64,000 bases of DNA from Leucoraja erinacea (taxonomy: Eukaryota): the NCBI RefSeq assembly GCF_028641065.1, contig NC_073416.1, forward strand, positions 6,696,001 through 6,760,000, written 5' to 3'. This document shows, piece by piece, positions 1 through 64,000 of this stretch. Each line of letters begins with the position of its first letter. The stretch's first letter is position 1. Below the pieces are notes generated by a model, which saw only the letters and a list, made by a program, of their open reading frames with translations, searched no databases and was not told where the DNA came from. The position numbers were made by a program, and so were the translations under genes.

Positions 1-680
1 CCACAGCACTGGTCAAGAGAGCCCAGCAGCGACTACACCCTCTCCGAAGACTACGTAAAGCAGGCCTCCCCACTGCACACCTACGAACTTTTTATAAGGG
101 GACAATCGAGAGCACATTAACCTACACACTTCCTGGTTCAGGAGCTGCAAGGCGCACAAACGGCACCAACTAGACAGGATTGTGAAGACGGCCAGCAGGA
201 TTATTGGTGCTCCACTCCCATTCCTGCTGGACATATACAGGAAGAGATGTATCAGCAGAGCCATCTCCATCATCAAAGACCCCTACCACCCATCGCATCA
301 CATATTCTCCATCCTGCCATCTGGGAAGAGGTACAGGAGCATTAGCTGCAAAACCAGCAGGATGCTCCTCAGCTTCTTCCCGCAGGCTATAAGACTGCTA
401 AACGGATTTTGCCCCCTGCCAAAGTATCGCGCACCAACCACCAACCTGGACACACTGCAGCAGAGCCACTGTCGTGCTGCTGCCGATCGGAATGCCTGTT
501 GATGTTTAGTAGAGTGTAGAGTGTTTAATTTGTTCATGATATATGTATTTTTATTTCTATTTATTTTTACTGCACACTGAATGGACACTGGTTGAGCAAC
601 ATTTTTTTGTTTCCTCTGGGTATGTGAGTACTCAGGAAAATGACAATAACGATATACAATACAATACAATACAATACAAT
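1..680 (+). mobile_element. 3' end of a Rex1/Babar-like LINE, truncated by the window edge, with (ATACA)n tail
   Basis: ORF 182-502 (IIKDPYHPSHHIFSILPSGKRYRSI...FFPQAIRLLN) resembles the C-terminus of Rex/Babar RT ORFs; 3'UTR ends in GACAATAA followed by ATACA repeats at about 652-680. Confidence 0.7.
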
Positions 681-947
681 GTTATCACTCTTCATTACAC
701 AGTTGCAGCAAAACAGAGTGAGACACCATCCCACAAAGGAGCGAAGGAAGATCAAAGTGTAGGTGTCCTACTTGGACTCATACATTTACAATAGCATTGG
801 CAGATGATCAGCAACAGGTCCTTTTTGCCAAAGACAACAACGGGGTGACTGCAAAAAAGATAATGGAAATAAACACTGCACAAGGTTTTCAGTTTTTCCT
901 GATAAAGGCACATTTATCCATTTCTGTTTTGGAACAGAAACTGAAAT

Positions 948-965
948 CACCTGTAGATTTTCTCA
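948..965 (+). promoter_or_regulatory. Putative PTF1 (PTF1A/RBPJL) bipartite site: E-box CACCTG plus TC-box TTTCTCA
   Basis: CACCTG-TAGAT-TTTCTCA about 140 bp upstream of the TATA box; same architecture as the acinar A-element of mammalian elastase genes. Confidence 0.65.
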
Positions 966-1101
966 TACTATCAATTCTGGCAGCCCCAAATAATGTCCAA
1001 TGCTTATATTTTACTGTTAAATATCAACATTGTGATTTTATCAGTTACGAAATGAGCTGAAAGTCTATCCAGTTTACGGCAAGTGTCTGATATAATCTGT
1101 G

Positions 1102-1107
1102 TATAAA
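1102..1107 (+). promoter_or_regulatory. TATA box of the elastase gene
   Basis: TATAAA 50 bp upstream of the ATG at 1152. Confidence 0.75.
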
Positions 1108-1151
1108 TGCTGGGCCATGCAGTCAAAAGGTTCTACAATACACCTGCCACG

Positions 1152-1191
1152 ATGTTGCGACTGTTGGTTTTAGCAAGCCTTGCCCTGCTTG
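1152..1191 (+). CDS. CELA1: Chymotrypsin-like elastase 1-like, exon 1 (signal peptide)
   Basis: GCCACGATG then MLRLLVLASLALL(G), donor GTAAGT. Model: join(1152-1191,2901-2968,3184-3281,5471-5596,10000-10136,11716-11861,12551-12700,14923-14940) = 783 nt, 260 aa. Confidence 0.88.
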
Positions 1192-1840
1192 GTAAGTACA
1201 GCTTCAATTAGTTTGACTACAAAAAGAGTATTTTCTAATGCAGAAAAAGCTTTAGTTGTTACTGACCAGAAAATTAAATGCCAGGCAGTTGCTATTTCAA
1301 ATCAAATGAGTATTGTGAAGAATAAAGTTTACTAAGGAGCTGTTGAACCAGATTTAAACTTTACGTAATTGACATCAAAGACAGCAGTCCTGGGAAAATT
1401 AGAAGGTTCCATCTCCAGGTGACAATCTAGAATGCCCCATACCCAGCAGCAAATGCAGAAGGTCCTAGCTCTAGCAGAAAATCGAGAAGGTCCCATCTCC
1501 AGTCCTGCCTCCACTTGTGATATCAGATTGGAAACTCGTGAACACAAGAACTGCTCAACCTCATTCCAAGAGAAACAGCAATGTATCATAGAACCAGAGC
1601 AACTGAATCCTGTCGAATTTTCCACCATTCCTGGTACCTTACGATTCCAAATGTATCAAAAGTATTGCAGGTTTATGTAATCAGCCTATATATCGTTGTC
1701 GACGGAAACAAGTTCACAATGCTAAACTGTATGGTGAGTAAAATTGGTCAATTCACTCAGAGCACAAGAATGGGTAATAAAGAAGACAAAAAATTTGCTT
1801 TTTGAGGCTTGAGATAGGGTGATTAACATGTAGGCTTAAG

Positions 1841-1969
1841 TCTGAAGAAGGGTCTCGAGCTGAAACATCACCCATTCCTTCTATCCAGAGATGCTGCCTG
1901 TCCCGCTGAAATACTCCAGCATTTTGAGTCTATCTTCAGTTTAAACCAGCATCTGCAATTCCTTCCTAC
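1841..1969 (+). mobile_element. Short Penelope-derived element with hammerhead-like head and 15-bp TSD
   Basis: Starts TCTGAAGAAGGGTCTCGAGCTGAAACATC; flanked by ACATGTAGGCTTAAG (1826-1840) and ACATGTAGACTTAAG (1970-1984). Confidence 0.7.
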
Positions 1970-2379
1970 ACATGTAGACTTAAGTTTTGGGATCACACAA
2001 AACTCCCATCATTCTATTCATGATCCCCACCCTATAAATATCCCAGCGGTCAGCGTCCTGACACTGAAGGATGGCTAATTATTTGTACTTAGTTTCTTTC
2101 ATTTGACTGTTTGGCGCAGCCAATTTTCCTAGGACTAGATAAACCGTTTTTAGTGCTGTTGCCTTGTTGTGCATATTATATTGCAGGAGCAGGACATGGT
2201 GATGATGGTTCAATTGAGTGAAAAGCACATTTATTTACATAAAGGGTAATCAAACATGGAATGAACATGAACAAATTGCATGCTACATTCAAGAGACCTT
2301 AGGGTCTTCTGTAATGGATGAACTTGGGATAAATTATCTTCTTCATCTACATTTATCTTATAAACTTGTAACTAGATAA

Positions 2380-2700
2380 GGGCGGCACGATGACACAGCA
2401 GTAGAATTACTGCCTTGCAGCGCTCGCGGCTCCGGAGACCTGGGTTCGTTCCTGACTTTGGGTGCTGTTTGTACGGAATTTGTACGTTCTACCTGTGACC
2501 CCGTGCATTTTCTCCGAGATCTTCGGTTTCCTCCCACACTCCAAAGACGCACATGTTTGTAGGTTAATTGGCTTGTTATAAATGTAAAATTGTCCCTAGT
2601 GTGTGTAGGATAGTGTTGATACACAGGGATTGCTGGTCAGTGTAGACTCGTTGGGCCGAAGGGCCTGCTTCCGCACGGTTTCTCTAAACTAAACTAAACT
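2380..2700 (+). mobile_element. tRNA-derived SINE (V-SINE/HE1-like) with (CTAAA)n tail
   Basis: A-box-like head, B-box-like GGGTTCG, V-domain-like GGAATTTGTACGTTCT, CR1-like 3' end; similar to copies at 3356 and 5046. Confidence 0.75.
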
Positions 2701-2900
2701 CATAAATAAGACAAATTGAACAGTTCTACAGGTTAACAATTTGACCTGGCCTGCTCTGGGACCTATTGAAAATTGAATTCTCACATTATTGATGGAATTC
2801 AGTGCCTTTTACAGACTTCCCAAATACATGAATTGAATTTTAAGATAGCAAACGTCAGTAAAGATGTAATGAAAACATTTCATTTTCTCAATGTATACAG

Positions 2901-2968
2901 GGCTCTGTTCAGAAAACAATCGAGTCATTGGAGGGACTGAGGCAAATCGCCATGCGTGGCCATGGCAG
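2901..2968 (+). CDS. CELA1: Elastase exon 2 (activation peptide and mature N-terminus VIGG)
   Basis: atacag|GG LCSENNR-VIGGTEANRHAWPWQ|gtgaga. Confidence 0.92.
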
Positions 2969-3183
2969 GTGAGAAAGATAAAACATTACCTCAACAACAA
3001 CAACAAAATCATAGGCGCTCTGTAAACTCCGATAGAATGAAAATACTTGTATTAATAAGTCTCCATCACTTTTCTGTTTTCTGCCAACTTTTCTAGCCAC
3101 ATTTTCTGCATTAATATGAAGCTCTGTTTTTTAAAATATGATTTTAACACATGCCTGTCCAATCTTTTTTTTTCCTTGACCAG

Positions 3184-3281
3184 ATTTCTCTTCAAGGATG
3201 GGCTGGTTACTGGTACCACTCCTGTGGAGGGACTTTAATTCGTAACAGATGGGTGCTGACTGCTGCTCACTGTGTGGACAG
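3184..3281 (+). CDS. CELA1: Elastase exon 3 (catalytic His57)
   Basis: [32 protein letters not shown]; cag acceptor, gtgaat donor. Confidence 0.95.
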
Positions 3282-3355
3282 GTGAATGATTTTGATTGGT
3301 ACTATTTGTCATTTATAACCTATTCGCTGAGATCAGCCTGAGCCTCTGCAGGTGG

Positions 3356-3630
3356 AGTAGTTTAGTTAAGTTTAGTTTAGAGATACAGAGTGGAAACAGG
3401 CCTTTTGGCCCACCCAGTCTGCGCCAACCATTAATCATCCATGCACTAGTTCTAGTTTGACACGCTAGGAACAATTTACACACCAATTAACCTACAAACC
3501 TGCATGTCTTTGGAATGTGGGAGGTAGCCGGAGCACATTCAAACTCCGTACAGACAGCACCCATAGTCAGGATAGAACCCAAGTCTCTGGTGCTGTAAGG
3601 CAGCAACTCTACCGCTGCACCTCTGTGCTG
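3356..3630 (-). mobile_element. tRNA-derived SINE, antisense copy
   Basis: Reverse complement of the 2380/5046 SINE with (TTTAG)n at the left end. Confidence 0.7.
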
Positions 3631-5045
3631 GTAAAATCTAAAAGAGCAACATAACCCAAAACTCCTTGAAACATTTATTAAGGCTGATTATGTGCAAGCA
3701 CTAGAAATAAAATAAGATATAGTAAAACTCTGTTCCTTTGGCACGCTTAGAGCTCCTGTGAATTTCAAGGGAGCACAGAAAACGTCACCAGTGAGCTGGA
3801 TCCAAACCATCGGGATTTCCAAATAATGGGATAGCAGATTATCTATGTTTTTCAGTATTGCAGAAAACTACGAAAAGTGATGTTATAAACTACTGTATCA
3901 GACCATGCACTAATCTGATTTATGTACTCCAACAACCTTATGCAGCTTTAACTCTTGACTGTAACTGTAATTTCAATTCATATATTCTTTCCAGCTCCGA
4001 CTCTCAACACAACTCACTCTGGTGATCACTCAAGCTCTTGTGCATGTGTGAGCTGTGCAAAACTAATTTCACTGTGCAGTGCATACGTGACAATAAAGAA
4101 CCATTGAACCATAGGCATTTGGTTCCTGAGTACAGCTGATCAGCCGTCCAGTTTTTTCGCAAACCGCCCTTTAACTTTAACACACGCACCTCTCACCCAG
4201 CTAATCAATTAGAGGTGTCTGTTCCTTTGCACAGAAGTGATGAGTCCTGTTCACAGTTGTCTTGTGAGTTAACCAGACTTATCCTGAACCCTCCATATTT
4301 TATAGTGCAAAAAATCACAACTGCACTAATTTGATCAATACACACTTAACATGATTTTGTGGTGCCATCAGTATCTTAATGTTGCGTGTTTGCTGTGAGT
4401 CTGTGAAATGTTTTTTTTTCTATCCTGTGTCAGTAAATAAGTCTACTAAATTTTCAGAGGAAGGCAATCCACTACATTCTGTGAAAATATTCCCAACCTT
4501 TTCCACCTTTGTGATTTTGAAATCTGTGTTTGTGTCTTTTTCCGAAGTATTTGGTTCTTCCCATTTTTCTCCCTTTCTCCAGATCGTTGTCTTTCCAATC
4601 TATTCATTCGGAATACTTCATAAGGCAATTCGACTGAGATTCATTTATTCCACACACAGATACTCCCTGACCAAAAACTAAATTCCAACAAGGGATCTGT
4701 GCACTGGGGAAGAGTATATGATTTTCAATAGTCTACACCATAAAACAACAACTTTTACTTGCCATCTCTAACAAAGTTTTAATCAACAAAGCCTGTCAAC
4801 AAGAATTACTGCAAATTAAGACCCATGCCTATTCTTCATTGAAAAGTAGTTCTCAATTGTTGCAGCAACAACATCAAATAATTTGCACACCAATTGACAT
4901 CACTGATTTACACCCAGCAATTCTATACAATAGCACATTAAATGCATGAAAGACTATCATAGAATTTACTATTGCATCCTTTGGGAAATACCATTATATT
5001 TGACAATTGATTTTCTTTTAAACCAACCTCACTGTATATAAAACA

Positions 5046-5370
5046 GGGCGGCACAGTGGGGCAGCGGTAGAGTTGCTGTCTTACATCGCTTGCAGCACCG
5101 GGGACCCAGGTTCGATCCCGGCTGTTGGTGCTGTCTGTACGGAATTTGTACGTTCTCCCTGTGACCTGCATGGATTTTCTCCAAGATCTTCAGTTTCCTC
5201 CCAAATTCGAAAGACGTACATGTTTGTAGGTTAATTGGGTTGGTGTAAGTGTAAATTGTCCGTAGTGTGTGTAGGATAGTGTTAATGTGGGGGGATAATT
5301 AGTCTGTGGGGACACGGTGGGCTGAAGGGCCTGTTTCCGTGCTGTATCTCTAAAGTAAATTAAACTAATA
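5046..5370 (+). mobile_element. tRNA-derived SINE
   Basis: GGGCGGCACAGTGGGGCAGCGGTAG...GGTTCGATCCC pol III A/B boxes; same family as 2380. Confidence 0.78.
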
Positions 5371-5470
5371 AAATGTAGGGCATTTCTTTGCTGAAGCCAC
5401 CTTCCCACACATCTATCTACCCTTGCCAATCCCCTTTGGTTAAAGTGACATCATTTTTTTTCACTTACAG

Positions 5471-5596
5471 TGCAGGTATAACACGCCGTGTCGTGGTGGG
5501 TGATCACAACATTTATGAGGATGATAAAAGCGAACAGTACATTTACGTACAACATATCATCATCCATGAAGATTGGAATGGGGATCTTGCACTTGG
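5471..5596 (+). CDS. CELA1: Elastase exon 4
   Basis: (S)AGITRRVVVGDHNIYEDDKSEQYIYVQHIIIHEDWNGDLAL(G); phase 2-2. Confidence 0.92.
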
Positions 5597-5849
5597 GTAT
5601 GTAACAATATAATATTTTGGACCAATGCATATTGTGTTGACATCAAAGTTATTTTGAATAACTTTTGAATTTTGAATAACTAGTCTATTACAGCCGCTAC
5701 TTGAATCACAATCTCATAAAAGCACCATTGATGTGGAATCACCAATGACTCATGGATAACTTTGTGTAGCAAAAAAAGATATATGCCCGCACATCGATTG
5801 TTCAGTGTGCGTCTGTGTGTGAGAGGGAGACACTCATCTCCTACACAGA

Positions 5850-6497
5850 TCTTTCACCAAAGCATTTGAGAAGATGAGTGTTACATTCAACATCCAAAAG
5901 ATAAAGGTCTTCTACTAATCTACCTCACCACACCATGTCAACAACCTGGAAAACATGCACCGCTTCCCATGTCTAAGGAGCCACCTCTCAGAAAAGGCAG
6001 ACATTCATATGAAATACACCACTGCCTTCAATGAACCAGGACAAACGTTGGTCAATTGAGGAAAAGGAGTATTTGAAGGTCAAGATGTCATCACTCACAT
6101 GTTCATCCCCACACTTCCAGAATAGACACTATTCTGAGCTCTGTCATGGACAAAGGAAAAGATGCAAGGATGTGCTCAAAGCCATCGTGAAGAAATGCAA
6201 CATCCCCAATGACTCCTGTGAATCACTGTCCCAAGACCACTCAAGTGTAGAAGAATTATACAGGATGGGATTGAGAATCTTGAGTTCTTGCATCAAGAAC
6301 ACATGGAGGTCCTGTGGAAATGACCAATAAAGCAGACCCCCTCATGAACTAACCATCCACCCACCCCATCAGCCACCACCTGCCCCATCTGTGGAAGAGT
6401 CTGCCGTTCCTACATTGGTCTCATAAACCAGCTCAGACCAACAAGTGGTCGTACATTATCCTTGATCCCATGGAGATGCCTCAGAACAAGAAGAAGA
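5850..6497 (+). mobile_element. Degraded RTE/BovB-like LINE 3' end
   Basis: Fragments GQRKRCKDVLKAIVKKCNIPNDSCESLSQD and a CPICGRVC zinc-finger-like stretch, ending in AAGAAGAAGA. Confidence 0.65.
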
Positions 6498-6523
6498 TGC
6501 TGACACATGATCATATATATGAG

Positions 6524-9500
6524 CTATGAGGGCTGATTCCATGCTAAGAAGCTCCTAAGTAACAATGCTACAGATTTTTGGAAGGAAGTGAGAGCTCTTA
6601 GCAGTTGCAAAACATCTCTACCATGTACTGTAGATGGAATCTCCAGAACAGCTAATATCGCGGAGTTATGGCGACAACATTACAGCACTTTATTCAGCTG
6701 TGTCCAAGGTGACTTGTATAGGGTGGACAATACTGAGAGTAATGACTCGATGGTGATTATGTCACATGAGGTGTATCATGCCATGAACAAGCTGTCCAAC
6801 AACAAAGCAAGTGGCTTGGATCATATCTCTGCTGAACATCTTAAGTATGCGAGTATGAGGATAGCTCCTCTCCTGCTATTTGTTTTACTGGCTTTATGAT
6901 TCATGGCTTGTTACCAGACTCAATGTTGTCTGTCCTGTTAGTGCCGGTCATTAAGGCCAAAGCTGGTAAAGTAGGCAGCCTAAATAATTACAGGCCCATA
7001 GCTTTAGCCAGCATATTGTCAAAAGTTTTAGAAAGAATTCTGCTGGATAAAATAAATGAGTTTGTTAACTCCACAGATAACCAGTTTGGCTTTAAAGCTA
7101 AACATGGCACTGACTTATGCATATATGCCCTAAAGGAGATTGTAAACAAATATAGAGGCAAAACTCTTCAGTCCTTATGTGCTTTATTGATGCTTCCAAA
7201 GCCTTTGACCGTGTTAATCACAGAAAGCTGTTTGGTAAAATGAGTCAAAGAGGGGTGCCTGAATACATTGTTAGAATTCTGGCCTACTGGTATGCCCACC
7301 AGACTATGCAAATAAAATGGGGCAATAGGCTCTCAGCCCCATTTGGGGTTAGCAATGGTGTTAGACAAGGGGGAATTTTGTCCCCAGTCCTTTTTAATCT
7401 ATATATTGATGATCTGTCTAAACAATTGAAAGCCTGTAAGGTGCGTGATTGGTAATATTTTAGTGAACCATATTATGTATGCAGATGATCTTGTGGTCTT
7501 TAGTCCATCTAGCACTGGTTTCCAGCAGCTCCTTACTATATGTTCCGTGTATGGTGTGGAACATGACATTAAATATAATGCTAGTAAGAGTGCTGTTATG
7601 ATCTGTGGAACCAAAGAGGATAAATGGCTAAAATATCCTGTTTTTAAATTGTCTGACAATAATCTCAGTGTCTGTAATAAGATAAAATATCTAGGGCATA
7701 TTATTACAGAACAAATGACAGATGATGAGGATATTTATAGGCAACGACGCATGCTGTATGTATAGGCGAATATTCTCTTGCATAAATTTGGTGCGTGTGC
7801 AGATGTGGTTAAGATGTCGCTATTTAGAGCATACTGCACACCACTCTACACTGCGCACCTGTGGTCGAACTATTTAAAGACAAGTATGCAGAGACTAAGA
7901 ATATGATTTATTGGTTGGATAGTTCTACACAACAGACAGAATGGATAAAAATGGAGAAGGAGGATTGTCATCCTTGTAATATAGGAACGATCCTCTTTTC
8001 CCCCAAAAAACTGAATAACACAATATATAAGAAGAACCCAATTATATATGGTACAATAAGAATTTGGAAACAAATAAAATTATCTTTAAAATTAAGAAAT
8101 CTATCACTGTTAATGCCAATTGCGAATAACCCTTTATTTAAACCATCTCTTATTGATAAGACATATAACCAATGGGAAAGTCTCGGAATTAGAAGGATCA
8201 GGGATATGTACGAAACAGGAAACCTACTATCATTCCAACAACTACAATTAAAATTTAAATTGAAAAACAACCAATATTTTAAATATCTTCAGATTTGCGA
8301 CTTTGTGAAAAAATATATACAAGGATATCAAAAAGTAACTCCTGACTTATTGGAAGAAGCAATGAATGAATTGAAGCTGACTCACAAAAATTAATATCCT
8401 ATTTATATAATAGTATTCTAAATATAGACCTACCATCGACAGAGGTACTTAGAGAAGAGTGGGAACGGGAATTAATGATAAAAATTACGAAGGTTAAATG
8501 GGAAAAATACCTGATATATATTCACAAATGTTCAATTAATGTAAGACATAATCTAATACAATTTAAAATTGTACATAGATTATATTATTCAAAAACAAGA
8601 TTGAACAAATTTTATCCAAATATATCCGCCACTTGTGATAAATGTCTAGCCCAAAAGGCAACTATAACACACTCCTTAGTTTCCTGCATAAAACTTTATA
8701 GATTTTGGAATGATATTTTTGAAATACTTACAAAATTATTCAAGACAAGAATGGAACCTAATACTGAAATGATTATATTTGGTGTAATGGAAGATGGGAA
8801 TAAATTGAACACATCTCAAAATCTATTCCTTAATTATGGTTTAATAATAGCAAAAAAATTAATACTTAAATTTTGGAAGGGTACATCAATACCAACGCTT
8901 AAAATGTGGATTGCAAGTATGTTGGACACCGCTCATCTTGAGGAAATGCGATTCCTCCTAATGGATAAATCAGACCAATTCATAACGAGTTGGTCTCCAT
9001 TCGTCGTTTTTTTGGAATCATATGGTGCAACACAATTGTAAAAAATAACTGTTTCAGGACTGGACGAGGGTTGGTCAAGACTATAAATAATGATCTCCTT
9101 TTCTTTTCACTATTTTCTCTCTCAACTTTCTTCATTTACTCGTTTTCTTTCTTCACACACTATATATTTCACATTTTTCTATCCTTTACTATCTAACCTC
9201 TTTTTCTTATTCTCATCTTTTTTCAATGTAACAAAAAAAAAAGAAGTTGTACATAAAATGTATTATGAAAATATATATTAGGCACTTTGGTGCCATATGA
9301 CTGTGCTTACTTCTAATAAAATAAAATATAAAAAAAAAAAAAAAAGACAAGTATGCAGAGACTAAAGGTGGCATATAACGATGCCATGAGAACACTGCTA
9401 AGGCAACCTAGATGGTGTAGTGCCATTAATATGTTTGTGGCTGCAGGAGTCAGTACTTTAGAAGCTATCCTAAGACACCACATGTATAAATTCATTTGCA

Positions 9501-9815
9501 GAATAAATGACTCTAAAAATGTGATTATTGTGGCCTTGTCAAACATAAGGGTCAGCACTACACGCTACGAATCCCAGCTGTGGAGACACTGGTATCGTTG
9601 TCTCGTTGTAGGACATTGATCATCTTTTAATCTGGATTTTTAACTTATGTATTGTGTTTTGTTTTGTTTTTAATATAAATTATGATGTTTTTATAAGTGA
9701 TATACCAAGATTTTATATGTATTTATGATATTTGATATGCAATGCATTTTTAATGTAATGTTGCCCCTTGTCTGGACCTTGAGTCTGTAATAAAGTTGAT
9801 TATTATTATTATTAT
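6524..9815 (+). mobile_element. 5'-truncated non-LTR retrotransposon (RT domain; RTE-X/Proto2-like, clade uncertain), interrupted by an L1
   Basis: Frameshifted RT motifs NYRPIAL, QFGF, FIDASKAFD, GVRQGGILSP, YADD, KYLG; reading resumes at 9346 after the insert; AATAAA plus (TTA)n tail; candidate TSD TATATGAG at 6516-6523 and 9816-9823. Confidence 0.85.
7899..9342 (+). mobile_element. 5'-truncated L1-clade LINE (ORF2 C-terminus, poly-A tail) nested in another LINE
   Basis: ORFs 7861-8394 and 8475-9041 (QFKIVHRLYYS..CDKC..H..C zinc knuckle); AATAAA plus A-tail; TSD AAAGACAAGTATGCAGAGACTAA at 7876-7898 and 9343-9365. Confidence 0.88.
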
Positions 9816-9999
9816 TATATGAGGTAACAGAGGGGACTACAGTTTGAAGGACAGTGTTTAAGAGAGGATGGGTGAACAACAAGGAAAGAACCTAAAACTG
9901 AATGTAATCCTAATTGTAGGCACTCGCCTTACCATGCATTTGCAACACGAGTTAAAAATAAACAAAAAGACACTAATGCTGCAAATCCATTTTTAATAG

Positions 10000-10136
10000 G
10001 AATGATATTGCGCTGCTTTACCTGGAGCAGGATGTTGTCCTGAACCAATTTGTCCAGCTTGGAAATTTGCCCGATGCAGGTGTTACCTTACCAAATGGCT
10101 ATCTATGTTACGTCACTGGCTGGGGCTACACTAAAA
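10000..10136 (+). CDS. CELA1: Elastase exon 5 (catalytic Asp102)
   Basis: NDIALLYLEQDVVLNQFVQLGNLPDAGVTLPNGYLCYVTGWGYTK; tag acceptor, gtaagt donor. Confidence 0.95.
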
Positions 10137-10509
10137 GTAAGTAATATCAGAATCATGTGCATTTGTGCATCTCTTTCCTACTCATAAATGAGTGGTTGAT
10201 GGTTGGCTCAATGGCTCCAACATAAATAATGACCAGGATTTTCATCTTCACCACAATATGTAATCTGATCATGGCAAGGATTTCTGACGTTGTGTTCTTT
10301 TGCTTTTTTCAGAAGGGCTAAAGCAGCCTCTACTAGGGAGTTAGCCTGGAGGGAGTCACAGAGACTGGGCAGGAAAGGTCATAGAGTAGTATGAAGTGGT
10401 CAACAACTTTGTACCATTCTCTCTGCAAATAACATCACCATGGACTTTGCTACTTAAAATATTACAGGGCCTTTATTTTCTTATGGTGACACACAATCAG
10501 TTATCTCTC

Positions 10510-11270
10510 ATGTCCAGCATTGCTATAGCAAATGGAGTACTGATGCCGCCAAAGCAGAGATGGTTGAAAACTTCAAATTTCTAGGAGTAAATATATCACC
10601 AGCAAAATGTCCTAGACCACGCATATTGAAGCAATGTCCAAGAAAGAACACTAATGCCTCGACTTCCTAAGAAGGCTTAGGAAGTTTGGCATGTTCCAAC
10701 AACTCTCCCCAACTTCTACAGATGCATTGTAGAAAACATTTTATCGGGATGCATCACAATATGCTCTATTGAAGACCGTAAGAAATTGTAGAGAATTCTG
10801 GACGCAGCCCAGATCATCACACAAACCCACCTCCCTTCCATTGACTCCATTTACACCTCACGCTGCTCGGCAAGGCCACCAACATAATCAAGGACGAGTT
10901 GCATGCTGGCCACTCCCTATTCTCTCCTCTCCATCAGGCAAGAGGTATAGAAGTGTGAAAATGTACACTAGATTCAGGAACTGTTTCTTCCCAGCTATTA
11001 TCAGGCAACTAAACCATTCTACCATCAACTAGACAGCAGTCCTGAGCCACTATCTAACTCATTAGAGACCCTTGGAATATATTTGATCGGACTTTACTGG
11101 ACTTTATCTTGCACTAAATGTTATTCACATTATTCCCTTTATCATGTCTCTCTACACTGTGGATGGCTTGATTGTAATCATGTATTGTCTTTCTGCTGAC
11201 TGGTTAGCATGCAACAAAAACTTTTCACTGTACCTCATACATGTGACAATAGACTAAACTCAACTAAACT
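10510..11270 (+). mobile_element. Degraded Rex/Babar-like LINE 3' fragment
   Basis: FKFLGV..., PSGKRYRSVK..TRFRNCFFPAIIRQLN; tail GTGACAATA plus CTAAA repeats. Confidence 0.7.
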
Positions 11271-11715
11271 GCAAATTGCTTCACATGTGTTGGAAGTGGA
11301 AGCGACAGTGGGATAACATAGAACTTGTGTAAACGGGTGATCAATGGTCAGCGTGGACTCAATGGGTCGAAGGGTGGTATGTCCAAAGTAAACTAATTAA
11401 TAAAGCGACAGTCCTTATTTTCACTTCTATGTTTTTGTAAAATCTAGCTATATATTTTTCATCTTGTTTTAAGGAATTTGTGGTTTCTCAAGTTTAAAGT
11501 AAGTGTGCTTGTTTAGGCACATGCCTAAAGTAAACCAGACTGATCCCCCAGGGCTATAATTTTCTTCAAGCTCCTTGCCATGTAATGGTCAAATGGATGG
11601 CTTCAGACAAAAAGGCAATATGGTGCTGGATTACCATCTAAAATATCATGTGGAATATAATAATAACGAATGACAAAAATGCAATAGCAATACAGAATTT
11701 CTTCTCTTGATGCAG

Positions 11716-11861
11716 ACAATGGATACATTAGTCCTACTCTTCAACAAGCTCCTATCAAGGTTGTTTCCTATGAAGTATGCTCACAGCCTGACTGGTGGAC
11801 CTACTATGTCAACACAAATATGGTGTGTGCTGGAGGTGACGGCATCACTTCTGGTTGTCAG
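11716..11861 (+). CDS. CELA1: Elastase exon 6
   Basis: [48 protein letters not shown]|gtaata. Confidence 0.95.
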
Positions 11862-12550
11862 GTAATAAACTTAGTTACTCGCTTTCAATGAAAGGACATT
11901 GCAGCAATTCCCAAAGTTTAGACACCACTTACACCTCTATCTTTTATTAACTTCAACTGGCTCCCTTATCAAGTATTCCATGAGCTCCCTCTCATTTTTA
12001 CTGACACAAACTTCACAATTGTTTCTCCAAAGTGCTCAACATAGTTCAGTAGTCACATAAACTGTCTCAGAATATCGTAGGTTCCAATTGCACTCCAGAG
12101 ACTTGAACATTTAATCAGGGTTGGTACCCTGTGCTGCTCAGAAGGAGTGCCATACTCTTGGAGGTATCATCTTTCTGCTAAACCATAAGAATGAGGCTTT
12201 GTCTGGCTTAGTGGATGGACATAAAAGATCACTTGACTATTTTGAAAAGGAGCAGGGGAATTCTCCCCAGTGTACTGCAACTTGTTCATTGTTTTCTCTG
12301 TTGTCCTTCTCTTGCTGTCAGCAATTTCTTGCTGACATATCAGTCCTTCTTACTTCACTTCCATTATCTTTTGCAAATATTTCTCTTCATTTTCCCCAAT
12401 ACAATTTATTTTTGCTTTCTCTGTTCCTTCCCATTCCTTTTCCTTTATTTGTATTGCTCTTGATTTCAATTACCTTTTAAAATGTAATCATATATTTTAT
12501 AAACCAGTCTGAGAAATTGAAAATAATGGTTTCACCAACTTTCCTCAAAG

Positions 12551-12700
12551 GGAGATTCTGGAGGTCCTCTGAATTGTGAGCATAATGGTATTTACTATGT
12601 CCATGGAGCCACAAGCTTTGGAGCTGCAGCAGGATGTGACATGTTCATGAAACCAACAGTATGGACCCGCTTCTCAGCTTACATCAGCTGGATCAATAAT
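12551..12700 (+). CDS. CELA1: Elastase exon 7 (catalytic Ser195)
   Basis: [50 protein letters not shown]|gtacgt. Confidence 0.95.
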
Positions 12701-13629
12701 GTACGTTAGCTTTTGATTTCCATTATAATTTTATATTACATACAAGATGCTACTGCAGGCACCTCTTATTTTATGTGAGGGTTACCTTCTTAAAAATCAG
12801 CGCTTATCTCAAAAATGCATAAATTAAGCATAAGAATGTATGTAAGTGGTACAGGTTAAAGGAAAAGCCATATAAGCATCTACATCACATAATAAATAGT
12901 TTATTTATGACCAGCATTATTCTTTTACCTTACTCATTAATAAAGAAAAAAGTTAATAAAGTAAAAACAGAGAGTCTCTAATGTTAAAAGATTGACGGGA
13001 GAAGATAAACAACTTCAATATTTTGGTTGATGGAGAAAACAGAGTTTCACACTAAAAAGATGTGTGAAATACAGCAAGTTGAAATAAACATGCACCAAGC
13101 AAAGATGACCCATACAAAAAGTGAGAAAGTGGTAAGTGTATTGTACAGTATCTTGCAAGGCATCGCACGTGACTACACTGATAGGCGTGAATTTGAGTGC
13201 GTTATTTCAAGAATACGAGTGCGTAAATTAGGCGTTGGTATTAATTATACAAGCACACTATTCCAAAAATGTATGGATCAAACACGCATAAAACGTGATA
13301 TGGCTGTATTCTGATTTATTTCACCTTGCACAGAGCTTTCTGTGATGAGATCATGGGATCTCATCTTCATTATGGCTTCCTTAATGATTATCCATCCATT
13401 TAAATCTGAAATTACTTACAAAAAGGGAAATGGATTGGGGGAAATGCAGAGATGCTGATTAACACGATAAATACACGCAAACAAGGGAAATACAGCCTCT
13501 AGTAAATGTCCAAGCAATACTAAACATCAGAGGTGTAGTCAGGGTAGAAACGCTGTAAAGTCTCCAGGAAATAAGGTAAATGTGTTTTCCCCCAATGTTC
13601 CACTGAAGTTGCAGCGAGAGATTAGAAAT

Positions 13630-14803
13630 TCAATAGACAATAGGTGCAGGAGTAGGCCATTCAATGTGATCATGGCTGATCATCCCCAATCAGTACCCCG
13701 TTCCTGCCTTCTCCCCATATCTAGGTATGTTGCAAAACCTACCTGAATCGTCGCTGAGAATCTACCCCAGCCCGTGTGCGCGATTTTGGCGCTGTTTAGA
13801 GGGGGCGGGTTTAAAACGCGATTTTTACTAGGCTGTTCCAATCGAAGATGTTCAGCCTAGTAAATCATTAACGAAAAATCGCTGAAAGACCCCGTCGCAA
13901 AAGGTATTATTAGTTTTATAGGCCTCGAATAATAGTTATAATAGTTTTAAAATCACTCTCTCAACCCGCGACCTCTCGCAGCCCCAGGGTTTTATAAAGC
14001 AAACAATTAAAGGTATGTACCTTATTTTTACATTAAAAGGGGCTTCTTAAGACCCCTTTATACAAAGTTTACTATAGCGAGTAGTTCATTTTGGGCTCTT
14101 TATATCCCGCAGTATTTTTCTGGGCATTTGAGGGCACAAATCCAGCGCAATGTGAACGTTCTAAACCAGCGCGTTCACAGGAACCCACTAGAAAGCTGAT
14201 TTAAAATGGACTTTAATTTACAGCAATTGAACACTAAATTCCTTCCATTTGGCCTATAAATTGATGTAAATGAGATTTTAAAATCATGTTTTATTGTGAA
14301 TTATTTGTGAATATTACTTGGACACTTAGGCTATTTAAAAATGTTAATCATTTATTAAGAAATGGATAGATGTTTAGATCTAGTAATTGAAGTTTGAAAT
14401 TAGCTACAATTGGGTAACTAACTAATTATATGCTTTAATTTCAGGTCATCCAAGTAAGATTATTTTATATTTGTTTCAGAATGGTTCAATCTATGATAAC
14501 TGAAAATTTCATTCAGTTCTCTTAATTTTTAAGAAGGTTATGGGCTTTTGACTGTCCATGATCACAGCTTTTTTGTTATGTCCATAGAAAATCAATAGGG
14601 AACAAGATGCTAATTTCCGAGTATGAAAATGGCCATAACCTTTTTATTACTTGAGATATGAAAGTGAATTAGGTGTCAAATTAAACTTATTTTTATGCTT
14701 TATCTGATGGGATAAATTGCAGACTTGATTTTTTAAATCTCAAAATTTTGTAACATTGCTACCATATCCATCTTTAAGAGCCCTATCTAGCTCTCTCTTG
14801 AAA
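13630..14803 (-). mobile_element. CR1 3'-end fragment split by a DNA-transposon-like insertion
   Basis: CAATAGACAATAGGTGCAGGAGTAGGCC...CTCCCCATATC on the left continues as CCATATCC..ATCTTTAAGAGCCCTATCTAGC after 14761. Confidence 0.7.
13722..14761. mobile_element. Non-autonomous TIR DNA transposon (hAT-like TAG...CTA termini), 7-bp TSD
   Basis: Left end TAGGTATGTTGCAAAA vs reverse complement of right end TAGCAATGTTACAAAA (13/16); CCATATC duplicated at 13715-13721 and 14762-14768; no ORF. Confidence 0.75.
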
Positions 14804-14922
14804 TTCTTAAGGAAATTCTACCCAACTCCACCTCACCCAACACATCTGTAAGTCATGTTCCTGTTCAAACCCAGATCAAAGCATTTCAGAAAAATTAATG
14901 AAAATCATGTTTTATTTTCCAG

Positions 14923-14940
14923 AAAATCGCTTATTATTAA
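14923..14940 (+). CDS. CELA1: Elastase exon 8 (terminal, KIAYY*)
   Basis: ttttattttccag|AAA ATC GCT TAT TAT TAA; same 5-codon length as the VIASN* last exon of elastase 1; poly(A) signal at 15006. Confidence 0.78.
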   Translation, partial: KIAYY

Positions 14941-15005
14941 ATGCTGGATTGCAACGGCCAAAGTGCAACGTGCAGCCAATACATCTATTTCCATTAACTG
15001 GATTA

Positions 15006-15011
15006 AATAAA
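15006..15011 (+). terminator. Poly(A) signal of the elastase gene
   Basis: AATAAA overlapping ATTAAA, about 65 nt after the stop, followed by a T/GT-rich tract. Confidence 0.65.
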
Positions 15012-15329
15012 GCAAGAAAATAATATAATTTTTCCTGTTTGTTGCCTCTTGATATTGATATATAGTGTCATAGTCGTACAGCGTTGAAAGAGGTTCTTCG
15101 GCCCAACTTGCCCACATCGAACAACATGTCCCATTTCATTCACTTTACATTTTATATATATTTTTTACGTTTTTGGCACTCCATGGTGCTTTAGAGACAT
15201 GGGAGGGGTGTCATTAGTGGGCCAGGGGTGTATTGAAGTTTTATTATCTCGTGACCTCTGTTGGTCTGGAAAAACTGATTATCCAGAAAGACTCTGGAAC
15301 TGAGGGTAACAGAAAATCGGTGTTCAATC

Positions 15330-15475
15330 TGTAAATTTTATCCCTCAGAATACTCTCTAGTAGCTTTCCGGCCACAGATGCTAGGCTCACTGGCCTGTAG
15401 TTCCCAACTGTTGACCTGCAGCCCTTCTTGAATTGAGACACAACATTTGCCACCCTCCAATCTTCCAGTACAGTG
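15330..15475 (-). mobile_element. CR1 RT fragment
   Basis: EDWRVANVVSQFKKGCRSTVGNYRPVSLASVAGKLLESILRDKIY. Confidence 0.75.
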
Positions 15476-16979
15476 AAAAAGTATGAGATAAGGATATAAG
15501 AATAGAAGATGCGCAAAATGTGAAACCAGAGGAAGGAGTATACATGGATGTGGACGGGGGGGGGAAGGGGAAAGGGAGAAAAGAGTGTGCATCCAGGTGA
15601 AAATTTGTAGCAGGTGCTAAATTCATTCAAATATCTACAGCACATTCGGAAAAACAGATAGAGACGTAGATAAGACATTATTTCAGCCTTTGAAGATATG
15701 TTAGTGATGGGAAAATAAAACCTCAATCCTGATTTTAAGGCTGATATTTTTGATTTGTGATCATGCTAGTGTGATATCAATTTAAATATTCACATTTTCA
15801 ACACTTAATATGTAAAATGTTGCGGGGAGTACTGCAATTTCAAACATCCTATACTTTGAATGTGATTGTAAATAAACCCCTAGCTTCCCTTTCATTTGAA
15901 TGTAAAAGATCGCAAAAGCATTCATTGAGGAAGAGCAGGGAGGTTTTCCCTGATGTCCTGTTCAATCTGGGCATCATCAGGCTGCTGTTTGCAAAAACTC
16001 GGTATGCAAAAATCGACTCTCACATAATACATATTACAAAGTGATTATACACGGAAGTACCAATGTTTTGGACATCCAGCAGTTGTGCAAAATGCTACAT
16101 AAATGCAAATTTATTCAGTTTATTATTGCACTAAATGGAGGGAAGCGTGAATTGAAGCGTAATTTGCTGCTACACCCAACCAGATTCCACATTGAGAGTA
16201 ATACTCTGGGATATCGACCTATATCATTGGGAGCGTTTTGTATATCTCAGACACTTTCCTCAGACAATCGGAACTTTAAACAGGCATAGTATTGGGGCCA
16301 CGGTATGTATATTCAACCTATCAAATTCTAGAAGCAAGGATCACTTACATCACAGAATTATTTCCATAAAGTTATTGCTAATTGAAGGTTTAGTGTGAAT
16401 TAATAAATCATGCTCTACCCAAAGAAAGTTGTGTGGCATTTGGCTGCCATGATAATTGCCACAATATAACCCTAAGATTTACTAAGATACAAAAATATAT
16501 ACCCATCCCATCCTCCAATTGCTCCAAAAGCTTTTCACTGGACCTCGGTACACGTGACAATAAACTAAATTGAACTGAACCAAAAAATCCCATGAGATGC
16601 CTCAAGGCTGAAAATTGGTTGTTTACCATCAATTTTGAACTCACTCAGTCATCCCGTTCTCTCCCTGATCCTTGCCATCCTTACCACTGGGTAGCTGGGT
16701 GCTCCAGGATTGCTGATTTAATTCAGTTACAGTGGTCCAAATGGATTTTTGGACGTTCCTGGATCAGAAATTACCTTCAAACCATCCACGTGTTTTTCCA
16801 TCTGGAAGCAATAGAGTAAATATTTATCAAAGGAATCGTGTTATTAGGTGAATAATAAATACTTGTTCATCAAAGAAAAAGTGGTCTGTAGAGAGCAGTT
16901 GTATGAGAGCTGCCTCACAATCAAAACATAACACGTCTTCCACAAAGTTGAAGTGTGTTTGTGAAAAGTGAAAAATTAG

Positions 16980-17190
16980 ATGCTAAAAATCTGAAATAAA
17001 AAATTCTGGATAAACTCTGCAGGTCAGGCACTGTCTGTGGAAAAAGAAAAACAGAGTTGACATTTCAGGTCAATCACATTTCATCAGTTCTGGTGAAAGA
17101 TAAAAGATCCTTAATTTGAAATGCTATCTGTTTCTTTCTGCATAGATGCTGCCTGACCTGTTGATATTTCCACCATTTTCTGTTTTCTTC
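16980..17190. mobile_element. Old palindromic (inverted-dimer) Penelope terminal-repeat remnant
   Basis: CAGGTCAGGCA..TCTGTGG and ATAGATGCTGCCTGACCTG inverted arms. Confidence 0.55.
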
Positions 17191-17699
17191 CTGTCCATCT
17201 GGTCAAATCTTCTTACTGGTCAGTCACTCCTGACTGAGGATGACTTGCTTCCACTTTAGCCCTATGAATCCTAGGGTGGTTGATAAGACCAATATAGGAA
17301 CTGCAAACCCTTCCACAACAAGGGCGGGAGGTTCCTGACAGGGTGAGTGGACACTTGTGAGGTGGTGTGCTCCTTCAACCATTTGTTTCTTAGTCCTCCT
17401 TCTCCACTTTCAGTGGTTATGATCCACAGGATTCCAAATATTAGTGGGGAAGTTGCACTTTTTTCCAATATACCTTTGTGCAAATCTTTGAATTTTTATC
17501 TGTCTGCCTGGTCATTTCTTGTAATGGAGGTCAGAATAAAGTTTGTGGTTTAGAGATCAGGCACGCCAATGAGATGATCTGCCTCATGGAGGCAACTGAG
17601 TGTAATTAGGACCTGAATGTTGGTCTGGAAAAGAACATTGATGTTGATTTCTTATCCTCCTTCCAGTTTGAAGTGTACAACAATAAATGTAATTGTGCC

Positions 17700-17960
17700 A
17701 GCAGAGCATGGCGGCACAGTCGGAATACCTCAGGTATTGTCTATGTGGAGCTTGCACGTCCTCCCTGTGACCACGTGGATTTCCTCTGGTTGTTCCAGTT
17801 TCCTCACACATCCCAAAGATGTGTGGGTTTTGTAGGTTAATTGGCCTTTGTAAATTGCCCCAAGTGTTTAAGGAGTGGATGTGAAAGTGGGATAACATAA
17901 TGTGAATGGGTGACTGTTGATCACCGTGGACTTGGTGGGTCAAAGGGCCGTTTCCAGGTT
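17700..17960 (+). mobile_element. Degraded tRNA-derived SINE
   Basis: TGTGGAGCTTGCACGTCCTCCCTGTGACC...GTAGGTTAATTGG core shared with the other SINE copies. Confidence 0.6.
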
Positions 17961-18289
17961 AGGCAAGAGATTGGTGATTTTTCATGAACACTGGTCAGTC
18001 TGACACAAATAGTGGTTGAAATGGGATGGAAGGGGAAGTAGGTAAGTAAAGGGGGAGGGTATGTAGTCGGAGCATGGGGTTGTAGTTGACGTGGTTGGAG
18101 AGTCTGACCCTGCGCTCATTCAGATCACTCTTTATCCAAATCTCTCCGAATCGGGTAAGTACCTCGACCCTATGCATTTGGTGAAAAGATGCCGAATATC
18201 TCCGCTTTTCCCCTCACTGTCATTTCATTGTCCTATCAGGGACATATGACAATAAACTCACTTGAACTTGAACAACTAAAGCCTCTCGC

Positions 18290-18900
18290 CCACCGCTGAC
18301 GTCCACGCCTCTACGTGAGACTCTTGTGTCTCGTCTCCACGGCAACACGAAGCTGAGCCCGCCAAATTTGACCATTCTGGGAATAAACATGGCAAATGTC
18401 GTTCGTGAGAACCCTCTGCGGCTTTATTTAACTATACATTGTTTAAATTGCCTTTTTTGAGAGAAAATAGACGACATCGCGAGTCGACGACCTTTGCACC
18501 CGCCCAGCCCCCTTGTTTTGTAAGATGGCGCTCGCTCGGATATGCTTCCGGCTTCAGCGGCTGAAGGGACGTGGTTCCTCTGAGTTTTTATACTATCCGA
18601 CGATCTGTGTCTCTCGGTAAGATACGTTTTAACCTGGGGCTTTGGTGCTCTGTATTTATTATTATCGGTCACCGTTTCTGTATTCGTTTTCCCGCGTATC
18701 ATTTGCAGACCTCCGAGTCCCGCAACCCACACACACAGGTCGCGCAATAGCGAAGGTGTGTTCCAAATATTAAATACCCGGGACACTATCATCTGACAAA
18801 TTCAACTTCAAACATCACGCGTTTAACATTGCAGCAGCCGTCGCTTCTTCACTGAGGCTGTCCGTCGTTTTGTAGTCATTTCGAAAATCAAAGAATGACA
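18290..18900 (+). promoter_or_regulatory. CpG-rich promoter of LETMD1
   Basis: Local CpG enrichment; RFX X-box-like GTCTCCACGGCAAC (18333-18346), E2F-like CCCGCCAAA, YY1-like AAGATGGCG overlapping the ATG. Confidence 0.6.
18525..18616 (+). CDS. LETMD1: LETM1 domain-containing protein 1, exon 1 (putative mitochondrial presequence)
   Basis: MALARICFRLQRLKGRGSSEFLYYPTICVS(R)|gtaaga. Model: join(18525-18616,22094-22254,26443-26558,26790-26872,27789-27975,29019-29120,29378-29530,30775-30871,31156-31238) = 1074 nt, 357 aa. Confidence 0.82.
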
Positions 18901-19239
18901 GAGTAGGCCTAAACCTGTTTGGTAGAACTATTCCAATTAGTCCATCTCCCTTTACCACGTAGCCTTTTTTGTTTTATGCTGTTCCATTTAATACAAGTCA
19001 GAGTAAACAGTTTTTTCTCCGGTCTGCAGGTTGTGATTAGTGGGTTACCACAGGGATTGGTGCTTGTCAGTCGCAATTTATGAGGGATTTGGTCGAGGGG
19101 AGCAAATGTCATGTTTGTTGTTGTTTAAAAAGAGAGGAGAGTGCGGAGGGTGCAAGGATGCTTAAAGAGGATGCGGGCAAGCTAAGTGGGTGAGGACTTG
19201 ACAGCTGGGATATGATGTAATGAAATGTCAGATCATCTG

Positions 19240-19450
19240 TAGAAACAAGGAATTGTAGTTGTTGGTTTACAAAAAAAGACACAATGTGTTGGACTAACTC
19301 AATGGGTCAGGCAGCATCTCTGGAGAACATGGATAGGTGATATTTCGAGTTGGGATCTTTCTTCAGACATCCCAACCTGAAAGGTCACCTATCCATGTTC
19401 TCCATAGATGCTGCCTGACCTGGTGTGTTAATCCAACGCTGTCGTTTTGA
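19240..19450. mobile_element. Inverted-dimer Penelope-derived element with 11-bp TSD, inside an old CR1
   Basis: Arms GGTCAGGCAGCATCTCTGGAGAACATGGATAGGTGA and TCACCTATCCATGTTCTCCATAGATGCTGCCTGACC; TSD CAGATCATCTG at 19229-19239 and 19451-19461. Confidence 0.72.
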
Positions 19451-19939
19451 CAGATCATCTGCCATGGTGCACAAAATAGGAAAGCAGAGTTTTATTTAAA
19501 TGGTGTCATTAAATGACAGATTAGAACGTTGTTGTTCAAAGGGAACTGGGTGTTTATGTGCACAATAAACTTAAGACTAATATGAAGGTATGGGAAGTTG
19601 TTAATGGGCAAATGGTATGTTAGCTTTTGTTGTGAGAGGCTTTGAGTAAAGAGGTTTGACTGGCAGAGCCATCATGGATTTAGGAAAGGGAGCTTGTGTT
19701 TTACAGATCAGTTTTGGGATTGTGAGCAGCAGAACAGATGGGAAATTGCTATTGTGCATTCAAAGCATCGCATGTGAGTAAACAAAGTGAGAGCATGTTG
19801 GACTGCGGTAATATACTGGTGTGGAATGAAAATTGGTTTATGGACAGAAAACAGAATAGGAATTAAAGGGTAGTTTTCTAGTTGCGGGGCTGTAATGGAT
19901 TAGTTGTAATGGTGTTACAGCGATTTGATTAGTACATTA

Positions 19940-20417
19940 CATAGAAACATAGAAACATAGAAATTAGGTGCAGGAGTAGGCCATTCGGCCCTTCGAGCCT
20001 GCACCGCCATTCAATATGATCATGGCTGATCATCCAACTCAGTATCCCGTACCTGCCTTCTCTCCATACCCCCTGATCCCCTTAGCCACAAGGGCCACAT
20101 CTAACTCCCTCTTAAATATAGCCAATGAACTGGCCTCAACTACTCTCTGTGGCAGAGAGTTCCAGAGATTCACCACTCTCTGTGTGAAAAAAGTTCTTCT
20201 CACCTTGGTTTTAAAGGATTTCCCCCTTATCCTTAAGCTGTGACCCCTTGTCCTGGACTTCCCTAACATCGGGAACAATCTTCCTGCATCTAGCCTGTCC
20301 AACCCCTTAAGAATTTTGTAAGTTTCTATAAGATCCCCTCTCAATCTCCTAAATTCTAGAGAGGATAAACCAAGTCTATCCAGTCTTTCTTTATAAGACA
20401 GTCCTGACATCCCAGGA
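19940..20417 (-). mobile_element. Young 5'-truncated CR1 LINE
   Basis: Open C-terminus LSYKERLDRLGL..LEFRRLRGDLIETYKIL..RTRGH..FFTQRVVNLWNSLP; (TTTCTATG)n tail; near-identical to 62517-62995. Confidence 0.9.
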
Positions 20418-22093
20418 TAGGATACATAGGATACAGGTAGGGCATTTAAAGTATTAGTAAGTGTAATAAATGTAACAATATAAACTGGGTAGGGAAATAG
20501 TTCATGTTTCAAGTTGGTGACGTTTGTGTAAGGTGGTAATTGAGCTAATCCATCAGTGTAACGTTTTGTCTTGACAGTTGTGCCTAGCTGTGCAGGTGTG
20601 TGCATTAATGTCAATCTTATTTTGAGTACATTACTTAAAAATCCTTATAGAACTGAATCTGCAGTCAGTTTGCCATTTGAGGACCAGTGTCTTTCTGATG
20701 ACCAGTATAATTCTGGAGTGTTTTGTAACAGCACTTGAGCGCAAAGCGTTTTCAGTAGAAATGGTCAGTGCAGTCTGACTCTAGCATTTTTTCTCTTATC
20801 TTTGATTACCTTATAAAAGTTTCCTAGCGCAAAAGCAAATGCATCAAACAGCTGGAAATGTACAGATTGCTTACAATGTTCTAAAATCACCCGAGCGCAA
20901 AATAAGCATTTTGTTTTCTAAAAATGCATCAAGAGTTTAAATCTCAATCTTGACAATGGTCTTTTTTTTTAAAGTGAGATGCTTTTCAGTAATGAAGGTG
21001 AAGTGAACAAATAAATTAATCCAGGAGATCGTTATTTCCTAGTCAGGGTTGTGTTAGCTGATCTTGGCCAGGCCAGCAACAGTTACAATAAGACTTGGTG
21101 CTTTAAGGAAAGTTGGCCAAAGTTCCATGCCTTGATTGCTAATTAATGACTGGAATCTGTGCTGTGCATGGGTCAGTTCAGGACCTGGTTTTTTAATGCT
21201 GCATTCTTCCTTTTCCTCTGTTCAACCTGAAGGTAAATTCGTGTGGGAGCAATGGGGGGTATTCAAGGACAAGGAAGGGAGGGATGAAATTCAATCTGCT
21301 GAAGGTGTGAAGCCATGTTTTTGGGGAAAGTAAACAAGATAAAGGGATGCTTGATAAGTAGCAGGAATCTGGGAAATCTAGAGGGACAGAGGAACTTTGA
21401 AATGTATAATCTAAAGATCCCTGAAGCTCAAAGAAAAACAGGAAGAAAATATGATGATGAAGACACATGGGAATTCCTTAATAGGCCAAAGTTCTGAATA
21501 TGAGCAAGGAAGTTGTGTGAGAATTGTATAAAATGTTAGTTAGATGGCAGCTAGAAAAATGTGTACAATATGGCTTACCAAAGTGCAGAATGGACATGAT
21601 TGTACTGACAGATCGTCAAGAATGTCGCAATTTTAGATGTTTTAGATTTTTTAATTTTAGATGAGACAGACTAGGGCTGTTTTTTCTGGAACAGAGAGCA
21701 AGGGGAAATTTAAAAAGGGAAGTCAGTAATCGAGTGGCATTGATTTAAGATAATCAAAGAAGGAATAGAGGGGAGTGCAGAATAAATTACCGTTCCCCGG
21801 GTGCCTGGAAGTCTGCATCTCACTGTCACATACCCTTAGCCTCTTTAAAAAGATGCTGGACGGGCACTTGAATTGTCTACACACAAGGCTGTGGACTAAG
21901 AGAATTGGGGCACGTGATTAAGATGGATAGCTTGTACTCTGTCAAATGGCCTCCTTCTCTGCTTTACATTTCTATCATCCTTTCTGAGTACAGTTGAAAA
22001 GTAACAACATACTTTGTGGTAAAACTGCTAACAGATTAATTGATAACTTTCTTATTTTATTTCCCTCGCCACCAATACTCCATCCCACCACAG

Positions 22094-22254
22094 GCTTACT
22101 AGTCACCAGTTGTCACAATTTTTCACAACAGCGAAGAGGAGTACTTTAAGTTCAGCTATCATCTCAAAGGCCAAACGTTTGAATGCAAAATATGAAAAAT
22201 TTCTGGAAATAAACTTTCCGCGTTTTTATGGTATCTATTCAACTTTTTTCCGAG
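22094..22254 (+). CDS. LETMD1: LETMD1 exon 2
   Basis: ..KAKRLNAKYEKFLEINFPRFYGIYSTFFR(G), matching the FPRFY motif of LETMD1. Confidence 0.92.
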
Positions 22255-22317
22255 GTAAGTTAGTAACCAGAAGATGTTAATAATGTTTCACCAGTAAACA
22301 TGACAAAAATGTTGGAA

Positions 22318-22342
22318 GGGGGGGGGGGGGGGGGGGGGGGGG
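22318..22342 (+). repeat. 25-nt poly-G tract
   Basis: Uninterrupted G run about 63 nt downstream of the LETMD1 exon 2 donor. Confidence 0.85.
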
Positions 22343-23139
22343 CACACACACATAACTCTTGATTTGGCAGCGAAATACTATGGAGGGGAGAACGTCAGAA
22401 TTACATTTAATGCACATCTCTACAGTTTGTGTTGACTATTAAATATTGATGGAATCAACTATTAACAAAGTCTGTACAGTTGCAGCTGTCTCAGCAAGTA
22501 AAAGTATTATCTGGCGTATGTTGTACCTTTTAATAGACAACAGGATTTGATTTGGAATCTGTAATATTAAGCCCATCTTGGATAGAACTGTGGTTGTGTA
22601 ATTGTGGATGTGACACCGTTCAGGATGATACAGTAGCTCCCAGAAAGGGAAAAAAAGAAACCAGTCAGTCATTGCTATTTCGTGACCACATTCAGCAAGT
22701 GACTTGTATTGATATTGTGCCTTAACTTTCCAAATTATCCCAAGGTATTTAGAATAGAAGAATGAATTGTTGTTTAGCCATTGGAGGGGAGAGCAGGAAG
22801 CGATCAAGGGATTTATTTCAAGCTCTTTTCAAATTGTTAATATTTGACATTTTGAAAGAATCAAATTTTGATGTGGCTTGATCACTCTGTCCCTTGTCCA
22901 ATATTGTTATCTTACCCACATGTAACAAGTCTATAGGAGGGTGCTGAGTCTCTGGAGTTCTGAGGATGTTATAAGCAGAGCCAGTTGAGGGGAACCTGTA
23001 AATGAGGTGGCTTTGGTAATCCAGAAGTGACTTATGATGATGAAAAAGCCTAGTGCACAAGATACAAGCTCGCAATATAGGTGTGGAAGGGGGTGGGGGG
23101 TGGTGAGTGTTAATATGAATTGAATGAAGACTAACGGTC

Positions 23140-24583
23140 AAAGTAACATTAACAAATTTGCCGATGACACAAAGCTGGGCGGCAGGGTGAATTGTGAGGT
23201 GGATGCTATGAGGATGCAAGGTGACGTGGACAGGTTGGGTGAGGGGCAGATGCATGGCATTTGCAGTTTAATGTGGATAAATGTGAGGTTATCCACTTTG
23301 GTGGCAAAAACAGGAAGGCAGATTAATATCTGAATGGTGCCAAGTTGGGAAAAGGGTGAAGTACAAAGAGATCTGGGGGTCCTTGTTCATCAGTCACTGA
23401 AAGTAAGCATGCAGGTACAGCAGGCAGTGAAGAAAGCTAAAGGCATGTTTGCCTTCATAACAAGAGTAGTTGAGTATAGGAGCAAAGAGGTCCTTCTGCA
23501 GTTGTACAGGGCCCTAGTGAGATTGTGTGCAGTTTTGATCTCCAAATTTGAGGACGGACATTCTTGCTATTGAGGGAGTGCAGTGTAGATTCACAAGGTC
23601 CAGGCCGGCGCGGCCTTGTCGGCTTTGGAAGCCGTGGTCTCCAGCTAGGAAGCGGCCGTTCCAGGTGGCCCAGCCGCTGAGAGGACTCTCCCGACGCCGG
23701 GGCAAGATCACCCGGTGAGAACGGCCAGGAACATCGGGCCTCCGTAGAGGCAATTGCGGTGGCCTCAATAGGCCTGACTTTGTGTGAACTTGGGGTTGGG
23801 GACTGGATTCTGTGCCTTCCCCCACAGTGGTATTCATTGTGGGGGGATGATTTTTTTTGTCTGTAAGTAATCCTGTTAGTCTGTGTCCAAGATGGCTGTC
23901 GGAAGGGAGAGTGGACGCTGGCGTGCTTTAGCTGCCGCTGCTCTCTTTTTCACATTGTGTTTTTGATTTTTTGTTTTTGGACTGAATTCTGTTTTTAATT
24001 TGTCTTTATTATTTATTTTATTCTGATTATATGTTTTTTATTCCTGTTAATCTCTTTAAGGTGTCCTTGAGATTCCTGAAAGGCACCCAAAAATAAAATG
24101 TATTATTATTATTATTATTACAAGGTAAAATCCCGAGATGGCGGGACTGTCATATGATGATAGAACACATGGGCTTGTATACTCTGAAATTTAGAAGGAT
24201 GAGAGGGGATCTTATTGAAACATAAGATTATTAAGGGATTGGACACGCTGGAGGCAGGAAATATGTTCCCGATGTTGGGGGAGTCCAGAACCAGGGGCCA
24301 CAGGTTAAGAATAAGGGGTAGGCCATTTAGAACGAAGATGAGGAAAAACATTTTCACCCAGAGTTGTGAATCTGTGGAATTCTCTGCCTCAGAAAGCAGT
24401 GGAGACCAATTCTCTGGATGCTTTCAAGAGAGAGTTAGATAGAGCTCTTAAAGATAGCGGAGTCAGGGGATATGGTGAGAAGGCAGGAACGGGGTACTGA
24501 TTGAGGATGATCAGCCATGATCACATTGAATGGCGGTGCTGGCGCAAAGGGCTGAATGGCTTACTCCTGCACCTATTGTCAAA
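23140..24583 (+). mobile_element. CR1 LINE 3' part, interrupted at 23600-24119
   Basis: KFADDTKLGG, QRDLGVLVH, RTRGHRLRIRG fragments; ends CCTGCACCTATTGTC. Confidence 0.85.
23600..24119 (+). mobile_element. GC-rich retroposon with L2-type 3' tail and (TAT)n, nested in CR1
   Basis: Ends GTGTCCTTGAG..CTGAAAGGCACCC..AATAAAATGTATTATTATT; TSD ACAAGGT at 23593-23599 and 24120-24126. Confidence 0.7.
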
Positions 24584-24599
24584 CAGAAGACTGTCAGAA

Positions 24600-25640
24600 T
24601 ACGTTTCTTTTTCAGGCTAAAAGGATATGACAATGGAAGGGCCACAAGTGTCAATTTTTGTTCCTGAATTATTTATGATTTATATTAATGCCTTGGAGGA
24701 AGGGCCAGAGTGCAAGGTATCCAGTTTTGCTGATAATATAAATAAAGGTGAGAGTCGAGAGTGCATAATTGTCATATGTACCGACTATGGAACAATGAAA
24801 TTCTTGCAGCAGCAGAACAGTCCTGTAAACTGTGGTGAGGATATTTAGACTCTGCAATAATATATAGATTGGTTGAGCGAGTGCGTGAAAACTGGCAAAT
24901 GGAGTGTAATATTAGATAATAGTCTGCTTTTTAATTCCCAACCTCACACTTTCCTATTATTCAAATGGAGAGATACTGCACGAGTGGAATATAAAGGGAT
25001 CAAAGCATTATTGTGTACAAAACAAAATGTTAGCGTGCAGGTGCAGCAAAGTAGTTAGGCAAGCAAATGGCATATTGGTCTTTCTTGCAAGGAGTTTGGC
25101 ATTCAGAAATATTATTACAATTGTACAAGATGATATTGATGCTGTTCATGGATGACTCTGTATTGTTTCCCCATATTTCAGGAAGGGCATGCTGACATTA
25201 AAGGCAGTCCTGGAGAGAATCACTCTGCTGATTACAGGGATGAAAAGATTATTTTATTATGAACAGCCAAAAATGTTTGATCTGTCGTCTTTGGAGTTTG
25301 CAAGAATGAGAGCTGATCATATTGAAACATATATGATCCTAAAGGTGCTTGACAGGCGGCTGTCGAGATGCTTCCACTCTTGGAGAGTTGCAAGGGGTTG
25401 ATCGTTTAAAACTGAAGTGCACATGAATGTCTTCTTGAAGAAAATAGTGAATCTCTGGAATTTCATCCACAGAGAGTTATGGGGGATAGACCACTGGAGG
25501 TATTTAAAGAGGAGGTGGGTACTTTTTTGAAAGATCAGGGTATGAAGGACAATATGGGCCTAGCACAGAAGAGGCACATTGGGTAGATCACCATGGCCAT
25601 ATTGAATGGCGGGGCAGGCTTGAGGTGTCAAGTGGCCGAC
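24600..25640 (+). mobile_element. Old degraded CR1 LINE
   Basis: Decayed IYINAL..VSSFADN and SLEFARMRADHIETYMILKVLD fragments plus CR1 3'UTR motif. Confidence 0.65.
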
Positions 25641-26112
25641 GACTACTATTTTCTGGTCTGTTCTTGGGTGCTTTCTGGCTGCTGGTATTATTTTCTGGAC
25701 CTGTTGCACTTCCATGACCTGCACCCTTCTTGAGACATGTAGATGCTTTTGATGGCGGGGATGGCTGTTCCCGCGATGGACCAGGTTGAGTCCTCCACTC
25801 TGCAGCCTCTTGTGTTCCTGTGCTGTGCGTTTGTAAATAACTATCTCTCACAAAATCCACTTTTACTGCTATCATTGGTACAGCATCATTAAAGAACAAT
25901 CGCGCAATGATCACGTTGCTGTTTATGGGAGCTTGTTGTGTGCAACTTGCTGCAAAGTTTCCTCCATTACAGCAAGTATTTAATTTGGGCACAAAGCACT
26001 TGGATCTTTGTTGTGAAATGCATTATGGAGTTGCATGACTGCCTTTCTTTTATTGATTCTTGTGGCATAAAAGGCTGTTCAGCCCCTTGCATATCTGCCA
26101 GGTCTTTGAAAG

Positions 26113-26215
26113 AGGGTAGACACAAAATACGGGAGTAACTCGGCGGGACGGGCAGCATCTCTGGAGAGAAGGAATGGGTGATATTTTGGGTCAAGACCCT
26201 TCTTCAGACTCGGGA
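26113..26215 (-). mobile_element. Short Penelope-derived element (hammerhead-like head), antisense
   Basis: Reverse complement reads AGTCTGAAGAAGGGTCTTGACCCAAAATATCACCCATTCC...; CTTTGAAAG duplicated on both flanks. Confidence 0.68.
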
Positions 26216-26442
26216 CTTTGAAAGGACTGTCTGCTCTCCCCACAGGCCTGCAATTTTCCCTTTCAAGTTTATTTCAAGTCCCTTTCTGAATGCTGCTTCT
26301 GTCATCCTATCAGGGTGTTCATTCCTGATCTTAACAGATTGCTGCTTTTGTGAAGTATAAAAATAATGGTTATCTTGTCAAATATCATTAATAGTATTTG
26401 CACTTTCTACAATGATAACTCTTCACTTTGCTTATCTTGTAG

Positions 26443-26558
26443 GCTTCCGTCTATTGTATCTTGACTTCAAGGAAGTTCATGGAATAAAGTATAAGATGGC
26501 CAATAAAGGACTAAAGTACAACCAGCTGCCTTACAGGGAAATGGAAAAATTAAGACAG
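26443..26558 (+). CDS. LETMD1: LETMD1 exon 3
   Basis: FRLLYLDFKEVHGIKYKMANKGLKYNQLPYREMEKLRQ|gtgaga. Confidence 0.93.
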
Positions 26559-26789
26559 GTGAGAGACTTTTCCATGGCATAAGTGAAGGCCTTTCCTTTC
26601 TATCTGTTTTCTCCTGCTTATGAGTCACAGAACTTGTAGACCAAACTGCAAAAGAAAAACAAAGCAGATGTTTTTTAAGCAATTTTTCTGTATAGTTTGG
26701 GGTGGGAGGGATTGTTAGAAGGTTGAGACTGGCTACCTGTGAGTGAACTGAGTTTTTGACATTAACTGTACAAGTGTTTTATTTTCCAG

Positions 26790-26872
26790 TTTCGCAGAGA
26801 CGTTATAAAGGTAATACCAGTAGTGCTTCTCGCCATTCCGCCATTTGCAAACTATATTGTGTTCATATTGAT
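26790..26872 (+). CDS. LETMD1: LETMD1 exon 4 (hydrophobic segment)
   Basis: FRRDVIKVIPVVLLAIPPFANYIVFIL(M)|gtaagt. Confidence 0.93.
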
Positions 26873-27788
26873 GTAAGTATTTCAAGAATTTTTATTAATG
26901 TTCTACAGTTGGGCACTGATCACTTGTGATAATCCAGACATATTTTTAAATATACAGGATTTGTGATCAAAGATTTAAAACTGAGTACATTAACTATAGT
27001 AGTGTGTTGACAACATTGCTATAAAATTCACTTTTAAAATAAAAGGCAATTCCAATGCTAACTGTTGGGCTGTTTCGAAAGCATAGTTAATACCAGCCAT
27101 TGATTGTGTCTGTTTGATGCTCTAACCTATGTATCAGATTGCAAGGTAAATGAAGGGGCAAAGCAACATTCTGGAGATTTAAGGAATTACCATGCATTAT
27201 AATTCTTTGGCTTTAGTTGAGTTATGCCCCCTGGTGGAAAGTAATAATTCTGAAAATTAATTAAATTGCCTGAATCGTAGAATCTTGCAGGACAGCAATA
27301 ACCCCATCATTCCTGCACCTGGTCTTTCAAAGAGCTGTACAGTCAGTCCCTCTCCAGGGTGTACCTTGTAGCAACTAAGAGGTGTGTAAAAGTGAACTTT
27401 CCTCCTTCGCTGTGGTACTTGAGAAGTACTTGAACATAAGAGGTTGGGAGGTGCGGAGGGAGATTTTTGTCCATGTTTCATTCTGTGAAACAATACACTA
27501 TCGTCAGAAGTATTATTCTGAATTATGTTTGTTTGTAATATGTGGTAGGTATTGTTTTTATGATTAACTGTCCAATGTTATACAATTCCCGTATTTTGAG
27601 TGATGATCTTTGGTAGAATGGCCTCTCGTTTTAAGTTGTGAGCCTAACAAACATTTAGAGCCACTGGAAGTGGTGGAGGTTTGATCAGGTGGTGCATCAG
27701 TGTCAGAATGAATGACTTACCTTCAACACTGAACTGTGGGAATACATACGTTTCCTAAGACTAAGTCTGCACATGATTTTATTTGTAG

Positions 27789-27975
27789 GTATTTCTTTCC
27801 AAGGCAGTTCTTAATAAGTCACTTCTGGACCCACGATCAGCATCAGGAATTTAAGGAAATCTACCACTCGTTCCGGGCTCAGGTTTACCCAGACGCTGTG
27901 AGTGGTTTAATCAAAGCAGCCTCAAAAGTTAAAGACAGACAACTGAAAAAACAGCTGTTAACTCTTGGCAACAAA
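27789..27975 (+). CDS. LETMD1: LETMD1 exon 5
   Basis: YFFPRQFLISHFWTHDQHQEFKEIYHSFRAQVYPD...LLTLGNK. Confidence 0.93.
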
Positions 27976-29018
27976 GTACGTACACCAATTAACAAAACTT
28001 GAGAAACGTTATTTCCAAGCTTATTACCTTGGATCAAGCACTTTTCAGGTGGCAAGATGCAGACTTGTTTTTGATCTTCTGCGTGTTGTACTCCCAATGT
28101 TACAGAGAAGGTAAAAGGCTAATATGTGGTCCTGTATCCCAAGTCTTTTGATCAACCTCTGGCAACTAGGTAATGTGACCACTGCAATTTGCGAGACAGG
28201 TCGATCTATTCACCATTTGGCTTGCAAATAGTATAAGATCTAAAGGAAGAATGTGCATAAGTGAACCAAAGTTTATGTAGAGCAGGCAAAATAGAGACGA
28301 GGCCTCCTGTATCTGTTTCATATGTTCACACACTGGTGTGTCAGAAATTGTTCTGGACATAAAGGTTCTATTATAAATGATAGAAATGTTTCTGTAATTA
28401 AAAGTGCCTGGTCCAAAGTAATCAACTTGGATCTAATTAGTGAATAAAATAAATTAAAAATGGCCACTTAAGTGGGAAATGCAGAGGTTTAGTCAATGAA
28501 GACTTGACCAAAGAAAAAGGAGTGTCCCAACATGAAGGAAAAATATGCAAAGCTCACAAGATTTTCCATTTGTCTCCTCATCCATACCTGATATGTAATC
28601 AAATATTATTTCTCAAAGTCCTATTCTCAAGTTTGGGGTTAGCATGATAGAGCCTTGCCCTACCTCAAAGGACATCCTACCTCAGCAGGGGTAATTGTTC
28701 TGCACCCTGCTCCCTCCCCCCCCCCCCCCCCCCCAGTAAAGACATCCTTTGGATTATTGGCAAAGAGAGGGCAGGGCCTTGTCAGATTTGATGGGTCATT
28801 GGGTGCGGTGGGTTCATACTCCCTGTGCTTCTATCAAATTTCTTATCCTCATGAGGTTTCAGTTGTATTTTTTCCACTGACACAGCAGCTATTTTGAGAT
28901 AGTAACCCGGCTTTGAATGTGGGTGGGAAGTTACTGACCCAGTTTCTGATTGCAGTAAGCTGTATTTTGAGGCTGTTGAGTGTATTTGTGATCCACTGTT
29001 CTGTGTTTTTAAATCAAG

Positions 29019-29120
29019 GTTCAGGATGGCATCCATCCCGAAATCTTTCAGCTACACATAGTGGCAAAGCTGTTCTTGGGACATCCACTAGCAATCCGTC
29101 ACATTGATTCACGGCAGGCG
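29019..29120 (+). CDS. LETMD1: LETMD1 exon 6
   Basis: VQDGIHPEIFQLHIVAKLFLGHPLAIRHIDSRQA, 102 nt, phase 0-0. Confidence 0.88.
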
Positions 29121-29377
29121 GTAAGGAAGTGGTAGAGGAGTTTATTCCTGTTGACCCTTTAGAAACTTTTTAAATAATGTAAGTCTGTGGAACTCTATGT
29201 AAAACAATGCGTTTGTCTTTAAGATAACAGAATAAATTGTTAAACACAAGTGAGTTGGATATTTTACAAAGTAAAATTCTGTGGGTTTTTTAATGAGCCA
29301 TATGCATTTGCTTCTGAAATGAAAGGCATGAAGGGAATGGTTGCTCATTGACCTGTACCCTGCTGTTATGTTGTTAG

Positions 29378-29530
29378 GAAATCTTTAGTCGGGTGATGTT
29401 TCTCACTCCGCACATGCCCTCCTTCATCCTACGCCATCGTATCTGGAGCCACATCATGGAAATCCGTCATTTGGACCAAGCTTTGAATAGTTTAGGATTG
29501 CATGAGCTGTCGGAGGATGAACTGAGAAAT
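29378..29530 (+). CDS. LETMD1: LETMD1 exon 7
   Basis: EIFSRVMFLTPHMPSFILRHRIWSHIMEIRHLDQALNSLGLHELSEDELRN|gtgagt. Confidence 0.93.
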
Positions 29531-29784
29531 GTGAGTTGAAAGGGTGGAGCCAGTTGCTCAGCAATAGCTTGCATTTTATAAAGTGCTTTTAATGCAGAGA
29601 AATGTTTTGCAGAGCAGCAATTAGATGAAAAATGGATGCAGATTGTAAGAAGCAAACACAAAGCTTGGTTGGGTAGCATGTAGCTTTTCAGAAGAAATTC
29701 GAGAGGTATACGGTCTCATCTGCTGACAGCATGATCATCAATGGTGGTGTGAATGGAAATGAAATTCAAGACCTCAAGCAGAGT

Positions 29785-30125
29785 CCATAGAAACACGCTG
29801 CACAGAATCAGGCCCTTCAGCCCACCATGTCCTTGCTGCCCATCAACCACCCATTTACTCTCTCCATGTTTCCTGCAACTCGCCCTGGATTCTACTGTCC
29901 ACTACATGCCAGGGTCGATTTACAGTGGCCAATTGACCCACTATCCCATTCATCTTTGGGATATGGGAGGAAACTCGACCCATGCAACCACAGAGAATGG
30001 ACCAACTCCACAGAGTCACAGGGAGAATGGACAAACTTGCACAGATAGCACCCGAGGTCATGGTTGGACCTAGGTTCTGGAGATGTGAGGCAGCAGTTCC
30101 ACTAGCTGCACCACTGGGCTGCCGC
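29785..30125 (-). mobile_element. Degraded tRNA-derived SINE, antisense
   Basis: Reverse complement similar to the 5046 SINE head and core. Confidence 0.55.
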
Positions 30126-30774
30126 AGGCTGTGAGTTTTAAAATGAGCAATCAGAATGTGGTGGAGGGTTGATTGGCCCCTTTGTCTGTCTCCCCCCCCC
30201 CCCATATTTCTGAGACACTAGCCTCATTAATATTGCAACATCAAATGGGCATTCTGATATAGATCAGTGTCCAGTAACTGGCAGCCTATAAAACTTTCAA
30301 GGGGATGATGTGTCCTTTGCAAAGTTAAGAAGGGATAAATTTTACTATTGTAAATCCAGTCATTTAAATGTTATTTTTGTTGCTTTCTCTTGCATTACTC
30401 CACCAGGTGAGTAACTTGTTATGAATGCTTTGGAATGAAACCTTTCCCTGGTGAATAATCAGACTGTTGTGAAAACTTCTGCTGAAGTTTGGCCTGTGGT
30501 GGTCTTGCGTAAAGTTAGCCATTTGTAATTCAGATGTGAAGCTCAACTTGAGTCCATCAGTAATACAAGCCAAATACGCTGGCATTTTGATCTTTTAAAA
30601 TAATTAATTTAGACACAAGCTCTCTTGTACACTGAAGCAAAGTAAATGTAACACTGGAAGAGGGTAATCTGTTTGCTGTTTAATAAAAATAAAATGCTGC
30701 TTTCTCTGTACCTTGATTTGCCTGCCCAAACATGCTTGGCCTGCTCATTGTTTCCTTTTGCTTCTGATTTCAAG

Positions 30775-30871
30775 GCATGTTATGTGAGAGGTTTGAATTC
30801 GGTGCACCTGAATGCAGCACAGTGCAAGGACTGGTTAATCAAATGGGTCCAGCTTTCCAAGAAATTAAAAG
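30775..30871 (+). CDS. LETMD1: LETMD1 exon 8
   Basis: ACYVRGLNSVHLNAAQCKDWLIKWVQLSKKLK. Confidence 0.93.
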
Positions 30872-31155
30872 GTAAATTAAAAGGTTACCTGTTCGGTGCA
30901 TTTATCCTCCTGTTGGTGATTAAGTAATTGTTCAGTGGTGCCAACTTTTTACTGCAAAAGATTGAGGGCCATGTTTCCTGCATAAAGGGCTTCTCACAAA
31001 ATCTAACTTCCATTCTCTAGAATGAATTGAACTGTTCGAGCATAGGAGGAAACTATTGTGGCCAATGTAGGAGTTGGAAAGTGATTAGTTTTCCACAATG
31101 TGTGTAAGTTAATCATCTGCTAATTCTAAAAATATAATTTATTTTCTGCTTTTAG

Positions 31156-31238
31156 ATTCTGAAGCCTCTCTGCTATTGCACAGCATGGTGTTACTTTCCA
31201 CAAATTACCTCAAAAAGCTGCCAGAGAAAAGCAAGTAA
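31156..31238 (+). CDS. LETMD1: LETMD1 exon 9 (terminal coding part)
   Basis: (D)SEASLLLHSMVLLSTNYLKKLPEKSK*. Confidence 0.92.
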
Positions 31239-31564
31239 ACCTTAAATGCAAGACTAGGGAGTGGCCATATATGTTTACCCAAGACATCTGTGCGTTGTGT
31301 GACAAGGATTTTTTCGTTATTGCCAGACAAACTCCTGAATGCAAAAATCTGTGACTATTAACTTGCCTCCTGTGATGTACTGACTATGCTGATGAAGACA
31401 AAGATGTTTACTTGACGTACAAATTAATGAATTTTTAAAAAAACAATGTGCTCTGGACCAGTATTTTTTTTCATTTTAGAGGAGCGTGAGATTATTTGAA
31501 TTGTATTATTTTTCATTTCAAGTCACATGAGCAGATTTATTGCTGTGGGAAATAACTTTAGTAA

Positions 31565-31722
31565 GAAATATAGGTTCAGGAGTTGGCCCTCGAGCCAGCA
31601 TCGCCATTCAATATGATCATGGCTGATTATCCAAAATCAGTTCCCCATTCCTGCTTTCTCCCCATATCCCTTGATTTTGTTAGCCCTAAGAGCTATATCT
31701 AACTCTCTCTTGAATACATCAA
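31565..31722 (-). mobile_element. CR1 3' tail fragment in the probable LETMD1 3'UTR
   Basis: DVFKRELDIALRANKIKGYGEKAG plus CR1 3'UTR motif. Confidence 0.75.
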
Positions 31723-33880
31723 GAGGTTCAGAGGTTGCTTTCAAAGTAAGGGTGATGTTCACAGCTTTTGCATGGTTTATGACAGTGGGGCAACATCTTA
31801 ATCGAGGACAGCGAATGGAGGTCATCAAAGTTCCTGTTAGATGCACTGCTCCACTGTCTGCTTGTGGACTGGTGTTGGTATTGAAACGCATCGAAGGGTG
31901 TGAAGTTCCTGCACTTGCACGAGAGGTACCAAGTTCAAGTAGCATCTTAAAGGGATTAAATGCTAATTATTTCCAGACAATCCTTCTAATGATATAAATG
32001 ATCCTTTAACCACTGAGGATTCTCAAACCTTTAAGTTTTTATTTTCGGACTTCTTGTTTGCTTAAATATTCTACTCTCCCTTGACATAGAAATTTACCAC
32101 CTCTAACAATCTGCACTGATATACTTTTCAAATGTTCTGCATTTTCTAATTTTTTACCATACACCTTCATCATCATTATTCAGGCCCTAATCCATCGATC
32201 AATCTGGTCAAGGAGATGCAGTGTCACTTACCTTGTTTGCTCATATTCCAGATGCCCCACTTTCATCTGTCCCTTCCAGCAAGTCGCCATGTAAAATATG
32301 AGAAGTTTTTTGGTCTTGTTCTCAAACAGGACCTCCTCCCATTTGAGTAAGATTACATTAGGCCAAAGTCAGTGATGAATCTAAAAAGGAGTTTGTATTG
32401 TGGATTGGTGCTTAGTAAAAATGACCCAACCTCTCATTTTACTGATTACTTTGTTGATTGGACAATCACCCTAGTGGCCTACATCTGCTATTTCTTATCC
32501 TTTCAACCGGCTCTTGAAAACCAGTTGCTCATTGCACAGTAGATGGACCCAAGAACTTTCTTATGCTTGTGAACTATCCTCAAACCCAGAAATATTTGGG
32601 CCAGTGACATTAAAAACAATAAAAAATACTGTGAATCAATCGGAAAAGGCCACCAATACTCGGGTAAAGCAGCATCAGTGGAAAAAGAGTTCATGGTTCA
32701 GACAGGCTCTGCTGGCTGAGCACAGCAGCGGGTCTAGTGGCAAGTCTGGCCTAATCCAAGACTTAAAGGTGTTACTAGTACACTGATAGTTACTAAATTT
32801 CCAAATAAATTGTACTGTGTTGGATAATGCTTTTTAATCCTGCATATCCTGAGTAGCTAAATTATTAAAGAATATAATACTTTAGATTGGCTAAATTACT
32901 AGTTTAGTTGACTGTTGAAGCAATGCAGTTCCAGATTTGTTTTGGCTGAGGTTACATTTAAAGATGCTGCTGCCTATTTTAACCCCAATATACAGCAGCA
33001 AAGGAAAGTCTAAACTTTATCAAGTTACATTTGAGATGTTGCCAACAATTTATCTATTGTTTTTATATTTTAATCCTATTTTTAAAACATCTGAATGCTC
33101 CCACAGCTTCTGATAGTTTCATTGTCTCAATGTGCATTGTGATTTCAAGGGATGAGATGTTGTTATCTGCCACCTAAACAGGAAGGTTAAGGCATTCAAA
33201 GTTTAAGCACTGATGTTTGAATTCTGATGGTTAGAAAAAAAACTGCAGTTTACCAGGACATGTGTCCTTTTAAGTGATTTATATCTTAAATTTGTGGCAC
33301 TGGCCTCTGTTACAAGACAGCTGTCACCATCATCTTGGGGTAGATTTCCTTTTCCAGAAGAAACATCATACTACATTTTTAGTAGTAGGAGTAAATGGAG
33401 ATGACTTACAGATTATTTTCCAAAGTTGCATTTGAGGTGTTGGGGGTGATTTTTTACATTCACTGCCTGACTGCTGGATGAATGGTTTGCTTGGCCTTCC
33501 AAAGCAAGTGGTCCTTCCATCTTCACCACCTGAAGCTGCATCACAAATCTGTACAAAATGGACAATTTAATTCATTTTATGAAATTTGGATTAACATGCT
33601 CATCTAAGTAGGTTTTGTATAAACACCAATTGCACTGATAGCCTGCTTGTATGCTCCTGTACTCATTGTTTTTGTGGTTTTTATTTTTGAATTGTGCACT
33701 TCATACGACATGTAAAAGTTTACTTTTTGATCTCTTGAGTTGTACTTATTTTTTATGTGAAGATGGATGCCTTAATTCAACAAGTACTTTTATTTGTAAA
33801 ATGCACTGCAAATGGATATGTGACTGAGCTCAGTTGTGGTTAGCTTAAATGTGGAAAAGGTATAAAATCCCTTGGATGTG

Positions 33881-33886
33881 AATAAA
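33881..33886 (+). terminator. Candidate LETMD1 poly(A) signal
   Basis: AATAAA preceded by TGTA-rich, T-rich sequence and followed by T tracts. Confidence 0.4.
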
Positions 33887-36800
33887 CAAATATTTTTTAC
33901 TTTTTGTCATTAGGCTTTGGTCCAGTTGGTTAGTGACCAGTAAACATGACAACCCTACAAGGGCTGGATCTTAGGTCAATTATACTTAGCCCTTGTTGGT
34001 AAGGTCCTAAAACTAATTAATTAATGGTAAAGCTTTTGAGTCCCTTGCCCCAGAGGTCAATAGCAGCACGTAGTGAGTGACTCCATGATATGAAAGGGCA
34101 GAATACTGAAAAGATGGCCAACTACATGTTTTTAAAGATCTTAGAGGAAGGTGTAGAGATATGATCTAGATGCACAAAGGTGTGATGGGGTGAAGGAAAG
34201 GAAGCTATAATTGAGTGGGGAAAATAACAAAGATAGGGCTAGGCTTCACTGTCCCTGCTTAGTTTACTATGCACCAATTCTTGTCATGTTACCATAAAAC
34301 TTCTACATTAAGCTCCTCAACTTTTTGACTTCCAATAACAGCTCATGTGGTCTCCATTCCAAATGTCCTTAAGATACATTGATTAAACCCCAGGTTTGGA
34401 ACTGAGGTTTCAGCATTATGGTTGTTTCATCAGTCACTGATGGAGTAAGAGCCCCCTATCCATCTACTTGATAGCATTGAAGATGGTTGCAAAATACACA
34501 ATGATTGCAGAATCTCAATCAAAAAAGTTTACACCAATCAATATTTAATATAAATATTGCATCTATGTTCATCACACTTGCTTCTCCAAGATCCAATTGA
34601 CTTGAAGTAGTGCTTAGAGCAATCAACATTTACTGACCCAATAAGGCAAAGCCACAGGCTCTTAAAGGGATACAACACTTTATGCACATTTACACTTTAG
34701 CAGCAATATTATACATGCTGAGCACAGACTAGTGCTGCAGTGTTTATAAAACACAGCTTAGCTGCCCTACTATGAGCAGCACTGTACGATTTGGCTGGCT
34801 TTTGTTTTAAATATCTCCATTAGCAAGAGATAGCAGGAACTTTGTATTACCTTGCCTGACACTGGTCATTGAACAGAACACTACATTATCCCCGAATAAT
34901 CTTTTAAACAAAGGATTTTTTTGTTCTATCCAAATGACAGCCCTGAAAGGGGCACTTGAAACACAAAATACTGATCCAGTTCAAACAAAGAAACGCTATT
35001 CAAACTTCTTAAAATAATTCAGATGTTTTGAATCAAATTTTAAATTCTCATTTTGCTGCTGTGATTTAAAGCAACTTATTCAATAAATATTTAAAATGTT
35101 TCTTTTGCATTATAGCAATGGCAGCTTTGATATGACACTTGCATTACTTCATTTTGGATGAAAGAGAAATAGTATTTCACTATGACAGCTTATTTGATAA
35201 TAATGTTCATGGTGACAAAGTACAGCAACCTCAAACTTTAGTGGACCTGCTTGGATTTTTAAAAACATCAACCAAAACCCTATAATATGGCTTTAGTGCA
35301 GAAATTAGTTCCATTTGAGAATGAGGAATATTAAAGTGACAAAAACAATTGCTTTGTGCTTTATTACCGACTCATCCCACCTCCTGTTGTAGTTCTGTGG
35401 CAATTGTAAAAAGCCGAGGATTTAAACGAGACAGTAAATTTCACAGACCGCTGTTTGGGACAGTTGGCACTTGGGATGGAATTGAAAGGTAGTCAGACTC
35501 TGCATTTTTAAACAGAGGGGGCAGCTTGTCCTCGGAACGTTGACAGGCAATCTTGCAAAGCCTCATAGTTGGTGGGGTAGCCTTTTAAGCTTTAAGGTCT
35601 GACAAACTAATCGTGGCAGTTATCTGTAACAAATCACAAGCACTGAAGCAGCTCAGGTTTGACATTTACTGGAAATTAAGCAGGGACTCACGAGTGTTAG
35701 GGAATATAAATTTAACAGGCTGAGACCCCATCAACACTTTTTAGCAGTTGACTTTAACATAAATGGCAGTCATTAGCTAAATGTGCAAATGTAGGACAGA
35801 GTGCCAGAAAAGATGTTGCACTCTGTCTCGCTGGTTCAAAAGCAATCCACCATCACCCACCAAATAGTTTCCAACCAAATTCTTTTAAATTGTTTGCCCA
35901 GGAAGACAGAACCTTGTGGAAAGTAATCAAATCCATGCCCATTGTTCTTCAGGCTCCATTCCTTTGTGGTAATTTGTCAATACTCTGAATTGTCTTCTTG
36001 CCCTGTGCACTACCACCGCCCCTTCCCCATCTCCACCACCCTGACATGGTTCATCTCCTTCACAGTAAATAATTCCGGACAGTAATGCTGTTGGCAAAAG
36101 TGGCAGACATATTGCGCATAGCAAGCTCCCATAATCAGCAGAGAGGTAAGGGCCTGATGATCTGCTCCTTAATGTTGGTTGCAGGAGTATTCTTGATCAG
36201 GAGACCAGGGAGATCACCCCTGCTCTTCTGAAGAGAGCTGTGAAATCTTTTGCATCCGACCTCTTTCATAACTCACAAAAAAAATGACACTTGTAAAAGT
36301 GGGGTGCTACATTGGCATCGCTCCTCTGCCAGCCTGACACTCTTGGCATTGCCCCTCTGGCAACACAGCTCCCTCAGCATTACACTGTACTGGAAGAGCC
36401 AGTCTAGAACTTGTGCTCATGCCTCTCTAGCAGGACTTGAATGCACAATCTCAGACTCAAAGAGGAGAAGATCTGAGCCATGGTTGAAGAATCCCTGTAT
36501 TGTTCACAGAATAGGAGCAGAGTCCATAGGGGGGTGTTAAGTCATTCCCCAGTTCTTGCTTTGCGCCTCATTTAATCCAAACCCACTTGTACCATTTTCA
36601 CACAACACAAACCAGACTCAGGGCAGAGAAAGTCCACTTTGCAATATTGATTCAAAGGGTGAGAGCCTTTATTGAAAATAAATGTTTTGCGATGTTTGTC
36701 AGCCGCTAATCTCAATGTTGCAATTTGCGTCAAGACTACAATTTTGCGACACAACAGATGCATTGCGATGGAAATGGTGCAGAGATGTTTGTGCGCTTTC

Positions 36801-39800
36801 ATGCCCGATTATGGTTTGGGAACAAAATGCAACCCATTTACAGTTGGCTGGGGCAGGGAAGAGATACGAGGATTACAACCAACACAGAATAATATGGCAG
36901 AACAAATCAGCAAGAAGCAACTTAGACTTAAACCAGTTTACATTTGATCACATAAACATCTCAGTCCTTGGTCACTTTAGAAATAATTTTTTGAGTATGC
37001 CCAGCATTAATATTGCAGGTTTGTTGTCAGTTTATATTCTCCAACAGTACAATAGTTTGCAGTCATTCACATAGTGACAGTAGGCATCAAAACATATACT
37101 TTGAAGCAACTCAGTTCAGCAACTTGTTAAAAGAGGCAAATTCTAGTGAGAGATTCAACTCCATAGACAGTTCATACCCTCGCCTCTTGGTCCTGCAGGT
37201 TATCATTAAATTTACTATAAAATACGATGTAAAATTTGCACGTGCACTTTCTTATAAGCAACTAGTACAATGCAGAAGGTTGTTGCATTAAAACTGTCAG
37301 TAACTTGTCCACTTGCTTTGCAGCAGCTTCGAATGCAGAGCTTCTTGGATATAGGGCAGTAATCCAAACATGGTGCAATGTGTCGAGCTACATACGGAAC
37401 CATTTTGTGTTTACTGTCCTAGATGCAGTGTTTGCTTTATAAAATCCCAGTAGTGGCAGGATTGCTGTGTTCCAAGTGGTGACATTTGCATGACACCCCA
37501 TTAAATAAAAATCTAAAACTTACTACCCCCCCCCCTGCTCCCACATCCGCTCCCCTCCTGCACCCTCACCACCAGTTAAAACTGGCACAGTTGGCCTCCA
37601 ACACTAATTGAAAGCACTTCAGAATCAGCTATTCCTTCGTGTTCAGTCGCAGCGCACGGCAATTTTTTTTTTCAAAAAAGCAACTTTTACCTCAGTCTGC
37701 TTCAAGATGTTTTTTGTCCCAATTACTTTCAAAGCTGTTTGTAATGTTGATTTCCCCCTTAAGATGGCAGCAGTGAGAAGCATTATATTATATGTACAGT
37801 ACCTACAGATACATTTGCACCAAACTGGTCACAAGGCCACTAACAAAGTGCAACAGTGACAACTATCAATAAAAAATCTTATTCAAATTCCTTCCCCTCT
37901 CCCACACAGCCCCAAAAACTTATACCATAAGATGAAAAGAGTATAACATAAGTATATTAGTTTTATTAATGTCCTTCCAAGAAGGAAATCTCCACTCTTT
38001 TTACCTTGTCTGGCTTCTGTGCGTAGCAATACAGTTTGACTCTTAACTGACATTTGAAATGGCAAGCCATTCAGTTTTAGCAGCATTTAAAGATGTTCAT
38101 TAAATGCTGGCCTTGCATTTTTTATTCATCCCGTGAATAAAAAGCCTTCATGAATCACTGTTTAAGACTGTTCTTGGATCTTTGTGAATTCGCAGTACAG
38201 ATTATTTTCCCCTTTGAGCACCAGATATTTGTATCAAACACATCCAAGCTTAGGAGGGTTAAATGCAGGATCAAAATTCCTCGGACAGTATCTTCACAGG
38301 ACTTTAATTTCAGCCACAGAGCAACTGGTGGCTAATGTGACATACTCCATTTTCACACTGGCTGTCCCAATAGCCTCATTTGAAAGCTCTGCCCAAGTTT
38401 TCTTTTGGCCAGTCGGGTTTATTTTTTAATCCATCCAGGCAACAAAGGATCTACTCTTCTTTTGACTGAACGGACGATCTGAGCCAGGTTTCGCTGAAAT
38501 CGTTTTACACTCTTCCCTTCTCAAACATGGCATCTGTTCAGCTTCAATCATAATCACATAAATCACACTGTTTTCCTACAAATTCATCCAGAGTTGGATA
38601 TGCACACTGCTTAAAACATAGCTTCTCATACGCTCAGCTTTTTCAAATGATTCCTTATAAATAAACCAATCAATGCTGATAACCAGTATGCAGTGATTTA
38701 ACAAAGAATTTTACACATTTTTATACATAATTCACAAGACTCAAATATATTTAAATAAATTCTCCCCACATATTCATCCAGTTTTACCAAAGTGCTTTTC
38801 ATAAAAAGTTTATTGAATCACTTGTGGGTTGAACGCCACACAAGTGGTTGTCAGCCTTAGTCATTTCAACAAATTGTTCAATTTCAATTGTAGATTTGTT
38901 TCAAGGCAGATGCCAGAATTGGGAGAAGCCGAGTGAAAGAGTCAGGAATTGTAAAAGAAAAGATTAGCAGCAAGTCAGGTGACAAGCCCAGCCGGCTATG
39001 CAATTCTGGAAAATTCAGATTCAGCACGAAGGTGTACAGAAAGCCTCTTTTGGAGGGCAGCTTCACACGATACATATGAACCCTTCTGAAATTGAGCAAT
39101 TTTAATCAAAGTAACATTGCACGCAGCCCTTGAAATGGGTGGAGAGGTGGCGAGATGCACCCGCTTGTAGTCCCATGATGAAAGTGATGCATGCCAAGCC
39201 TCCTCCAGCAGCCAGACAACGACTGCTGCACATCTGAAAATGTGCAGAGCTCAGAGATCATCTCACTCTCTGTATAGGTCCAACTCGATGTGAGCTGACT
39301 GGCAGCTTCAGAGCCAGTGGGAGAGGCCAATGGCATGTGGAACTGTGCAGTGGCAGAGCTCTAACTGTGATGCTGTGTAACGGCAGTGATCAGGCACAGG
39401 AAAAAATGCTGGCTATGTCAGACTCAGAGCAGACAGGGCAGAGGTCAGGGAGGAGGGGAAGTAGATTTTTTTCTTAAATGAAACCAGATCTATTCAAAAA
39501 GATATGAAGAGCAGAACTTGAAGCAACATACCTCACCTATGATATGTATATATTCTTTTAAATCACTTGCTGGAAAAAATTAACTTGGAATCTCTGCTAT
39601 CAGGCCATTGGCCAGTGGATCATTCAGAGATAACTATGAAGGACACTGACTGACAACCACATACCGACAGAGATAGAAACTTCAGCACTTGCAGTGGACA
39701 GATCGAATGACTGCATTAAAATCAAAACAAAAAAAATCAATGTCGCATTAACTTTTTTAAAAGGTACCTTTCGGATTCAATGCATAATCTCTGGTCATTT

Positions 39801-41429
39801 CAGATCACTGTTTTGCTCCTTGCTGTGTGCTTTGTTCAAATGACCTCTCACTAAATCAAACTGTTACACATTGACTGCAGGTTAAGATGCAAGATCCAAA
39901 TTGCAGTTTATAGGCTTCAGAGCCAGACTGGATTTAAAAATTGAGAGTTGTTCCTGTAAACAGGATAGATCAACGAGAAAGACTTCCAAGAGACAGGGCT
40001 TCTTCAACACCAACAATAGTTTACGGATTGGTGGTTCTTCTGAAACAAAGGTAGCATTTGAAGATAAATGTTGATTGAGCACCTACAGCTGATGCCAGAT
40101 TGGGGTCAGGTGTATAAGTACAGTCCTCAGCAAATTGTCCTCGATTAGGGCCAGGTATATAAAGACTTTCCTTATTCCAATTCACATCTGCCTGGATTTG
40201 GATGCACTGAAGCACGTGCAAGGGGACCCCAACACGCACTAACACCCCCCCCCCCCACCCCTCGGTGGAAATAAGAGCGGCCCCTCGCAAAGGAACTAAT
40301 CCCTTCTCACCTCATTCCAATTTTACATCAGCATTCTGACACAGCTACAAAATCTTACTCCTAATGAAGGGTAGACATTCAAAGCAACACAAGGGTGAAT
40401 AAATGATCACTTCAGCTGTAATGTGAATGAGACCTAACAGTGCAGTGCATTCTGTCTACAAGTTACTCTGCAATAGCAACGTTGTCCACTACCTCGGTAC
40501 AGGTGACAATAATAAACCATTTAATTTGCCAGGACTGTCCTCTCCTCCACTGAAGGACAAGACAAGTAGGTACAGACAAACACCATTGCCTGCAGGTTCC
40601 CTTCCAAGTTGCACTCCATCCTTACTTGGAAATATAATCATGGTTATTTCAAAGTTCCTGGGTCTAAATGCTGGAACTCCTTCCACAGCAGCACTGTGGG
40701 AGCATCTTCATCAGGGGAATTGCAGCAGTTCAAAACGGCAGCTCACCCCACCTTCTCAAGGGCAATTGGGAATGGGTAACACTTGGCAGAGTAAGAAAAT
40801 ATAAAATGGGTTTATGAGCGGTAATTGAAAATATGAAGCAAAGCACTTACTACAGAAGAAGCCAACTCAGCCAGCGTAACTATGCATGAAGTCAAGAGAT
40901 CTGGAGGTATCTGTGCAAACCAAACTGTCAGCCTCTGGTCATCATGGACCTTGAACACTGGGCCTTGTTTTGGTCAGATCAGAAACATGCAAAATTATTG
41001 GAGCGCTTTCGAGAATGGCTGCAAGAACCAAGAACATACATGTAGGTTTAAGAGCAAGAGGTGAAAAGGCATTCAGCTGTTTCATTGTCAGCAACAAGAT
41101 GATCTTCCAAAAACTCCAAAGCATCAAACCCACAGCATCTCAAACCTCTTCTCCCTGTGCCCTTTTGACTTGTTGAACTATAGATGAGAAGCTCAGCCAC
41201 AATTCTGCTCTCAGTAGAATGGGAAAGGGATTACATTAAGTATTATTTTGTATCACTGGATACTCACCTCACCTTAACGAAGAGTATTGTTTTTCGAAGG
41301 GATTGGCAATGGTGAAACAATTCAGATACACAAACTAAAGAATGGTGTACAGAACAGATACTGTGCAGGATAAGAATGCTACAGCTATTAAGAAGCTCTA
41401 AATGTCATCAATGTGCATAACCCAGTTCC

Positions 41430-42110
41430 TGTGACAAATGGTGTGCCTCAGGGTTCAGTGCTGGGCCTATTGTTTGTCATCTATATCAATAATTTTGGAT
41501 GAGAACATAGAAGGCATGATTAGCAAGTTTGCAGATGACACTAAAGTGGGTGGTATTGAAAACAGTGAAGATGGTTGCCAAAAATTACTGCAGGATCTTG
41601 ATCAGTTGGCCAGGTGGGTTGCGGAATGGTTGATGGAATTCAATGCAGAGATGTGCGAGGTGTTGCATTTTGGGAAGTCTAACGAGGCCGGATATCCACC
41701 GTGAATGGCAGGGCTCTGGGGAGTGTTGTAGAGCAGAGGGATCAAGGAGTGCAGGTACATAGTTCCTTGAAAGTGGCGTCACAGGTAGATAGGGTGGTCA
41801 AGAGGTTTTTGGCACATTGGCCTTCATCAATTCGAGTATTGAGTATAGAGGTTGGGAGGACATGTTACAGTTGTACAAGACATTGGTGAGGCCACATTTA
41901 GAGTATTGTGTTCAGTTTTGGTCACCCTGTTATAGAAAATAAGTTAAAGTTGGAAAGGGCGGAGAAGATTTACGAGGATGTTGTCAGGACCCGAGGGCCT
42001 GAGCTAAGAGGTTGTGTAGACTAGGATTTTATTCCTTGGAGCACAGGACGTCGAGGGGTCATCTTATAGAGGTGTATAAAATCATGAGTGGAATAGATAT
42101 GGTAAATGTA
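41430..42110 (+). mobile_element. Degraded CR1 RT fragment
   Basis: GVPQGSVLGP-like stretch, ISKFADDTKVGG, FNAEMCEVLHFG. Confidence 0.85.
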
Positions 42111-43339
42111 CTTTCAACCAAAAATCAAGAACCAGGTGTAGGAAGTTGGGCCAAAGGGCCTGTTCCCATGCTGTATGACTCCATAACAAAGTTTCAACAG
42201 GCAAATATATTTCCTTCAACTAGACAAAACAGAAATGGCAAGAAAATAAATTAATTGTAATATGATTATTCGAAACACCGTCTCACCCAGAGAACAAACA
42301 GTTTTGAAGTACTTTGTAGATTCTAACTTGGGCATTTCGTAAATAAGCAGATTTGAGAGTGGGAAGCGAGCGCGTAAGTGTGCATATTTCCAGGTTCTCT
42401 GAATAAAACCCAATTCAAAAGGTGGCACTTTCTACATTGAAAAAAAGTGTTCACAGACAGAATTAAGGTACCCTTCATCCAATACACAAAATTGTCCAAA
42501 CACATTACAGTACTAAAATGAATTTCATATCAGTTGCACCCCACCCAAAAAAAAATGGCAAAAATATTCTTGTGGAGTCAACGCCTCTTAATCATCATGC
42601 AATGGGGGAACAAATAGTGATTAGGAAGAGAGGCAAGATTTAAGGTAACAGGTGTAAGACAAGGTAATTTCTGTACAGCCTTGGGTGAATGGTGGTGCAG
42701 CCAAGGTACAGGTGACTGGATTTAAGATCCATTAAGCAAACAGTTCACTGTTGAGGGCTCGGTAGTGCAGTATATTTCATGCGGCCTCTTTGTGCCTCAG
42801 AAGGTTTCCATCCAAGATTACTAGGTATTCCCTTTGGAGGCAATTAACCAATAAAGTTACTCAGATCTGCCCAGGAGCCAAGAGCAATGGCAGCTCAGTC
42901 AGAGGAATACCAGACTTTACAGATGCTGGAGATGGCTTGAAATGCATTGCAAAATGAAGCATTCCCTCTGCCGATGTCAACCACTGCTCGACTGTGCATG
43001 TGTGAGAAAGGGCATACAGCCTTGTGGGGAAAAAGAATACATGTCCTTTTTTATAGATAAAAGAGAATATGTCAGTTGATTCAACCACAAGATCTCAATA
43101 ACCAGGCTACAATTGTCTCCTACCTCCAGCCTTTCGGGTAGCAAGAAAGGGGAAAGTTTCTGTTTAAATCCAGATTGAATGAACCTTCCACCTTTAAAAA
43201 AGCCCCAACTTCAATCTTCTGCTACTTTTTAAAAAAAAGTTTTGTGTTGTACTTAAAAAACATCCTAAATAAATAGACATTTAAATCAGCAAAAAGCTAC
43301 AAGCAATTGTGCAAACTAGCTACAGAATACAGAAATGGA

Positions 43340-44317
43340 TTACAGAGTTACTGGGTTTGCTGCTGGGACATCCTCTGGGGTCTTCAGACCTTCAGACTGG
43401 CAAAACATCTTCTGCACAGCCGGCTCAGCTGCACAAAGGTCACCCTCAGAAGCCCTGAGGCAGCCACCTTGAAGGTTTGAATTGAATTGGGGCTCCTGCT
43501 TAGGATTTTCAGTGTGCACAGTGGTACCATAATTGACTAATGCAGCACTGTCATCCACCAAAGGAAATTGGATGTTCTGATATTTAGAGGTCCCTGTGTT
43601 TTGAGAAAAGTGCTCAGTGACAGGCACATATGATACCAATGAACCACTGGTAGCAGCAACCAAATTTTCTACAGTGGTTTTCTTTGGGTAATCAGATTCT
43701 AAAGCCGCTTCTACATAATCACCCTCCCTATCGCTGCAGTTCACACCTACAGCACAGCTCGGGTTTATTTGATAATACAACACCGTGGAATTTCTTAAAT
43801 ATGTCTGTTCCTCAGGCGTCGGGTTATCCTGAACAGCACTGTCAGCAAAACACAACACAGGAGAAACAGGAGTCACTTCTGCTTCGATCACAACTGGCAT
43901 CGCTAGGCCTTGGCACGCTTCACTGGCGCTAGCTGCTGTATCTCCTAATATACAAACTTCTAGGCTTTCTACACTGGTATCCATGGTTACACTAGAGCTG
44001 GTTAAATCAGCCTCTTCCTCCTTTTTCCTGTCCATCTCCTCAGCAGACTGCAAGTGCATGACTGCAGTCTCGTTCTCCAAGTCGTAATTTTCCGCAGCAA
44101 AATCCTGGTAGTCCTGCGTTTCCGTGTGGCTGCCGCTGGAGGCGTGGGTGATGGCCAGCGACAGCTGTTGCAGGTCCTGCTGCTTGTTCTCCAGTTCTAG
44201 CTTCATGATGGTGTGCAGGTAGTGAGTCCGGACGCGGATGGGGTTAAATTCAATCCGGCCAGCCACGTTGGCGCAGCCATCTTTAGAGCAGCCACATGGA
44301 AAGGACATCCTGTCCAC
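43340..44317 (-). CDS. CSRNP2: Cysteine/serine-rich nuclear protein 2, last coding exon
   Basis: cttaag|[43 protein letters not shown]... to TAA. Model: complement(join(43340-44317,48124-48420,55470-55729,59022-59181)) = 1695 nt, 564 aa. Confidence 0.93.
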
Positions 44318-45067
44318 CTTAAGGACAAGAGACTGGTGTTAATACAGTTCAGAGGAACAACTGCTAGTCGTTAAAGACTGTAGTGTCACACCACAAACGT
44401 AGCCCTTCTCAGTGTGGGAGGGCCAGCCCACAGTCCTTCGCATCGAGTCAGCCAGGACTCTGTGAGCAGCACCCTTGTCCCCCGAGGATGAAGGTTGTGG
44501 GCTCGTGTCTCACTTGAGAGGCTCGAGCAAGAAATCCAGGCTGAAATATCCAATACAGTGTTGGGGGGAGTGCCACACTGTCAGAGGAGCCATCCTTCAG
44601 ATGTTCAGCCAACGGCCTGTCAGTCCTGGAGTGGGAATAAAAGATCCCACGACATTATTCAAAAAGGACATGGTGTCCTTGGATGCAGCATCACTCAAGC
44701 ACATTACCTGGCCCTTACTGCCTTCCTCTTTGAGAGATCACTTGGTGCCATTTGCCTGCCATTTTTTACTGCAACTGTGACATTTCAAAAAAAAGCTTCA
44801 TCAGTTGTTAAGTGGTTGTGGATGCCCTGAAAGAGGCTGTGAAAATGCAGGCCCTACTATCTCCATGAAATTTGGAGAGCCTACATTTGCTGAATTACAT
44901 CGAAACATTACCAACATGTCAGCTCAGACATTGTAGTTAAAACTGGAGATAAAATGGCCTGCTCCTGCACCTATTGTCTATTGTTGCTGCCGGCAACAAC
45001 AGCTACCACCAGACTGCATTGGAAGCAAGTTTTGTCTGATAGAAGTTGGGACCACAACTAACTCAAG

Positions 45068-45196
45068 GAAGAAGGGTCTCGACCCGAAACGTCACCCATT
45101 CCTTCTCTCCAGAGATACTGCCTGTCCCACTGAGTTACTCCAGCATTTTTTGTCTATCTTCGGTTTAAACCAGCATCTGCAGTTCCTTCCTACACA
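45068..45196 (+). mobile_element. Short Penelope-derived element with 9-bp TSD
   Basis: GAAGAAGGGTCTCGACCCGAAACGTCACCCATTCC...; TAACTCAAG at 45059-45067 and 45197-45205; very similar to 1841-1969. Confidence 0.75.
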
Positions 45197-47359
45197 TAAC
45201 TCAAGCAATAGTCTCCACATATGTCCCCATATTTGTCTCATCTATTTACACGGATAATATAACTGATTCTAACATTTAATCAGCTAACAACATAACATGA
45301 ATTCAATTAAGAAACCCAATCTCTAATCCCCCAACATCTCATTTATCTGCCTTCTGCAGAGCAAAAGTGGCCTTAAAAAACTGAATGGATCTGAAAACTG
45401 GCTGCAAAAGGCAAGAAGAGAGCAGCTGACCAGAGTCACGATGGGCTGAATGGCCACCTTCTGCACCTTATAACTCGCAACAGCATTTGGAGCTAACCCA
45501 AGTTAGCAATTAAAATTCATCATCAGCTGTAGTCTTCTACCAGCCGGGCTGTCACCTGTAGTTAAGGCACGTCTTGATGGCAGCAAATTGCATTATAACA
45601 TATCCCAAGTGGCATCAAAGGAGTATTAGCAAAATTTGACAGTGAGCTGAAAGGAAAATATTAGGAGTACCAAAACCTTGGTTGAAGAGAGATTTTAAAG
45701 AATATCTTCGAGAAGGGGCAGAAGGACTTCTATGGCTCAGGCCTCCAATGGCAGAGCCACAGGAATTGGGGATGAATAACAGGTCAGATATGGAGGAGCA
45801 CAGAGATTTGAAACTTGAAAGGTTGGGGAAGATCACAAAGAAAGGGACAGGCAAAAAAAACATGGTGGGATCTGATAATAAGAGGGATCTGAGAATTTTT
45901 TTATCAAAAATTAAAAACCGGGCATGCTGGAAATTGGAAATAAAAACATAATGCTAGAAACACCCAGTAGGTCAGGCAGCATCTGTGGAGAGGGAAACAG
46001 CATTACAATTTCAGGTTGAAGACCCTTCAGAATAACATATGATAGCTGGTTATGGCTTTTTAAACAGATGTACTAAGAGACACAAGCAGCATTCTCTGTG
46101 GGTTCTCTTTTCTGGAGAAATGTAGGTTAGGAGGTGACCTAGAGATTTTTTTTAAAACATCGGTAGGTTTACAGTGGATAGAAAGAGAATATTTCCACTT
46201 GTGGAAACTACAATGAGAATGTGAAACATGCTCCCACACAGAGCACTAACATTCGTAATTCTACCTCATTAGGTAATTCCATTACTGCATTTCATTTCTG
46301 TTTCATGCTACTTCAGATTGTATTAAAATTTTCGCACCATTCTGCCATGTTGCTTTTGTCATTGTATCTATTGTTGTAGATATCATTATCACATACTGTA
46401 TATGCAAGAGTTTGAGATTTAAGCGAAGGTGCATTGCACCCTGGTGTATACGACAACCAATCTGAATCGAAGTGTTTGAAGTGAATTTAAAGGGACACGC
46501 ATATGAGGCAGCAGGAAATAAGAGGATCACACTGATCGATTTGAATGGCGAATGACCTCAGGCAGCATGCCAAAGATTTGAAAATTGTGTCAAGTTTCTC
46601 CTCATCTGTGTTAGCTTTATACTCTGACCCCTGGTTTAACCCTCTCCATCAAGCAGAATATGTATTTTAAATTCCAATGAGTTTACCCCAATCTTTCTCC
46701 TCGTGGGCAATCCTTCGTCTAAGGAACCGATCCAGTGAATTAATGCTGCGCTGACTCCAAAGCAGGCATGTCCTTCCTTCAGCTCGAGACTGCAGACATT
46801 AGTCCAATGTGATCCCACCAAAGCCCTGGTCAACCTCAGCAAATACCCTTGCACTTCTCTATCCATCCCCTCTTGCAATAAAGGTGAACGTACCATTTGC
46901 CTCCTAATTGTTCTCCACACCTACATGTTTATGTGCGTCATCTTGTGAACCAGCCGAGGTCAGGACCCAGCGTGGTGGGACAGCCTACTGATGTTCACTT
47001 GTTCTGAGTTCATGGAGGATCGACGAGCCAATGACCTGGATAGTAAACCCTCATCCACACTAGGGTCAGGGAGGGCCAAATTGGCAAATTTCAAGACCAG
47101 TGAGCTGCCAGGTTTTCATTGGCTGTAGTGACGTCTGCCCTGCCAGGATCTCTTGAAGAGGAGAGAATTCATAGTTACACCCACTTTAAAGGAGTCTAGA
47201 ATGAGTAATGTCACGATTCTCTCTGACCAGAGTCTCGAACAAGTAATGGAACAGTTTTGAAGGCCTTGTCTTGGTCTGATTTTATGGACTTAATTACAGA
47301 GAAACCCAGTAATTTCATGTCAGAAACATAATGCAAGGAAAGACACAGACATTTGATCA

Positions 47360-47830
47360 ATCCTTGGCCTCCTCCACTACCAGAGTGAGGCTACATGCAA
47401 ACTGCAAGACCAACGTCTCATATTCCACCTTGGTAAGCGATACCACCCCCCCTCCACCCATCAAAATACTTTCTTTCCATTTCCCTGCCCACATCATCCA
47501 GTTCATTACCTTTCCTCCACCTGCTGATCTCCCAGTCCTCCCTGCTCCTTTCCACCCAACTCATCCGCACCCGTCATTCTACTCTTCACACCTCACCCTC
47601 CTTATCAGATTCCACCATTTGGACCATTTTGTCTTCTCCACTTGTCGCCTCCAGCCATGGTAACCATCTCCACCCAACTCATTGGTCAATCAACCTTTCC
47701 TCATCTGGATTCACCTTCCACCTCACTCCTTGCCCTTGCCTCTCACGACCAGCTTTCTCCCCCTCCCTACTCCATCAGTCTGAAGATGGGTCCTGACCTG
47801 AAATGTCCTCTGCCCATTCCCTCCACCAAA
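47360..47830 (+). mobile_element. Penelope-like element 3' fragment
   Basis: Decayed LGLLHYQSEATCKL..QRLIFHLG (GIY-YIG C-terminal region), pyrimidine-rich UTR, then CTGAAGA..GAAA motif. Confidence 0.6.
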
Positions 47831-48123
47831 TCCCTCCAGCTCTCCATCCCTCAGTTGTTATGCTTGGGATTTTTATCCTGCTGGTGTTGAGATGAACATG
47901 GACATTCAATAGCTTGCATCTACCAACTCCATCCCACCTTCCCAGTTGGGTTCTATTTTAAATCTGCACTGTATTACTAAGAATTTATAATCCGCTCCCA
48001 CAGCATCAGGCATGTTAAAAAACAAAATAAATCACACAAAATGTTTGCACAAAAAATAAAGCCATTTTGCTCTCCTGGAGTTGTACAAAAGTCATTCCTA
48101 TTGGCCAGAAACGTAGACCTTAC

Positions 48124-48420
48124 CTGGCACTTGATTCCCGCTTTGCTACAGGGGCACACCTCGGGATCACAGTAAAACCTACAGTCACACCCGCATTCCT
48201 CCCTGGATGAGCGAATGGCCCGTAGCTCGTGCTTTTCCTCCGTATCAATCCTGTTGACGCCCGATGCACGTAACAATGCTCTTCGCCTTTTTGTGGGTAG
48301 TGGTTGTAAAAAGAAATAGTCATCTACCTCAATACTGTCCACATCAATGTCATCATCGGAAACGTCATCAATGGTGAGTACATTGGCCTCCTCCGACTCA
48401 ACCATACCGTTCTTGGTCAA
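48124..48420 (-). CDS. CSRNP2: CSRNP2 coding exon 3
   Basis: [12 protein letters not shown]...[22 protein letters not shown]...[25 protein letters not shown]; 297 nt, phase 0-0. Confidence 0.95.
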
Positions 48421-49494
48421 CTGTTGGGGAAAAGATTAGAGTGGTTTAAGTCCAGGTGCCTGTGCTGCAAGTACCTAGACTTGCGTGGCAAGACAGCCAC
48501 TCAATTCTGCTGTGTGATTGACTAAGATCATGGGTGATCCTGTACTTCTCTGCCACCCAGTCCCCATTCCCTGTCGAAATGATCTGTCAGATTCAGCCTT
48601 GAATGTACTGAGCAAAAGGCTATATGGGGGTGGAAGTGAATCCCAGAGGATCACAACCTTCTGCACAAAGGAATATCTCCTCAACTTCGTCTTGAACTGG
48701 TGGTCCCTCAAACCTCACTGCTGGATTTACTCTCCAGTGTGAAGAAACAGCCTTGGTACCAACCCTGTCATTTGGCATCATTGCACATCAGTGCAGTACC
48801 TTCACCTGCCCAGGTCACCCCTTTGTGCCAACTCTGGCTCAAGGCATTCACGGAGGCTTGGTCACTTCTCCTTCCTGCAACTGCTCTACCCCTCACACTC
48901 CTATAAAGGTTGCCAAACACGCACATTTGCATAGTCAGGCCTTCCCTCGGCCAAATGGAAAGTCCGACTCATTAGCCAACATGAAGACCATTTCTAAAGA
49001 AAGACAAAATGCTGAAGTAACTCAGCATGTCAGGCAGCATGTCTGGAGAAAATGGATAGATGACGTTTAGGGTCAGGACCCTTCTTCAGATTGATTGCAG
49101 GGGGAGCGGGGAAAGAGGGTCTCACAGAACTCCTTACGGGCAAAGGAAGGGAACTTCTTCAAAGTAGGCATGTCCAAGGAGATTTCGTAGTGGAGCAGTC
49201 AAAATGTAACAAGGAACTGCAAATGCTGGTTTCTGACCGACTTTTGATCAATATTGAAAAGTTTTCTTTGTACACGACTTTGTTTTTCTTTGGGTTGTCC
49301 TGGAGACGAATCTTTAATGTTCGAGTCCAGAAAAAATCCTGGATGGTTACATCTCCAGTGAACTGCCACATGAACCTTAAATGCATGTTATGGTGCCCAT
49401 CGCCAATTAATTGTGGCTATTTTGGAGCTGGGTTCTGAGCCACAGACCCCAGACTAAAAAGTTTCTCCTAGTAGCAGAACCATTTAAAGAGAGA

Positions 49495-50305
49495 AAAGAC
49501 AAAGTGCTGGAGTATCTCAGTGGGTCAGGCGGCAAGTCTGGAGAACACAGACAGGTGATATTTCAGGTTGGGACCCTTCTTCAGACTGATTGTGATAAGG
49601 GGGTGGGGGAGATTAAGGTGGAGGAGAAGATAAAGCCTGGCAAGTGATCGGTGGATACATGCGAGGGTTTTTTTAAATGATACAGGCAGATGGTTGGACA
49701 AAGGCCAGAGATGAAAAGCAATAGGTGTGAAATAAACATAGAAGATTTGCAAATTGTGAAGTCGAAGGAAGGAATGTAGGTGAAAGGTCCATCGACTGGC
49801 ATCAACCACAAACCCAACAACTCCCCAGTTTCTGTCCTGGGCCTCCTCTATTACCAGAGTGAGGCTACATGTAAACTGGAGGAACAGCACCTCATATTCC
49901 GCTTGGGTAGCATACAACTCAACAGTATGAACATTAAATTCTCCAATTTTAGGTAACTAACCAAAAACGCGTCCCCCTTCTTCCTCTCTCCCCCAACGCC
50001 TCTTCCCTGTGCCCCACCTGAATTCACACTGATTTATCCCCTCCCCTTCCTTTCTCTGGCGTCACAATTTCTATCCAAATGTCACACCTTTTGTCTTTTC
50101 ATCTCTGGCCTTTGTCTAAGCATCTGCCTATTATTACAAAAAAAAAACAGGCTTTGTGGTAGGGCGATCAATCTGAAGAAAGGTCCAAACCCGACCTGTA
50201 ACGTCACCTGTACATGTTCTCCACAGATGCTGCCTGACCCGCTGAGTTACTCCAGCACTTTGTCTCTCTATTTTGTAAACTAGCATCTCCAGTTCCTTGT
50301 TTCTC
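49495..50305. mobile_element. Penelope-like element 3' end with an inverted terminal-repeat copy on its 5' side
   Basis: + strand 49830-49955 reads SVLGLLYYQSEATCKLEEQHLIFRLGSIQLNSMNIKFSNFR*; terminal repeat at 50170-50305 is mirrored in inverse orientation from about 49495. Confidence 0.72.
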
Positions 50306-53300
50306 CATTTCCAAGGAGAAAGGTGTTTGACAGCTCTTGATATGGTTTGCTGGATGGAATCTTTGGTACAAGGACAACAAAATGGTGGCACCATAGTAAT
50401 CTCCACAAGCAGTGCCATCCCTCCACAATGTTTGTATTATCTCTCGATGTGTGGAAGGGGAGGTGGGAGGAAGATCAATCAACATCAGCTGTGGCCCCAA
50501 GGGTGTCCACAATGCACTGGGAGGTATCTGTGCAAATCTTGTAAATCAAGTTTGAGATTTCTTCATCCTCAAACCCATAGCCCTTAACATGACCTTTGTT
50601 TAGGACACAAAGCAGGAATGCAAGGCGAGGTTACAATGTTTATTATAAAATGCTAATAAAACAAATTTTCCTCATTTGAGAAAAGTACACAAAGGTAGTA
50701 AGAGGCTTTTTCAATGTCTCCATAAAATGCTGAAAAACCATTTCAGAGATATCCAGTGAAAAGTGCGCATGAACTCTTTCAGGTTGGTAAAGTAGTCACT
50801 GTTTTGCCATCGTCAGCCTAATCACTAAACGGGGCCACGGCCTGCAGGAAGAAAACCAATAGAAAAAGACAATTACTCAAATGACGATGTAAATGTGCTA
50901 AACTTTCACTAAAGAGTATCCGTTTTCACGGACCCCCATGGTTCATCTAAGTGATTCATAATGGTGCGCAGCCAAAGAACCCAGTCACCTGAGGTAGGCT
51001 TCTCTGGACCAGGTACAATATTCCAATGTCACAGGGAGAGCACGGCCTGGCAACGTTCAGTCCTGCTTGTGGAGTGGGGTAGTTTGTAACAGGTTGTGCA
51101 AGTAGCCATGGTGGAGCATCATCACAAGGAAACAACGTGCACAAGGGCAGAGCATGTCGAACTGCACTGAACAGCTCATATATACGCACATATCCACTCA
51201 ACGGTGAGCTGGCAGAGTGCTGTGGGCTAAGTGCAAGTAGCAACACATAGGGGAGGCTTCATCATGGAGACTACAGTGAGTGTACAAGCCATTTGTCACA
51301 GCCCAGCAGTTTCCCTGATGTGTCAATCTATAATTATCCCCGACATCAACACTTGGATTCTAAACTGAGCAGTTATTCGGATTTATTTGTATTTATAAAC
51401 AGGATTCACTCCACGCGATCTCATCCGAGGATGAGTCTCAGTTCCCCATTTCCACTGTCCCATTTGGGCAGGGGACAAGGGAGGGCTGGGGAGAAGATCC
51501 TTTAGACCCGTGGTTTCATTTGAGAAGGATGAATTTTGGAGCACGTCTCTGCTCAGATTGCACTCCTTCCAAACATTAAATAAACAGATTCCATCTGAAG
51601 CCCATTTCTAAGACCACCATTCTGAGCCATTGTCTCTTCCTCCCACTGGCAAGGTCAACATTTAGTGCCATCCCTAACTGCCCTTGAGAAGGTGGGGGTG
51701 AGCCACCATCTTGGACTGTTGCCATCCTTCTGGTGAAGGTGCTCCCACATTGCTGTTGGGGAGTGTTCCAGGAGTCAGATCAAGTGACAAGGAACAGCTT
51801 AGATTACATTTACTGGTTGGGATGGCAGGCAACTTGGAGGGGGAACCTCCAGGCGATGGTGTACCATGCACTTGCTGCCCTCGACCACGGGATAGTTAGC
51901 ATGACAATGGGGGAGGTCCCGTCTCACAAATGTTATATAGGAAGTGAAGATGATTAACGAGGGTAGCGAATGTTGCCTACAATTTGCTTGAGCAGGGGTC
52001 ATCAGGTTTTGATAGGTCTCTGTACCAAACTAAATGTATTGGAAACATTAATAACTAAACCACAACAAGAGCTGACCCGTCTCTTAGGGCACCAGCAATT
52101 CAAGAGCAGCCTTGAGCATTACCTTGAGAGACAATGATAACAAGGCTTTACATTGAATTGGCCCTGAAACTGCAGATTGGAACAAGCAATTCTATAGGAG
52201 AGAAAAACAAAGTTGATGATCTGGCGATGAGGGGGCGGGGGGAAATATAAATGCTAAAGACATTATAATTATCTCAAAGAACATTCTCCTTGGAAAATAC
52301 TAGTTACTGATACAATTTGGTGCAGTGTGCTTCTTCAGCACACACGACCATGGGAAGCTTATTGAAAGGTTTACGTTTGTTATAATTTCACAAACAATTG
52401 TTCTACTCCATATCTCAGAATGCATTTCTCCTATGTAGGTTAAATGATTTAAACACACACAAATGCTCTGAAAATCAGGGCTGTGTGGTGGACTGAGAAC
52501 ATGCACACAAACGCCCAATTACTATTTGTTCTCTGCACCCAGGTGCTGGCACGAACTAAGGAGAGAGGTTGAATTTATGACATTTAAAGCAAGAATTTCA
52601 TTGTCCTATCTGGGACACGTGACAATAAATTCTCTTGAATCTACCTTTCAGGTTTTATTCACTCCTTTGTTTTACAACAATACATTTGCTCTTTCTAAAA
52701 ATACTGGAACAGCAAGGCAGTTCACATGAGAACATAATTCCCCCCCATAAACCACCCACAGCAGGGCTGGGGATAACTCGCTTGAATTCAGCTGCCATTC
52801 TTGTGCCTCCATCATGTGCTAGAATGTTCGCTGTGGTGAAGGGGATGACTTTTGAGCAGCAATTGAACAGCTGGTCCTATGCTCACAGGAGTTCAAAAGA
52901 ACGAGAGATGATTTGAGGGGGCTTAACAGTGTGGATACTGAGTGGATGTTTCCCCTTGTGAAAGAACTTAACACGAGAAGCACAATAAGGGGTTAGTTAT
53001 CTAATTAACACAGAGAAGAGGTGGAATTATTTATATTGAAGGACATGAATCTTTGGAATTCTCTCCTCTGGAGAACTGTGAAGGAGGAGTCAATGAATAT
53101 ATTACAGGCCGAGACAGTGTTTTCGACCTTCAATCAATCAAGGATAATCAAGCAGGAAAGTGGAGCCAAGGCCAAGTTCAGATCAACCATGATCTTAGTT
53201 AATGTGGGGCAGGCTCGAGTGGCCCTCCCGCTCTTATTTTGGACAGACATATGGATAGGAGGGGTTTAGAGGGCTATGGGCCGAATGCAGCAAACAGGAC

Positions 53301-53595
53301 TAACTTGGTCAACATGCACAAGGTGGGCCAAAGGGCCCGTTTTTGTGCTGTATGGCCCAATGATTATGGGAGACTATTTCTTATGTTACTTCTCTGTGAG
53401 AGCTGACTCTCTTCCTCTTAATTCATCCCAAAGCTTTCCTGAGGTCTCCCACCAGAGGCGTTGGTCTCAGTTGTGTCTTGCTCCTCCACTGGACCCTCCT
53501 ACTCCCCTTTTCCACGAGTTGTTAAACCGAGGGGCCGCTTCCTCTGTGCCTCGGTTTTACACAAGATTCCTAAAGGCACTATTCTGAAGAAGGGT

Positions 53596-53743
53596 TTAAG
53601 AAGGAACTGCAGATGCTGGAAAATCAAAGGTAGACAAAAATGCTGGAGAAACTCAGCGGGTGAGGCAGCATCTATGGAGCAAATTTTCCTTTGCTCCATA
53701 GATGCTGCCTCACCCGCTGAGTTTCTCCAGCATGTTTGTCTAC
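53596..53743. mobile_element. Near-perfect hairpin Penelope-derived insertion with 15-bp direct repeats
   Basis: 54-bp arms at 53630-53683 and 53690-53743 (1 mismatch), 6-nt loop; ATTCTGAAGAAGGGT at 53581-53595 and 53744-53758. Confidence 0.8.
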
Positions 53744-53877
53744 ATTCTGAAGAAGGGTGGGAGGCTGCTTCTCTTGGCTTTCTAGTTTGAGGGAATCGAG
53801 GGAAATTTCTACACCCCCGAGTCACTCAGGAACGGGGCATGTAGTGAACTAGGACTGGGCTAACTAAAACATAAACC

Positions 53878-54000
53878 TTGAAGAAGGGTCATGACCCGAA
53901 ATATAATGTCCATTTCTTGCCACAGATACTGCCTGACCCACCATGTTACTCTAGCGCTGCGTTTTACTCTAGATTCCAACATCTGCAGTTTATTGTGTCA
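53878..54000 (+). mobile_element. Degraded Penelope-derived short element
   Basis: TGAAGAAGGGTCATGACCCGAAA...AGATACTGCCTGACCC...CATCTGCAGTT. Confidence 0.6.
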
Positions 54001-55469
54001 CCATCTCTCCTTAAAAGGCTGTGCAAACATCAAAGAACTCTGAGCAACAGAGGTCTTGCCAGACACCAAGATTTTCAGACACCTTTCTGAAAAGCTAGAG
54101 CTTACACTGTCATGCAAAGAGTTTCTCATTTGAGCAGTAATTTGAGTAAAGGCACACTGAGCATGCACCAACAAGCAGAGTGCGAGACACAGCCGCTGTG
54201 AAGTGACAACGTGTTAATAAACTCTGCTCCTCCAATTATTTCACAAAGCAATCAACCCGAGCGACTGCCACCATGTTCCACCTGCTGCATGCAATTGGAA
54301 CACTTTGTTCAGCACACGTAGCAACACTACTGAAAAAAACAGGCAGGTCTTCAAACAATTTTGGGCAGACCAAAAAGTGGGACAACGAATGGTCATGGAC
54401 AGACTTGCCAAGTTCTTAGTGAAAATTGTCGAAAGAGCCTTGTGTATAATACTCAATTCTGAGCTTTTGCCGAATTATAATCACAGTACTCTGTGTCCCA
54501 AATTCATTTATATTTGACTAGTGAAATCAACCATGGAATGAAAAGAGGGAGAAAGGTGACAGGACTCCAGCAAAATCTATTCACACCTTCCTCCACCAAT
54601 TAGATACCATCGCCTCAAAATTGTACACCCGTCAAAGTCTGCGAGAAAATGCTGGCAGCACACGGCAGAGGGAGGTGTCATCACAAGACATGGTTGAGGG
54701 CTGTGGTGCCCTTTTTGGGAGCAGTTGCGACTCACTCTGTACTGAATCTCTGAAGTTCATTCCAAGCAAAGGTGTGCAGATGAATGCACTCAGCAGAGAC
54801 CACAATAAGGTCAGTTCATAGCAACATAAACAAGCAGAATTCGACACCCAGCACACCCTTCCCTTTGTCATGTGCATCAGATGACCTCCTGATTCCTACA
54901 TCAGAGTCAGGATGTCTTGTATCCAAATCCTGTTTCAGAAACATGAACACAAAAATTAAGACCAACATTAAAGAGTTGCCAATGGAGTGATTCCCTGCGG
55001 GATGTGTGGGGCAAGGGAGCTGTATTTTTGGCAGTTGTATTTTTGTGATGAAGTATAAAAAACACAGCTCATTTCTCCATCACTACTTCTCAATATGAAC
55101 ATACAATTTCCTTTGAAACAATGTTAGAGATGACAATTTTAATCCTTAAATCACCATTCCTAAAGTAACTGGTCGAAATAAAGAGCACTTGCATTCAATT
55201 GAACACAGTTTCAGCATCAAATAGTCACAATGGACAGTGTTGAGGTTTCACGCTGATTGGACATTAATGAATATTTGCCAAAGGAATCTTAAGAATTCTG
55301 CAAGGGTCACTGTCTAATCCAATATAATTCACATAATTCGCTTTTTAAAAAATGACTTGCAAGTTACTCCAGTGGAATTTATATTGGAGAAAATTTCAGG
55401 AGATAGAGGAAAACATTTCCACAACACTGACTGCCAAACATACCAACAAGCCATACACATTTTATTTAC

Positions 55470-55729
55470 CTTCATTTTGCGCACATTGAGTTTCTCTTCC
55501 TTCAAATGATCACGAAGCATTTGCCGGTGAAGGTGTTCCTGCTCCTGAGCATACTCGCAGAGTGTGTACCTGCGGATGCAGTTGTGGCGCCTGGCCATGC
55601 CGAGGGAGCTGCCACCTTGGCTGGGCACACTGGTGAATCCCTGGCGGCGGGTGAAGTAGTAGACAGTGACCTGATCAAAGCGAACGTTCTTGGCCCTCAG
55701 CCGCTTGTGCTTCTTTAGGATTGAGGTTG
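55470..55729 (-). CDS. CSRNP2: CSRNP2 coding exon 2
   Basis: (P)TSILKKHKRLRAKNVRFDQVTVYYFTRRQGFTSVPSQGGSSLGM...LKEEKLNVRKMK|gtaaat. Confidence 0.95.
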
Positions 55730-56044
55730 CTGAAACAGAGCAGAGGGGTTGTCAGTCACTGCTCTGTGAACGGTACAAGGGAGTAGAAGACACACACGCA
55801 CATACACAGTGCACCAACATTCACGGAGAGGGCACACTACAGTCGAATCTATCCATTTTTGAAGACCCCCTGTGGGAGGCTGCCGTGCACAAACTACCTG
55901 GCAAGTTTCCTCCATAATGAGCACTTCAAAAGAAAAAGTACCTAATTGGCTGCAAAACAGTCTGGGGCTCAAAATTGCACGTCTTTTTTTCAAATAGGAA
56001 GGCTAGGCAAGAGGGAATTAAAAACACTAACACTTAGACCACTA

Positions 56045-56350
56045 CAGCACAGCTAGTAGAGCCGCTGCCTCAGTGCTAGAGAGCCGGGTTCAATCCTGAC
56101 CTCTGATGCTTTGTGCATATAGAGTTTGCATGTTCCCCCCCCCATTCCCAAAGACGTGCGGATCGGTAAGTTCATTATCCACTGTGCATTGCCTCTAGTG
56201 GGCAAAAGAGTGGTAGAATTTGGAAGGTGTGGATGAGAATGTGCGGAAAATTAAAATAGGATTAACGTACAGTTAGCGCAAATGAGTGATGGACAGTCGA
56301 TGTGTACTCTGTGGTCTAAAGGGCCGGTTTCCGTGCTATATCTCTCTATG
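56045..56350 (+). mobile_element. Degraded tRNA-derived SINE
   Basis: GGGTTCAATCCTGACCTC..GAGTTTGCATGTTC..CCCAAAGACGTGC..AAGGGCCGGTTTCCGTGCT. Confidence 0.6.
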
Positions 56351-59021
56351 AGTGCCTTCTGACTTTGGTGCCTTCCCACACAGTGGGAAACTTTGATTCT
56401 GCTGTGTGGGGATGTTTTATGTCAAACCCTATAGTGTGTTGTGTCCTGTTGATTTTTATTGTATGGCTGTATGGGAATTTCATTTCACTGTGCCATCTGG
56501 CACATGTGATTAATAAATCTATCTTGTATCTTGTCTTTCAGAATCATATTATATAGGAAACAATTCAACCTTATGTGTACTTGCCAATTTAAAAAAAAAT
56601 GTTTTAATTTTTTAATTTTTTTTTAAAGGAACTATCCACATCCCCTGCGACCCCAAGAGGGAAGACCCCCTGCCGCAGAGTCAGAAAGCCAGATGAGCTT
56701 TTAAACCTCTGCCATGATATTAGTCCTGTTGGTGAGAGGCAGGTTTGACTGCTCAGAGAACCCAGGCTAGTCGACATTCGGAGTCCAACATCCTTACAAT
56801 TCACCTTGGCGGAGGGGGACAAAAGCTTTTTAAGTCCAATCCTGAACTCAAAGGTCAGTGTCAGAACAGCGAGTTCTTCAGGGTCCATCAATCATCTGAA
56901 GCAACGAAGGAAGGATTACATCAAATTAAAGCAGCTTGTCCCTTTGTGAGAAACAGACAGTGTCTGGGGAAAGGGAAATCATCTGTGAAATTTGGTTGAA
57001 ATTGAACAGAGCCTTTCACTGAGACAGGAAGAACAGGTTTCTGGGAGCACCATTTCCAATTTTCAGGAAACAAACACATCACCTCAGCAGTTTTGTAAGG
57101 CCCATTAGTTTGATCTTTACAGATGATTGTTTCTCACGGAGCCCATTGTGAAGACTACTTTGTTGCAGCCCAGCTGCAGAAAGGCCTGTAAGCTCTTTGC
57201 AAGAGAGGTAGTGTCCCCCCTGCCCCTTAAATTAAAACATTTTGGTTTCCCCTTCCTGACCCACTCGTCTGTGCGGTAAGGTCGCTACTAATTCTTTGCT
57301 ATCCGTGTCTTTTTGAATCAAGTGGCTTGCAGAGACTGATGGGAAAGGCAACCGACTTCATAACAAGAACACCACATGCTGGTCCTTGATGAACACTGTA
57401 CCAAGTTTGTAAAATAAAAACACATAATTATTTTTGAGAGTAGCGAGGTTAATGCGAAACAGGCAATATTGCATCAGATGCCTATTATACAGCGAGCATG
57501 ATTTTCAGCTTAACAGTGAATGAAATGTAGAATTGGCAGGAATGTAATAACTACCACCATGACACTTGTGATAGACACCACGACCCTACACTCAGCAAAA
57601 TGCTGGATAAAATCAGCTGAGTCCAACCCAGAAGGGCAATTCGGTCCTTCTAAGTGTGCTACAGACACACTTAGATTTACGGAATCATTGAGCTTCAGCA
57701 TGGAAACAGGCCTTTCAGCCCACCTTGTCCATGCCAACCAAGTTGCCATTCAGGGCTGCAGTCCAATTTGCTCGAATTTGGCCTATATATCCCTCTAAAC
57801 TCTACCCAGCGTCATAATTCCAAAAGCACCTGTTTTTCTGTGCTTAGTGCGGACATTTCAAGTTAGTGAACAGAAGAGTTATTTCAGGAATGTGAAAGTC
57901 AAAATTAGCCAATGCCAACACAGCAAAGCCCATTCCCAGCAAATCAGCAGACCAAACGGGGTTGGAGATTGCAACCTTCACGTGGTCCGCCCTGTTTCGA
58001 CTAATGCAATCAACCTGGCGTGCACAATCAAGTAAGATCAAATAGAACAAATTGTCCTACAACTTTAGGCTGTGCACGTGCAAGAAGAAGAAGCAGCACC
58101 AAACCACCACCACCCATCACCCCCCCTCCCCCCCCACCGGTCGATTTACCGAGAGACAGTTTGAGAATGAGGGGTGGAGTGGAATCAGTTGTCACATGGA
58201 ACAGTCAAGGCAACAACTGTCAAAAGGTTAGATCATTTGAAACAGATGAGGCAAAGGGCTATGGGGGGAAAAAAGCTTAAGGTACTGTGAACTTAAGAGT
58301 CTGCACATCCCTATGGGCTGAACCACCTCCTTTGCAATGAACCCTGGCCAGAGATCCTTGCAGATTAAAAAGTGATTGCTTATATGGATGTGGGAGTAAA
58401 TTCAGTCCAGCTCCGCCATCTTTAAAGCTCTTTGAGAAATAACAATATTCACTGGATTGATTAAAAACAAGGTTGTAGCTCGTACCCGTTGTCCTGGTGC
58501 CAACATTCAGTTCACTAATTTTCTTGCAGCCTCTTATTTATTCCTCCTTTTCATATTGTGAATACTTAAAAAGGCAAACAATGCAGGCAAGAATAAATGG
58601 AAGGGACTGATGCCACATCCCATTCAGAAACATTCACAGTGGTCCTGGCTATCAGTTGCCTCGTCCCCCTCTAGTTTCTCTCCCTCCTCTCGGAATGGAA
58701 ACATTTCCACCACTGTGTAAGATACTTCTATCTTTCCTTATTTGACAATGTTCTAGGTTGTTTTAAATATGAAAAAAAGCACAAACTCCCAGCATAGAGG
58801 TCAAGTAGGCTGAATATTGGCACAGGAACAGAAAGGCTGTAGAATACCGGCTTTGGGGTTTCAGTTTCAAAATTGACAGGGCAAAAATTCCCACATCCCA
58901 CTAGGGTTATGATTTGATTTTCTATTCTCACCACTTAGTGAGGACAACTAAAACACTAAACATGCTAAGGCTGCAATACAAAGGTGAGGCGCTGCCCCGT
59001 TCAAATGCTTGAGACACCTAC

Positions 59022-59181
59022 GGCGCAACTCCCTGGAGCTGGGAGAGTTGAGGCTGTCACAGCTGTCTGCACTGTCGCTGCTGGAAACATCATCATCCGA
59101 TTCCTTGGGTGAAGAGCACAAGGACGAACCGTCCACCTCTTCAAACTTGCGCTTCAGGTTCACACTCACTTCTACCTCCAT
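59022..59181 (-). CDS. CSRNP2: CSRNP2 coding exon 1 (start codon; a non-coding upstream exon probably lies outside the window)
   Basis: tttaacag|GGTGAACA ATG: MEVEVSVNLKRKFEEVDGSS...SSSDSADSCDSLN..ELR|gtaggt; LKRKF and DSADSCDSLN match CSRNP2. Confidence 0.92.
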
Positions 59182-61096
59182 TGTTCACCCTGTTAAAGAG
59201 AAGGAGAATGTCACCGCACAGAACTATTACCGTCACCTCCCCTCATTATATAAGTAATAATCATCATCAGCATGTGGATCAGCATCTTTAGATCACCGGA
59301 ATTACGGAAAATAAAGTTACGCTTCCAATCCCAACCCCAGGATGTCACAAAAATGCAGCTAGAGTTGTAATTTAGACCAGCAATTTGTGCAGAGAAAGCC
59401 GCCACAAAGTGCAACATGAAAGTGAACAGATAATGTGTTTCATGATTGGTGGGCAAGGGATACATTTTGTTCCTTTAGCACCAAGGAAAACTCCCCTACC
59501 GTTCCTCAAAATGCGGCCAGAAATTCTATCACCGGAGCTCTTCAGTCATGTCCAAACACTTGGCACGGGTTACTGATTTGATCAGCCATGATCACAATGA
59601 ATGGCAGTGCTGGCTCGAAGGGCCGAATGGCCTCCTCCTGCACCTATTTTCTATGTTTCTATGTAACACTCCCACACTTTGACGCTCTTTCAGAATTAGC
59701 TTGTCACTCGTGCACTAAATGTCAACACAAAAGAATCCCTCCATTTCATCAAATCACTTGCACAATGTGGTATATGAATGTACAAGAGGCATAGATAGGC
59801 CAGTTACCGAGAGTCTCATTCCTATGAGTGTGGTGTCAAAAACTAATGGGCATAGGTTTAATGTGCAAGATAGCTTTAAAGAGGACATGAAGGGCAAATC
59901 TTTCCACATGGGATATGGAATTAATGCAGGCAAGGAGAGTAGTGTGGATGGGCATGGTGGTCTGCATCAAAACGTTGGGCAGAATGGTCTGTTTCTACGT
60001 TCTATGACTCATTCTGTAGCACTGTTTGAGTCCAATGAATTCATGCATCCACACCCCCACTCAATGGCTTCCCACAGAAGGCTGCGCAGTGTGAAATCTG
60101 AGCACTTGCAAATCATTTTCTAATCCTTTGCTGCTGCCAAAACAAATTGGGCTGCATTTTAAGATGAAAATTCACCAATGGATGAACATTTTTTTGCAAC
60201 CCCCCCACCCCACCCACTCGTCTTGCCTGCTTGTAATGCTGACTGCAAGTGAGCCCTCAGTACTTGCAATTCACTTTGGGGTATGTCTGAGTTTCATTCT
60301 CTCTGCTCCTAACTTCCACCACAGTCAAGTCACCGCCACTGGCACAGAAAATCTGCTGGAAGGTGAACTCCCACCATGCAGAGGGTTGGTTGCAAGTTCA
60401 GAACCCACAACCAACCACATACGCCACTTCAGTGTAGAAAGAGGGAGTGCTGCACTCTCAGCTGGGCATTGAAGGTCCCAAGGTCCTAAACAACACCAAA
60501 CTTTCCCCAAGTGTCTCATAAGTCGACAGGCATCCCTCACTTTGTACCAGATGAGCTGACGATTGCTATTTGCTGGAACTTGCAGTCAACAAATTGGCTG
60601 TTATCTTTTCTATGTTACGTTAGTGACTTCGCTTCAAGTGTGCCCAGAAATTATACCTTGGTCAGCCAATATCCACAAAACACAAACAAACCAGTCTCCA
60701 ATCTCTGTACTGTCAGTGCTAAAAGACAATCATCTAACAATCTGAGACGCCTTTTTAATATAATGTACTCATACAAAACAAAAAAGGAAGACTTATCAGT
60801 TATATCTCTGGATGCAGAGAAAGCATTTGATCAGGTAGAATGGCAGTATTTATACAAAGTACTCCAAAAATTCAATATGGGAGAGAAATTTATTAAATGG
60901 GTTAAATTACTATATGATAAACCAATGGCTAGAATACTAACTAATAATATGTTATCTCCAAAATTTCAATTATCGAGGGGCAATAGGCAGGGTTGTGTTT
61001 TATCACCCCTGCTATTTGCACTTATGATAGAGCCGCTAGCTGAAAGGATAAGAAGGCATCCGGATATTCAGGGATATAATACTAAGAATACTAGTA

Positions 61097-61964
61097 CAGG
61101 TGCACAACCTTTTATCCGGTGTTCCGGAAACCGAAAAACTCCGAAAACCGGCCATTTTTTCCAGATGTCGTCTGCGCACCAAAGCTCGCGTTTGGCACCA
61201 AACTTGACCCGAAACGACCCACGGTCAACCCAGGTCTGTATTACTGCAGCGGCTGCCTCCTCCCCAGAGACCGGGGAGACACTTAAACATCTGTAAATCA
61301 CTGCTTGAATGTTAGTCAGTTAGTTTGGAGGGCTTTTATGTGAAGGGGGGGGGGGGGGGGGGTGAAGGGGTAAACTTTAATTCTTAGTCCCCTACCTGGT
61401 CGGAGAGGCGGGGAGCGGTCAATGCCTTACCGGGTCGCCGTGCAGTAAGCTCCGCAGCGCTGTGGCCGGTGGGGCTGCGGGCGTCGCCGGTTGTAGCTCC
61501 GACCCCGGCAACTCTACCCCTGGCTGCGAGGCGCTCCAAATCCAGCGCGGCCCGCGGCTGGACGCCCCAGCTCCGCGAATGTTGGAGCGTCGCTGGATTT
61601 GGAGCCGCGCAGCCAGGGGTAGAGTTGCCGGGGTCGGAGCTCCAACCGGCGCCGCCCGCGGCCGGACGGAGCCCCCAGCTCCGCGAGGTTGGGAGTCGCC
61701 GACCAGGTAGGGGACTAAGAATTAAAGTTTCCCCCTTCACCCCTACACCACCACCACCACATAAAATCCCTCCAAACTAACTGACTAACATTTATGCAAT
61801 GATTCTCCCGGTCTCCGGGGAGGAGGCAGCTGCTCCAGACTTTTCAAGCCGCCCGCGCTACCTACCTAATCTACGCTAAAAATCTTCCATTCGGAAATCC
61901 GAAAATGTCCGAAATCCGACAAGTGTCTGGTCCCAAGGCTTTCGGATAAAAGGTTGTGCACCTG
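61097..61964. mobile_element. Tc1/mariner-superfamily (Tigger/pogo-like) MITE with 22-bp perfect TIRs and TA TSD
   Basis: TA|CAGGTGCACAACCTTTTATCCG ... CGGATAAAAGGTTGTGCACCTG|TA; removing it restores the L1 frame (TKNTSNKISLYADD). Confidence 0.9.
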
Positions 61965-62516
61965 TAATAAAATTTCACTATATGCGGATGATATACTTTT
62001 ATATATTACAAATTCCCAAACGAGCATCCCGAATCTATTAAATCTAATAGAGGAATTTGGTTCTTTCTCCAGTTATAGAATAAACTGGAATAAAAGTGAA
62101 ATTATGCCATTAAAACCCCAGAAAGCGAATCACCTATTAAAATTTCCATTTAAAATTGCAACGGAAAAATTTAAGTATTTGGGTATTCAAGTTACTAGAA
62201 GATATAAATCATTATTTAACGCTAATTTTATACCAATATACACTTTTTTTTTTTTTTTTTAAATTAGACACGAATATTTCTAATTTTATTTGGGATTATA
62301 AAGCACATAGAATTAAAATAAATCACTTGTGCAAACCCAGAGGTGGGGGGATTTGCACTACCTAACTTATTATATTATTATTGGGCAGTGCATATTAAGA
62401 ATATAATTTATTGGTTGGATAGTTCTGCTCAACAGTTGGAATGGATAAGAATGGAGAAAGAGGTTGCTCCCCTTACGATTTAGGAGCGATCATCTTCTCC
62501 CCAATAAAACTGAATA

Positions 62517-62995
62517 ATAGAAACATAGAAAATAGGTGCAGGAGTAGGCCATTCGGCCCTTCGAGCCTGCACCGCCATTCAATATGATCATGGCTGATCA
62601 TCCAACTCAGTATCCTGTACCTGCCTTCTCTCCATACCCCCTGATCCCTTTAGCCACAAGGGCCACATCTAACTCCCTCTTAAATATAGCCAATGAACTG
62701 GCCTCAACTACCTTCTGTGGCAGAGAATTCCAGAGATTCACCACTCTCTGTGTGAAAAATGTTTTCCTCATCTCGATCCTAAAAGATTTCCCCCTTATCC
62801 TTAAACTGTGACCCCTTGTTCTGGACTTCCCCAACATCGGGAACAATCTTCCTGCATCTAGCCTGTCCAACCCCTTAAGAATTTTGTAAGTTTCTATAAG
62901 ATCCCCCCTCAATCTTCTAAATTCTAGCGAGTACAAACCAAGTCTATCCAGTCTTTCTTCATGTGAAAGTCCTGACATCACAGGAATCAGTCTGG
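62517..62995 (-). mobile_element. Young 5'-truncated CR1 LINE nested in L1
   Basis: Open CR1 C-terminus (RLDRLGLYSLEFRRLRGDLIETYKIL) and TTTCTATG tail; near-identical to 19940-20417. Confidence 0.9.
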
Positions 62996-64000
62996 TTATA
63001 TAAGAAGATATGTTATATAAGAAGAATCCAATTATACATAACACAATACGAATCTGGAAACAAATAAAATTAACTTTAAAATTAAGAAACTTATCAGTGC
63101 TAATAGTGAATAACCCAGTATTTAAACCATCTGGTATGGATACAACATATAGACAATGGGAAAGAGTGGGAATTAAAAAGGTAGGTGACTTGTATGAATT
63201 GGGAAATTTATTATCATTCCAACAACTAAAATCAAAATTTAAATTGAATAACAACCAATATTTTAAATATCTACAGGTATGTGATTTTATGAAGAAATAT
63301 ATATACCAAGATTTCAAAGTATAGAATTACCATCAACAGAGGCAACTAAAGAAGACTGGGAAAAAGAATTAATGACAAAAATCTCAAAAGAAACATGGGA
63401 AAAGTATTTGATATATATACACACATAAATGTTCGATCAACGCTAGACATAATTTAATTCAATTTAAAATATTACATAGATTATATTATTCAAAAACTAG
63501 ATTGAATAAATTTTATCCAAATATTTCTCCCATCTGTGATACATGTCTTTCTCAAAATGCCAAGATTACACACTCATTTGTTTCTTGTACAAAACTTTAT
63601 ACATTTTGGTGTGACATATTTGATATATTCTCAAAGTACTTTAAGACAAAAATGGAACCCAATACTGAAATGATTATATTTGGAGTAAGTGGAGATGGGA
63701 ACAAATTAAATACACACCAAAACTCATTTGTCAATTATGGGTTAATAATAGCAAAAAAAACACATACTTAAATTTTGGAAAAATGCTAATATACCAACAT
63801 TTAAAATGTGGATCAGTGATATGTTGGACACAACACATTTGGAAGAAATGAGACTCCTCCTAATAGACAAACAAGACCAATTTTTAATGAGTTGGTCTCC
63901 ATTTATTAATATCTTGGATTCATGTGGTGCCATAGTATCGTGAAAATTAAAAGTTCCAGGTATGGGTGAAAGACGATTCAGAATATAAAAAATTCATCTC

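Follow-up and report, generated by a model that had tools for sequence, protein, structure and literature searches.

The recurrent ~130-bp repeat of this skate window (the whole 64-kb stretch of DNA that was analyzed) is, judged from its sequence, the pseudo-LTR (pLTR) of a Neptune-type Penelope-like element (PLE), and its solo and paired copies are rather likely to be short cDNAs that were internally primed by the element's own reverse transcriptase (RT) on uncut RNA and stopped at a strong stop before the hammerhead. The strong stop lies just before the hammerhead and is probably the 5' end of the RNA. This reading is built on the identity of the pLTR with that of copies carrying RT and GIY-YIG, on target site duplications (TSDs), two 3' ends, the 5' boundary, the lack of a pile-up at the GUC site and the subfamilies that the copies have in common. 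The element class, the hammerhead motif and the inverted/tail anatomy are known from the literature; the family is a very large natural data set with a sharp 5' edge, two coupled 3' ends and no sign of ribozyme-cut templates, and it bears on how PLEs make pseudo-LTRs, tails and inverted ends and on the role of PLE hammerheads.

Copies in the window

The recurrent repeat described in the sequence-only reading is real, as a profile HMM recovered every copy listed there. The same search found unlisted pieces, namely, an inverted pair at 16994-17191, plus-strand pieces at 19370-19450 and 53686-53749, and a minus-strand piece at 49205-49234. The listed copies at 19240 and 53596 were recovered, the latter lacking its head as described, but neither is a single copy, since both are head-to-head pairs. 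Several copies do have their own TSDs, of 9 to 16 bp, but no convincing TSD was found for 6 of the 11 units tested in the window. The GIY-YIG-like remnants noted upstream of two heads translate as expected as C-terminal pieces (~47357-47437 and 49825-49956), and in both cases a pyrimidine-rich UTR and then the head come next. The 45068 copy is without the first two core bases, C3 and U4, because its 5' end is at G5. There is no tRNA head in the window, and identity as a tRNA SINE was rejected for this reason. The features are as follows.

1826-1985, plus strand: solo pLTR with tail, C3 at 1842 (HMM 1836-1972); TSDs 1826-1841 and 1970-1985, 16 bp, 1 mismatch
16994-17191, both strands: old head-to-head pair, no TSD found; arms minus 16994-17088 and plus 17109-17191
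19226-19461, both strands: head-to-head pair; long tailed arm minus 19243-19368, short arm plus 19370-19450; TSD 14 bp, 1 mismatch
26101-26224, minus strand: solo pLTR ending at the short 3' site, core G12 mutated (HMM 26110-26211); TSD 12 bp, 1 mismatch (26101/26213)
45059-45205, plus strand: solo pLTR with tail, 45068-45197, starting at G5; TSD ~9 bp (45059/45197)
45917-46031, minus strand: old decayed pLTR (HMM)
47357-47825, plus strand: 5'-truncated PLE end with GIY-YIG C-terminal remnant, pyrimidine-rich UTR and head only (head 47772-47825)
48996-49120, minus strand: pLTR ending at the short 3' site plus a short UTR stretch, G12 mutated (HMM 48996-49101)
49205-49234, minus strand: pLTR tail fragment (HMM)
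49492-49776, minus strand: inverted arm, short-ended pLTR 49492-49592 plus UTR; C3 at 49584 passes the strict descriptor
49780-50303, plus strand: direct arm of the same insertion as 49492-49776; GIY-YIG remnant (stop 49954-49956), UTR, tailed pLTR 50165-50303
53581-53758, both strands: headless head-to-head pair; minus 53594-53684 tailed, plus 53686-53749 short; TSD 15 bp, exact
53877-53996, plus strand: old decayed pLTR, head damaged (HMM 53879-53996)

The exact 15-bp TSDs of the pair at 53581-53758 themselves match the head motif.

The partner element and its abundance

The Penelope origin proposed earlier was borne out, as an RT plus GIY-YIG partner with this repeat was found. One locus (L029) has a 601-aa open frame that combines an RT (YIDD) with a C-x4-C-x2-C linker and GIY-YIG, and the repeat comes after it. 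The Pfam RVT_1 match of this frame (E value of 1.4e-4) falls short of the curated cut-off. The pLTR-ORF-pLTR arrangement is also present in the genome, at a locus (L169) where an EN end with UTR and pLTR is followed by the ORF and another pLTR, with RT and EN between the two pLTRs. Read from translations, the EN carries C..C/H/H, and the linker is C-x4-C-x2-C; the part of the Neptune literature used here defines the type by a CX2-5CxxC linker before the EN and CCHH in the EN (PMC8557442), and our clade assignment rests on these motifs. The partial tandem or inverted pLTRs, optional tail and TSDs of Neptune-type PLEs were also found. The nearest proteins are ray and skate records with 50 to 60% identity, and a PDB sequence search with the 601-aa frame returned nothing. 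Genome-wide, a first look gave 101,867 GIY-YIG candidates; an intact full-length ORF was not found, all copies seen being truncated or broken.

A 1-Mb genome sample, taken at fixed positions and scanned with the profile HMM, gave 529 matches and its reversed sequence gave 0, and the repeat is therefore not due to chance. Most copies are decayed. The pLTR covers 48.8 kb of this sample, so that one PLE end repeat fills ~5% of the sampled sequence, and extrapolation puts the genome total at about one million pieces. The same 1 Mb holds only 48 ORF-bearing ends, making solo and paired pLTRs about tenfold commoner.

The hammerhead motif

The head is predicted from its sequence to be hammerhead-like, as had been claimed, and agrees with the minimal type I hammerhead published for PLEs. 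The core (CUGAnGA, GAAA and UH) is invariant in the three main subfamily consensuses, with H17 being C in two of them and mostly U in the youngest. G12 and 16.2 have undergone CpG decay in one small, old cluster. An intact core is kept by 52 of the 278 heads. The base between 9 and 10.1 is A in 259 of 273; this "extra A" before stem II had been listed as a caveat, but it is a published feature of the PLE motif. The 10.1-11.1 pair is G-C in 177/273 and G-U in 42/273, and the palindromic 15.2-16.2 stretch, which would permit dimers, is most commonly ACGU, with the rest mostly CpG decay. Helix II is paired in 81 to 90%, with a one-sided U-A/U-G change between subfamilies, loop changes and no double change. 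Stem I, which had been noted to look short, is weak and consists of 2 bp, a 2x2 mismatch and another 1 to 2 bp; across 62 UTR-linked copies, pairs 1 and 2 form in 87% and 98%, pairs 3 and 4 in 8% and 6%, and pairs 5 and 6 in 77% and 56%. A strict minimal-hammerhead descriptor passes one window copy (minus strand, 49584) and had 0 matches in 50 shuffles. An Rfam scan gave no hammerhead match at E values up to 5, only chance hairpin matches on the 53596 pair. Monomer folds favor other hairpins. RNAalifold on 62 full-length copies gave no consensus structure, and we therefore do not claim a conserved body hairpin, although the body does pair with the tail when copies are folded singly. We predict that the hammerhead motif of the master element is weak and depends on a dimer or a protein, and that insertion does not need it. 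A 2017 paper is said to describe dimeric small PLE hammerheads.

Judging from the parts consulted of the survey of minimal hammerheads in metazoan PLE pLTRs (PMC4209133), the skate head shares with them the CUGAnGA and GAAA boxes, the extra base at 9/10.1, G10.1-C11.1, the palindromic 15.2-16.2 without loop 3 and the location in the pLTR, as well as the occurrence mostly as single dispersed motifs with truncated PLEs and some close opposite-strand pairs. Helix II is 4 to 5 bp here and helix I is 2 bp before the 2x2 mismatch, compared to 7 to 8 and 4 to 5 bp in Schistosoma, while helix I of D. virilis is also given there as 2 bp. The copy number is far above the 4,000 to 9,000 of coelacanth and Xenopus, and those parts of the survey (Cervera and De la Pena 2014) contain no 5' end mapping and no cartilaginous fish.

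The 5' boundary

The 5' ends do cluster at the motif, as the sequence-only reading had noticed, but not at the GUC cut site. The cluster lies 0 to 7 nt before CUGA whether the copies are solos, inverted arms or ORF bearing. The GUC site is ~30 nt further downstream, and self-cleavage therefore does not delimit the unit. In the 1-Mb sample, 15 starts fall in +26 to +30, where the 10-nt bins on either side have 37 and 32, no unit ends at +27/+28, and just 1 of the 529 matches ends at +25 to +29. Cleavage-defined ends were rejected, with no pile-up at the GUC site.

TSDs were found for 27 of 102 solos, compared to 3 of 102 controls, and 18 of these 27 start between -7 and +4. The estimated share of 99 solos that reach -1, -3, -4 and -5 is 0.96, 0.61, 0.22 and 0.18, respectively, and the boundary is spread over ~7 nt and is not one base. 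Among matches that are neither UTR linked nor inverted, 129/263 start at or before +3, and about half of the non-UTR copies start further inside the pLTR. An alignment artifact behind the edge was rejected because the 65 UTR-linked matches among the 529 are recognizable, by a pyrimidine share of 0.6 to 0.9 and a common upstream sequence, and because the TSDs place the junction independently. At the pLTR-to-ORF junctions, among the best 30 of 41 matches listed, from one subfamily and biased to short ORF fragments, 7 loci have their start at the head. An ORF 5' fragment joined to another pLTR is present in 13 loci, with a start at the head in 9 of these. ORF-bearing copies and template-jump chimeras share the 5' edge, as a template end would give.

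A cap-derived G is not in excess at -4 in solos (13% against a background of ~16 to 17%). RNA reads showed no place with many molecule starts or ends, in fragmented libraries dominated by host read-through and of uncertain species match; since the runs were chosen by species label, they say little on expression. The boundary bases also look like a polypyrimidine-CAG splice acceptor, form a small palindrome (TCAG-T-CTGA) and mark the edge of a C-rich tract, each of which could stall or redirect the RT.

3' ends and head-to-head pairs

The 3' ends fall at two sites ~35 nt apart, +85 to +105 in 224/529 matches and +120 to +131 in 202/529. Neighbors in the 1-Mb sample are head to head in 96 cases and in the other orientations in 26, 16 and 9. 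In 58 of the 70 classifiable head-to-head pairs, one arm is long and the other short, where half would be expected (P = 8e-9), and TSDs of 11 to 19 bp were found for 24/76 pairs, compared to 0/76 swapped controls. Several of the inverted junctions fall on the TCAG-T-CTGA palindrome.

Proposed mechanism and alternatives

In the mechanism that we propose, the endonuclease would nick both target strands 9 to 19 nt apart, and the RT would start at either of two internal sites, ~+95 or ~+130 from C3, by analogy with Anolis Poseidon in vitro. Priming in the 5' pLTR would lead to run-off at the RNA end after 100 to 135 nt and yield a solo, priming in the 3' pLTR would yield the UTR- and ORF-bearing copies, and priming of both strands, at one site each, would yield the asymmetric head-to-head pairs. 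Transcription probably begins at the initiator-like TCAGTC, with its A at -3, which would set the RNA 5' end, and a run-off cDNA jumping to another template position would produce the partial tandems. More tentatively, and as a possibility that we would not yet call probable, about a million fossil cDNAs could record the Penelope cycle as a whole: transcription from an initiator that precedes the hammerhead by 3 nt, priming of both target strands by a dimeric RT at two coupled internal sites (one per strand) and a 100- to 135-nt strong-stop-like product that is integrated, or template-jumped to rebuild the pseudo-LTR, without ribozyme cleavage.

A less likely explanation of the edge, though one to be taken seriously, is a pause in a longer RNA, where RT primed in the 3' pLTR stalls at the hammerhead, the palindrome or a C-rich, protein-bound pyrimidine tract and the cDNA is joined there, which would make solos 5'-truncated copies with a preferred breakpoint. 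The boundary falls where the pyrimidine tract begins and covers several bases, the junctions on the palindrome have counterparts in rotifer PLEs (PMC3846280, in part), and the UTR-linked matches show that the tract is passable. However, a stall would be expected 3' of stem II (~+20), where starts are not enriched, truncation is random again past the tract entry, and the edge is also where ORF-bearing copies and template-jump chimeras start.

The retrozyme- or SINE-like alternative, in which terminal-repeat-only units are transcribed, self-cleave or circularize as dimers and are mobilized in trans as their own lineage, is improbable. It would account for the TSDs of individual solos and their defined 5' end, and for the hammerhead core in the head; pLTR-derived tandem retrozymes occur in vertebrates, including one cartilaginous fish, according to the part consulted of a recent preprint (bioRxiv 10.64898/2026.07.22.740005), and a solo with an internal promoter could in principle be re-transcribed. 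In our sample, this model is largely refuted. At K = 3 to 6, none of the subfamilies consists of solos alone, every subfamily mixing ORF- or UTR-linked, inverted and solo copies, and fine variants are common to solos and UTR-linked copies. Head-bearing same-strand tandem neighbors number 6 among the 529 matches against the 96 head-to-head pairs, unit ends miss the cut site, copies that continue into the ORF have the same 5' boundary, few cores are intact, and stem I is interrupted by the mismatch described above.

Least probable, by a shade, is an RNA-processing end tied to a 3' splice site, for which there are a donor-like GT at the ORF stop, a pyrimidine tract and CAG at -4 to -2 before the head, solo base frequencies at -4 to -2 that resemble an exon end and the precedent of an intron ending at helix I in Drosophila virilis Penelope (PMC4209133 and PMC2377424, both in part), but against which no spliced genomic copy was seen among 22 ORF ends that have a head downstream, the two being at least 95 nt apart, no GT..AG stop-to-head joint was among the RNA joints listed (15 of 18 in one set and 15 of 109 in another), and positions -5 and -6 agree with the sequence expected without splicing.

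Comparison with related elements

In the main text of open-access literature on Penelope, pLTRs, hammerheads and cartilaginous fish, no description of the skate family or its 5' edge was found. The sections consulted on Neptune-clade EN+ PLEs (Craig et al. 2021, PMC8557442; Arkhipova et al. 2013, PMC3846280) describe the same RT, CX2-5CxxC linker and C-terminal GIY-YIG, partial tandems, an inverted 5' pLTR, solo pLTRs and a junction palindrome, a 30- to 40-bp tail that is often one-ended and TSDs of ~8 to 10 bp or more, and they note an Inr-like motif in a rotifer pLTR. The roughly tenfold excess of solo and paired pLTRs that share a sharp 5' edge sets the skate family apart from them. Non-LTR retrozymes, in the portions used of Cervera and De la Pena 2020 (PMC7229834) and of the preprint cited above, are likewise short, noncoding and pLTR related, with a type I hammerhead and TSDs of >4 bp, but they are arranged as head-to-tail tandems, their hammerheads are canonical and efficient, and they have circular RNAs. 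The skate repeats, in contrast, carry a minimal motif, occur as solos and head-to-head pairs and lack a lineage of their own.

The closest parallel to the proposed priming is Poseidon of Anolis carolinensis, PAc (Frangieh et al. 2024, PMC11167929). In the parts of that study used here, two internal RT starts bound the tail, both strands are nicked and extended, a dimer is predicted, and the hammerhead is dispensable for insertion, with ribozyme mutants inserting normally and no RNA ends reported at the cut site. PAc belongs to a different clade and shows no strand difference in start-site use, in contrast to the one site each in 58/70 pairs here, and its ORF begins inside the hammerhead, while the likely start codon of the skate element is ~35 nt past the tail.

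Identity and abundance of the repeat

A search of the genome for the GIY-YIG endonuclease (EN) end gave 101,867 first-look candidates, of which 150 were scored and 20 loci with long open frames were fetched; the nearest database proteins were ray and skate records, pointing to a cartilaginous fish as the likely host. At locus L029, a 601-aa open frame comprises a reverse transcriptase (RT) core (YIDD; E of 1.4e-4 against RVT_1, below the curated cut-off), a C-x4-C-x2-C linker and a GIY-YIG domain with C/C/H/H, followed downstream by a UTR and then the repeat. This copy is 5' truncated, with a 23-nt inverted arm at its start and an exact 16-bp target site duplication (TSD). The ORF stop lies about 80 to 220 nt before the hammerhead-like head of the repeat in 16 of 19 located ends, and locus L169 is a partial tandem in the order EN end, UTR, repeat, ORF (N terminus through RT and EN), repeat. 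Together, these arrangements identify the repeat, as judged from sequence, as the pseudo-LTR (pLTR) of a Neptune-type Penelope-like element (PLE), the clade assignment resting on motifs described in PMC8557442. The Penelope origin proposed in the sequence-only reading is thus borne out by the RT plus GIY-YIG frame of L029 and the pLTR-ORF-pLTR order of L169, and these two loci, the former truncated, supply the partner that it lacked.

The family is real and very abundant, and belongs to a class already known. A profile HMM trained on 3 window copies together with 14 ORF-linked ends found 529 pieces (48.8 kb in total) in 100 stretches of 10 kb taken at round positions (1 Mb), and no matches in the same sequence reversed. 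Scaling this count with weights for contig size puts the total in the 2.19-Gb genome at about 1.0 million pieces (bootstrap, 0.88 to 1.18 million); the same sample held 48 ORF ends. The pieces comprised 192 inverted arms (halves of head-to-head pairs), 129 solos (lone pLTRs) with a head, 134 that begin within the pLTR, 65 UTR-linked copies and 9 ambiguous ones. Smaller contigs had about twice the pLTR density (7.5 versus 3.8 matches per 10 kb).

Two side observations concern the ORF. Most ORF ends (L049-L148; window 49952-49958) have a GT just before the stop codon or overlapping it, forming with the pyrimidine tract and CAG before the head an intron look-alike across the UTR, and one named ray protein, P0003, departs from the EN frame there. 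At L150-L168, about 100 to 500 nt upstream of the match, some ten loci open with a common CAGGGCCGGATTT-like end, after which comes a stretch of the PLE ORF 5' region; by sequence they look like a non-autonomous DNA-transposon-type element with a captured PLE piece.

The 5' boundary

With C3 of CUGA as position 0, the match of solos to the element (n = 117) was 64% at -3 but 38% at -4; UTR-linked copies (n = 64) stayed at 89 to 90%. The background-corrected shares of 99 solos reaching 0, -1, -2, -3, -4 and -5 were 0.84, 0.96, 0.62, 0.61, 0.22 and 0.18. TSDs, present in 27 of 102 solos versus 3 of 102 controls, put 18 junctions in the range -7 to +4 and none at +28, and at least one arm started at or before +3 in 66 of 96 head-to-head pairs. 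The clustering of 5' ends at the motif, claimed earlier, therefore holds, but not at the predicted GUC cut between +27 and +28: starts at +26 to +30 were not enriched (15, versus 37 and 32 in the adjoining 10-nt bins), and 1 of 529 matches ended near +27. RNA reads on locus L033 had their largest 5'-side loose-end peaks at -3 and -2 in two oligo-dT runs, which are junctions of solos within host transcripts; there was no pile-up of molecule starts or ends among the places listed.

Solos as a separate lineage were rejected, since clustering at K = 3 to 6 placed solos, inverted arms and UTR-linked copies in every cluster, and fine variants of the youngest subfamily were common to all three classes. 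The proposal of retrozyme-like, terminal-repeat-only units mobilised in trans fails on the same point, there being no solo-only cluster, and also because head-bearing tandem neighbours numbered 6 in the 1-Mb sample and ends did not lie at the cut site. Of 41 listed loci running from pLTR to ORF start, 30 were fetched; upstream, 9 continued into UTR and EN, 7 started at the head, 8 started inside the pLTR, 3 carried an inverted arm and 3 started at the tail. Thirteen of the 30 had a second pLTR joined directly to an ORF 5' fragment (about 200 to 470 nt); this pLTR began at the head in 9, with about 10 nt of UTR in 1 and inside in 3. Head starts in ORF-continuing copies and fusions argue that the edge is a property of the autonomous element's template, and those in the fusions point to template jumps from that edge. 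Such chimeras of pLTR, ORF 5' fragment and pLTR, which are frequent at L173-L200 and have variable junctions, are likely template jumps and may offer a view of how partial tandems arise.

On the most economical reading, the template RNA would end at the 5' boundary, and priming within the 5' pLTR would then yield a complete cDNA of 100 to 135 nt. TCAGTC at -5 to 0 fits the initiator consensus, with the A at -3 as first base. This reading is favored by that motif together with the TATA-less internal promoter of Drosophila virilis Penelope (PMC2377424) and the Inr-like motif of a rotifer pLTR (PMC3846280). A roadblock stopping RT at the pyrimidine tract or palindrome is possible, and the present data do not cleanly separate it from a template end. 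A splice-linked 5' end has precedent but finds no support here, the ORF end being joined to the head in 0 of 22 cases and no stop-to-head joint occurring among the RNA joints listed.

The hammerhead-like head

The three main subfamilies (about 7%, 14 to 17% and 20% divergent from their own consensus) all retain CUGAAGA, the extra A, GAAA, the palindromic CG and UC or UU, with a stem II of G-C/G-C/G-C/U-A(U-G), so that the head was rightly recognized as hammerhead-like. The extra base, G10.1-C11.1 and palindrome are shared with PLE minimal hammerheads; PMC4209133 names them as hallmarks of these motifs, whose cleavage was weak and confined to dimers or trimers. Strong activity is made doubtful by a short helix I (2 bp, a 2x2 mismatch, then 1 to 2 bp in 62 copies), the lack of double compensatory changes in the stems among the copies compared, monomer folds that favor alternative hairpins and do not exceed shuffled sequences in stability, and GUU in most copies of the youngest subfamily. 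The core was intact in 52 of 278 heads in the 1-Mb sample and in 1 in the window. Non-CpG conservation was 93% at core and 92% at invariant body positions, the pattern that neutral decay would be expected to give.

3' ends and head-to-head pairs

The 3' ends of the 529 pieces fell mainly at +85 to +105 (224) and +120 to +131 (202), which is the optional 30- to 40-bp PLE tail, absent or present. Close neighbors were oriented head to head in 96 cases, versus 26, 16 and 9 for other orientations. In the 70 of these 96 pairs classifiable at both ends (26 were left out), 58 combined a long and a short arm, 9 were short+short and 3 long+long (p = 8e-9 versus independent use). TSDs of 11 to 19 bp flanked 24 of 76 pairs versus 0 of 76 controls, and both arms belonged to the same subfamily in 69 of 76. 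An inverted copy bearing the tail at one end is already described in PMC8557442 and PMC3846280; for Anolis Poseidon in vitro, PMC11167929 reports both strands nicked and extended and RT starts at two internal sites bounding the tail.

Copies and other repeats in the window

All copies listed earlier were recovered by BLAST and nhmmer with window copies as queries and by the profile HMM, along with four additional pieces, and 5 of 11 tested units had TSDs of about 9 to 16 bp. The remnants of coding sequence at about 47360 and 49830 translate as the C terminus of a PLE GIY-YIG domain, with a pyrimidine-rich UTR and then the head downstream. In the 15-bp TSD of a headless pair (53581-53595 and 53744-53758), 13 bases match the head motif exactly, and pLTR sequence also makes up two TSDs of the 1-Mb sample (L108, L058); these are possibly, from their sequence, insertions of the element into its own repeat. 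Other features are as follows:

8024-9091 and 63014-63993; 19944-20317, 24224-24580 and 62512-62885: longer dispersed repeats of other families, 73 to 94% identity
2367-2706 and 5033-5372; 3362-3436; 16547, 18222 and 52595: short interspersed repeats, probably SINE or LINE 3' ends
48090-48440 and 50780-50850, minus strand: host-exon-like stretches

Given the last of these, the repeats are likely to be intronic.
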